A stretch of 64,000 bases of DNA from Bilabrum cf. latius (taxonomy: Eukaryota): assembly GCA_965178125.1 (NCBI GenBank), contig OZ237742.1, positions 310,001 to 374,000 of the forward strand, read 5' to 3'. The notes under the pieces are model-generated. The model did no database searches. It was not told where the DNA came from and was given only the letters and a program-made list of their open reading frames with translations. Positions 1-64,000 of this stretch are shown piece after piece; position 1 is the first letter of the stretch, and each line of letters begins with the position of its first letter. The position numbers and the translations under genes are program-made.

Positions 1-1
1 G

Positions 2-355
2 GGCAAGCTGGGCTCTCCGGAGAAGCCCCTCAGCGACCTGGGCAAGGTCTCATACCGGTCCTACTGGAGCTACGTGCTGCTGAAAGAGATCTACGACGCG
101 GGGGACGAGCCCCTCACCATCAAGGGGCTCTCGGAGCGGACGTGCATCACCCCGGAGGACATCGTGTCCACGCTCACCTCGCTCGATATCGTCAGATATT
201 GGAGAGGGCAGCACGTCGTGTGCGTCAGCCGAGCGGCGGTGGCGCGCTTTCTCGCCAACAACAAGTCTGCCAGGCACTTTGCCAAGCCAGAGTGCCTGCG
301 GTGGACGCCCCCGAAGATTCCGACCAAGGGAAAGGCAAAGGGCAGGAAGGGGTGA
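2..355 (+). CDS. MYST-family histone acetyltransferase (KAT5/KAT8/Esa1-like), C-terminal part; 5' end lies outside the window
   Basis: Frame from base 2 reads GKLGSPEKPLSDLGKVSYRSYW...TIKGLSERTCITPEDIVSTLTSLDIVRYWRGQHVV, the MOZ_SAS C-terminal signature. Ends in TGA at 353-355. Confidence 0.92.
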   Translation, partial: GKLGSPEKPLSDLGKVSYRSYWSYVLLKEIYDAGDEPLTIKGLSERTCITPEDIVSTLTSLDIVRYWRGQHVVCVSRAAVARFLANNKSARHFAKPECLRWTPPKIPTKGKAKGRKG

Positions 356-518
356 TTATAATAGGCGCAGGTGTGCCTGTATCCCTGCATCCTGGACATC
401 GAGTGGTGGGTGGGCCGGGGTAGCGTGTGCTGCTGTGTGATGCACCGGTCACAACCAACCCGCTTGTGGTCAGTCCATTATTTAGTCGCAACAACATTCA
501 TACAACACAACCATGGAA

Positions 519-3329
519 TCAATCAGTTAATAGGCACGTGCATGCCCAGACAACATCAGCGGCCTTTGTCCTCATTCCACGCATCTCAGTGGAGAGAACA
601 GCAACTGCTTTCACCCATGCGTCCGCACCTCGGACGTGGGCACCCTGCGCCGGGGACAGCTTGGGATGGCTGCGAGCCGACGCGAGGAATTCCCTCCAGC
701 GGTCCAGATCACTTGCACTCACGTCCAACCGCAATGGATCCTCACCCTGCTCCTCGTCTGCTCGTCTCTGGCACACGACTGCCTCGGGCTCGGGCTCGGC
801 ACCAAGCAGGTTCATCTCGCGCTCACTTGTGAGGTCGCTTGCCTGCTACCCGCCTGCACCGACCAACGCGCCAAGTATGCTACCTCGGGGAGCATGCACA
901 GCCCCAGCGCTCCCCGACGCATCCGCTCGTGCACCCCCCGCGGCACCCGCCAGGTCCTTCACCTCCACGTAGCTCCCCGTCGATTGGGTGTGTGCCCCGT
1001 GGCACGCCATGGGGCCCAGCAGCACCCTCAGCAGCACGTCCAGCAGGTTGGCCCGCTCCACAACCGTCACCACGTCGCGAGGGGAGCATGTTGCGCTTTC
1101 TGCACCGTCGCTCGCATGGCTCACGGAGCAGTCGGGCCAGGCTTCGGGCTGGTGCGGGAGCCAAGGTACCGCTCGGCCGATGCAGTCTCGTGGGGTGGCG
1201 CAGGAGAGGGGCAAGGAGCAGTCGCTGCTCGTGGGCTGCAACCCGTCCATATCCGACAGGAACACGCGCAAGCCGTCCTAACGACGGCCATCTCCCGTTG
1301 ACCCAGGCATGACCTGCCACTGGCTGGGCTTCCAGTCACAGATCCACCGACCCATCCCCCTGGCCTCGAGGACCGACTCCACCAGGGATGCCGCGATCTG
1401 TGTCCTCTTACTTGCCTCCTGGGCGATCAGCGCGAACGCTTGCCATTGCACCGACGAGTCGCTCGCGATGCTAGCAGGCCCCCGCTCCGGCAGTACAGAG
1501 GCACGCCGTATGGCTTGCGCCAGCCTGCCCTCGGACCGGACCAGCCACTCGTCCAGGGGAACCGCCCCAGCTGGCAAGTGCCTCACACCCAAGCTGCATG
1601 CTGACCCCTCCAGGCCGGGAGGACTCGCGGCGTAGCCAAGCAGGATGGGGCTGAGCCCCGCCCGCACCCTCCTCACGTCCCTCAGCACGTGGTTCTCCGC
1701 GTCAAGGTCGCACCTGTGCTCGTCCGACCACAGCTCGTATCGGAACATCTCTTGACACCAGCGTTGCGACAGGGCCCCGGGATTTTGCCCCGCCCTCGCG
1801 TCCCATGGGGGTGCTTCGGCGCACGGGAGATCCCGAGGAACAACTGTGCCGCCCTACTCGTTCCCTTGCGGGCCACTCGCATGGCGCTATCCTGTGGTCA
1901 GGAACGGCTTGCCGGAGCGATCGATCGCAAGCAGCTGCCGGTGGGCGACTCTGCCCTCGCCCATGCTAAGGGTTAAGCGGTCCCCATCAAAGCCAGCGTA
2001 GCTCGCTTGCAACGGACTTGCCATTCTGCCGAGTCCTAGCCGGGCAGGTGGGGCGTGCGGGCGCACTGCTCGCAGGCAGTCATGAAGGAGCCCCTCTCGA
2101 CTCGATTGACCCAGGCTGGGCGCGACCAACGGACGTTCCAAGGCATGTAGCATGGACAGTAGTTGTTCGACTGTCTCTGGATTGTCGCGCGAGACAGAAA
2201 GAGTTGAGGACCAGCCCGATCGGTCGCCCCCGAGGCTCGTCCATTGCAGGCAGGACAGCGGCAGCACCCGCTCCAGGTCGCACCTCCATCCCAAACCACT
2301 AGACATGCGAAGCCCGCGCCCAACAACTTTCCTTCCTAGCATTTTGGTCCAAGCCACCCGACCCTCGCGCGGCGGTGCGGTGGTAGCGCTGCTGCTTGCA
2401 GCCTGCTGGGAGGCGGCTGCAGGGTCTGGAGGCAACACCTCTTTGAACGTCCTCATCCAGGCCTCCCCATGCACGCAGGACTCAAGCACCGCATTCACGA
2501 TGCGAGAAGCTGCTCGGTCTGCTGGCGAGGCTCCGGGGGTGCTCGCCAGGCTTGCGCCACCGCAGGTCCTGGCATGCTGCTGCCTCGGGGAAGCGACTGC
2601 GGCGGCGCTCGAATGAGTTCCAGTGTTTCCGTTCCATGCCATGCGCGACACAGTGTCCCGAGCGGAGCATCCATCGTTGTTGCTGTCTGCCTGGTTTTGC
2701 CTAGCATTCGCTGAACCGAATCGCGACACAATGGTCCTTCCCAGGGCAGCTGCAGCGAGGTCGGCGCTCTCACTTGCACAGCCTAGCAGCGGCTGTTGAG
2801 GTTCTGATGAGTGTTGAATGCAATGAATCAATTGAATGGCGGCCAATAGCAGCTCGTGTTTGTCGTGCTCCGCCTGTAGGTCAAATGCTACAACAACCTG
2901 TGGCCAAGCTGCCTGCAACATGGTCAACTACTTCAAGCCAGCCAATATGAGCTCGGATGCGGACTCATCCATAGCAGCATGGCAAAGTCGAGCGTGGAAT
3001 CTCGTTTTTGGCTCTTGAGCACAGCCCACTGGCAGTTGTGATGTGCTGCTACCACCGCTGGATGGCAGCTGTGGCTAAGACCGGGGCTCCGACGGGGTCC
3101 TGCGTGGGGCCTATAGTTTGCAAACGCTCCTAGCGCTCTTGAAAATTGCTGAACTACACCCACTTCCGAGCTGAACGCACCAATCAGCACAGCTAGCTGC
3201 TCCCAAAGATTCGAATTCTGCCACGACTGCTAGCTGCTTCCTTTGCTCAGCACGTATCGATACGCGGATTGAGCGAGCCAACACACCAATAAACATCAGG
3301 CATGCCAATAGAAAAACTAGCTGATTCAT
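519..3329 (-). CDS. Hypothetical protein (~936 aa if TAG is sense) with a hydrophobic N-terminus
   Basis: ORFs 3111-3389, 1887-2927, 1278-1748, 846-1271 and 519-815 share one frame and are separated only by TAG. ATG at 3329 (MNQLVFLLACLMFIGVLA), TGA at 521-519. No family recognised. Confidence 0.6.
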
Positions 3330-3465
3330 ATTGGGAGCGGCATTTTCTTTGCCTGTCTTCGATTGTATATTATTTTGGAGGTTCCGCAATGTACAGCTGC
3401 TTCGCGGCGCCGTGAGGCGTCAGCGTTTTTTTTGGCAGAAGTAATTGCAGCTCCCTGGCCCCAAA

Positions 3466-5508
3466 ATGGGACTGTGCGGTTCTCAACCAGCCAATAGCGT
3501 TTTATCGCATGATACTGGTGCAATTGAAGAGAGCAAAGGTGGCAGCATGATTCTCACTCGAGCCAAGGAACGAACGGCAGCACGCGACCCTGACAATCCC
3601 GCTGAGGCAGGGGACAAAGGTGGGCCTGGCGACGGTGGTGCCGATGGCAGCGACGCAGAAGAAGAAGATATGGCAATAGGAAAGGGTGGCTCAATGATCT
3701 TTGGGATCGAGAACCCTGAGCTAGCCAGCAAGATGTGGGAGATCGGGCAACCGATAGTCAGGCCAAAGATGCTCAAATCATCCCGGAGAACCTACGTTGA
3801 TATCGGTAGAGGGAGATGTCTCAGAGTTACTTACAGCTACTCCAGCTTGCAGGGATTTTCGTCGAGGCCGCCGCAGAAACCGAACCAAGATAGCTTGCTG
3901 GTCTGTGACCACGTAGGCGACAGGAAGGACCTGTCCTTGTTCGCAGCGTTCGACGGCCATGGGCCAAAAGGTGAAGTAGCCAGCCATTTTTGCCGTGTGC
4001 ACTTGGAGGACGTGATGAAGTCCTCGAAGCGGTTCGGGCGAGATCCAATCGCGGCGTTGGCTCGCTCGTTTCCAAAGCTACACAAGTGAGGTATACGCCG
4101 CGGCGATAGTCGTTGCTCTCCGTCCTCGTACATAAATCGGTACCAGCTAGTAGCCGGAAGCAGCCCGAACAGCCCGTTTCGTTGGCAAGGCGCCGTGGAC
4201 TGCCTGCTGCCGTCACGACCCGTGGCTTACCAACTCGAAGCCCCGTCCTTCGTCTCAATGTGCGCCGTTTGTGTCATTCTATGAACCTTTTCGCAGGAAG
4301 ATTCGAGATGCCCCGGCTCCCGCATCCATTGATCGCACGTTTAGCGGGACCACGGCAGTCGCGGTGATGTTGCACAAGGAGCGCCTCGTGTGCGCTAATG
4401 TCGGTGATTCGAGAGCTGTGCTCTGCTCGAAAGACAGCGAACGTAAGTGTTTGAAACAATGGATTAGAGTCGTCTGATTCTCCTCCGGTTAATGCCTACA
4501 ATTAGTGAACAAGCTGCCTCGAAATCACGCCGTCGGCGTTATAGCTGCTTCTCCTTAGTATTGGGTGCCAGTGGCCTTTATTCGCTGCTTGAGCGGGATA
4601 ATGGCGCAATTTTGCTAGACTGATTAGTATTCGTACTCGCAGGCGAGGGGTTCGTGCTGGCCAGGCCGCTGTCGGTCGACCACAAGCCTTCGCGCCCCGA
4701 CGAGAAGGCTCGCATCGAAGCAGCCCCGAACTCCATCATCCACTCCGAAGTAGCGATCCTGCGGAAGGGCGACCGGGAAAAGCTGTACGTCTGCCGACGA
4801 AAGGGCAACCAGATCCAGTACGCGATCCTGTTCACCCGCTCGGTCGGGGACCAGGACGCGCACGAGAACCTGGGCGTGCTCGCAGACGCAGAGGTGCGCA
4901 GCATCGACCTGCAGGAGGGCCGGGACCTGTTCTTCGTGGTGGCCAGCGACGGAGTGTGGGACCACGTGAGCAACGAGCGCGCCTGCGCCATCGTGCGCGA
5001 CTGCGGGAACGACCCGCACCGCGGCTCGGAGGCGATCGTGGAGAGGGCGAGGCGGGGCTGGGAGACGGGGGGCAGCGGGAGGAGGGACGATATCACCGTC
5101 ATCGTGGGCAAGCTGGACTGGATCTCGAGCGAGCAGGCCGAGGAGGAGCAGCGCCTCGGGAGGCCGCTGGATGGGCCCGGCCTGGCGGCCCAGGGGTCTG
5201 GCCTCGAGGCGGGCAGCAGCGGAAGCGATGGCGAGCACGAGAGCAAGCAGTCGGCCGGCCGGGGGGAAGGGTCGAAGGCGAGCAAGAAACAGAAAAAGAA
5301 GGCCGGCGGGGGCAGCGACTCGGAATCTGCGCCCGGTGGGAGCACCGCCGCTCGATACGTGGGCAAGGAGGACGCTGCTCCTGAGGCCAAGGACCTGCAG
5401 CTCGACGATGCGGGGTCTGTGGAGGACTACGCGGCCCTGATGGCTGCGCAGGGCCGCAAGCCGGCCGGACAAGCGGCGGTCGAGCCACTGCCCGGCCAGG
5501 TGTCCTGA
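3466..5508 (+). CDS. PP2C/PPM-family protein phosphatase, 3 exons (3466-4085, 4297-4442, 4643-5508)
   Basis: Motifs KPNQDS, FAAFDGHG, SGTTA, ANVGDSRAVL, LSVDHKP, FTRSVGD, VASDGVWD, DDITV. GT-AG introns at 4086-4296 and 4443-4642 restore the frame. N-terminus MGLCGS suggests myristoylation/palmitoylation. Ends in TGA. Confidence 0.92.
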
Positions 5509-5705
5509 CGTGCTCAGGTGCCTAGAACTGCCGGTGCAGTGTTGTTCTGCGTGTCTTGTGAAGAGAGAGCGAGGTGACTGTGTACGCACAAAATGGTGCC
5601 CATTCAAGTTGCCAGTGCCACAGGCTGGCAGCCACCTGCAGGCAGTGCAGGCAGTCGTTGCAGAAAGCTGCCAGCAGCAAAATCCACAACGACCTTGCGC
5701 TCAGC

Positions 5706-6671
5706 ATGGAATTCGAAGAAACCGGAGTGCAGCAGTCTTCTGATGGCATTGAGTATACGCACCAGCAGGCAGAGCAATCAGAGCAGTTGAGAGTACACCC
5801 AGACATGGCAGTATTGCAAGACAGAGAGATTGGCATGCAACAGTCAGTTTTCGACCAACTGGAGGCAAATAGGGCGCGAGAGGAAGAAGAGAAGATGGAA
5901 ATGGAAAAGGCGTCAAGAGGATAGGCCAAGCTTGATAAAGAGGAGGCGAAGTTCCTGGACGGCGTCGAGGCCCAGCAACGAGCCCAGCACGCAGCTGCCT
6001 TGGCGGAGTTTGAGGGTGCTAGGGCCGAATTTATGAGGGCACAACAGCAAGGAGTTAAGTTGCGCTCTGGTGCCGATGTGCTGAAATCACTTTCCGTTGG
6101 CGTAGGGCTTGACCTCGGGGACGAGGAGGCCGCATCGAACGAGCCGCACGCCGACACAAAGATTGGTACCACGGCAGGGGAAAAGCGACACCACTCGCTT
6201 ATCGAAAAGGATCCCGCCATTGTGTAGATCCCGAAGAGCTAGTCCGGCCCGAAGCCAAAAAGGCGAAGATAGGTTACCGGGAGCGAGGAGCCTGCCAGTG
6301 AGGCCCTCCCGCAGCTGCCCATGCCCCGGCGATCTGGCATGGCCAGGCTGAAACGCGCAGTGGAAGTACTTGGTAGAGCAAGCGGCAGTAGCAGCAGCAA
6401 GCAGGTATCAAGCGGTCCCACACCCGCCAGAACAGATAGTAGCGGCGAACCGAGCACCATACCAGAGCCAGAGCCAGCTTCCAAGCGCGGGAGGACGGGC
6501 CCCTCGGATTCAGAGCCAGTATAGGGTGCTGTGCGCGCGCAAGGGTCTGCAGCCGATGGCCGAGCCAAAGCACAACAGGACAAGGGCTAGCGTGAAGGCG
6601 GCAGAGGAGCCATGCTTGCAGAGTATGCCTCCTCGAGCAGCGACGAAGACGACTCGGAGGGTGAAGGGTGA
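5706..6671 (+). CDS. PSME3IP1/FAM192A (NIP30/Fyv6)-like nuclear protein, 6 in-frame TAG
   Basis: SVFDQLEANRAREEEE...[TAG]AKLDKEEAKFLD resembles the FAM192A motif SLYExL...LDEDExxFLD. Reading through the TAGs gives an acidic C-terminus LAEYASSSSDEDDSEGEG, then TGA at 6669-6671. Confidence 0.7.
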
Positions 6672-6883
6672 TCGGAGGGTGAGAGGTGAAAGAGGCAGGC
6701 AGCATGGGCTCGGGGCACCAGCCGGGTTGCATTGTACTAAGCTGGCCGAGCAGCCTTCAGAAAGATCATGCAGTGTGCGCGTCTTTGCTAAATTTCTTTT
6801 AACTGCTTGCCAGTCACGTCACAAGCTACTAGTAGTATGGTGGAATCACCAGTGAACGCGGCCTCTCGTTCGGGCAATGCACC

Positions 6884-7464
6884 TCAGCCGTGCCTAGCGT
6901 TCTGCCAATCCTAGGGGTCCGCTGCCCACTTCGGGGGTCCGGCAGGGTCATCAGCCTCGGCATACTTGTAGCGCAAGCTGCAGTAGTTGCAAGTGACCTC
7001 CTCCCCTGCCTTGAGCCGAATAAACTGGGCTGGATGGCCGGTTGCTCCGCCGCCTGCGAAAGAGAGTACCAGACTAGTCATGGCAATACGACTTAGAGCT
7101 TTATACATGGCTCCGCATAAGCCAAGCGCATTATTTTCTTACCTCCTTCGCATACAGCAAAGTGTCGACCCGATATCTCAATCGCGGGCACCTCCAATAC
7201 AGCCTCGAGAGCATCACTTTGGTGCTTTGGTCTAGTCTTGGCCTGCAAGAAATGATTGAATATGCAATCAAGCTGTCTCATGATATAACGAACTCTTCAC
7301 TGGTTCCTCCTCTGAGTAAAGTCACAACACACCTTATCGCTGTCTGGCTTGAAGCCAACGAATCGAACCCCAGTCGCTCTTGATGCAACCTTGATCCCCA
7401 TCACACTGCACTGCAGTACCTTTAAGCCACCTCGCCTTGCAACCGAACCGATTGCTCTCCTCAT
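6884..7464 (-). CDS. NDUFS6: NADH:ubiquinone oxidoreductase 13-kDa zinc-finger (zf-CHCC) subunit, 3 exons (7464-7333, 7242-7143, 7053-6884)
   Basis: Arg-rich transit-peptide-like exon 1 (MRRAIGSVARRGG). The spliced product has AVCEGGGGATGHPAQFIRL...TCNYCSLRY. Both introns are GT-AG. TAG at 6913-6911 is followed by DWQNARHG and TGA. Confidence 0.85.
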
Positions 7465-7595
7465 TGTTGGATAAACTTGAACTTGCTGTGTTGGGCTCTG
7501 TTTCGCGGGTTTATATCTTCATCTTTACATTTTCTAGGTGGTTGCAACCACGCGGTCGGTGCGAAAACCCTTGTACTGCCCAACCCTCGGGCGCA

Positions 7596-10500
7596 ATGAC
7601 AGGTTTTGGCCTCGTAATGATTCACAGGTAGCCACTTCATGCAGCTGCTGCGCGGGGAGACATTGAAGCTATTCGATCGGCCGTGTCCAGCGGCGCCATG
7701 GTGAATGAACGAGACGACGACGGCTGTACCGCTCTTATGCTAGCCATTGACCACCCGGATGCCGTGGCGGAGCTAATTCGCCTTGGTGCAGACGTTTCGC
7801 ATCAGCAGGGTGGAGCGGGTCTGACTGCATTGCACCGGTGTGCATATGGGGCAGCATCTCCAGAATCGGCTGCTGCAACCGCTGCGCTACTCGTCAGCGC
7901 TGGGGCCGATGCGAACGTCTTGGCAGACCGAGCGGATGGATTCGAAGAGTCTGTTGCTGCGGCGCATATCGCTGCGGCGAGAGGCAACGTGCCTTTCTTG
8001 CAAGTTGTGTTTTCGAACGGGAAAACAGGCGGGCCGCACCCCGGAACTGTGGAGGAGGCAGGCGCGCCGACGCGAAAACATAGAGGCCGCAGCGATGCCT
8101 CTTATGAATCGACTCGAACGGGCCCGGGCGCGGCTCGCGATCCGAGCGTGTCCCCTCCATCTCTCCCAGACAAGCCCGGCGCGAGCGCGAGCGTGGCCGC
8201 CCAGTCCTTGGCGCTACTCGGCGGGAGCTCGGCCGCGTCGATCGGCGGCAGCGGACCGTCCACACCCGTCGGTTTTCATCGGGCAGACACCATGCCGTCG
8301 ATCTCCATCGGTCCCTCCACCACTGGCACCCCCCGCTCCTCGCTGCCGGCTGCAGGCACCGCCCGCTCCTCCTCCTCCCGCAAGTCCAAGTCCAAGAGGA
8401 AGAGAGGAGCGGGGGCAGGAGGCACCAAGTCCAAGACCAAGCGCTCCAAGATGCCTGACATCAACGTCCGCACGCACAGGCGATGGACCCCCCTGCACTA
8501 CGCCGCCAACGCAGGACACGAGGAGTGCTGCGTGGTGCTGGCACAGCTCGGGGCACAGCTGGATGCCAGGGCCTCCTCCCCGGAGCACTGCACGCCCGCG
8601 GACCTCGCTCGGCAGAAGCACCACTCCGCAGTGGAGGCCTACCTCGAGGAACGCCTAGGGGCCCACGGGCGGTCCCTGTACCAGGCCCACCAGCGGGTCG
8701 CTGCCCTGCGGCGCCACCTGGACAAGGAGAACATCAGGGAGCTGGCCAGGCACGAGCGGGACAAGTTCCCTCTGGCGTGCGCGCTCACGAAGAAAGGCTG
8801 GACGCTGCTGCACGTGGCAGCCAAGGACGACAGAGTGGAGGTCATTCGGTTCCTGCTGCAGCCGCCGGGCGCGGACGAGTCATCGAGGAGGAGGGCGATG
8901 GCGGCGCGCGAGTCGCCGGCGGCGGCCGCTGCGAGCGCCTTCGACCCGCAGGGGAGATACCGCGTGGACCCGAATTTCCTGAACGAGAGCGGGTGGTCTG
9001 CGCTCCACGTGGCGGCGGACAAAGGAGCCTCTGACGCAGTGCACGAGATGCTCGTGGCGGGCGTGGACGCGAGCGTGCTGACCGCCAGTGGGAGGTCGGG
9101 GGCCGAGATTGCGGAGGCGAAGTCGCACAAGCAGATCGCGGCTCTGCTGCGGGCCGCGGTGGTGCGCCAGTCGGGGCTGGGCACGCCGTCGAGGAAGTCA
9201 TCCTCGAGGACTCTCGCGGGCTCCTCCTTTGCCTCTGGCGCTGGCGCTTGCGCTGGAGATGGAACGGGGATGGGGACGCCTGGGCAGGGGCTGGGCAGGA
9301 GCACGAGCGGAGGTGGGCCCGCGGGGACTCCGGTTCACGATGCATCGCCGGGCAGGGCAGGCAAAGGTGCCGCGAGCAGTGACTCGGGCAGGGGACTCTG
9401 GGGGGCGCAGCTGTCTGGGTTCGGAGGAGGAGGAGGCGGAGATGGGGCTGGGGCTGCGGGTGCGGGTGCGGGTGCGGGTGGAGAAGGGCCTACACTCGGC
9501 TCAGAGCACTCCTCGTCGCCACCGGGCGCCGAGCAGTAGGGCTCGGGGGCTGCCCCGATGAAGCGCGCGAGTTCCGGTGCGACCAACGCCGAGATGCAGG
9601 GGTTTCTGGACGCTCTGGACCTGGGGGAGTACTGCCCCATCTTGATCGAGGAGGGGTTCGAGACGCTGCAGCAGCTCTCGTTGGTGGAGGAGGAGGACCT
9701 GCGGGCCATCGGGATGAAGCGGGGAAGCATCCGGTGGCTGCTGCAGGCCTGCAAGTCGCTCCTTGCCAGCCACGCAGACGTGCCCGTGCAGCTGGCGCGC
9801 AGCGTCAGTTCAGCCGCTGGGTATCCCGCGCCCTCCGTTGCCCGCGCTGCAGTGCAGAAGGACCGCAGGGGCAGGGAGCGGCGAGGCCGCGGGGGCACGG
9901 AGGGCGATGCAGACGGTGTGCTGGACGAGGAGGACAGGGAAGAGGAGGACAGGGAAGAGGAGGACAGGGAAGAGGAGGGGGGCGGCATTCCTCGGTCCAA
10001 GTCGGAGAGGGCGGGGGGCAAGGGCAAGTCCAGCAGGAGCAAGCGCAACAGAAAGAGGAGGTTGCGACGCAAGAAGAACAAGCAGGCAGCCTCGGCCCCG
10101 GCAGGTGAAGAGGAAGGAGCGGGGCCTACCACGGACCCCTCCCCGCCGTCCTCGGCGCATGCATCGCCAGAGAACACCCCCTTCAGGGAAGCGCCTGCTC
10201 CTGTTCCCGCCGGCGTTCTCCCGTCGCTGTCGTCCTCTGCTGGTGGCCCTCTCAAGGTCCACCGGCAGTCCACCGGCACCTCGATCGTGTCCAGAGTCTC
10301 CTCCGGTGCAAGCGTGCGGTCGGCCCCGATCGGCGAGTCCAGGGGGTCCGTGTCGATCGAGAGAGAGATGGGCGCGGGAGCGGGAGCGTCTGGCACCACG
10401 CAGGCCGCTCCCGTGACCCGGGCAGATTCAACGGGCAGCAGTGCATCGAAAGGCCGACGGCGCATGCCCGACGAGCTCGACTACGGCGAGCTGGAGTTCT

Positions 10501-12104
10501 ACCAGGACAAGGGCTCTCGCCTGGGGGAGGGGTCCTTCGGTGTGGTGCGCAAGGCGCGCTGGAGGGGCACCGACGTCGCGGTCAAGTTCCTGAGAACCGC
10601 CACCGAGACCAGCCCGGACGACGTGGTGGACGCGAGGCCGGGGGCGGGGGCGGCGGGAGGCAGCTCGGGGGGATTTGGCCTCGCGGGTGCGGGCGGCTTG
10701 CGCCGCGGTGGACCCAAGGCACCGGATAGCCCCGCCCCACAGCCGCTGCCGGGCCCCGGGCCCGGGCCATTCTCGCTGCTGGGTAGCGGAGCGGGCGATG
10801 GAGTGCCTAGGGCAGCCCCGTACGACGACGTGGACGGCTTGTCGCGCCCTGGGGCAGCACCCGGGACCGCTGGCAACGGGGCCCCGCCGCCGCTCTCCCT
10901 CGCACCACCGGTCTCAGCCAGGCGGACTAGCTCCTCGTCCTCCACAGGCAGCAGGTCCGGCGCGTCCAGGCGCGCGTACGAGGCCGCCCTCCGCGAGCTG
11001 AGGCACGAGGCGGGGATGCTGCGGCGAGTCAGCAACCACCGGAACATCCTGCCCTTCGTGGGCGTGCTTGCCCGGCCCAAGCCAGCGGTGGTGACCAGCT
11101 TCATGGAGCGCGGCAGCATTGAGGACCTGCTGGTGCGCCAGGGCCCGAGGAACAAGAGGAGCAAGCTGTCCCGGTGCACTCTTCTGCAGATGGCGTGCGA
11201 TGCTGCTGCAGGGTGCCTGCACCTGCACGCCGCCAACGTCATCCACAGGGATCTGTCCGCCCGGAATCTCCTCGTGGATGACACCATGAGGGTGCGGGTG
11301 GGGGACTTCGGGTTTGCCAGGGCCAAGGCTGCCACAGTGTCCCGGGGGTACACTTAGTCCACGCAGGGTGCCATCCGGTGGCTGGCTCCCGAGGCGCTGC
11401 GGGCCCGCCGGTACTCGGAGAAGAGCGACGTGTTTTCGTTCGGATGCTGCCTGCTGGAGATGTTCGGTGGTGTGCAGCCGTGGCAGGGCTTCGAGAACTT
11501 CGACGCTCTGGTCAAGGTGTGCAACGGAGAGCGGCCTAGCATCCCAGACCAGGTGCCCGACCGCATCGCGAAGCTGATCGGGTGCTGCTGGCGGCCCGAC
11601 CCCAAGCATCGTCCCACGATGAAGAAGATCCTGGACGACCTCACGGGCATGCTCCAAGAGGCCAGGCGAGAGCATGCTATTGAGGGCGGGGGGAAGGACG
11701 GGGAGGGGGCAGGGGGGGGCATGCAGGCGGGGGGGGGCGCCGGGGCCGGGGGGGGAGAGGCTGGCGGACTGGTGGGCAGGAGCGACTGTGCCATCCCAAT
11801 CGGCGCGCTGTGCCCTGATGGCAGCAACATTCGGGGCTCCTCGGTGCGGTAGGCCAGCACGTACGACGACGTGACTGCTGCAGGTGCCGGTGCCGGTGCT
11901 AGTGCTGGTGCTGGTGCTGGCGCTGGCGCTGGTTCAAGTGGGAGCGGGGCAGACACTGACAGAAGTGATGTACATCCCATGGCATCAGCTCCACTTGGGG
12001 GTGAGTACCCTGGTAGCGACGCCTCGGCAGGAGCGACTTCAGGCTCTACGATCGAGAGCCTTCAGAGATAGCAGGAGGGCCCCGAGGAGGACGACGACCC
12101 GTGA
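7596..12104 (+). CDS. Ankyrin-repeat + SAM + TKL (Raf/MLK-like) protein kinase, ~1,500 aa, 5 in-frame TAG; start codon uncertain
   Basis: Ankyrin repeats (PLHAAAARGD, TALMLA, WTPLHYAANAGH, WSALHVAA). SAM domain at ~9590-9760 (FLDALDLGEYCPILIEEGFETLQQL...DLRAIGM). Kinase motifs GEGSFG, VAVK, HRDLSARN, DFG...[TAG]STQGAIRWLAPE, SDVFSFG. One frame with TAG at 7629, 9537, 11355, 11850 and 12069; TGA at 12102-12104. Confidence 0.88.
9927..9977 (+). repeat. Coding 15-nt tandem repeat (gaggaggacagggaa x3 plus a partial copy) encoding EEDRE repeats
   Basis: Directly visible exact repeats in the linker of the ankyrin-SAM-kinase gene. Confidence 0.85.
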
Positions 12105-12517
12105 TCGCACTTCAGGTGATAAGCTGGCACTTCGACGCGCTGATACGAGTGCTTCAAAAGGGAAAATATGCTTTCGATCCCAGCTGTTGCCAAGAAGAAA
12201 GAAAAAGCTGCCTCCGACCTGCCCGCAGAGTGCTCCGCCCAGCACTCGCAGCTTGCTTATTAAAGCTACCGCCTCCGGAATTTATGAAGATGAAATATGA
12301 AACTTGAGTGATCGCTTCAGCACAGCACTTGGAGTGTATAATATTTTGTCAAGGCATTATTTGGATAATTGCCTATATATTGTAGTTAGCCCCGGCTCCT
12401 GGCAGAACTGGCAGCATTGGCAGCAGCCAACGTACTTCAAGTTGTCACTCACGTCTGCAACGCATTCAGGACGGTACCTTCTTAGACCGCACGATGCCAA
12501 AACAGGATCAATCAGAT

Positions 12518-14098
12518 ATGGCGCATAGTGGGGCCGAGTCAGTCGAAGTGATCGATCTCGTGAGCGATGACGACGGGGCCTCTGTGAGTGGCGGCCAGAT
12601 GTGTACTTCGGCTAGCCGTGGTTGCTCTGCTGCATCACTTGTGTTACACAGCTGGAAATAGCACATGTGTGCTACACAGCGGAAGAGGAGGGAGCACCCT
12701 CGGCCCGGGGATGTCGCTGGTGGACCCATGGCGATTGTACGAATGGCATCCATCAGCAGATTACCGCAGTAGATGGCCGGGCCCGCAATGCCAGTGGAAG
12801 CAGTTCAACAAGTTGCTGGCATAAGTCCAAGTGAGACTGGCAGTGCCTCGGTGGGCCAAAAGCGCTCACGGACTGAGCAGCCTGAGGCAAGCGGTAACGA
12901 GCAGTCGGTAGATAGGAAGAATGGAAGCGACGCGAAGAGACGGCGGGGGGAAGTAGTTAGATATAATAGTACAAGTAGGTTTGAGTGCGAGGTATGCGGG
13001 AAGGTTCTGACCACTTAGAGCAGCTTGACGCAGCATGTGTTGACTGTGCATCTAGGCGAGCGCAAGCACCAGTGCAGCGTGTGCGGGAAGGCTTTTGGTC
13101 ATGCAGGCAGTCTCAAGAGGCACATATCTGTGGTGCATCTGGGCGAGCGCAAGCACCAGTGCAGCGTGTGCAGGAAGCGCTTCGGGGAGGCAGGCGATCT
13201 CAAGAAGCACATGTCCACCGTGCATTTTGACGAGCGCAAGCACCAGTGCAGCGTGTGCGGGAAGGCTTTTGGTCATGCTGGCAGTCTCAAGAGGCACATG
13301 TCCACCGTGCATCTGGGCGAGCGCAAGCACCAGTGCAGCGTGTGCGGGAAGGCTTTTGGTCGTGCAGGCAATCTCAAGAAGCACATGTCTGCAGTGCATC
13401 TGGGCGAGCGCAAGCACCAGTGCAGCGTGTGCGGGAAGGCATTCGGGGAGGGAGGCAGTCTCAAGACGCACATGTCCACCGTGCATTTTGACGAGCGCAA
13501 GCACCAGTGCAGCGTGTGCGGGAAGGCCTTTGGTCATGCAGGCAGTCTCAAGACGCACATATCTGTGGTGCATCTGGGCGAGCGCAAGCACCAGTGCAGC
13601 GTGTGCGGGAAGGCCTTTGGTCGTGCAGGCAATCTCAAGACGCACATATCTGTGGTGCATTTTGACGAGCGCAAGCACCAGTGCAGCGTGTGCGGGAAGG
13701 CTTTTGGTCATGCAGGCAATCTCAAGAAGCACATGTCTGCAGTGCATCTGGGCGAGCGCAAGCACCAGTGCAGCGTGTGCGGGAAGGCATTCGGGGAGGG
13801 AGGCAGTCTCAAGACGCACATGTCCACCGTGCATTTTGACGAGCGCAAGCACCAGTGCAGCGTGTGCGGGAAGGCTTTTGGTCATGCAGGCAGTCTCAAG
13901 AGGCACATGTCCACCGTGCATCTGGGCGAGCGCAAGCACCAGTGCAGCGTGTGCGGGAAGGCTTTTGGTCATGCAGGCAATCTCAAGAAGCACATGTCTG
14001 CAGTGCATCTGGACGAGCGCAAGCACCAGTGCAGCGTGTGCGGGAAGGCTTTTGGTCATGCAGGCAACCTCAAGAGGCACTTGCAAAGATGCTGTTGA
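12518..14098 (+). CDS. C2H2 zinc-finger array protein (1 divergent finger + 12 near-identical fingers); possible phase-0 intron 12584-12769
   Basis: ATG at 12518; VEVIDLVSDDD is a SIM-like motif. The first finger CEVCGKVLTT[TAG]SSLTQH keeps the canonical C-x2-C-x12-H spacing only if TAG 13016-13018 is an amino acid. It is followed by 12 x HQCSVCGKAFGxAGxLKxH. Ends in TGA. Confidence 0.9.
13049..14080 (+). repeat. 87-nt coding minisatellite (12 units, one 29-aa C2H2 finger each)
   Basis: Units start at 13049, 13136 and so on, each with an invariant gagcgcaagcaccagtgcagcgtgtgc core. Confidence 0.95.
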
Positions 14099-14131
14099 TC
14101 CCTGCAAGGGGGTCATTTGCGTATTCCCAGG

Positions 14132-14342
14132 GCTCTGCTAATACCTGTAGCGCACTCGACGCTTTGGCCGTCTCAAGGAATTGAGCTCTGCTAATACCTG
14201 TAGTGCACTCGACGCTTTGGCCGTCTCAAGGAATTGAGCTCTGCTAATACCTGTAGCGCACTCGACGCTTTGGCCGTCTCAAGGAATTGAGCTCTGCTAA
14301 TACCTGTAGCGCACTCGACGCTTTGGCCGTCTCAAGGAATTG
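14132..14342. repeat. Non-coding 53-bp tandem repeat, 4 copies
   Basis: Unit gctctgctaatacctgtagcgcactcgacgctttggccgtctcaaggaattga at 14132, 14185, 14238 and 14291. Copy 2 has one C>T change. No spacers. Confidence 0.95.
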
Positions 14343-14537
14343 GCGCCGAGTGGTGGTCGCGTATTGATGGTTTGTCCGGCCTCTGCGAATTTCCTAGAGT
14401 GGAGATACCGTTGCTGGCCATAGCGCTGTGAACAGACCTCCCAGTCCTCTCACGGGAGCTTGGTGGCTGGCGGGGCACTCACAATCAAGTGTACCAATTC
14501 TCTCATCCGTTCAATCTCCTGAAGAGCCGCCCACCGC

Positions 14538-16055
14538 TCAGCCATGCACCCCATCCACGGCCTCGTACACCAGCCCGAACTCCTGCTCAGCCGTCCGCAG
14601 CATCGCCCGCAGCCTCCCCACCTCCTCCTGCAGCCTCGCTGCCTTGGCGTCCGACTCCACCAACCTCCCTGCCAGGCTCCTCACCTCCCCCTCCAGCGCT
14701 TGCGCCTGTCTCCCGTGTCGCTGCGCCTCAGACGCACCCCTCCTCTCAGACGCCTCCAGCAGAGCCTGTAGCTCGCCGCAGCGCGCCTGCAATCGCCCCT
14801 GCTCAGCCCCCGCCGCCGCCTCTATGGCCTCCGCCCGAGCTCCAGCCACCGCGGCCTCGCTGCGCCCCCGCGCCCGTTCCTCCTCAAGCACTCCCTGAAG
14901 CTCGGCCACACGGTCCGCTAGCCTGCCCATCGCCGCAGCCCTGTCCGCGCTCTGCTCCTGGCTGGCCTGCAGCCGGGCCCTCAGCGAGTCTGACTCGGCC
15001 TCCATGCGGCTGGCCCGTGCACTCGCAGCGGCCGCCTGCCTCCTCGCGGCGTCCCTCTCGGCCTTTGCCTCTTGCAGCAGCTCCCGCTGCTCCGCGAGAT
15101 CTGCCTCCCAGCCCCTCCTCTCCTGCGCGGCCCGGTCTGCCCGCCGGCCGATCTCGTCTCGCAGTGCGTCCAGCCGCGCCTCGGCCTCCCTGCCCTGCCT
15201 CCTGAGCGCCTGCTCTGCCGCCGCCAGTCCTGTCTCGGCGCTCACCTTGTCTCTGCTGAGGGCGAGGATGCGGCCCCGGAGCTGCTGCCCGTCGTCCTGC
15301 CAGTGCCGCCGCACGGCCTCGAGCTCGGCGCGCACGGAGCGGGAGGGAAGCAGCGCCACCTCGGAGGAGAGGCCCGGATCTTCGTACTCCCCCGACCGGC
15401 GAACCCCGCTGGCACTTCCCCGTGGGGATCGAAACGCCACAGAAGGAGATCGAGATCGCGATCGACCGCCGGGCGAGTGCCGAGGTGAGCCGAACCGGGC
15501 GTCGTCTCGAATCGCCGGCATCGGGCTGCTTACGATATAATCCCGGATGGTTCTATTCCCTGCGAATTCGTTCGCAGCCCTCCGTCCATGGTCGGCTCCA
15601 TACCCTCCCCGAGGGCCTACCGAGGTCGTTCGCATCGGGCTGCCGAACGATCTCTTGTCGTGCGGTGTCTGCGGTGCCGTCGCAGGCTTGCTTCTGCGGA
15701 CCCGATCGGGATCTAAGGATGGAAATGTTGGCTATTCTACCGCACTTCCTGCGTGGGTTCTGGCGTTCCCGCGTGGCTCGCTGTGAGGATCGTACTATTC
15801 CTGCGGTGCCTGCGTTCCTCTCGACTGCTGCGGCGAGCCAACGGATTTGCCCCGCCCATCCGTTGTCTGCGCCGCTTCACCTTGATGGAGTTGATCGATT
15901 CCCACTGCGTCCGCGATTCCGTTGTCGCTGCGCTTGTCCGCCTTGCTGCTTCCATGTTCGGACCCAAAGTCAACGGACCCGCCTTGCTGCCCCAGCAGGC
16001 CAGGCGGCGGCTTTTGAACCCTACGAGGTCCAGGCGCTTGGACAGACGAACTCAT
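14538..16055 (-). CDS. Hypothetical coiled-coil protein (~505 aa, 2 in-frame TAG)
   Basis: ORFs 15795-16271 and 14538-15635 are in one frame, joined through two TAG. ATG at 16055 (MSSSVQAPG). Long E/R/A/Q heptad-rich C-terminal half. Ends in TGA. Confidence 0.7.
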
Positions 16056-16697
16056 TGGAAACAACGTGTGCCGCTTGATATTAGCAGGGATCGTATCGGG
16101 ATTGATTACGAAAGTTAAAGCTTGCAGTGAAACAATCCGGATTTCGCTCGCAACACGCCACTGCCAGTGGCAGGATTTCCTGTTCGTCGCATGCAAGTTG
16201 TCGCTGCAATCGGGCGGGTCCAGTTCACGTCGCGTGGCGTGGGCAGAGCCCAGCGGTACTCGAACTGGCACAGGGCGGATTTACTTTCGTTGCCTTAGCA
16301 TTTCGCAATGAGGTGGCATGTGGTTCGCAGTCACCTGCGGTGGTCGCAAAGCCTGATGATGAGGCCGGTCGCCATCAGTGCCAGTGACGGACCCAAATGA
16401 GGGCGCTAGTGCAATCAACATGTCTATGAGCGAGGCAGTGAAATTTTGAATATCCAGTGTGAGCTAGTCGCGCGATGAATCGGTGCCTGACAATCAGGTC
16501 ATCAGGCACGTTCGCCTCGTCACCTGCCAGTGCGAGTGGGCTAGGGGGCAAGGGTGCCAGTGGATCGCCAGGCCACTCTGCCTGCTTCAATCAGATAAAC
16601 AGAACTTGTAGTTCATGTGCATTCGCTGAAATAGCATCAACATATCGTTTAGCTGGCGCATTGATGAGGCGGGTGTGACTGAGTGCAGCCTCCCGGC

Positions 16698-17201
16698 TCA
16701 ATCCCACTCGGTGCTGTTCATCATCCTCGACGTCATGGCTTTCTCCTGTTCTTCCTCGACACCCTCGCCCACCACAAAAGTGTCAAGGTTGTCTTCGTCT
16801 GAGTCTTCACTTCTACTCTCGGCCTGTGCAGCTTCGTGCTCCTCGCCAAGGTGTGGCATACCCATTCCAAGCTTACCGTCACGAGCGTGGGACTGCATCA
16901 CGCCAATATCCCGCAGCAGATTCTCTTTCTTCTTTAAAAGTCCTGAAAGAACATGGGCTGCAGTCGACCCAGCAGACGCACCTCCGAGCCACGCCTGTCG
17001 GTCCGATTCAGCGAGAGGCAGCGAGTCTATCCGTGATGCACTCGCTCCCGCTGCAGCTCGTCGCAGGAGTGAAATCAGCATAGTAGTACTTTCCACGTCT
17101 TTTTCTGCGCCTACATCGCCTGGTATCCTCGACTGCAACGCGCTTTCTAGATGCTATAGTTTGGCGTCAACCTCTTGAAGGACCTCATCCAGAGAGGCCA
17201 T
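16698..17201 (-). CDS. Hypothetical protein (~167 aa)
   Basis: ATG at 17201 gives MASLDEVLQEVDAKL[TAG]HLESALQSRIPG..., continuing into ORF 16698-17138. In-frame TAA upstream; ends in TGA. Confidence 0.5.
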
Positions 17202-18024
17202 CACCCCAGACGCAAGACTTGTGTACTCTTTTAGTAGATATTATTCATGCAAATACACTCAAATCTGCTTCGTGTGTTCGCTTGCGGTGTGAAATCGACC
17301 AATTCTATTTTCACATTATTCGGAATCCGGAGCTGAAAACAATAGAATGAAAACGACTCGTCGGACATGCATACCGCGTGGAATAGAGTATTTTTGTCGC
17401 AGAATTGCATAAATATATTAAGAATGTCTGTAATCATCCGTTTAGCAAGGCAGCACATCGCCAAATCACTGGATAATCAGTTGATTGGCTCCCGACATGC
17501 CTCTGGCCATCGTTCAGCCCACTTGCCTAAACTGAGCGCATCATCCACCAGTTCGACTGATGTTGCTGCCAATCAAGAGGCACCCACTACCACACCTCTC
17601 CATCGTCGTGCACCTGTCGACATCTTCGTCACACCTCCCGAACACTCGTCACCAAGCTCGATCCTCCGGCGGAACCGACGACGGAGTCTGCATCATTTCG
17701 AGATACTAAAGAAACAAGGCAATTGCCAGTTCCCCTTCGCCAGCACATTTAAAGTGAGAATAAGTATACTTTGCAGTGTTTGACCGAACGCAGATATCGC
17801 GAGTAGCTTGGTATCGGCCTCGTTTTGACAGTTGCACTTCGAACAGGAACCTGCTTCAGCCGCCTTGCTGCTGCACCTGAGCGAGTGTACTCTCGGTCTA
17901 TGCTTCTATGCAAGTTTGCTTTTGTGTACGATTGCACATGTTCCAACGAATAGGCCACATTTTGCGAATGATCCACTTTGCACCGCGATCCTGCATTTTC
18001 ACGACCTGTCTCGGAGCACGCAGA

Positions 18025-19759
18025 ATGGCCGACCCAACACCCGCTGAGCTCGCCGAGTCCATCGCTCAACTTAGCACCGACCTGAATAACTTTTGGTTAT
18101 GTCAAGGGGGTGCAATGGTGCTCCTCATGGGGGCAGGCTTCCTGATCCTTGAGGTAAGCGGAGCCATCTGAGACTTGCCAAGCTGCGGACCAGCCGGCTG
18201 CGACATGTCTCGTCCAATCTCGATTCAACATGGTCCCTCTCGCTGGCGGGTCACTCTATGCATCCTTTGAGCACGCGTCATCATGCCAATGTCTAAGCCC
18301 TGCTTAGGAAGAGTATGTGCGAACTGCGCGCTGCGTTGCACTGGGCGCGACGCACCGCCGGGAAGCAATGTCACCATTTTTGCCGCTCCACAGTATGCCT
18401 CACTCGCAGGTAGGATCCGTCCGGGAGAAGTCCTCCATCAACATCATCTTCAAGAACATGAGCGACCTCTGCATCGCGGCCATATCCTTCTGGCTGTTCG
18501 GGTATGCCTTCTCATACGGCGACGGGGAGGACGGCCCGTTCATCGGTCGCACCGATTTCGCCCTCTCCGAGACGCAGTCGGCGGACGCGTACCCTGGGTT
18601 TCTCTTCCAGCTCGCATTCGCCGCAACTGCCGCCACGATCGTGAGCGGCAGCGTTGCGGAGCGCTGCAGCCTGCACATGTACTTCATCTACTCTGCCGTC
18701 CTGACCGGGTTCATTTACCCCGTGGTGGTGCACGCCGTGTGGGACACCGAGGGCTGGCTGACCGCGTTCAGAGATGACCCCATCCTGGGGCTGGACAGGG
18801 ACGACCCCAAGACCGGGGACGGGGGGGTCAACGGATACATCGACTACGCGGGGTCGTCGGTGGTGCACGCAGTGGGCGGTTTCGCTGGCCTGGCCGGAGC
18901 CATCGTTCTGGGTCCCCGACAGGGAAGGTTCGTGAAGGAGGACAACGCGTGGTTCGTGACCTCAGTGAACGAGAAGGACTTCAAGCCCCAGAACTACGCC
19001 TTCAACGCCCTCGGTGTGTTCCTGCTGCTCGTGGGCTGGCTGTACTTCAACGGTGCCTCCACCCTGGCCCTCGCCGACAGCAACGCTCAGCTCGTCGGGA
19101 AGGTCATGGTGGTGACCATCATCGCGGGCTGCGCCGGGGCCATCACGGCGGCCCTCATCGGCTGGCTGCGCGGCAAGAAGATGGACGTGGGTCTGCTGCT
19201 CAACGGCCTACTTGCTGGACTCGTGTCCATCACCGCGGGCTGCGCCACCATGGACCCGTGGGCCGCGCTTCTGTCGGGTATCATCGGCGGGGGAGTGTAC
19301 TACGGGAGCTCCCAGATGCTGCTTGCTCTGGGGATCGACGACCCACTTGACGCCGCCCCCGTGCACGGGTTCGCGGGCATCTGGGGCACGCTCGCGGTGG
19401 GAATCTTCAGCGAGAGGGACAATATCGCGGCGGCGTACGGCAGCGACAATGACGCGGTTGGCAGCGGGAAGCAGTTCGGCACGCAGCTGATCGGGGTGCT
19501 CTTCGTGGTTGCCTGGGCCTTTGGGATGAGTCTGATCATGTTCAAGGCGGTTGACATGACCGTGGGCGCGCGCATCAGCGAGGAGGCCGAGCGTGTGGGT
19601 CTTGACATCAGTGAGCACGGTGGCAGCGCCTACAATCGCAAGCTGGATGACTCGGAGATGGCGGGCATCGGGCCGGGCGACGAAGCACGCAAGCAGCAGG
19701 CTGCGGGTGCTGTGGCCCCCAACAGCACGGAGGAGCAGAAGGAGGCCGAAACTGCTTAA
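18025..19759 (+). CDS. AMT: Ammonium transporter (Amt/MEP), 2 exons (18025-18153, 18410-19759)
   Basis: FWLCQGGAMVLLMGAGFLILE|VGSVREKS, FQLAFAATAATIVSGSVAER, DYAGSSVVHAVGG, GW-YFNG, NGLLAGLVSIT, IDDPLDAAPVHG, GLDISEHG. GT-AG intron at 18154-18409. Ends in TAA; no in-frame TAG. Confidence 0.96.
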
Positions 19760-20211
19760 ATTGTCCTTGTTACTTACGTGCATGATAGGAGCTTCTGCGT
19801 CTTTAATGTTCCACTGTAAGGGCACATTGCGACCATCATTGCCCAGTCGTCATCGGCGCGAGTACGCGAGCAGACAAGCAGCTAAAGCTGATCCATTTTG
19901 TCTTGTGCATCCCACTTTCTCGGCACGTACTGCGTCGAGGGTGCGCGTTTTGTTTGATTTGTGCTACTGGTGAGAATTGGCGCATTGATCACGAAGTGAA
20001 GAGACTTTCAGGTTGCAACAAATTCGTCGCTCGGCGTCGGAAGACTGTCTCGCGCTCGGGAATGATATCCGCAGGCTTTAGGCCCGCATGACAATCAATG
20101 AAGACGACAGTGAATTCCTACTCATATTGTGTCGCATGCTATTGTGTCTCATTGCGCAGGTGCACGAAATCGTGCTGATCAACTTGACGCTCGTGTCTAC
20201 TGAATGTATCC

Positions 20212-23200
20212 ATGAGATTTTACGATGCGCTGCATTTGGCATCAACCGCTGCTTTCGTGTTGATTGTAGTCATTTTTGTGTTGGGCCCTCGATCCCCGAC
20301 AGCGGGATAGGCTCCAGCGGTCGTACTGTTGCAACAGCCAGTTGCCGCAGCTCTGGTCAGCGTTGGTTCTGTGATGCTCCCCGTAGCTGTGTCGTAGATG
20401 TTGCTAGCTTGGTCTGTGCGATTATCGTTTGTTTATGGAAGCTCTCAGCGTGTCGTCACTGCGGCTACCGGGACAACTGCGGACAACCCGCCGCAGGTCG
20501 AGCAGCTCAGGGGAGGACGTCAAACCAGGCAGAACAAATACGTTAGGAATGCGCAGTCAATACCAGAATCGGCCCCATAGCGAATCAATATGGCCTCTGG
20601 GCCCTCTTATTGTTGCACGTGCTTTGCTGCTGCTGATAAGTGGCTATTGTCCCGCCAAGGCCAGGCAGTGTCAACACGCATGTCAGCATGCTGCCTGAAC
20701 GCGGTTGCCTGCTGCCTTGTGGACCCTGATCCCCGCGATGGAATTTGTATTGGCTGTCCAGCCTGCTGCTGCCTGGAGGTTGTCCGGTACCTCATTGCGG
20801 CCAACCAGCTACCTGCCACAGACAGCTCATTATCTGATTCAAACCAGAGTTCAAGTTTCGGGGTGCTTGGGCTCGACCACGACACAGCATCCCTGCATCC
20901 GGGCGGTCGATTGGACCGCATAGTTACCGATACTGAGCGTAAGCGGGGAGTCGCGGCGCCACTGCCAATAATAGGCACGAGTCTCGGGCCACTTTCTGAT
21001 GGGCGGGGCAGCTTGGACTCTGGCCAGGAGCCCGCCACGCCACGCATGGCGGACCGAGACAGAGGACCGAGCTCCGGGCAAGATCCCTTAGAATTACCTG
21101 GTCCTCATTGGGTGGGATTGGCACGGCTGCACGGCGACTCGTTGTCAGAGACTGTCAGGCGCTAGGTGCTAGAGTCGTCCGCCAACCGCACCGGCAAGAC
21201 GATACAGCTCGTAAACATTGGGATGTCGCTAGTAGCAAGTGACAATAGTGATGCAAGAGTGCATCCACAGCAAGATAGGGATGCTAGGCACCCGCAGGCT
21301 AGCGGCAGCTCCGTGCGGTCACAGCACCGCTCGCTCTATGGTGGCCACTCAACGCGGGCGGCAGACGAAAATGCACAGGTGCTGCTTGCAGCTGCTATTT
21401 CTGGTCTGCGCTGCTCGGCACGTGTTGCCGTTCCTCTCGTGGGTGCTACCGTTTCATATTCGTATGCAGTGCTCCTCGACTTGTGGCTGGGGCCTGGGAG
21501 GGGCAGCAGCGTCGCGATCGTGACCTCGATCATGTGGCCCGTGCTTGCTCCACTGAACCACGATGCCTTGATTGTTCCCTGGGTGGGCATGTAGGTCGCA
21601 TACATCGCTTGGACCATTGCCCTCTTCGCAGCAGTGAGCATGGTGGGCGATGCGTGGACCATCGGCAGGCTGGATCTGGACAAGTTCCCAGAGGAGTACA
21701 GGTATGACTTCTTCAGCCCGCTCGGCCTGAACGGAATTGGGGTGTCGCTTGACCTGCTCGGGTATGCTGTGTTTATTATCGTTGCATACCCGGCCATCGT
21801 GGGGATGGACATGGCATTCGTGGAGTGGCGCAGCGCAGCAGGGCGCGTGGATCTTCGCCGTCTGCTCCAGAAATCACGGCGCGACCAAGACGCAATTATC
21901 AGTTCGGTCGTCGATCAGGTGCCCCCCTTCGCACAAGAGTGCATGGAAGCAGGCGTCACTGCATTCGAGGCCAAGCCCGTAGTGATGGCGGTGCAGCTCG
22001 GGGGCGACGTCGGCACAGGCCAAGTATCTGCAGATAGCATGAATAGCAGCGAAAGTAGGTACCATTCAGAGGGTGCCGTGCGTCGATCGCTTGAGGACAC
22101 ACAAGAGCTGTATATGTGTATGGCACAAAGGGGGGGCACAGGATACCACATGTCTCTGCCCCAGCCGCTTTCATCCACTCAAAATGGAACGGATGATTCT
22201 TGGCAAGCCGCACGATTACGATCCAACGAGCGGCCGCTGTGCATCGGGCTCTTCTCGCGGGCATGCGATGCATACATGCAATCATTCGGTGGCGATGCTG
22301 AAACGTCAATCGCCGCGGCCTCCTTGGGAGTATTGTCAAGGCAGCAGAGGCAAGCGATCGGGCGGCTGTCACTCATTGACTGGACGCAGTTACGTGGGTG
22401 CAGGAGGACTGACCAGATCCATGCCGGGATAATGGGTGCCAATTTTGCGTCCACTGCTCCGACCTGGTTTTGTGCTCAAGGCCTGCGCACGCCTGTACGC
22501 GTTTCAAAGCCAATGCAATCGCGTACGGCTCGAGGCTTCGCCAGCTTCTCGTTTTTGCATGCTGTCCTCACATTCGCGCAGTCGTGCAGAAACGCAACGA
22601 GGCGAGGCAAGCTCCTTCGGGCTGGAATCGGATTCCCGTCCTCTTCCTAGTCATCTCTGGTTGCTGGCCTGCTTGGCTTGCGGCAGCAACCACACGAGTG
22701 GACCACCTTTGGGGGCGGGCTTCTGGAGAGCAGCCGACTCGCACAGGTAGCAGCAGGTCCGCATGATATTGAAACCAAGAATGCACACTTGATCACTGCG
22801 TCGCGTGCCGCTGTACGGCGGGTGATGAGGACAGTGGATGAAATCTTAAAGTCAATTGATGCTCTCGTCCAGTGGAACTTGGCTATATCGACCGCGGATC
22901 CGGGTGACGCTTCGCACGAAAACCGCCGGTCAATAGCAACCGAGCAGGCTCTGACTTTGGTTTCTCTACGAGAAGCCCGCTTGTTGCACCAGAGCCTACA
23001 AAAATTGCAGGCCTGGCTACAGGCAAGCATGCAGCGCGGCCAGTCTACACAACGTTCAGACCAGGGCCCCGAGCAGGGGCACGCCGACGTGCCACGCGAC
23101 CGGAAGACTGTATGTTTGCAGATAAGGTGTGCACAAGCCGTCCTCATGGCGCCAATGGCACCGGAGTGTGACCAGTTGCTTGACACAGAACAGGTCTGCA

Positions 23201-26200
23201 AGCACTTGGAGCGAGTATGCAACGCCGTAGGCGATTCATCTGAAGTCGAGATACTGCACCCAAGGTCCATGCCTGCAATTCAGGAAGTTGACAGGCTGCC
23301 TCGATGGTTGCGTAAGGTGCTACCAAGTGCTGAGGCGTTAGAACGTCCAAGTAACCAAGCATCGTCTCGAGGGAATCGCCATAAACACGGGCTCACAAGA
23401 ACAAGCCGCACCTCTCGACACAGTCAGTTATTCGAAGAGATCCTGGACGAGCTTGACAGCCAAAAGCTTGGGCCGCTGACAGCAGCGCTGCTGCCGGATG
23501 CAGATAGCTTGCTCGAAGAGTTGAAGGAAGTAGCCACTGGAATGTTTGGACAAGATAGCCGAAAGGACAGACGCATGGAAGCTCGCGCGAGAGACAGCAT
23601 GGGTCTCCCACTCAGGTCGGGGTATGTCATGGCAGCCGCGGGAGTCTCGCTGGCCTTTGGTGCGTGCATCGTCCCGCTACAAGCGGCGGCTGTTGAAGTC
23701 GCAGCAGGGCAGCACGACTGGTCTGATGCAAGCATGCTGGGTTGGTACTACTTAGCTGTGACCCTGGAGGGTATCGTTGGCGTTGTCATGATTGGACTCG
23801 GCAGTTGGGCGCACTGCTCTAAGAGGCTTTTGCACCCACGGCTGTCTCTGACGCTGTATGGCTGCGGCATTGTGTCATCGATTGTGTTTCGTCTGCTGTT
23901 TCATCTCGAGGTTCTCTCTGGCTCGTGTCACTCACGACTACTTGACCTGCAGCGAACTGGGCCTGTTGTGTGCGCGGTGCTGTTCGCTATCGGCATGATT
24001 CGGTCCTTCGGCTAGTCGTGGTTCACAGCCATCGTGTCGTGGGCTGCTGCAATGCTGATTTCTTCAGGATTGTATACAATGGTGCAGGCTGGGCTGGAGG
24101 GAGTGGCTGTCCGGACACAAGAAGACGCAGCGGTGGCGTGTAGCAGAGTGTTTCCTGCAGGTGACGTGTCGAGTGGACGCTAGCGAATAGATTTGGACCT
24201 TGTGCTGGCGGCATTTGCCAACGGAGTCTACATTTTGCACTTTGTGCTGACCTATCTGTAGCGCAGTACAGCCACACTCGAAGTACTCCAGAGGATCCTG
24301 CAGTTTGCCTCTGTTACAGCTGCAGTCTAGACTAGGGCCAGCAAGAGGCTGCAGCATGCTGCTTCAACCCTGGTACCTTTGAAGATCATCCAGAAGAAAT
24401 CTGGGATTCTTCGAGACAGGCAAAGGAAGACACGGAAAGGCTACAAGCAGAGCTTAGCATTGCCACATGCTAGAGCAGGAGAGTACATAAGCAGCAACAG
24501 TGGACAGCTAAGCGGAGCTATCAGCGCAAATCTGGGCGAGTCGGTCGTCGTGACTTTGCGCCTGCACGGGCTTGAGGCTATTGCGGGACTCATGGGCCCC
24601 ATCGCTGCGTTTGGACTGCACCGCAAGGTCGGCGCGCAGGTCGATCTGGTTTGCACGAGGTATGGGGGTATGAGGCTGCAGGCCCCGCCTGATCTAGTCA
24701 GGATCGGCTGGTTCGTGTCTCAGCTAGAGCCTTCCCGCCAATGGTCTGCAGGTCACAGAAGGCGAAAACAAAGTCGGTCGCGTTCTGCCATCTCTGAAAG
24801 GCATTAGTCTAAGAGTGAACGAGTTCGCCAACGCATGCGCGTGGCTTGGCAGTTGGCAGCTGTTGCAGGCGGAGCCGAGCTCCTGCTTCGAGTAAAGAAC
24901 GTGCTCGATAGACTGCGTGCCAACCTTAGGCCCGTGCTTGGGATTGCTTCCGGCCCAGTGAGAGCCACTATGCTCGGAGCCGCACCTGCCTAGATTGTGT
25001 TTTCGGATGCTTCATTGCGGAGACGGCGGCAGCCCATTCGAATGAGCAGCCACATTTCAGAGCACCTCGCGAACATTTCAGCGGAAAAGTCCATAAACTG
25101 CGTCCCTGTGCAAGCGCGCGAGGCTAGCATGACGAATGCCCTTGCTGGGGAGATCTTGATCCAGTACCCTGATCTTGGGCCACATCTTGCATGGAAATGC
25201 GCTGATTCATCGAGTGAGTCTGGGTTGGTTCACCATCCGTTCGCTTGCCTGCAACTTCTGGACCTGTACCTTTCTCAGGTGTCTGGGAGAAACAGCGTAT
25301 CTGATCGATTACGGTCTATCATTTAGTCTGGTCTTGGGGTCGACTCGCTGGCTTGTACCATCAATATCAACACGAAAGGGGACTCGGTGGATCTAGCCAC
25401 AGATGTGAGCCTATTTCAACGGTCGGACACCTGGCAAACAGTACTGCTCGATAGGATTCGAGCTGGACTTAGGATTCAAGAAAAGGGACAAGAGAACGAT
25501 CAGTCCGGTGCTTTTGGAATGGGCGAGGATCCCATGGTAGACTGGCTTAAGTCGTGGATAGGAGTGTGCGCAAGTGCGCTAGCTGCAGATCATCCCAAGC
25601 TTCCCATAGCTGTTGATGCCCCTGACAGAGTGAATACAGATGCAAGGTCAGGAGTGATCGCTTCAGCCAGCATACATATTGCCCAACCAGAAGATAGCAC
25701 TGCAATATCTGGTGCGTACGGCTAGGTGAGACTGCTGTGCTTGCGATAGTCTGAGCAGGCTTTAAGCGACGTGCTCGGCAACGCATCTCCGAACCTTCGC
25801 ATGCAAAACTCTTCTTGGGCAGCAGCAGCAGCAGCAGCACCAGCAGCAGCAGCAGCAAGAAGCTCTCGCAGCATTGGTGCAAACGGCCGCGCTGCGCGCT
25901 ACTTTCGCATCGAGGATTTCAAACGGCTGCGACTCCTCGGGAAAGGTGGCTTTGCGTCTGTGTTTCAGGCGGTCCACTTGCCCACAGGGACAATATACGC
26001 CGTTAAGGTCAGCAAAATCGGAGCGTCAGACGGCCACCCCGGTCATACATCCCGTGATGCATCATTTTCTGCGGGCCACTCCGCATAGCAAGTGTCATTG
26101 CGCGAGGAGGTGGTGCGAGGAGAGGTACTGGCAATGCTGCGGTGTGCCGGCGATGAAGCCCCTGGGCCCTGTCGCATTGATGGCGTGGTGCTTGGCAGTG

Positions 26201-29200
26201 GTGAAATTGGCATCGTGATGGAAATGATCGATGGCCAAGACCTCGCTGCCATCATCAAGTCGCAACCTGGGAGGCACAGGCTGCCGGAGCAGCTCGTTCG
26301 CACGATTGCACGGCAGTTGTGCAGCACCCTAGCTCGCGTTCATAAAGCCAAAGTTCTGCATCGTGACATCAAACCATCGAACATCATGCTAGAATAGGGA
26401 AAGTTCGCGCGATTGATTGATTTTGGCCTATCCACAGGCATACAAGAACAAGCGGGAGCAGATGCAAACGCGCCCAGGGACGCAGCAGCGGGGACTCATA
26501 CAATTCGCACGGCACCTCCATCTGCTGGTGGATGGAGCAGACTGAATGTTGATTTGCATGACGAGCTTCATCTTGTGGTGCCGCTGCTGCCGCGACCATG
26601 GCACGAGAAGGTCGGTGTGGTTAAATCGCAGCCGTTTGGGCGCCATGTGTCTCTGTTGTTCGTCTCACCATTACTCTCACAAAATGTGCTTCTAACTTTG
26701 CAGACGCGCATTTCCTCTCAGCTGGAGCCGATTGGAATCTCCTCTACGTGCTCAATTGTGCAGAGTTGGTCATCAGCTCGGAGGCTAGTGATGGAGTATC
26801 CGATCCTCTATGACGCAGTCCTGGCTATCTCTTTGGCTCAAGATGGGTATCTGAGGGAAAGGCCGACGCATCGCGACAGTGGTGCAGGCGCTAGTGCGCT
26901 GTGGAACACGATAGATAGTAGCTGCAGCAGAGCTCTTGCTGACAGGTTGCTGCTACAGTACAATCAATACGGAGGAACATCGCAGTCGGATCACCGGAGT
27001 AGTCTCGATCGGATTGCCCTTGCGGCTGCAAATGATACGGTCCACTTGGACGATCAAGCGGCTGTTGACTGGATTCCGCTCATGCCTATCCGCCTAGAGC
27101 TAGTCTTGAGCCCCAAGATGGGTGGGCCATGTACTATGTCAGAGGTCGCAAGCAACCACGACACAGTGGACGCTCCGACTGGATGGCAGCGGCAAGCACC
27201 GCTCGATGACTTGCTGGTCCATGCTGGCTAGCAGGCAGCAGAGAGGTCAGAGAGACTGCGGGAAGCGATGTAGGCTGCCAAACAGAAAGGACGCGCACAT
27301 GCTCCAGAAATCGTGCCATGCAACGATCCGATCGGCAAAGAAGCGGATGCATTCGGCGCAAGCGACCGCCCAGAAAGTGCAGGGATATCGACTACCTCAG
27401 CAACAACCAGATCGATCCTTCCATTCAGCACTGCGCAAGGCTCTGGTTCGGCCATTACAGCCGAGAGTTAGCAAGCCTCTCCAGGGACCGCGGAATCTGC
27501 ACAGTCCGAATCTGGGGCAGCTGATGCAGCTGATATTCTGTAGCGCCATCGAAACGCCAGCGATTCCTCCCGCCAGGACACGTTCAGTGAGATCTCACGA
27601 GACAGCTCATTCTCATCGGATGTGCACGCAGAAGGCAACAGGGCCAAGCGTGGAACCACGGCCCGAAAGGCGTCTTCCAGCAGCCGGTAGCTTGCTCGGA
27701 GGAACACGACTTCCAGCAGGAGTGGTGACCCGATGGCAGCTTGGGTGCGCGAGGTGGCGAGAGGCAAGGTCTTGCAGTCGAACGTAAAAGCAGCAGGAGG
27801 CCTTCCAGGTGAGAGTGACAAATAGGGGACAGGAACAGGTTGCTTGTATCGTGAGCAGCAGCCCTTTGTGGCGGGCATCGCAGGCACCCCTCTCTTCATG
27901 GCCCCAGAGCTCTTCAAGCACCAGGGGCAGAGGGCCAGCGACTACTGGTCCTTGGGCGTGACCCTGTTTTTCCTTTTGGCTGGTCGCATGCCATTCGAAG
28001 GCAACACGCCTACCGAGCAGTCTGCAGCAGCAAGGACAGGGCGAGTCAGCTGGCACTTGCTTCCAGCCAGCCTCAGCACCACATGCGTGGATCTGCTACG
28101 CGGGCTTCTTGAAGTGCAAGTGGAGGCCAGGTACGGTGCAAGCGCGCTAGCAGTGCACCCTTGGCTGATGCCGGATTCACAGCGCATTCGAAGGAGGGTC
28201 GAGGCTGCGATCATCCACCGCCTGTCGAAAAAGTCTGCCACACTTGTGAGCGGCGACGTGAATGTTGCGGCTGGGGCGAGCGGGACCCCGAGAGCGCCGG
28301 TGGGCCGGCCTTAGAGAATGAGTAATACTGGTGCATTATCATTGTCTGCGGCTGCAGACTGGTTGAGACGGGTAGCAGATTCGGAGCTTGTTGAGACGCG
28401 CTGGATGATTGACAACCCGTACGACGAGGGCTCTAATGAGAGCGGGCAATCGTCGCGCATTGAGGCAGGCAAAGAGGGTCAGGATGAGCAACCGGAGTCG
28501 TCGGCCTGGGTAGATGCCCTCGATTCGCGGGCTGAACACGATGAGCCCATTGCTACAGGAGTTGTCGCAGCAGCTGAATCGTCAGCTGCTATGCCACCCG
28601 AAACGGCATCGAAGCGTGTCGCCCGGCGGTCCAGCGGGGCAGCCTCATCTTCACCCGACCCCGAAGACGCAGCGACGCGTCCCGGTGATCAACAACCTAC
28701 GGGAGTTCTTCTCGAACGGTGTGGCCCGGTGTATTCCGCTGCCCTGCAGGCCGAGTACATGGGAGACGAGCTTGACGCGTAGTCCGTCGCTGCAGCCAAC
28801 CGCCGCAACCTCGCCCCGAGGCCGAGGTCCTTGGCAAGGATACGGGAGATGCAGCGGAAGAAACGGACGCTAAAGAAGGTCAGGGCCGTGCTTGAGGTGT
28901 TTGCGAGGCGGATGAACGCCGAGTTCAGCGCCTTCTCGGCAATGCCAGCCGGTAGGCTGCTTGCCTCGATTCGAGCTTGCGCAGTGAGAGAGGCAGGTTA
29001 CCGTGACCTTCGGGCGGTGGGCGTCTCCGATCAAGCATCAAAGCGATCGCTTGCACGGTATGAGGTGCGGGCAAAGCAGCGGTTTGTCGCCAATTCCAGG
29101 AGGGGCGTCAGTCCACGGGCAGGAAGTGCAGAGTCTGCCACAGCTGTGGGCACGACTGCTGCTAGCTCTGAAGTTGCCACCAGTGCCTTGGCCAAGGATG

Positions 29201-29601
29201 CCTCAATGCAGGGCAATATCGAGGCTGCAGAGCCGGTCCCTCCCTTGCCAGGCGCGACATTCGTGGCAGAGGACGGTGTTGGACCCCTGATCACTACTGG
29301 CACAGCGTCGACTGCATCGGGCGCAGCGGGCCAGGTGCTGCAGCTCGCAGCGAGCGATGAGCAGAGTGCGAGCGTTGTTGCCGATACAGGGTCAGCTTCG
29401 ACCGGTGCAAGTAGATCACCGCACGGACAAGAGTCTAGTTTGACAGCTAGCGGTGCTCGAGCTAGCCCTGGTGGGAATCGTCGAGTCTCCGCGGCTGCGT
29501 TCGGACTTGGGCAGGTGTCCCTGCCGAGCGTGATGGAGTCGGACGAAGCCGCTGGCGATGAATTATCGGGTACTGCCGACGACATGGACATCCTCCTGTA
29601 A
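20212..29601 (+). CDS. Giant (~3,130 aa) multi-pass membrane protein with two degenerate nucleotidyl-cyclase-like segments and a C-terminal Ser/Thr kinase
   Basis: The plus-strand ORFs from 20398 to 28831 lie in one frame, broken only by TAG (~25 by manual count). Hydrophobic TM blocks. Kinase motifs LGKGGFASV, YAVK, HRDIKPSN, DFG, GTPLFMAPE, DYWSLG. Ends in TAA at 29599-29601. Confidence 0.78.
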
Positions 29602-29896
29602 ATTTGAATAAGTTTGTCTTGGATGATGCAGTCGAATCCCGCCGTGATCGCTCAAACACGCAAGTAAATACAGAAATACAGAAATACATTGTTGGGTAAA
29701 GATTCCACAAGCACCCAGATGCACCGTTGCCCCCGAAGGAGTTCGAGTGATCACCTGAATCCAGAGGAGTCCTCAAACAAGGACTACAAGACCCCCGACC
29801 CTTTCAGGCCAAAGGCCCCCCAATCTCAGCCTACACCGCCGAGTCCCCTTTATTCGCCATCAATGTGGTCCCCCACAAGCCCTCAGCCTGATGCCT

Positions 29897-30688
29897 TCAC
29901 AGGGAGAAAGCATACAGGTGCGGAGCATGTGCCCGGCACAAAGCGCGGTCCAGTCCCACATCAGGGTCCCCTGCCGGGACCCACCATTTCCTCCTCCATG
30001 ACCGTCTCTGCGTCTCACGATCCTTCAGAGAGGCTAGCATGCACGCGCTCATGCCTTTGGCCCATTGCCTCTCTATGTCCCTTAGCAAGCCGTGGGGCTT
30101 AAACATCCGTCGCTGTAGCCGAGCGTTCGCATTGGTTGCCGCTATCAGCTCTTGCGTGGCCGTGGCGGCAAGAGCAGCCGCCGCATCGCCTCGCATCCAC
30201 TGCCTGCACGTCAGCTACTCCTGCTAGCGCAGCTGGTTCCTGATCACCTGCACCACTCGGTTGGCCAGCTCCTTGACAGCTGTCCGTTCCGATGACCGCG
30301 CAATCGTACGCTCTATCCGAGTGAGTGCGTCTTCGACGATTGGCTTGGCCCTGCTGGTGCGCTCCAGCTTCTCGTCCCAAGGGTCCTGAGCGAGAGCTGT
30401 CTTCGCCCATGCTTTCCGGAGGGAGGCAGGGGACCTCCCTCTATTCTGATCCGCATCATCGGGTTGCCACGGTCTCGTTCCGGCATGATGGTCATGCTCG
30501 GCCCGCTCCATCTGCTCTACCGCGGTGCCCATCACTTGAAGGTTGGGCGTGCCCTGTTGCGGGTATTGTCCAGCTCGGATGCGCAGAATTCGTCTTCCTT
30601 GGTGGCCGTATTCCTGCACCACCGCTGCTGTTGGCATGGCTCCTGGTCCGAAGGCATACCGTCCCTTCGTTGCGTACCGGTTAAGCAT
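29897..30688 (-). CDS. Hypothetical protein (~263 aa, 2 in-frame TAG)
   Basis: ORFs 30224-30694 and 29897-30196 are in the same frame, joined by R[TAG]QE[TAG]LTCRQW. Ends in TGA. No family recognised; start uncertain. Confidence 0.5.
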
Positions 30689-30835
30689 GACCACTCCGAG
30701 CGCAGCTCTCTCGCAAGTTGTTGGTGACTTTATAATGTGTAGTTTCAGCGATCGCTGGTAATACGGATTTGGCAGTTTGTATTTCGACTAGGCATTTGCA
30801 ACGACCCACTGGCAAACGTTTGCACCTCTGCTAGT

Positions 30836-38791
<7,956 letters not shown>

Positions 38792-38921
38792 TCCGATCAA
38801 ACCTCGCATGTGCCTCACTTGATAACGATTTCTTTGCTCGGCACAGTGTACGATGGCAGTGCCCGAAACCAGTGCAGAAGCAATTGCTGATGTTAGGTAA
38901 CTATTGAGCAACCATGGTATC

Positions 38922-39489
38922 ATGAATCAGCTGGTAACGAGCTGGATGCATTTAAGTCACCGCCCTGCCCAGCTTGTTGAACTTGCGCAGGAGCTTGAAC
39001 GCATGATTACTGCGATAGAGGAAGCCAGTAAGGAGGATAAGTCGTTGCCAGGTCGTCTTGCAGCCTTGATTGAGTTGGGGCCTAGCAGAAGCAAGGAGGA
39101 GGCTGTCGCCAGGTTAACGTCTTTGCAAGAGCAACTATCGGAAGCAAGAGAGGAGAAACAGGTGCTAGAACAGCTTGCTGAGGGTGCTGAGTTGCTTTCC
39201 GAAGTGAGAACACTGTATTGAATCCCTGTTGTGTGTGTGCTGGAAATTCACCGTCCAGCTTCGTGTGTGTGCGCCTCTTCGCTCCTCTGCCTCTTCGAGC
39301 CCGCAGATGCAGGTTGCATGCGACAATCTGCTAGGAGTGGAGCCCGGAGCAGGCGGCGCTGAATCCATGGGAAGTTCGTTAGGTTCGGAAACAGACGGAA
39401 GAGCACAACTGGGTGATTCTTTGGGAGGAGCAAGTAGCGGCGCTGCGTCGTCGTCATCGTCTTCATCATCGGCTGCCATTGAGAGATAA
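38922..39489 (+). CDS. Small hypothetical coiled-coil protein, 2 exons (38922-39203, 39307-39489)
   Basis: Helical ORF ...AELLSE|gtgaga...ccgcag|MQVACDNLL...; phase-0 GT-AG intron. Ends in TAA. Confidence 0.55.
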
Positions 39490-39538
39490 CATTGCAACCA
39501 AACCGTGATATTCGCGTGATCATTCAGCTCATATCAAA

Positions 39539-42500
39539 TCAACCATTCGTGTTCGGAAGCGGCAAGTCGGCAAACTCGAACTCGGTCTGCTTGTGCGCGT
39601 GCAAGAACCCGCAGTCTCCTAGCCCGCCCTCCCCAAACCTCCCGTCGCTGCTGCCGAACCCCGGCGCACAGACGCATTGCCCCGTCTGAAAGTCGCACGC
39701 ACCTCTTCCGTTGCACTCGAGCATTTCCTTGGTCCCTTTCTGGATCTCTTCGATCCGGATGTCGCCGACCGCCAGGGTCGACCTGGACACCTGCAGCAAA
39801 GGCACGTCGCCATGCTGCGATAGGAACGTCACGTCCGTCTGGAAAGGCTCCCCGTCATCAGTGGCGCCACAGAGGCGGGGAAACGGCCAGCAGATCGCGG
39901 AGTTGAACACGTCCTCCTCGCAGCTAAGAGCAAAGTCCTTTGGCTCCAAGCCCCTGTCCTTGCAGTTTGTCCCAGGGAACGACACCTGGCTGCGAGATGA
40001 CGTAAGCGTGCCGTTCACGAGCTCGAGTGCGTCTTCAAAATCAATCACGTCCTTGTTCGTGAAGTTACGAGTGGCTGGCGCCGGGTGGATGGACACGAGC
40101 CCGATGGCTGGGATGGACTCTTGCAGGTACTCGACAAGGGTGTCGTGCCCACGTCGAGGCGATGCGATCACGCTGGCATCCCACGGGATCCGAATGCTGA
40201 GGTCGCCCCGGAATTCAAGCACCACGCTGCCCCCCGTGGCGTTGCACGTGATACGCTGCCGCTCGAAGACGCCCACCTTGTCTCTAGGGTCGGCACCTGT
40301 GGCACACCTCGCCTGCGAGCAGTCCGGGCCGAAGAAATCGCGGAACGACTCGGAGTACTTGCCCGCGTACCTGCTGCGGTTGCATGCGCACCCCTGCATC
40401 TTGTCCCTGTCCCAGCCGGTGTAGACCAGATCGAGCGAGGCGAAGGACTCCCCGTCCACGGGGCTCCTCGACCTGTTGGCCATGAGGCCGTATACGAGGC
40501 ACTCCCCTCTAGAGTTGCACCCCTCCGGCCTCGTTTCCACGCCCCCCTGGCCCTGCTCGAGAGAGAACCCGTCGCAGCGAGTCCGGTCGCAGCTCGATCC
40601 CTCGAATCCAGCGGCGCATCGGCACAGGCCCGTCGTTGAATCGCACAGCCCGCGACCGCCGCAGTCGACCTGTCTGTGCGCGCCATATTCCGGGGCGGGC
40701 TCCGGGGACCCAAGGGCTTCGTCGTACCAGTTGTTCGCCTCTGGGCAGTCAAGTTTCTCGCACGCAGGCCCCTCGAATGGCGGGTCGCACACGCACACGA
40801 AGGTGCCGGTCTAACAGATTCCGTTTCCCAGGCATCCCAGCGGGCAGTTGGTGACAAACTCGCCACTAGCTGGGATGAATGGCTCGCGCAACACGCCCAC
40901 CATGTTCCCGCAATCCACCCTGTCACCGTGCCCGACGTTCAGGTGAATGCCCGCACCATTGGAGTTCCCAAAACCGTCGTAGCACGAGCACAGCCCGTTC
41001 TCGAGACACGCGCCCCTATCCGAGCACGGCCGGAGGATGCGGCTCCCGTCCCTTGACATGCCCCCGTGCGCGCCGAACTAGTAGTCGCCGTGCAGGATCA
41101 CCATATTGGCGGCACCAGACCCCGCCGTAGATTCCAGGTCGTACGATCCCGGCGCGTTGGACACCTGGATGGGCGGGATGTTCCCAGGGTTGTGCGTGAA
41201 GGTGATCGCGGTGGTCGTGCCCGTCTCTGTGCACAGGTGTCCCAGGGTCGTGTTGTCGCCGTGCTGCCTGACGCTGACGGTATTGATGCTGGTCAGTGCC
41301 TCGAGGGCCTCCTTGAGGTCGTACATGGTCGAGTTGTGGAACACCCTGTCCGCCACCTCGCCGTACACGCTCAGATTGAACCCACCGCTGCACGCGTCGC
41401 TACACTGGCAGTCGATGAGCTGGATCTCGTTGGTCTCGACGTTAAGCGGGTTCGTCTCCGTCTCCGTGACTGGGTTCTCTGCGTTTCCAGTGACTGCTCT
41501 CGCGTTCTCTGCTCCCGTTAAGAACGTGATGTTCTCGTTGGTGTGCAAGTTAGACCACAGGTCGAACTTCATGCCAACGAAGGTCACGGTCCACGTGAAG
41601 GTGCCGGTCCACAGCTCCGGCCTGAGGGGGTCCTCGAAGTACTCGAAGCGGGTGACGTTGACACCGCTGAAGATCGTGTCCATCTCGTCGATCGCCGAGG
41701 CCATCTCCTCGCGGGTGGTGTTCCAGGCCAGCTCGCGGCTCGTCACGTTGGCGTACTTGACGAAGAAGGACCCCTCAAGGAATGCGCCCACAGTCACGGT
41801 GGTCAGGTTGCAGAACGTGGCACCGATCGGGCCGGTGCCCACCACGAGCTCCGTTTCGTTGCAACCCATCTCAGCGACGTCTCCCAGATTGTTCGTGAAA
41901 GTGACGAGCCACCGGAGTCCGGGGCCGCCCGTGTATTCAAAGTCGACGTCCACGCTTGGTACGGTCTCCATCGACTCGATAGCAGCTTTCACCTCGGCCG
42001 GCGTGGCGTCGTACGCGATGCTGACGTTCTGAGGCGGGCCTTCGCCAGGTGGTCTGGACTGCGTATCATCAAACGTGAGGGTGACATTCCCATCCACTTC
42101 ATTTCCGTCCTGAACGGTGCTGATGGCAAGAGAGGGGTTCGTGCCCGCCACGCCGTTCAGCTGCACCGTGAGCTCCTCGAGGTTGCCGCCCACCTCGATC
42201 CCGGAAAAAGTCACGTTGTACAGCACCACGTCATTGAGCCCGTCCACGAACGCGTCTCTCGTGACTGTCACAGAGTCGATGTTGTCGGGCGCGATGTCCT
42301 CCAGGATCTCCTGCACCGACGTGCCCACCACGCCCTGGGCCGGCGCCGTCACCTGGATCAGACTCGTCACACCCGCGGCCCGGACGGCGCACACGCCACA
42401 GCTGGTGGTGTCAAATCCAAGGGAATAGCTGCCGCCCATCGTGCCGATGGCCGCTTCGAGCCTGATCTGCTGCACCTCATTCTGGTCCACATCCCCCTCA

Positions 42501-43195
42501 AGCCCCACTGACTGCACGTCATCCTGGTGATCCGCCAGCGTGCGGATCGACTGGATCTCGCGCTGACCCGTGGTTAGAGGGTCGTCACCCAGCGGACACT
42601 GCATGGTGCTGCACTAAAAATCCGTGAATCCGGGCAGGGGCCTCTGCTCCAGGGACTCGCGACCTGGCCGGAGCCCCGCGTCGCAGATGCAACCCATGTT
42701 CATGTCTCCGTCCCACTGCTCGTACCTGGACTAATGCTTGTATATGCTGTAGTCCTATCGCTCCGATATCTCTCGGATCGACTGACACCGCCCGACATCG
42801 CTGCAATCGCTGTAGCACCGGTTGCGCTGGCACGCGTGACCTTCGTATTGCGATAGGCACTCGCATGTGCCGCTCTCCCCGTCGCAATATCCCCCATTGG
42901 AGCATTCCGCGGGTAAATGACTGTCGCCGTCCGGCTGTGGACCAACGATATCAAACCAAGCCGGATGCGACGGACACTCTCGCCGCGAGCAATCTGGTGC
43001 CGCAGCCCACTGGTCCTAGCACTCGCACTTTGCGCGTGCGCCTCCGGCACAGTTTCCCCGTCCGTTGCAGTTATACTCACATTGTGCCAGTGCTCTCCTC
43101 AAACTTACGATGGCCAAAAATAGGCTAGCTGTCGCTAAGCATCGAGTGCCACGGATGCTTGAGCGACTCCTGCAACGAGCTACCCAACCTGTCAT
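39539..43195 (-). CDS. Secreted EGF-like/Cys-rich protein of the stramenopile mastigoneme/Sig1-like family (~1,218 aa, 6 in-frame TAG)
   Basis: Signal-peptide-like start. Repeated modules CPxxxAWFD...ECSNGGYCDGESGTCEC...YEQWD..GCICD...CSTMQCPLGDDP, and GTKEMLECNGRGACDFQTGQCVC. TAG at 43016, 42755, 42731, 42614, 41078 and 40811 all keep the Cys spacing. Ends in TGA. Confidence 0.85.
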
Positions 43196-43584
43196 ATCAG
43201 ACTTTCGCACGTGATCAAAATCGGTAGCACAATTAAATTGACATCTAGCCAATACTAGAAGTACCTTTCTGGCGTTGTACAATTCGATTGAGTGGGTGGG
43301 CCAACGCTTCGCACAGTCGCACAGTGCAGTGCATATTGGGTCGCAGAGCATTGTTGGCGTGGTCGCAGCCGTGCCTGCCAGAGACTGACCTCAAAATGCA
43401 AACAACACAGACTGGCTTTATTGCGCCTGTTTCGGCAACTCTCTACTCACCAGGTCGAGAAGGTAGCGCAGACTTCCCGAACGGTCGCAAACACCAGAGT
43501 CTGCTTTATTAATTTGTTACGTGTATCTAATCGTGATTCGGAGCTCGAATACGAGATGGTAAGATACTCGCAGTCTGCAGTACC

Positions 43585-44373
43585 ATGGCAGCCCACGGAG
43601 ACAAGAAAGCAACTGACAAATTGAAAAAGAACTTGCAAGACCAGCTGTAGAGGCTTTTCTTGTAGCTGTAGGTGAGTTAAGATAATTCGGGGATTGCACT
43701 GCTCCAGCTGCAACTGCAGACACTGAGCGTTCTGTTTCGATGCTTGAAGTCCAAAATTGAGAGCAGGACTTAGAAGAGCTTCGAGAAGAGTTAGAAGATG
43801 ATGAGTATGACGAAATTCACAAGGACACAACTGAGCAAATGGAAGAGATTGAAACGTAGTTGAACAAGCTCATGGAGGGCAATCTTGGCCTCACAACTGA
43901 GCTTGGAGCCATGAAGATGGCAATTCACGCAGCAATCAAACGTGCATTTAAGACGCCAGCTGTAATTGCTCTGTTTGCCCAAAAGGAACCAAAGGCACTT
44001 CGAGAACGGTTGCGTCAGCTTGGGGAGGACAGAAAGCTCGGCCGCATTGGGGAGGAGGACTACAACCTGCAGTCATTGGAAATCGTGCTTGCCCTTAAGA
44101 AGCTCGGTGAAGAAGTGAGTGCTCTCCTCGCGTGTAGCTCGGCATTGCATGCAATCCAATAGCCCCAATGATACTTAGTGATCACCCCCCCCGGCAGCAC
44201 TGTCTCCGCCCTGCCATCCGCAGTTACTGCCGGAAGAGAAGGCCATTGTAGAAAGGTCATCCGAATCGATGCAGCAATTCCAGGCGGCCAGCGAGGAGCT
44301 CGGGGAGGAGGTGATTGGCATGGCAGGGGAGGGCGTCCGGGCAGCGGCTGCAGGTGGCAGCGACGGGCGATGA
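43585..44373 (+). CDS. LZIC: LZIC (leucine zipper and ICAT domain), 3 exons (43585-43671, 43767-44114, 44224-44373), 4 in-frame TAG
   Basis: The spliced product MAAHGDKKATDKLKKNLQDQL*RLFL*L*DLEELREELEDDEY...AIHAAIKRAFKTPAVIALFAQKEP...EIVLALKKLGEE is colinear with human LZIC as recalled ([23 protein letters not shown]...AIQAAISQAFKTPEVIRLF). Both introns start GTGAGT and end CAG. Ends in TGA. Confidence 0.93.
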
Positions 44374-44481
44374 GATGAGCGGTCGCATGTCCATGTCCTT
44401 TCCTTATAACGTGTGAATGTAGCTTAAATGCAAACCTGCGATTATTTTCCCCGCCGTGCAACGCAGTGCATTGCACTCCAG

Positions 44482-46226
44482 TCATCGGTCCCCATCGCCG
44501 CTAGCCCCCGCCGTGGCCAGCTGCTTGGCTAGCCGCGCAGCCACGGCAGCACCCGCGGACCTGTCTGGCCCCCTGGCCTCGGCGTCCTCCTCGTCTGCCG
44601 GCAGCTCCCTCACCACCATCTTAGCCCCAGTGGCCTGCGCCTCCTCCCTAGCAGCTGCATCGGCGGCATCGCTCTCTACATCGGCTGCCCCGCTGCCACT
44701 GCTGCCCTCTCCCGCCCCCGGTGCACCCCCCGCCCCACCACTTGCCGCCCCCGCGCTGGAAAGCAGCGGCGGCTGCAGCACGGGCGCCACGCTGCCGGTG
44801 GCCATAGCCCTCGCCACCTCTGGATCCCTGTCAGGCTCCCCTCCGCCCACTGCCTTCCCCTCCATCTTCCACCTCCTCAGCTCGGCCGTGCATGCCTCTA
44901 TCCTCTCCCCGTGGATCGCGAAGGTCTGAGAGACCAGCAGGGGCAGGATCAAAGAGGCGTCTGCGTACACCTTGACTGGGCGCGCGTCCAGCCGGATCTT
45001 GCCCCACGAGATGGCTTCATCCGGCCGAGCTCCCGAGTCGCTGCCGTCGAACTCCTGGCCGGTGTTGACGAACACGCTAAAGTCGGCGCCGTTGCGCATG
45101 AGGTTCGCGTTGCAGGTGTGGTGCTTGACCAGGCCGCCGCCCAGGATGATCATGCCGGACTTGCGGGCCGTCATGGCCATGTGGTTCAGCTGGAAGATGT
45201 CCCTGGCGATGTCCAGGTTAAACCCGGGGCGCTTGTACTGGTGGAAGAAGAGCATGTCGCCCACCGAGCCGTCAGTGATGGCTGGGCAGAAGACAGGGAT
45301 GTCGTTCTTGTAGCACCAGTACCACACGCTCTCGGGGTTGTTCATCTCCTTTCCCAGCCTGTGAATCATCTTGGAAGGCGTCCACACGAGCTGCTCCTTG
45401 CTTGGGTCCTTGCGCCAAGCCTCGGTGGATGCGTCCTGCTCGTCGTGCATGGTCTGCAGGATGGGGCTGATCCACTCCTCGAAGTCCGTGTAAGACAGGT
45501 TGGGCACGATGAGGTTGCCGATGCGGTTGAAGCCCTTCCGCCGTAGGCTCTTCCCGGGGAGGGAGAAGGACCCGAGGTAGTGCGGCTTGATGCACTTCAT
45601 GAAATCCTCCTCGATCCCGCCCGCAGTGGTCACCACGCAATCCACCATCCGGTGCTGCACCAGGAAGCGGATCACCTCCCTAGATCCGCAAGAAATCATG
45701 TTGGAAGTGAACGACAGGAAGATGGTGCACTTGGTCTTGGCCCGCTCCTCGTCCGACACGCCCTCGTCGTTCTGGTCGCGCGGCTCGTCGGACAGCCTCC
45801 ACCGAATCATCCTGTTCACCTCCTCTATAGCCTGCCCAAGGTGCGTAGCCTGGAATCCAGTATACTTAAGCGCCTACAAGAGGCGGTCTAGCCTCCCCGG
45901 TCCCGCTTTCGGATCTTCGTCGTCAAAATCAAACCTTCGAGGAACGGGCAAGGGAACGGTGGCATGCAGGCACCACGTCGACGGAAAAGAGGTGATTGCA
46001 CAATTATTGCAAGCATAATATATACAATAAGAAAGTTATTGCAAAGGACCTGATAAATTTGAACTACATTGCCTCCTACTACCGGCGAACAACCTCACCC
46101 TTTCACAGTCAATGAGCCCTCTGGCATTCTTTCGCTCTTAAGCAGCACGGCCTGTTCCGCTAGTGTGGGCTGTGCCCCTTCATCTTTGTTAGAATCTGCA
46201 CCAGCAGCAGGTGAAACTCCCGCCAT
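44482..46226 (-). CDS. DHPS: Deoxyhypusine synthase, 2 exons (46226-46099, 45934-44482), 1 in-frame TAG
   Basis: AVLLKSE..VKG|FDF...RLL[TAG][72 protein letters not shown] (catalytic Lys present). TAG at 45876-45874. Ends in TGA. Confidence 0.96.
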
Positions 46227-46344
46227 GCTCCGCGGTACCAGGAAATAAGTGATATGCGCTCCAAAGAAAAAAACTCCGGATTGTGTGCTGCAATGCAGTA
46301 GATTTGATCTCCTGCTGCAGCATGCATGCTGCATGCAGCACCCA

Positions 46345-49300
46345 TCACCCGAGGCTGATGTCCACGCTGAAGAGCAGCTTGAGCACCACGGTGAGCGCCC
46401 CAATGAGAAGGATGGACACCTCCTTCACGGTCTCCATGGAGATCTCCACGCCCAGCAGCCGCAGCGAGGGCTGGGTCCCATTCAGGTACGCGCCCAGGAG
46501 CGTCTTCTCTCCCGTGGTCGTCTTCCCGAAGGCGGGGCTGCTCACCACGGCCATGGCAGAGTCTCGCTGGAACACGTGGGACCGCTCGGCGATCAGAGCC
46601 ACGCAGTACAGCGGCAGCATCATCCACAGGCACAGCGCCGCAAGCAGCACGAAGTGCGACCCCCAGGCGCCCGTGGCTCCTGTGCCCCCCGGCCCCTTCT
46701 TGGCCTCATCTGTCTGACTCACCGTGTCAATGAGCACGCACAGCAGCAGCACGAAGCTCAGGACCACAGATGTACCGACGCTGCTCCCGTTCGCCTCGCT
46801 CATCCGGTAGATGAAGTGGGCAGCGGACTGGTACGCGGACAGCAGCGCCTCAGCTGCGTCTCCACTAGATAGAAGAGAACTGTGTTGAGTGGCTCGGTGA
46901 GCCGTCGCCAGCATTTCCTGGATCTCAGAGGCCTCAGCCTCGTCGATTTGTTCCCTGAATGAGCCTCCGGAGGAGGCGGTGGCGATCGACAGCCTGTCAT
47001 CACCATCTGCACCGGGACCTTCGCTGCCTGTTGCCGAGCCTGACCCGACACTGCCAGCGACCGGGCGTCCGTCTTGCCCTCCTTCCTCTCTCTCTTCATC
47101 CTCCCGGTGCGCACTGTGCTCACGATTGTGGTGGTGGTGGTGGCGGTGAGCTGCGATCGCCTCTAGCGCGGCTTCGAACGAGTCCTCCCCCCGGACCCTT
47201 GCGAATGCCTCTGCCGCTTCCATTGCCTCATCTTCGGCCGATGCTGCCGTATGCGCGTCTACCATCTCAAAGGTGAGCTGGTCCAGCTGTAGCCTGGCTT
47301 CAGAGCACAGCAGAGCAAACGCATACAGGCCGATGCAGCCGGCGATGGAGACTAGAACCTGGGCCCCAACGAGTGCGATGCCGATGGTCAGGCGTACCCA
47401 TTGTGGCCACGGCAACAAGCCAATCGACCGCACTGGGAGCAGCCCGGCCTCTGCCCCCTTGGCACGCACCATGGGAGGAAGCCCGCCTGGCAGCAACGGG
47501 CCAACGGCAGCCTCCAGCTGAAAGATCGCGCATCCCAGCCACGCGAACACGATGGCCAGCCCAAACGCGCTCGTCACCACCACATGCGCCAGCGCTGCAG
47601 AGAACGACTGTGCCTTGAGCTGGTGAGTGCACGCAGGGCTCAGCACGGCCTCCATCTGCTCCTGCTCCTCGCTGTCCTCCATCGGTGCAGCGAGTCTCTC
47701 GCTGCCGCCCTCCGTGGGTTCTCCCATCTGTGCAGGCTGAGAGCCATCCGCGCGGAGGTCCCCGCTCCCAGAGAAACTAGTGGCACTGGACTCTGCCGTG
47801 GCCCCAGATACGTACCGGTCGATACTTCCGCCAGCTTCCGCGGGGTGTCTCGCCCCTGGGTACTCAATGCTGGAGTGTCTCGATATGGGCCCTGTGGACT
47901 CACTTCCGGCCAGCAGGGGCTGGTTGGGGCCAGAAAGCAGCTCCTACCCTGCGCTGCCGCTGTGAGGCCGCAGTTGTCCAGTAACAGATCGCCCAATCGA
48001 GGCAGCATTCTCGTTCACTGCCCCACCGCTTGTGCGGCGGCCAGCCATCGCTCCGGGGGCAGCAACCTGTTTCTTCTTTCGCCGCCTGCCGTGATGCTTG
48101 TGTGCCTTCTTTCTCGCACCCCACCCCATCTTTTCGGCTTCATGATGCGCATGTGCGTTCTTCTTTGAAACTCCACGCAGAGCTTCTGATTTCCCCAGTG
48201 CCGAAGACTTGTGGTGCTGCGCTGCGCTCAATGGGACGTGCAGGTCACCCGCAGAGGAGGTGGCACCCTCGTGGCCGACGTGCATCTCGTGGCCGTTGTC
48301 GTACTCCCTGCTACCAAGTGGGGAGAAAATTCCATCTCCGCTCCCAGACCGTGGCCTGGCTGACGGAACATGCCGCAGGCCGGAAGCACGAGCTCTGGAC
48401 CCGGCAGCTCCGCTATCATGATGAAGGTCGTGCTTGGACTCCTCCTGGTGAGTCCATGCAGAAGGGGGCTCATATCCATCATTCAGCCCTAATCGGTCTG
48501 CATGCTTCTGCTTGGCGAGAAGTAGGTCCTCAGACAGCAGCGGGGTGCCTGCGTCACCCAGATCTCCAGCCCCTCCGTCACCGTCCTCCCACACCGCAGC
48601 ACCGTCGCCACCTTCACTGCCCTCAGAAAAGCCACCCTGGGCTTCCTCGTCCTCAAACTCATCTTCCAGCTCGACCACTGCCTTGGTCAGCCTCGCTCTA
48701 AACCTCTTTCCCAAAGCGAACTCGGCCCGAGCACCGACCATGCTATGCCAGGGCAGCAGGATGGCGAGCTGCAGCATCACGGATTGCACCGCCGCGAACC
48801 AAGCAGAGTCGGCCGCTTTGCTCGAGCCACCGTCCTCCCCTTCATTCCATTCAAACCCATCCAATGAATCAGGGTCGTGACTATCGCTATACTCGCTGTA
48901 GCCAAACCTGATCTGGTCCCAGTCGGTGACATCGCCTCTGTCCGATGCCCTGTGGGTCGCCACCGTGGCAAAGTATCGAGCCAGCGGCGGAAGTGCCATC
49001 CACACGACGATGAGCACAATGGCTAGCAGGTAAATCACAAACGCCACTCTGGGCATCCCGGATGCCCGCTCCCCCCACCAGGGCAGGATGCCGACGAGAC
49101 GCATCAGTGTCTCGCTCCACACCAGAGTAGTCCCACTGGTGCAGCATGCACCCTGTGGCTCCGCCGCGCCTCCTGCTTCCGATGAGCCCTCTTGTCCCAA
49201 GACACCCTGATCGTGCTGCGTCTCGTTGCCGCGCAGACCCTTAAGCAGAGCTTCGTGCTCTTCCCACCCCGGTGCTTGCGGACCAGTCTTGTGCAAAGGA

Positions 49301-50391
49301 TCAGCGGTACCAGGCAATCCTCCTGCCTCCATGCTCATCTGGGCGGCTCCCGCTCGGCTGGGTGCACGGTGCAGCGCCTTGCTGCCGGTGTAGCCATCCC
49401 TGGGCAACGTACTGTCGCGGGCGGTTCCTCTTGTGCGGCGCCATGACGCGTGTCGGCTGAGTGTGCGGCGCCCGTCTGCATTGTGACCCGGGTCATTCAG
49501 GCTGAGGAGACCACCGTCACCGAACATGGCGCCCCCGGTGCTGGTGGAGGAGAAGAGCGCGGCACCGCCGAGCTGAGCCTTGATTGTGTTCCCTAGATTG
49601 CGACGGGTCCGGGCCGGTGACTAGGAGCCACGCTGTAGTTGTGGACGACTCGGAGGTCTCCCTAGGCCAGCGCCGCTGCGTCTGCTGCTGCTGTCGGCGG
49701 TAGCTTGAGGTCGATCCGACCTGATCGGGCTGTGCGCCCCGAGGTGCTCTTCACTGCCACCACTGGCACCACTGTGATCAGCAGCCTGAGCAGCAACAGG
49801 TGTCTGCGACGCTGCGCTACTGGAGCCATCGGCATGGCTGACACCGGTCTAAACTCTCGTGCTTTGGTGGCTACCCAGACTCGCAGACGCGGGGCCAATC
49901 GCGTCAGAGGTACCATCGTCCTCTGAGCCCTCGCGTGAATCCTCCGAGATGACTGGGATGGACGGAGCGCCGGCGTGTCTCCTCCTCGCTCGGTTAGCAA
50001 CGAGGATGCGGTGGGCGCTTCGGCGATGCCTTGGGATGCCTCCGTGGGGCGTTTGCTACGTATTTATCTGGCTGAATGGCTTCTTGCTTTCCGCAGGCGC
50101 GCTCAATTGCCGTTGATGGCCGCTTCGTCGTGCTTCACCAACACCACCCACATCCATGCCAATCGGTACAGCCACCCCTGCGCCAGCACCTGCGCCCCTC
50201 TATTGCTTCCGTCGAGCATCAATTTCTTCGAGAACTCCTTGGGCGTACGCCTTCGGAGCGGCTCCTCCGGATGGCTTTCGAGCGTGTCGGACATTCGACC
50301 TCGTGGGCGGAAGCAGGCCGTAAAGTACGCTTCGGCGAGAGAAAGGCATGTCGTCCTCGTTGTCAGTCTCATGCACTTCGTCATCGTGCAT
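46345..50391 (-). CDS. Multi-pass membrane protein (~1,348 aa), candidate gustatory-receptor-like / DUF3537-like 7TM ion channel
   Basis: ORFs 50200-50448, 47944-49527 and 46345-47727 share one frame, joined through TAG only. About 7 hydrophobic segments separated by long low-complexity loops. LMRLVGILPW precedes TM1; C-terminus is GAYLNGTQPSLRLLGVEISMETVKEVSILLIGALTVVLKLL. Ends in TGA. Confidence 0.65.
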
Positions 50392-50670
50392 GGTACCGCG
50401 AGACTTGCGGCTGTAGAATTTTGGTTGGTGTCGAAGCACATCCCGCACTTGCTGCGGTCGCAGTGTTCTTGACTATAATCCTTTCGTTCGTCTCCTATCT
50501 GACAGCCTTGAGTTCTACAGCTAGAACTGGAATGCTAGTCCCCTGTCACCACGCCGGGTTGCCATGACTAGGCCAAAATAGAGTACTTCTGAACCTGCAA
50601 CACCTCGAGCCTCTGATGAGATTCGGATCTGTAATTCTTCTCACATTTCAGCTCACTCGAATCGGTTCGC

Positions 50671-53085
50671 ATGAACCTACTGCTACCAATGCATATTGTA
50701 TTGAGTGCTTTATTTGTGGTAGCGGGTTCAGCGCTGGCAGCAGCCGAGTACTCGGCCCCTGCGATCCCGCTAGCTGCAAGATCCCCTTTCTTCCAAGTGT
50801 GGACGTTTGGGCGCAAAACCCCTTCTGAAATCCAAAAGCATTGGTCATTCAATCCCGGAAATGGCTTTTTGGCCCGAACAGTTGCAATGGCCAGGGTGGG
50901 CGAACAGACCTTCAATTTAATTGCAGATCCAGTGGGAGGTTTGGAGGATGCGCAGCAGTCGGGTGTGGTTGTTGGCGCGACACGAACGGAACTGAAGTAC
51001 GCCCTTGGATCTACAGGCATTCAGATCGTGGCTACATTCACCTCGCCACTTATTCCTGACGACATGTAGGCCTTCGCAGATCCAGTCGTGTACGTCAATT
51101 TCTAGGCCACCAGCAACGGCCACGAGCCGTACACAGTTGATGTGCTGTTTGGCGTCACGGGAGAACTTCTTGTGTCTTAGCCCTCGCCAGAGTCCGGGGT
51201 ATCTCCCGGGCCTCACGCGTCCGGTGCGGAGAGTTCATGGTGCAACGACACGGACTGGGACGTCAGCTTCATGGAGTCTAAGGTGCCCTCAGCAGCCTGG
51301 ACCTCTCTGTCTACTACTAGCAGTAAGTCGGGGACCTCTGCGGCACAAATCAATGGATCAGCAACTCTGAGGGCCGCTCGCATAGGCAAGGCCCGGCAGC
51401 AGCCCCTCTGCAATTACGGAGACATGTACAAGGGCAACTGGGGCTGGCAGTACCTGGTGCCCGTCCCAAGGAGCCTGGGAGGCGGCACCGACGACGTGAC
51501 CATATGCACCGGGTGCGGGCTCAGGACAGCGGCGCGTGCCTTCGCGGCCACTGGAAACGCCGGCAACTCCGTGGACGCGGAGAACCCCAGGCCCTTCAAC
51601 GAAGGCCTGGACCGGGAGCCCGCCGTGATGCTGTCTGCCAGGCTAGGCATGGTGGCGCCCGGAGCTCCCCCGTCGACGTTCGCTCTAGCCTGGGCTGTGG
51701 ACGAGCTCGAGAGCATCCGCTTCTTCAATCGGACCCTGGTTCCGCTGTGGCGCCGCGCAATGCCCCCGAAGGACTACTACTCCGTGCCGCAACAGATGCT
51801 TGCACGCGCGGCATCTCGATTCCAGGAGCTGGACGAGCTGACCAAGAGCTGGGATGCAGCCGTATTGGCCAATGCCACGGCGGTCGGGGGTCCCAGTCTC
51901 GGGTTCATGGCATCCATGGCGTACCGACAGGCACTGGGAGCAGGCGCGATCACTTGGGAGCAGTCGACCAGCACGCTGCGAGCGTTCGTGAAGGAGCAGT
52001 CCACCAACGGTGACCTCTCCACCCAGGACATCATCTGGCCGCAGATGCCTATTTTACTGCTGTACGCCCCGTGGTTGCTCCTGCTGGAAGAGGTCGGACA
52101 CCTGGAGCTTGCAGACAACAGGACCAACGTGCAATACCCACTCGAGTGGACGCCCCATCAGTTAGGCAGATGGCCGATCGCGCAGCAGCAGGAGCAGGAG
52201 TACATGCCGGTCGAGACCACGGCCGACTTCATCTTCTCGATGGTAGAGGCAGAGCGCCGATCTCCGGGGCTCATTACCGAGTACCTCACGTAGCACAAGT
52301 ACTGGGATGCGATCGGGCGGTTCGCCAACTTCTTGGCTGCGTCCCTCCCCGACCCGCCCGTTCAGAAGTACACGAACGATTTCAGGGGGAACTAGGCGGG
52401 GTGGACCAACCTCGCCGTGAAAGGGACCATTGGACTGTCTGCATATGCCTGGCTAATCCGCCGGGCTCCTGCCGCGGCCCGCGCCTCTTTGCCTGACCCA
52501 GACAAGCTGGCCGCTGCAGCAAAGGCATCCAGCGAATTCTTCAACGACAAGGCGTGGGTTGGCCCGGACCACTTCCGCACATGCTACGACTGCGAACAGT
52601 ACAATGGCAGCGACACGTTTGACTACAAGTACAACCTCATGGGGCGCGTGCTCCTCGACGGGGAGCCGACGGAGGGCCTCGCCTTCGACACCGCGAAGCT
52701 TGATGCCGACCTCAAGTTCTACCAGGGCAAGATGCAGCGCTTTGGCGTGCCGTTTGCGAGTAACGATAACGTGACGGGTGTGCCAACGTGGCAGATGATG
52801 TTTGGGGTGTCCACAATGAACGCGACGACTGGTGAGGTTGGCCCCTTCTTTCAGGCTCTCCTCAAAGCTGGCGCCAGGGCATATTCGAACGACTCGGTGT
52901 CACCGGTTCCCATGAGCGACATGTTCGACTGTGTAACGCTGGCAAATAAGGGCCACAACGGGTATGGGATGAGGGCACGGCCCACGGTGGGCACTGTGTT
53001 CCTACCGATCTACGTGAGCATGCGTGCCAAGGAGCAACTCTGGCCAGTGCCCTAGCCTGAACTTCCCACCCCGGATACCTATTGA
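50671..53085 (+). CDS. Secreted glutaminase GtaA-like protein (DUF5127/DUF4965/DUF1793-type), ~804 aa, 6 in-frame TAG
   Basis: Signal peptide; PAIPLAARSPF, TFTSPLIPDDM, FVKEQSTNGDLSTQDIIWP, YMPVE, NDFRGN*AGWTNLAVKG, ARPTVG. TAG at 51067, 51103, 51178, 52291, 52393 and 53053; TGA at 53083-53085. Confidence 0.82.
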
Positions 53086-53379
53086 GCAGTCAGACACACA
53101 TCTGGCGGGCTGCTTGCTACATGTCATTTTTGCTACAGGCAACAAGTGGGGCGGAGCTGTCGAATTGGAACGGGCGACAGCTGCATCGTGCACGCTGCTC
53201 AGGTAAACCTACGCCTATCCTAGGATCAATGTGTTGAGAAATTCGTTCGGATTGATCGTGCTGTGTACTTCCAAGATAGTGACAGGTTGATTTGTAAGAT
53301 TCTATATCGATAAGACACATAATAAACAAGCAGCTATGCTAGACTAGTAAGTCACTCCTCCTGGCAACTCAGCAGTGAG

Positions 53380-56300
53380 TCAGCACTGCTGCGCCCCCTT
53401 CGAGTCCGGTGGCAGGATTGCTGGCATAGTATCTCGCGTTGCAGCAGGACGCTCAGTGCTCGTTACAGAGCGAGACGACTAATCCACGTGCGTGTTGTTG
53501 TTCTGCAGCAACCCGCCTCTCGACTTGTTTGCAGCAAGCGACCTACTAGACCCAGGCCTGAGCCGTCCTGGACTCGCCCTCTGCCTGCCCCACATGCATT
53601 CGCAACAGGAATCCATGCAAACATCGCAGCTACCCCGCTGGCTATTGCCTATTAAATGTCTCCTTGAGGCAGCACTAGCAAGGTGTAGCCGTCTACGGCC
53701 CAGGTGCAGCTCGTAGCAGCACACCGACTCGCACTCTAGTGCGCAACCCGCTCGTCCAATCTTGATGCACTTGCAGCAGAACGCGTCCGACAACCAGCGA
53801 AGCGTCCACCCGAGGCAGCACGACCAGCCGCACGAGAACTTTTCCTTCTACTGCTCGATCCATCCATCGCTACGTGCATCAGATGAGCTATTCTATGTGC
53901 CGTCTTCAGACGAATCTGCATCGCTGCTTTCTACCTCACCGAGGACGTGCGCGAGCTGGCCCTGATACTCTTTCGGCAAAGCAGCGTATGATCCAACGGC
54001 AAGACAAATGATAAAGAAGAATACATTGAGTCCAAGGACGACGTCTCCGATGACGCGACGAACTCTTTGCCCCCCCCCGTGCTCGCTGAGTGCCGCCTGC
54101 TGGCCCTCCGAGAAGGACTCCTGGAAGTCGCTGGGAACAGCGATGATCGGCAGCAGGGTCAGCATCAGGGCTACAGCGGACAGCTGCTCCAGCCTGTTGG
54201 CCAGGAGGGACCGCAGGGGCTGAAACACAGCCACAGAGTTTAGATGGACCACCACGAGGACGAGAGCCACGGCCACCTGCGCCGAGACGCCGACTTGCTG
54301 CAGAGAGGCCATAGACACCGCCAGAAAACCGCGTCGGAGCATATTTATAGATTCCCAATAAGGTGCACCTTGTCGATAGCTGGACAGCAGGTAGCTCAAC
54401 CGGTAGTTCTCTGTCCGGGACCGCTTGTCCTGGGAGCACGTGTAGTACATGGCGAGCATGGGGCCTCCGAGCGAGAGGAAGACGAGGATAGGGACGACGA
54501 TGCCGAACCTTGAAGCGGAGGTCGTCTCGCAGTTCACGTCGAGGTCCGCGCTGAGCCTGGACTAGAATGCAGAATCGTACCATCCCGCACCGGCATCGGC
54601 TGCGCTGTCCGCTTGAGCCGTCTCGTGGCCGGGGGGAAATCTGATGGCCAGACTAGCACCGGTTGCGTTGCTCGCCAGGGATGCCCAGTACAGTGGGGGA
54701 GCCTCGTCAAGAGGAACAGCCGCACTGCTTTCAAAGTCAGGCCCTACCATGGTGCAAGTTAGTAAAGCCACCGCTCTCGACGTGATAAATGCGTGGAGGG
54801 TCACCCCGACCACGGAGATCGCAAGGAGCACACGGTCTGCGTAAGACGGCTCAAACGCGGTTGGCGTGATGATTCGCCTGCGCTAACCTCTGCTTTTGTT
54901 TTTTCGCATGCGCACTACAGCCCGCAGCACAGTAACAGAGCCGCCTACGTGCGAAGATGAACGAGAGCTCTCCACCTGGGGAGCCCTAGCTTGCGGTCGA
55001 GGCGGCCGCGTCGGCTAGCTACGTGCTAGCGAAGGCAAGCTGGAATTCGATGCCCCCCACAAAGGGTTATTTGTCGAGTTCCCAATGCCATTCATGCCAG
55101 CCCCTATCGCCCTCATGCGCCGCAGATCGGAGGTCTGCACACGAAGAGGACCTGGTGTGAACCCAACGCTTCGTTGGGACCCAGCAGCAGACATAGAGCT
55201 GGGCATCTGTACGGTTCCCAGGGACGTCAGGCTCCTTCCACTAGTCATCATAGAGGGCGTGTGCGATGATTCTTGGCTCACGGTGTCGTGCATGCCGGCG
55301 TCCTCCTCGTGCTCAACGATCAGCGATCGGCCGCTCTCGAGCTGTGCTGACATCGTCCTTATAGCTGCATGTACGTCTACCCTCGGACGGTTGATCCGGC
55401 TACTCCGGCTGCCTCGGCTTGAGGTACGAGATGCTCGAGAGCCTACAGACATATTGCTGCCTTGTATGTGGCTACTGCTGCTGCTTCCAGCTTTGCTGTG
55501 GGCAGAAGACTGCTCGTTGGGGGGCGGTGCGGGGCTCTCCAGAGTTCCGGAGAATGGGAACCGAGCAGGGTTCTCCTCGTTTGTGCCCCCTTCATCAGTC
55601 AGATCAATGGATCTGTTCGATGCTCCAATCTGCAGATCCCGTCCTCGAACAGTCCAGCGACTCTGCTGCCCTGCCGACGGAATCGGGCTCGCACTGCCCG
55701 TGCTACGGTAAGTGCTTGAGTTGAGCACGTTGCTGGGTGCACCAAATTGATTCTGATCCCCATCGCTTGAATTACAGTCTTCATCGGTTTCAAGAATTGG
55801 TACGGCTGAACCGCTCAGTTTAGTGTCGGAGATCTCGAGAGGCTTCGCGATCCTCGGTGACGTGGTTAACATCTCCAGAGCTCCGGATTCTTGTCTTGAG
55901 TGCGTGTGGCGAGCCACGGCTAGTGACCGCTGCCTATGGACAGGCCTACGAGGAGCCTCCGTTTTCGTAGATCTCGCTGTCAGAGATCGTACAGAGTGCT
56001 CGGAAGGCACGTCGTCTCTCGCGACGGCAGCATCACTGCGAACCATCGACAGCACCCAGATGGGAATCGTTGCGCAAACGCCGAAGCCAAACAGCACCAG
56101 TACAACAGGCAGAGTAAGAGACATCATGACACGCAGAAACGCGGGTGACGACTGAAGAGGGATGCCGTCTACACCATACTCGAGAGAATCGCGATCGATT
56201 TCAGGTAGTACGGAACAGTCAGGTGACAGCACATCGATTCCGCCGGTCGTGCCTGCATCTGACACCGCAAAGAGTCGTAAAAAACCCTCAGACCACTAGG

Positions 56301-59300
56301 CATCAATGGCGCTTGCAATTGAGAGAACTTGCACGTGGCCTAAAATGACTCGCAGCACCGCGACCACGCCTGTCTTGTGCGATTTCTTGTCGATGTCCTC
56401 ATTGGCGTACTTGGCACCTGACCTGTGCGCCAGTAGCATCAGCCCACCGCAAGCTAGCATCGCGACTACGCACAGCCCAGCAAGCTAGAGACCAGCCTGT
56501 GTTGACTTGCACTCCAGGCAATCGCCAAAGGCAGAACGATGTCGACCAATCATGCACCGCTCGCAGCCCACACCAGCTCTTCCGTCTGCACACCCTTCGT
56601 GCGTGCTAGGCAGCAGGTCGGCATCGTCTCCAATTGCAGGAGATATCGCCACAGCCGACTCGAACTGCGTCTGGAGAGCGGTGAATGTCTCCTACTCAGT
56701 CGCGCCTGGTGGCACGAGAGAAGCCGCACTTGCCGGCACGATCGCTCTCCGTTGCTGGGGGTACTGCAAAGACGAGGCCCCCACGCACCAAGATGGCCGC
56801 CGGCAGCGCATAAATGGCAAATACTGCGACATGGCCCAAGGTACCCGCCATGAACCGTCGGCAGCAGTGCAATTGCCTTGGGACAGACCTCCGCACACGG
56901 CCATGGTCGCATCGACCGCTCGACAGGTCTTGCTGTCGGCATCCACCTCAGCGCCTGCCAAGTGCTAGTCGGCTCGACAAGACTCCAGCACTTCGGTCGG
57001 GGCCCATGTCCCAGCCGGTGCGGGGTTGTTGTTAGACATCGCACGGACTCGTACAATGAACGGGGCAGCATCGCTAGCAGACGCTATTGCCCTAAATACC
57101 TGGATGCCAGCGGCTGTAGGCGAAGCACTGCGAATTCTCGCGGCAACGTCAGGCGGGAGACCGGGGCTGAGGGGCAGCTATCGAGAATCCGGCAGCATAC
57201 TGGAAACGCTTGAGCCATCGTTTGATCCGGGGCGCGATGGGCTGCCCGGCACTGCGGGAATCGACGATTCACCCCATAGCACAGAGTCGCGCTCCAGCAC
57301 CGTGCGTCGAGCATCTACGAAAGCTGTGCTAGGATCTAGAACCGATTGCTGGATGCTGCTCAGGCGGATCACTTCCACCAAAAAGCCTGTTGCTTCTGTG
57401 AGCGTGTCTAGCGCGGCAGAAGAAGCCGAGCCTGCAGCGGTTAGTGCGTTGGACTCATCCGCCGGGGACGGGTACGTCCACATGACCTCGATCTGAGTGG
57501 GGTCTCCGATCGGTCGCCTGGCGTACACCGTCCAAGGTATCAAAGCTGGCACTCTTGCTCTGCTGGCCTGCTCCGTCTGCACCCTGATCCCTGTCGAGCA
57601 CACACGTGATCGCAGGCAGACGCGGACCACGGCGAACGGGCTGGGCACCGTGATCTGCGAGCCATTCAAACGTTCGATGAACTCGAGATGCAGCCGTTCG
57701 GCCTCAAATATAGGCAAGGAGCCTTCAAATGCAACTGATGGATTCCCCCCATCCCACGAACGAATGGGCACGAGTGAGAAAGTCGTGGACGCACCGGCCT
57801 GGGTTCGCCGCCGGCCGTGCACTTCGTCGTCGTACCACAGAAGCTCTGAGTCGTCCAGAGACGGAGACTGGCCCAGTCGAGGTACGACCGTCTCGACTAG
57901 CACACCCGTCACGTCATCTGGAGCATACCCCAGCGATGAACCGAACAGCTGCACCGGGACGGACTCGCGAATCAAGCGATCCGAGATGGCAGAGATCGTA
58001 GGCACGTCCTGCGTCTCTAGCAGCCCAGCCACGGCGGAGGACTCTCGGCCGCCGATCGAAACCTAGATGGAGTTCATTTGGGGCCACTGTTGAGCGACTG
58101 GTTCTACTCGATTGCATCGAACACAACTCGAGTTGTGCACCTCCATATCCTGGCACCGCCGGCCTGCGACAAGCATGCCGAGCAATATATCCCCACGAGA
58201 CGCAACAGCATCCATGTCAAGGAGTCCAGGAAAAAAATCAGTCCCGCAAACAAGAAGCCCACTTTCGGCAGTACCTCCAGCCCCGCTCCCGCTCAGGTCA
58301 TCCGCGAAGAGAATCCTGGAAGGATACACGGCAGTAGGCACCGGTGGGTCGTAGCTGAAGGACCCCTCTGCATGCAGACCGCCTCGCGTGTACACGCGCA
58401 CGAGGGCCTCGGCCACGAAGCCAGGAGTTGCGGTGAATACGAGCTCCAGAGGGTTCACCCACTACCACTCTGCCGACAACCAGCTCAACGATGAGTTAAC
58501 CACAACCCGCTCGATGTCGCTTGCAGCGGACCCGAGTCCACTCCCGACAACTCGAAGCAATGCGCCCCCTTCTGCTGGAACGCTTCCATGCACCACAGTC
58601 TGGACAAAAGGGGGCGGAACTGGCCTGATAAGATCCGGAAACTGGAATGTGTTTGTCACGTTACCCTCCACCATCGAGACGCGCACATCGGCGCTTGTCC
58701 ATTCAGCTGGATGCACCACGCCGGTGCATCGAAGCGTCGTATGCGAGAGAACGTCAATATCAGCGCAAGATTCGTTGCCGATCGAAACAGAAGCCAGTAA
58801 ATCTCCAGAAAATCCGACGCCGCGAAGGGTAAAGTCCGTCGATATCGATCCGTTTGAGGGCAGCACGCTTGCTGGGGAGACGGACTGGACCACGGGGTCT
58901 GCCGTGGAATACGATATGGCACCAGAGCTGGACTGGCCGTCGACCACAACGGTGACTGTCAGGTCCAATCCCGACACAGCAGGTGCCCTGCAATTAATCT
59001 ACGAATCAGACAAGTGCACCGGGCTGTCGCACGGTACGCCATTGATCAACACCGACGGGGTTGCGGTCGGAACGCGGCTAGCATTCGCTGCATCCACAGG
59101 TCTGCCAAAGCCGGTCCCTAGGATCTGCAACAAGCTGCCAGTTCCTGGAGAGCTCGCACGCGGGAGCACTCCCTGGGACGGTTGCACATCAACGACTTCT
59201 GGAGCAGCATACGCAACGGTGCCGGCAAGCATCTAGTCCGGCAGCACACCAGGAATGCTTGCTTCGAACGCAAGCAGCACCTGGCTCTGCACGCCAGTGC

Positions 59301-62300
59301 CAGGGGGCGCACTACAGCACAGCGTGTCCCAACCAGCCACACGGAGCTGTCCGCAATCTCTGCCTCCAACTGCAACTCGAGCAAGATCCTTCTCCACCAG
59401 ACCAAGGGCGATGACTGGAGACCAGTTCCGGAACAGACACAGCGTTGACCCGCCTGCTGTAGACAGCACAGGAACAGCATCAGCGGTGAAGGGCATTACC
59501 TCTGACGCGCCGAGTACGACCGTGCCATCCTCAAACGGCACGGCTGGGAGCATGAGCTACCTTGGTGAGAATGCCACGAGATCGCCGCGGAGAATGTGCA
59601 CTTCGTCGCCAAAATCAAAGGCTCGCACGATTGACCGCCCCTTCAGTTGATCTGTGATCGTCAGCGTGCTCATAATTTGCGTGCTGAGCCAGAGGCTTGG
59701 CCGGGGAAGTGCAACCGTCACTTCCCCGCGCTTGCTTTGATCCAAACTGCCGACAGGCACACCATCCATTACACTGCGCATCGAGCTGGGAGCCATTGGC
59801 AGCGAAGCCGGAGACACGCAACGGATGACCTCCCCACAGGCCAGTTTCATCAGGGATGCGGACGGCCCGAACTGCACAGGTGCAACCAGGGAGGGGTCAG
59901 CCACATTGTCCAAGCTGCCGAGTCCTAGGTACCTGCCAACACCCCAGCAGCGCACTTCACCCGTCTCAAGTACTGCACAGCTGTGACGATTGCCGACCGC
60001 GACCGACACGGCGCGGCCCCCGACCTGGTCCAGCCTAACTGGCAGCGGCGAGTCAGCAGGGTCGTACACGCTGGAGGTGTCTAGCCCAGTGCCAAGCCTG
60101 CCTTGTGCCCCGATTCCGAAGCACCGGACAGAACCCGTGTGCGTCAACACGCACGTGTGCCCACCGCTCGCACTCACTTCGATCGCTCGGTCGTCTCCCA
60201 GATCGATTCGGCGATGCTCTGCCGGATCCTCAACGCTCTCTACTCCGCGCCCAAGGCCAAGAGCCCCGGTCGAAGCTCTGCCCCAACACTTGCAGCTCCC
60301 ATCGAGCAGCACGGCACAGGCGTACGAGGCGCCCACGCTAATCTGCACGGCTGTAGAGTTGGCCTACCCCAGGACACCGTTCTGCACGAACCGGATTGGC
60401 CGGGACTCTTCAAACGTCGAAACGTCGTCAATGGTGCTGAATCCCACGTAACCTGCGCGTCCAACACACTTCACAGCACCGTTATTTTGAAGCACGCACG
60501 ATGCAAACTACCCAGCGCCTGCACCGATGGCCCAAGCGTCCTCTGTGGAGTTCGAAACACGGATGGCCGGCACAGCAGACGGGTCACGCACCTGCACCGG
60601 CACAGAAGGCCCGCGGCCCAGATGGGGCCCTCCTCTGCCCCACGTTGAAATAGTCCCGTCTGTGAGCACTGCAACGGTGTACCCTTGCCCGCACGCCACT
60701 GCTACGGCCTTTCCAGACGAGTTGGTTGGCAACGGCACGGGGGGCAGCCTCCAGGGCTCAGCCACGGCCGCGCTGCCCTGGCCCAGTTCACCGAACGAGT
60801 TGGACCCGAAGCATCTAAGATCCTGCCTGTCATCTATGACGCACGTGTGCTCGAAGCCAGCGGACACTAGCACCGCCTGCCTGTCGTTCTGCCCTCGCCT
60901 CTCATCCAGCTGCAAAGGGGGCACGCTCGATGGCCTCAAAATGTCCTCAGACTGATCCACGCCAAGGTTGCCTGAGATGGAGTCGCCGAAGCACTGCAAG
61001 TCTCCGACCTCGCTGACGGCACACGTGTGCGAGGCTCCTGCGCTCAGCTGCACGGTTCTCGGGCCCATTCCCCTCAAGCGCACCTGGGCAGCATCGAGGG
61101 GAGCGAGGACGGGGTCGTTGCCCCGCTACCCGTAGCCCGTCCCGGTGGCAAGACCGAAGCATCGCAGCCTGCCTGATTCCAAAGCGGCGCACGTGAACAT
61201 GTCACCGACAGACACGTCCACTACCGCCTCCCCCAGCTGCACGGCAGGCGTGTCTTCAGGGTCCAGAATGTTCGACTGGTCGCCCTGGCCCAGCTTACCG
61301 CCTAGGCCCTCGCCGAAGCAATAAAGGTCCCTGTCGATAGACAGCACGCACGTGTGCGCTACAGAGGCATAAACTTTCGCTACCGGTCTTAAATTTGGCC
61401 CGCATCGCCTCCGACGTAGCCTCCTTGGGTCGGGCACAGAGCTGGACGAGCTGCCGTAGCCCAGGTAGCGCCTGCCCCAGCACTTCAGCGTGTTGTCTGC
61501 AAGCACCGCACACGTGTGCGCATCTGCTGCGCTGACATCCAGCGCGCCAATCCCGCTCGAAGACAGTTCCACGGCTGTTGTCGTGCTCGGGTCGAGCACT
61601 CCGATCGTGAGACCCGTGCCCAATTGCCCCGCCCCGTTGTCTCCCCAGCAAATCACCCTCTGTGTCTCAGTGAGAGCGCAGGTGTGGCGAGCACCGGCAG
61701 ACACTGCGACTGCCTTCGTATCATTCGAGTCAAGGCGCGCGAGGCCCCGCTGGTACGGCACGTTCTGGTCCGTGGTACCAACGCCGCACTGGCCCTCGGC
61801 ATTGGCTCCCCCGCAGCGGACTCGGCCTGTCATAGCCTCGATCAGGCACATGTGTTCCCCTCCCGCGCTTATAGACGCAGCGCTGTAGTTCAGAGAGGCA
61901 ACGGCCGATGGCGATAGCACGTTCGCGTTTGAATCGGTGCCAAGCTGCTTCTCGCCGCCTTCTCCCCAGCACTTGACGTGGCGCTTCGGCGCCAGGATCG
62001 CGCACGTGAAGTAGTCTCCCGCGTCAATAGACAGCGGGCTAAGGTTCGACTCGGATGGGTCCGCAGGCATCGCGTAGTCAATTTCTGCTGCCATACTTGC
62101 ATCGGGGGCGGGGTTCAGGTCACCGCGGCCAAGCTGGCCCTTGGAGTTGTCCGTGCCAAAGCACTTGGAGCCGCCGCCGGACGACAGCACGCATGTGTGC
62201 GCTAGTCCCGATGTCACACGCAGTGCATCCGCGCCGTGGATGCACGACCTTGTGTGTGAGCGCTTTCCAGCCTCGCTGCTACTGCTGCCTGGCAGTGCGA

Positions 62301-63213
62301 GCGGCACGGATTCTACCACTGTCCAATTCTGCTTCGGATCGGATGGCTAGAAATTCCTAAGAGTCGCAACTCTTACATGAAAGTGAAGCAAGGGTGGAAT
62401 CTACCCATTATCAGCAACAATGTCATTACTACCCACGACCGGGTTGGCACTAGCCGCAGCATGCAGCAGGCTTGACGGAATTGCCACTTCCTGCGCCTGG
62501 TTTGGCTGCGATTCGACGAGCATGGCCCTGCCGCATTCTGGGGCTGCATTCCAGCCAAAGTGCACCGATCTAGCAATCGACGAGCTATTTGTAGTACGGG
62601 TTGAGTTGGACTACTGTTCACCCGGCGAATTCGAAACCAGAGCCCAGCTTCGCACTGTCGGGCGTGACAGAAAGTTGGCTGAGCTGCACTATGAGAAACA
62701 TGATTGCGTACCTGTTTGCACCTAAACGAGAAGCACAGCCCCCCACAACTACTGCAGGAGATTCCTATGACAATCGACCGCCGAGCAGCGACCGCTCGCA
62801 TCGTGGAGTTCGCCACCAGCCGTTTGGGTGGCATTGAGCTGCAGAGCCCCGCTTCGGCCAGGACCGCCAACTGATACGCCAATCCATATTTCACTGCATT
62901 GATGCGGCAACTTTGCCGCTCTGCTGTGTGATTCGTTGGCAGCATATACATGGGGCACACGGTGGTTCTCGTTTTGATCGAATCGCTGCTACGAATTGCT
63001 CTGCCAACGGACCCGAATCTCGTCGAACCAAGGGATGGCCGAGGCATTGAGTTGACTGAAATCTTTGCATTCAGATATTGTTCCCGGCTCCGCCCGTGAA
63101 CACCACGGCAAGTCCCCGAGAGGCCCAGTAGCGCACTACGCGTAGTTTGCCAATACACCTAGAGCAACCACTACGAGGGCTATGTTTGGGCGCCTCGGTG
63201 TGATCAAACTCAT
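53380..63213 (-). CDS. Giant (~3,280 aa) cell-surface protein: signal peptide, RCC1 repeats, IPT/TIG domains, Cys-rich segment and TRP/GPCR-like multi-TM C-terminus
   Basis: Single frame from ATG 63213 (MSLITPRRPNIALVVVALGVLANYA*C) to TGA 53382-53380, interrupted only by TAG. RCC1 repeats (SAGxxHTC...CWG.NxxGQLG) at ~59850-62230. IPT-like units at ~58050-59500. CADGRAGVGCERC..CLEC, then LRVILGHVQVL...*WSEG...DC and YLLSSYRQGAPYWESINMLRR. Confidence 0.82.
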
Positions 63214-63685
63214 TGCCACCAAAACGTTCGGGACTCAGCTTCGAACAATGGGAGCATCTATCCAGCACTACCGCAGGGTGGCGTAGAAAGATGTAGATAC
63301 GCCGTGGCACCATGCGTGTGCGCGGCTGCCGGAACATGGTCGAACATGGTCGCAAGCAAGGGCTGACACAGACCAGCATTCAACAAGCACGGCAGCGGAT
63401 TTCGCCTCTTCAAACTGTCAAACGCACAGCTGCACTTTACAAACCAAATCGGCGAGCCACGGGAGATTCTTCATCCGCCGGCCGGTGGCAAGAGCCGGTT
63501 GGCACGTCCATGATCCGCTCTCAACCAATACCTCCTGCAACCCTCCGATGGTCTTAGCATAGAATTTTGTATATACTACACCAAGTCAGCCATATTCCGA
63601 GGCATGAGAGGCAAGAAAATCCACAAATCATCACACTACCGGCACCTAGCTTCGACTCACATCCATTCCGTGGCACAGCCTTAAG

Positions 63686-64000
63686 ATGGCAACTGCTGCT
63701 AGCATGGCTTTACGGAGCGTTTCAAGATCAGTGCTATGCACTAGGCTGTTCAGGGCTCTATCGGCAACGTCAGCACTGGGAGTCCCCGAAACTGGGCGGT
63801 GGCGTCGCATGCAGCAGAGCCACGGCGTTCGACTGGCGTCAACTTTTGTTTCCTAGCACTACGAACTTCCTAATAGGGCGGTTCAGTCATACCTCGACGC
63901 CGCTGGCCTGTCGTTCCGGATTAGTGGCAAGCACGCTGTCGTTCGCGAGTGCCCATTGTGTGGGAAGCCATCCAAAGGCCGAGCAGATAACATGTACAAG
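63686..64000 (+). CDS. Mitochondrial-targeted protein, probably the N-terminal zinc-binding region of Twinkle primase-helicase; truncated by the window end
   Basis: Transit-peptide-like MATAASMALRSVSRSVLCTRLFRALS, then TFVS[TAG]HYELPNRAVQSYL...HAVVRECPLCGKPSKGRADNMYK. TAG at 63854-63856. Confidence 0.55.

Follow-up and report, generated by a model that had tools for sequence, protein, structure and literature searches.

The 64-kb window (the whole stretch of DNA that was analysed, 64,000 nucleotides) appears to encode its proteins with a genetic code in which UAG specifies glutamine during cytoplasmic translation, whereas UAA and UGA still end it, UGA being the usual stop; we assign this reading a probability of about 0.86. 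The assignment corresponds to NCBI table 15 (UAG = Gln, UAA and UGA as stops). The initial annotation of this DNA had already proposed a sense role for UAG alone among the three stop codons, and the proposal is now supported by frame statistics, the continuity of protein domains, alignment with relatives, and transcript contigs from which introns have been removed.

Under the standard code, the longest stop-to-stop frame in the window measured 1905 nt. When TAG was treated as a sense codon, the longest frames extended to 9852, 9411, 8061, 4707, 4293, and 3849 nt, and the three frames of 8–10 kb with many TAG codons described in the initial annotation were recovered at 9.9, 9.4, and 8.1 kb. Treating TAA as sense brought no gain (1905 nt again), and treating TGA as sense gave a longest frame of 3867 nt, with no long domain-bearing frames past that maximum. 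The gain in longest frame obtained with TAG as sense was 5.2-fold in the window versus a maximum of 1.34-fold in the 20 loci that served as the chance control, namely those of the 80 metagenome loci fetched in the scan with deoxyhypusine synthase (DHS) that had a length of 8 kb or more. Twelve non-overlapping frames comprising 17,399 codons contained 106 in-frame TAG codons, corresponding to approximately 14% of the glutamine codons (106/770), and TAG was present in every long gene. Pfam domains running across TAG codons included Pkinase/PK_Tyr_Ser-Thr, Ank, SAM, zf-C2H2, DS, GtaA_6_Hairpin, DUF5127, RCC1/WD40_RLD, TIG, and EGF. Each of the four positions singled out in the initial annotation (11355, 13016, 26395, and 45874) is an in-frame TAG, and in-frame TAG codons were likewise counted in the EGF repeats, the RCC1 repeats, and the LZIC-like gene, where they had been claimed. 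With off-frame TGA triplets at 18 per 1000, the extension of frames to 3284 codons free of TGA lies far beyond chance. A code without a dedicated stop (Condylostoma/Blastocrithidia type, with UGA or all stops in frame) was also considered and rejected, with no TGA inside the 12 frames.

Table. Genes and long frames of the window, with TAG read as a sense codon.
Feature	Coordinates	Strand	Basis and structure	In-frame TAG	End
966-codon frame	519..3419	-	no Pfam family	7	TGA
PP2C-type phosphatase	3445..5508	+	several exons; recognised by motifs in the translation		TGA 5506-5508
FAM192A/Fyv6 N-domain protein	5562..6671	+		6	TGA
Ankyrin-SAM-TKL protein kinase	7395..12104	+	Pfam	5, with 11355-11357 in the activation loop	TGA
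C2H2 zinc-finger array	12308..14098	+	Pfam; tandem 87-nt unit, 11.9 copies	4, with 13016-13018 inside a finger	TGA
580-codon frame	14538..16280	-	no Pfam family; C-terminal half Ala/Arg/Glu-rich, read as coiled-coil-like	2	TGA
Ammonium transporter	18158..19759	+	Pfam		TAA 19757-19759, then lower-GC sequence
3137-codon frame	20188..29601	+	protein kinase domain	25, with 26395-26397 between HRD and DFG	TAA 29599-29601, TGA one codon later
2687-codon frame	30728..38791	+	kinase domain	14	TGA
Secreted-type EGF/teneurin-like repeat protein	39539..43390	-	putative mastigoneme-type protein	6	TGA
LZIC-like gene	43585..44373	+	homologues PF06384; exons 43585-43671, 43767-44114, 44224-44373; first intron by our reading of GT..AG and frame; second intron 44115-44223 (GT..AG) removed in X5 and X7 contigs	43648, 43663, 43669, 43857	TGA
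Deoxyhypusine synthase (DHS)	44482..46234	-	Pfam, alignment; 164-nt intron at about 45933-46098 removed in X5 and X7 contigs	45874-45876	TGA
1431-codon frame	46345..50640	-	no Pfam family	8	TGA
Glutaminase A-like (GtaA)	50635..53085	+	DUF5127 and GtaA_6_Hairpin	6 (51067, 51103, 51178, 52291, 52393, 53053)	TGA
3284-codon RCC1-repeat and IPT/TIG protein	53380..63234	-		27	TGA

When considering the amino acid at TAG, for which glutamine had been implied in the initial annotation, the closest relative carried Q opposite all six window TAG codons crossed by its ORF fragments (DHS-54; RCC1-957, 1226, 2313, and 2740; GtaA-795). These fragments shared 90–97% protein identity with the window, at a DNA divergence of approximately 8% (about 92% identical), and another near-identical fragment, P0304, from a masked source, likewise showed Q at a TAG. 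Fragments P0121, P0124, P0125, and P0153 end immediately ahead of a window TAG and P0123 ends before one after a single unaligned residue. At five TAG positions other than the six above, the ORFs of this relative, about 8% diverged in its DNA, thus stop where the window has TAG. Other fragments stop ahead of a glutamine codon of the window, CAG for P0122 and P0248 and CAA for P0304, which is the reciprocal pattern predicted if TAG and glutamine codons are interchangeable, and the RCC1 gene of the relative is split in the protein collection into pieces of 136–412 residues. Among more distant homologues, Q was the commonest residue at TAG columns (8 of 23 cells) and the top residue at every distance, with P0149 bearing it at only one of six TAG sites. 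The DHS column, with Q in none of four deep homologues, is uninformative beyond the closest relative because it is variable in 17 homologues, and the TAG column in the activation loop of the TKL kinase is uninformative for the same reason, with E, K, or H in the PDB alignment. None of the 80 loci in the DHS metagenome scan exceeded 65% identity, and no close relative was found among them. Judging from these alignments, TAG is glutamine and is readily interchanged with CAG among close relatives, and the code is common to the window organism and at least one close relative.

Regarding the source of the sequence, the window is read as eukaryotic nuclear DNA, and its source is probably a stramenopile with affinity to the Cafeteria lineage, on the evidence of one gene, DHS. 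The stramenopile label of the initial annotation is moderately supported, as DHS groups with stramenopile sequences and this gene is the sole basis of the grouping. The best named DHS matches were Cafeteria (68%) and Hondaea (64%). In the IQ-TREE phylogeny, the window was sister to the Cafeteria clade (90/61) and did not group with chytrids; the window and Cafeteria were placed inside a 12-row clade (97/95) that also contained Paraphelidium. FastTree located the window among ochrophytes (support 84), and, since the two placements differ in detail, no fine placement is claimed. The window DHS has a C-terminal motif in common with only Cafeteria, P0007, P0008, and, weakly, P0013, and this motif was absent from the aphelid Paraphelidium. 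The Rfam scan of the 64-kb window gave no match, rRNA included, and the top distant GtaA matches (a dinoflagellate, an amoebozoan, and a diplonemid transcriptome) carried no taxonomic signal. Some of the runs holding the window sequence are labelled as algae or protist metagenomes.

Among the alternatives, we give almost no credence to the idea that the TAG codons are untranslated, whether as assembly errors, pseudogene lesions, RNA-edited sites, or tiny introns, and nothing was found in its favour. TAG accounts for every one of the 106 breaks in the 12 frames, with no TAA, TGA, or frameshift among them, and the five ORF ends conserved in the relative also speak against it. The window letters, TAG included, were identical in contigs of the independent runs X5, X7, and X8 (0 differences), as opposed to the assembly errors named in the initial annotation as contrary evidence, and the listed X5 pieces covered 27 of the 42 in-frame TAG codons of 44001-64000, again with 0 differences. 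Splicing or editing of the TAGs, named there in the same sense, is not what the X5 and X7 contigs, obtained in two studies, display: they lack two GT..AG introns and retain the DHS TAG, with 0 differences. These contigs are taken as RNA because their joints are intron-less; library types are absent from the record, the automatic guess was 'RNA?' (for X5 'probably DNA'), and the sequencing-run records with the window sequence list no RNA run as such. As far as the contigs show, the retention of the DHS TAG in intron-less sequence excludes editing, splicing, and assembly error. It is also very improbable that UAG specifies another amino acid (Glu, Leu, Ser, Tyr, Lys, or Trp). Deep homologues do show E (3), S (3), A (3), D (2), H, R, M, and T at TAG columns, but the glutamines of the closest relative and of P0304, the fragments ending at window CAG and CAA codons, and the first rank of Q at every distance all point elsewhere.

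A dual meaning of UAG, as glutamine within genes and as a context-dependent terminator at some gene ends, is the least improbable of the alternatives and is still unlikely. Stops of dual meaning are known, namely UAA in Blastocrithidia and all three codons in Condylostoma, and a true TAG terminator would be hidden in our gene models because TAG is read through by construction, with three of the 15 C-termini checkable against homologues. However, all three of these genes (DHS, GtaA, and LZIC) end in a TGA that coincides with the C-termini of their homologues, those of P0150 and P0149 in the case of GtaA. The GtaA gene bears a TAG ten codons ahead of its end, and the tail beyond it is conserved in P0149 as well as in P0150, where Q occupies that site; no gene needs a TAG stop to fit its homologues. 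Altogether, 13 of 15 genes end in TGA and two in TAA, making UGA the usual stop; the 17 TGA and three TAA ends of the 20 models in the initial annotation were not reproduced model for model, while the TGA majority held. Less likely again is that UAG and UAA both specify glutamine, a code of the NCBI table 6 type that has been reported for many ciliates and ulvophytes, with TAA merely rare in a genome of 60% GC. TAA is the rarest stop triplet on the plus strand in all frames (199, versus 463 TAG and 812 TGA), one of the two TAA ends is followed by a TGA one codon later, and the algae and protist metagenome labels would be in keeping with a parasite of algae, for instance an aphelid. In contrast, the seven TGA-bounded frames (14,359 codons) contain 92 TAG codons and a single TAA, located one codon ahead of the closing TGA, versus approximately 37 TAA expected if it were used like TAG (CAA/CAG = 155/384); the initial annotation had named TAA as frequent in frame as TAG as evidence against its reading. 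From the TAA density measured off frame (3.0 per 1000), about 53 TAA would be predicted in the 12 frames. Moreover, the coding signal of the ammonium transporter stops at its TAA, with third-position GC passing from 0.81 in the gene to 9 of 19 codons beyond it, and the DHS tree and C-terminal motif favour Cafeteria over chytrids and Paraphelidium. UAA is thus not used as a sense codon and terminates genes, with one of its two gene ends convincing in a small sample; because TAA ends are so few, the case for UAA as a stop depends chiefly on the lack of TAA within frames and on the ammonium transporter.

With UAG as glutamine and UAA and UGA as stops, decoding would require a tRNA-Gln with a CUA anticodon, which would pair with UAG and not with UAA, and an eRF1 whose N-domain would be blind to UAG and still recognise UAA and UGA, on the basis of PMC5304391. 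The tRNA scan of the 64-kb window found no tRNA gene. The nuclear code of the fornicate Iotanema spirale has the same arrangement, in which only UAG has been reassigned, to glutamine, and UAA is kept as a terminator; that source also predicts a tRNA-Gln(CUA) and a change in eRF1 as needed, and gives the latter as T32G in the GTS motif (PMC5304391). Iotanema belongs to the unrelated Metamonada, and UAA is described as its dominant stop, in contrast to the prevalence of TGA in the window. The same codon table, with UAG = Gln and UAA and UGA as stops, is described for phyllopharyngean ciliates and Protocruzia tuzeti in PMC11687900. These are ciliates with a separate history of code changes, whereas the window is GC-rich (0.56–0.69), has GT..AG introns of 95–164 nt, and bears a DHS that groups with stramenopiles. 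Amoeboaphelidium protococcarum offers another stop-to-glutamine change in a non-ciliate, and it is an algal-culture associate, as some run labels might suggest for the window; in contrast, both TAG and TAA are glutamine there, according to PMC5304391 and PMC6299283, while TAA is absent from the window frames and the window DHS falls with the Cafeteria clade and not with aphelid or chytrid sequences. UAG and UAA are also decoupled in the uncultured rhizarian exLh (UAG = Leu; PMC5304391) and in Scotinosphaera (UAG = Ser, as mentioned in PMC11687900), with amino acids that differ from the glutamine of the window (6/6).

The code type is therefore a known one, as in Iotanema, in a lineage that is new for it. 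The full-text literature search, to whose coverage most subscription journals did not belong, found no stramenopile case, which is consistent with the remark in the initial annotation that the reassignment is possibly undescribed. We lean slightly towards the view that this is the first nuclear code change known in stramenopiles, with an independent origin of UAG = Gln and UAA = stop in a GC-rich, Cafeteria-related lineage, and with a clade-wide code that would, as part of the same reading, take in the window organism, its relative at about 8% DNA divergence, and, probably, an environmental relative. In the latter, at approximately 66–78% protein identity, the glutaminase gene likewise falls into separate ORFs. 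A change in the meaning of UAG is nearly always accompanied by one of UAA, and reports of nuclear lineages that have uncoupled the two are few (PMC11687900, PMC5304391). Every separate origin amounts to a natural experiment on how one eukaryotic release factor can lose UAG yet retain UAA, and on how a tRNA-Gln(CUA) comes to be charged. Its occurrence in a protist that is GC-rich, is not a ciliate, and apparently lives freely or in association with cultures would broaden the phylogenetic range of such codes, with TGA as the main stop and a close relative permitting site-by-site comparison. Standard-code gene callers shred the genes of this lineage, so its annotation, phylogenomics, and metagenome binning will be wrong until the code is set. 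If the reading is true, the lineage could be used to study how eRF1 discriminates between UAG and UAA, since genome and transcript data exist for it.

Under the standard code, the longest stop-to-stop frame in the window (GC 0.56–0.69 over the 64 kb) was 1905 nt. Reading TAG as sense extended the longest frames to 9852, 9411, 8061, 4707, 4293, and 3849 nt. Treating TAA as sense left the maximum at 1905 nt, and treating TGA as sense raised it to 3867 nt. When TAA and TAG were both read as sense, the 9411-nt frame gained 6 nt only, and the other six longest frames were the same. The gain in the longest frame obtained with TAG as sense was 5.2-fold in the window. As a chance control, the identical test was applied to those metagenome loci that reached 8 kb, 20 of the 80 retrieved with deoxyhypusine synthase (DHS) as the query protein, and there the gain was at most 1.34-fold. 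Twelve non-overlapping frames contained 106 in-frame TAG in 17,399 codons (6.1 per 1000), together with the glutamine codons CAG (484) and CAA (180); the remaining two reading frames had 7.8 per 1000, and TAG is therefore not avoided in the coding frame. The initial annotation had proposed UAG as a sense codon and had named TAGs at 11355, 13016, 26395, and 45874, each of which is in frame at that place; the proposal is borne out by the long TAG-sense frames, their Pfam domains, the relatives, and the spliced contigs.

The contents of the frames were identified by Pfam search, except for the LZIC-like and PP2C-type genes. Within the C2H2 array, positions 13046–14080 consist of 11.9 tandem copies of an 87-nt (29-codon) unit, and their 87% identity marks the fingers as recent duplicates. 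A 53-nt unit (4.0 copies, 98% identity, 14132–14342) occupies the spacer between this gene and a minus-strand gene at 14538–16280. The DHS protein carries a C-terminal extension of approximately 140 residues (44482–44900, minus strand), low in complexity and rich in Ala, Gly, and Glu, which is kept in fragment P0001 of the close relative and missing in all 16 more distant homologues aligned. Long antisense frames opposite real genes, at 4578–5513 (−), 9335–11353 (−), and 40947–42032 (+), with a third-position GC of 0.81–0.86, arise as a side effect of the GC-rich codon usage and could pass for genes.

Genes and coding frames of the window, with the basis of their identification
Feature	Position	Strand	Basis
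PP2C-type gene	3445–5508		motifs seen in translations
FAM192A/Fyv6 N-domain protein	5562–6671		Pfam
Ankyrin-SAM-TKL kinase	7395–12104		Pfam
C2H2 array, 12 fingers	12308–14098		Pfam
Ammonium transporter	18158–19759		Pfam
Giant kinase-bearing frame	20188–29601		Pfam
Giant kinase-bearing frame	30728–38791		Pfam
EGF/teneurin-like protein	39539–43390	minus	Pfam
LZIC-like gene, three exons	43585–44373		sequence and homologues
DHS	44482–46035	minus	Pfam
GtaA (glutaminase A-like)	50635–53085		Pfam
RCC1 and IPT/TIG protein, 3284 codons	53380–63234	minus	Pfam

Information on the amino acid came from a close relative, approximately 8% diverged in DNA, whose ORF fragments have 90–97% protein identity to the window, several of them on one 33-kb contig. 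A standard-code gene caller had split its genes into pieces of 126–467 residues, which indicates in-frame stops there too. At all six window TAG sites crossed by these fragments (DHS residue 54; RCC1 protein residues 957, 1226, 2313, and 2740; GtaA residue 795), the relative has Q, and P0304, a near-identical fragment beyond those six sites, also has Q at a window TAG. Four fragments (P0121, P0124, P0125, P0153) stop immediately before a window TAG, P0123 does so with one unaligned residue between, and P0122 stops before a window CAG. Such fragment ends are what one would expect of TAG and CAG as synonymous codons separated by a single transition. A more distant relative at 66–78% identity has Q, H, Q and E, Q at window TAGs (Q in 3/5). 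Among homologues at 44–56% identity, Q was found at one of six TAG sites in P0149, at three of four LZIC sites in P0306, at one of four in P0307, and in none of four DHS homologues at the TAG column. When all non-closest homologues were pooled, Q was the commonest residue (8 of 23 cells), and E, S, and A occurred three times each; the TAG column in the kinase activation loop is variable and uninformative on the amino acid. Judged from these alignments, UAG is a glutamine codon in the window, as the initial annotation had implied, with support from all six sites of the close relative.

Since a frame delimited by TAA and TGA can by definition contain neither triplet, stops were recounted in seven frames bounded by TGA alone, each at least 2800 nt long (14,359 codons). 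In-frame TAA as frequent as TAG had been named in advance as telling against the proposed code; within the window, these frames held 92 TAG versus a single TAA, where approximately 37 TAA would be expected from their CAA/CAG ratio (155/384) if TAA were used like TAG. The lone TAA belongs to the 20188–29601 gene, at whose end it lies one codon ahead of the closing TGA. TGA closes 13 of 15 genes and TAA the other two; in DHS, GtaA, and LZIC the TGA falls where homologues have their C-termini, and downstream of the transporter's TAA the third-position GC falls from 0.81 to 9 of 19 codons. From the stop counts and gene ends, UGA is the main terminator and UAA is not a sense codon; UAA most probably terminates, its gene ends being few. 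The claim that both remain stops is thus upheld.

Twelve public sequencing runs matched the stretch, with RNA on record for none of the 12, and four of them were compared over 44001–64000. X5 and X7, runs belonging to separate studies, both have contigs that lack the LZIC intron (44114 joined directly to 44224; GT..AG) and the DHS intron (45932 joined to 46097; CT..AC as read on the plus strand). A contig of run X8 reads through the LZIC intron unspliced. Because the introns are missing in X5 and X7 and the first is present in X8, the intron-less contigs derive from spliced RNA. In both runs the DHS contig spans the TAG at 45874–45876 with no differences, so that TAG is kept in spliced transcripts, a check the initial annotation had proposed; the listed X5 pieces span 27 of the 42 in-frame TAGs of 44001–64000, again with no differences. 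As far as contigs can show, splicing out, editing, or assembly error is thereby excluded. Run X10 represents the close relative, with all 30 depth bins covered, most pieces 90–95% alike, and 1512 substitution places listed in 20 kb. X5 and X7 each also contain one contig matching just 22 letters at 44718–44739 and at 54088–54109, sites 9.3 kb apart, with identical loose ends flanking in both runs; it is probably the transcript of another locus having two short stretches in common with the window.

The initial reading therefore holds in observation and interpretation, and the codon table of the window is an already known one. As described in PMC11687900 and PMC5304391, UAG encodes glutamine with UAA as stop in Iotanema spirale, Protocruzia tuzeti, and two phyllopharyngean ciliate lineages, the same assignment as here, whereas UAG is leucine in a rhizarian and serine in Scotinosphaera. 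The window does not fit Amoeboaphelidium, in which TAG and TAA are both given as glutamine (PMC5304391 and PMC6299283). No report of nuclear stop-codon reassignment in a stramenopile was found in full-text searches of a literature collection that lacks most subscription journals, and in a 2024 stramenopile overview "genetic code" occurs solely in a reference on mitochondria. According to the reasoning in PMC5304391, reading UAG but not UAA leaves CUA as the single possible anticodon and calls for an eRF1 without UAG recognition. By analogy, a tRNA with anticodon CUA would decode UAG as glutamine, and eRF1 would have lost recognition of UAG; as the anticodon is described there as an identity element for glutaminyl-tRNA synthetase, adaptation of this enzyme would also be expected. 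The 64-kb window contains no tRNA genes and no eRF1 gene.

No rRNA was found in the 64-kb window, and the placement draws on a single gene, DHS. Its best named matches were Cafeteria roenbergensis (68%), Hondaea (64%), brown algae, diatoms, and Pelagomonas, followed by chytrids and the aphelid Paraphelidium (63%). In an IQ-TREE analysis of 34 rows, the window and the close relative were sister (90/61) to a clade of Cafeteria and proteins P0007, P0008, P0012, and P0013 (97/93), both within a 12-row clade (97/95) that also includes the Paraphelidium sequence; chytrids formed a separate clade. The position differed in FastTree (118 rows), where the window fell among ochrophytes (84) within a 79-row clade including Cafeteria (93). 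Besides the window and the close relative, Cafeteria, P0007, and P0008 have the C-terminal extension motif GER..TAEL..W, which P0013 shares weakly; it is missing in the remaining rows printed, among them Paraphelidium, Hondaea, Pelagomonas, and a chytrid. On this one gene, a position close to the Cafeteria lineage within the stramenopiles is probable, which gives moderate support to the stramenopile affinity suggested in the initial annotation. The EGF/teneurin-like protein is of secreted type, with cysteine-rich EGF/teneurin-like modules forming its two ends and a long intervening part rich in Thr, Asn, and Val; if mastigoneme-type, it would bear on this placement.

In the environmental relative at 66–78% identity (P0151/P0299, P0248, P0152/P0300), the glutaminase A gene is likewise split into separate ORF pieces, of which P0151 and P0152 are possibly on one contig, since a longest contig of 4247 nt is listed for each. 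Given this splitting, and given that P0248 stops before a window CAG, the UAG code may extend to a wider clade.

Follow-up and report, generated by a model that had tools for sequence, protein, structure and literature searches.

The stretch of DNA analysed here, 64 kb long with a GC content of about 60% and referred to as the window throughout, carries on its forward strand a three-exon LZIC gene (43585-44376) with four TAG codons in frame (43648-50, 43663-65, 43669-71 and 43857-59). A deoxyhypusine synthase (DHS) gene with a TAG of its own is convergent with it, and a frame encoding a cysteine-rich EGF protein and a giant RCC1-repeat frame lie on the same strand as DHS (Table 1). The question addressed is what UAG means in these genes.

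Table 1. Features of the window, in order of position.
Feature	Coordinates	Strand	Remarks
Tandem C2H2 zinc fingers	12308..14098	+	about 12 near-identical fingers
Cys-rich EGF protein, 1283 residues, mastigoneme homologue	39539..43390	-	Pfam EGF families; 6 in-frame TAGs, including that of FXCS at 42614-16
LZIC exon 1, 29 codons	43585..43671	+	ATG 43585; TAGs 43648-50, 43663-65, 43669-71 (the last being the final exon 1 codon)
LZIC intron 1, 95 nt	43672..43766	+	GT..AG; joint 43669>43765 ('cut +2') in X5, X7
LZIC exon 2, 116 codons	43767..44114	+	TAG 43857-59; ICAT domain begins here
LZIC intron 2, 109 nt	44115..44223	+	GT..AG; joint 44114>44224 in X5, X7
LZIC exon 3	44224..44376	+	terminal stop TGA 44374-76
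Deoxyhypusine synthase (DHS)	44482..46226	-	exon 1 46226-46097, intron 46096-45933, exon 2 45932-44482; stop TGA; TAG 45874-76
GtaA-family gene	50635..53085	+	TAG 53053-53055
Giant RCC1-repeat / IPT-TIG / membrane protein ORF, 3284 codons	53380..63234	-	27 in-frame TAGs; Pfam
RCC1-protein TAGs matched by Q in the ~8%-diverged relative	60364-66, 59557-59, 56296-98, 55015-17	-	blastp of P0008-P0012

Genes of the window and their stop codons

LZIC is an ordinary spliced conserved gene. The features of the family are present, namely a C-terminal ICAT domain and an N-terminal leucine-zipper coiled coil within about 190 residues, and the protein is collinear over its full length with bat, dog and sheep LZIC at 47-50% identity; exon 2 with its flank matches the Pfam ICAT family (PF06384) with 31.2 bits, the cut-off being 25. 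Exon 1 translates as MAAHGDKKATDKLKKNLQDQLXRLFLXLX, X standing for TAG, and both the start codon at 43585 and the TAG positions are where an earlier annotation made from the letters alone (the sequence-only reading) had located them.

Contigs from four public runs (X5, X7, X8 and X10; four studies) were compared with window positions 43400-63399. Both LZIC introns are removed precisely at their GT..AG borders in one contig each of X5 and X7, that is, in two of the four runs and in two studies, and over the pieces listed, which comprise LZIC exons 2 and 3, these spliced contigs agree with the window letter for letter. TAG 43857 in exon 2 thus keeps its T in the intron-less contigs, the library type of which is RNA by guess, no kind being recorded for X5 and X7. 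Of exon 1 these contigs contain only the flank of the joint (90 and 83 letters), with no difference listed. The X8 and X10 contigs are genomic and retain the LZIC introns, that of X8 having 0 other letters against the window and that of X10 spanning TAG 43857 with no change listed there; the DNA-level comparison of TAGs in X10 covers the stretch up to 44175.

Some further observations were made on these contigs. The DHS intron (45933-46096) is skipped in those of X5 and X7, with the joint 45932>46097, and the same two runs have in common a joint 44739/54088 that skips 9348 bases between AC and CT, with 22 letters on the short side, which probably reflects chimeric assembly or a short shared repeat. 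Contigs with 0 other letters against 43400-63399 come from runs under four coded organism labels (A to D) in four studies, and the identity of contigs under four labels may mean that the cultures were mixed or that runs were labelled by the partner organism.

The DHS assignment is supported by Pfam PF01916 (E 1e-118) and by DHS entries in the PDB (E 1e-137). The giant frame joins many RCC1 repeats and IPT/TIG domains to a C-terminal multi-pass membrane region, and the nearest homologues of its RCC1 part outside the clade are only 25-30% identical. In the GtaA-family gene the TAG sits 10 codons before the terminal TGA, the protein ending in WPVPXPELPTPDTY. The near-identical zinc fingers (HLGERKHQCSVCGKAFG...) contain a single in-finger TAG, located in the first, diverged finger.

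Codon use was counted over 13 ORFs of the 64-kb window, 17,768 codons in all. There are 112 TAG codons in the coding frame, with no depletion relative to the 136 and 141 of the two off frames; TAA occurs 0 times in frame against 51 and 57 times off frame, and TGA 0 times against 275 and 366, a disparity between TAG and the other two that greatly exceeds chance. The ORFs end on TGA in 11 of 13 cases and on TAA in the other two, one of these TAA codons being followed by a tandem TGA, and no gene needs TAG as its stop. Every long gene in the window has an in-frame TAG, and the long frames are open only with TAG read through, the ORFs of 3284, 3137, 2687, 1569, 1431 and 1283 codons holding 27, 25, 14, 5, 8 and 6 TAGs, respectively. 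Pfam domains extend across TAGs in the kinase, RCC1, TIG and GtaA families, and complete domains occur in TAG-bearing frames for protein kinases, RCC1 repeats, IPT/TIG, EGF, GtaA, an ammonium transporter and deoxyhypusine synthase. Counted with the Gln codons, TAG makes up 112 of 802 (CAA 190, CAG 500), and about 40 in-frame TAA codons would be expected if TAA related to TAG as CAA does to CAG (190:500), against 0 seen. Since TAA and TGA are absent in frame and are used as stops, a reading as Gln applies to UAG only. The window was found to contain 0 tRNA genes and 0 Rfam matches, and eRF1 is not among its genes.

The residue at TAG columns in distant homologues and close relatives

An LZIC profile built from two full-length relatives (P0005 and P0006; the initial word-index search had yielded five relatives) retrieved 1259 homologues at E<=0.001 from 1.84 billion representative proteins, and the best 150 of these 1259, together with P0005 and P0006, were aligned with the spliced window protein (152 homologues). 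Column 27 (TAG 43663) is Q in 120 of 134 sequences and column 29 (TAG 43669) has Q as its plurality (Q37 E26 S24 A16, n=133), whereas column 22 (TAG 43648; D34 N33 E17 S11 Q7, n=128) and column 60 (TAG 43857; S84 T20 Q15 F11, n=151) are mostly not Gln. Summed across the four columns, BLOSUM62 scores place Q (6.6) above E (4.2) and S (3.7). Against the mammalian proteins X22 lies opposite D, and X27 and X29 lie opposite Q, without gaps. The LZIC-type fragment of Cafeteria roenbergensis, 54% identical to the window protein, has Q at three of the four TAG columns; the window gene differs from its mammalian and Cafeteria counterparts in writing four Gln codons as TAG and in having two short introns.

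Much of what the sequence-only reading had said of LZIC is borne out by this alignment. The gap-free match to mammalian LZIC is real, and the human string that it had given is identical to dog, bat and sheep LZIC; TAG 43663 and TAG 43669 do fall on Gln positions, and TAG 43648 on a polar one. The tabulation of LZIC orthologues that it had proposed as a check came out strongly for Gln at column 27 and by plurality at column 29, but not at columns 22 and 60. As there is one strongly conserved Gln column, the distant LZIC columns taken alone are only suggestive of Gln for TAG.

Outside LZIC the same reading had claimed that other sites agree with Gln. Their coordinates are right (SDSXINC at 58999-59001, SIXVSIGG at 58063-65, RLLXAL of DHS at 45874-76 and FXCS at 42614-16), but the DHS, EGF and IPT columns do not point to Gln. 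That of DHS is variable, with A32 N19 K14 E13 D10 S10 Q9 among 118 homologues and A20 D9 G8 Q6 K6 E6 among 66 metagenome DHS genes, although human DHS does have Glu there, as had been stated. The FXCS codon (X259 of the mastigoneme-type protein) stands opposite the D of a [GA]PDCS motif in the aligned PDB chains, and so the expected Asp is found as well, and the IPT codon is opposite T in human MET, a weak match. For the EGF column X125 of the mastigoneme-type protein, three of four PDB alignments give Y, Y and F, and homologues at the kinase-loop column have E, K and H. A search of the PDB for relatives of the GtaA-family protein found none. Gln is found at 13 of the 224 positions next to TAG codons (5.8%) against a baseline of 3.9%, a weak excess.

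It is the codon-level comparison with two close relatives that settles the question of the residue. The more distant of the two is represented by L003, a 1865-nt metagenome contig with a convergent DHS-LZIC pair syntenic with window positions 43585-46226 at about 78% nucleotide identity. Its LZIC is without intron 2, has a diverged intron 1 and stops on TGA. Among 192 aligned LZIC codons, 73 are the same codon, 176 give the same residue and 10 are other residue changes. As for the pairs that contain TAG, all six set it against CAA or CAG, and TAG-TAG pairs number 0: window TAGs 43648, 43663, 43669 and 43857 are CAG, CAA, CAG and CAA in L003, and L003 in turn carries TAG at the window's CAG 43639-41 and CAA 43979-81. 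Non-TAG codons keep their residue in 94.6% of cases, with synonymous sites nearly saturated, and any reading of TAG other than Gln would therefore call for six independent replacements to or from Gln within this small gene. TAG writes 4 of the 13 Gln codons of the window LZIC.

The second relative is about 8% away in nucleotide sequence (run X10), and the collections have its proteins broken into ORF fragments at the TAGs of that relative; its Q residues come from these predicted proteins and not from its DNA. Its giant RCC1 protein is found as five fragments (P0008-P0012) that are 88-97% identical to that of the window, with 103 differences over 1381 aligned residues, and that cover four window TAGs, at residues 957, 1226, 2313 and 2740, with Q at all four. 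Four of the five fragments end directly before a window TAG and the fifth before a window Gln codon. Its DHS (P0035, 99% identical) starts M-Q-A-L-K-Y over L-X-A-L-K-Y of the window, again with Q at the TAG column. Over the two relatives together, each of the nine window TAG columns with another codon or residue in a relative has Gln there (Glu 0), and in the reverse direction all three TAG or ORF-end positions of the relatives that are non-TAG in the window are CAA or CAG in the window. The use of TAG in this way is common to at least three related lineages, that of the window, the ~8%-diverged relative and the ~22%-diverged relative. In public protein collections the genes of such relatives are fragmented by standard-code gene callers, as was seen for every relative's protein.

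UAG as a sense codon and the alternatives

Taken together, these data make it almost certain that UAG is a standard sense codon for Gln beside CAA and CAG, with UAA and UGA still terminating, which is the code of NCBI table 15. The sequence-only reading had arrived at Gln as well, and is now supported mainly by evidence from close relatives that it did not have (9/9 columns and 3/3 reverse cases); its main alternative, Glu, occurs at 0 of these nine columns.

That TAG should stand for Glu, or for some other polar residue (Asp, Ser or Lys, for instance), is highly improbable. What can be said for it comes from distant alignments, in which E stands opposite the TAG in human DHS, LZIC homologues have E in 17 of 128 sequences at column 22 and in 26 of 133 at column 29, the FXCS column has D and the kinase-loop column E or K; the columns so invoked are variable ones, however, and E, D, S and K are found at 0 of the nine close-relative columns, all of which are Q, while the LZIC comparison with L003 would need the six independent exchanges to or from Gln. 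Tyr, the residue for which Mesodinium uses UAR, lies a single step away from TAG through TAC and TAT and is met, with F, at the X125 column in three of four PDB alignments. Yet Y occurs at 0 of the nine close-relative columns, TAY<>TAG pairs number 0 among the 192 LZIC codons, and Q occupies the highly conserved LZIC column 27, so that we attach a negligible probability to this reading.

A second group of explanations would leave the genetic code itself untouched. TAG could remain a stop that is read through: organisms with the standard code are known to read through UAG by means of near-cognate tRNA-Gln (PMC13192750), and the GtaA-family gene has a TAG 10 codons ahead of its TGA. This we consider very unlikely: single ORFs hold up to 27 TAGs, the 112 TAGs in 13 ORFs are not depleted relative to the off frames, all 13 ORFs end on TGA or TAA, and DHS and LZIC terminate at the same place in the relatives. 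The number of TAGs per gene makes full-length products impossible by leaky readthrough. Alternatively, the TAGs might not be translated as such, being changed to CAG by U-to-C RNA editing or resulting from assembly errors or pseudogenes. Nothing positive speaks for this beyond TAG and CAG being one transition apart, and its probability is minimal. The same TAGs occur in contigs from independent runs of four studies (X5, X7 and X8 with 0 other letters, X10 keeping 43857), the relatives have TAGs of their own at other Gln sites, and the genes are conserved and otherwise intact. Editing is, moreover, unlikely because the intron-less contigs retain T at the exon 2 TAG, an argument that holds only if these contigs are RNA-derived.

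As to how UAG came to be read as Gln, analogy with other reassigned lineages suggests that UAG would be decoded by a tRNA-Gln of its own, with the anticodon CUA and descended from tRNA-Gln(CUG), and that eRF1 would be blind to UAG. The TAG codons themselves would have arisen by CAG>TAG transitions following reassignment.

Lineage and relation to known codes

The host lineage is probably a stramenopile, judging by its protein sequences. The cysteine-rich EGF protein upstream of LZIC finds its only strong matches in the whole PDB in all six chains of 9ufe, named tubular mastigoneme protein or OCM3/5/6, at E 6e-25 to 3e-16, the sole further match being a weak, flagellin-related one (E 8e-5). The product is probably a flagellar-hair (mastigoneme) protein and a marker of stramenopile affinity, tubular mastigonemes being a hallmark of stramenopiles. 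The closest named homologues of both DHS (68%) and LZIC (54%) are from Cafeteria roenbergensis. Fungal and aphelid DHS proteins are only 5-6 points below that of Cafeteria, and the position of the window in a DHS tree (FastTree, with plant rows P0041 and P0052 left out) has a support of 0.1, and for these reasons we place the lineage among the stramenopiles as probable and no more firmly than that. The metagenome that yielded L003 also contains a contig (L001, 1-10559) with a GC content of 70-76% and a DHS 69% identical to that of the window. TAG is absent from the two longest ORFs of L001 (981 and 1238 codons), by which it probably has the standard code; we regard it as probably Cafeteria-like and outside the TAG clade.

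Reassignment of UAG alone to Gln (the table 15 type) is described in PMC11687900 and PMC5304391 for the fornicate Iotanema spirale, the ciliate Protocruzia tuzeti and the phyllopharyngeans Hartmannula sinica and Trochilia petrani. Like these cases, the window has UAG frequently at Gln positions and UAA still as a stop; unlike them, it belongs probably to a stramenopile and consists of GC-rich (60%), intron-poor, multi-gene chromosomal DNA, and its main stop is TGA (11 of 13 genes), whereas UAA predominates in these ciliates. Both UAR codons are read as Gln (the table 6 type) in Amoeboaphelidium protococcarum, ulvophyte green algae, Hexamita, oxymonads and many ciliates, according to PMC11687900, PMC6299283 and PMC5304391, and what these lineages share with the window is a stop codon captured by Gln, presumably via a mutated tRNA-Gln. 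Table 6 was also considered for the window itself and was rejected, since the count of TAA was 0 in the coding frame, with 51 and 57 in the off frames, and two genes use it as their stop. Amoeboaphelidium, the known opisthokont case, differs further, its genomes having about 40% GC (PMC10608142, Table 1), against 60% here, and TAA being reportedly read as well as TAG (PMC6299283); it is thereby excluded as the source of the window. In further lineages UAA has stayed a stop while UAG has gone to a residue other than Gln, namely to Leu in some ciliates and the rhizarian exLh, to Ser in Scotinosphaera and to Glu in an oligohymenophorean ciliate (PMC11687900). Compared with these, the meanings of UAG and UAA are likewise uncoupled in the window, and the residue here is Gln (9/9 close-relative columns).

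The kind of code is thus already known, and it is the lineage that appears to be new for UAG-only reassignment to Gln. A search of open-access full texts and bioRxiv brought up no stramenopile for which nuclear UAG reassignment has been reported. We tentatively put forward, with slightly less than even confidence, that this is the first nuclear stop-codon reassignment in stramenopiles: an independent origin of UAG-only reading as Gln in a GC-rich, intron-poor heterokont clade of at least three lineages up to about 22% apart in nucleotides, in which UGA is the main stop and UAA still serves as one. Systems in which UAG and UAA differ in meaning are few, and each independent origin tests the models of stop capture, here those that invoke mutation of the tRNA-Gln anticodon, a change in eRF1 specificity and the infrequent use of a stop codon when a genome is GC-rich. 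Graded relatives within a culturable, GC-rich clade of stramenopiles, among which TAG, CAG and CAA exchange with one another, would make it possible to follow through time how a new sense codon spreads.
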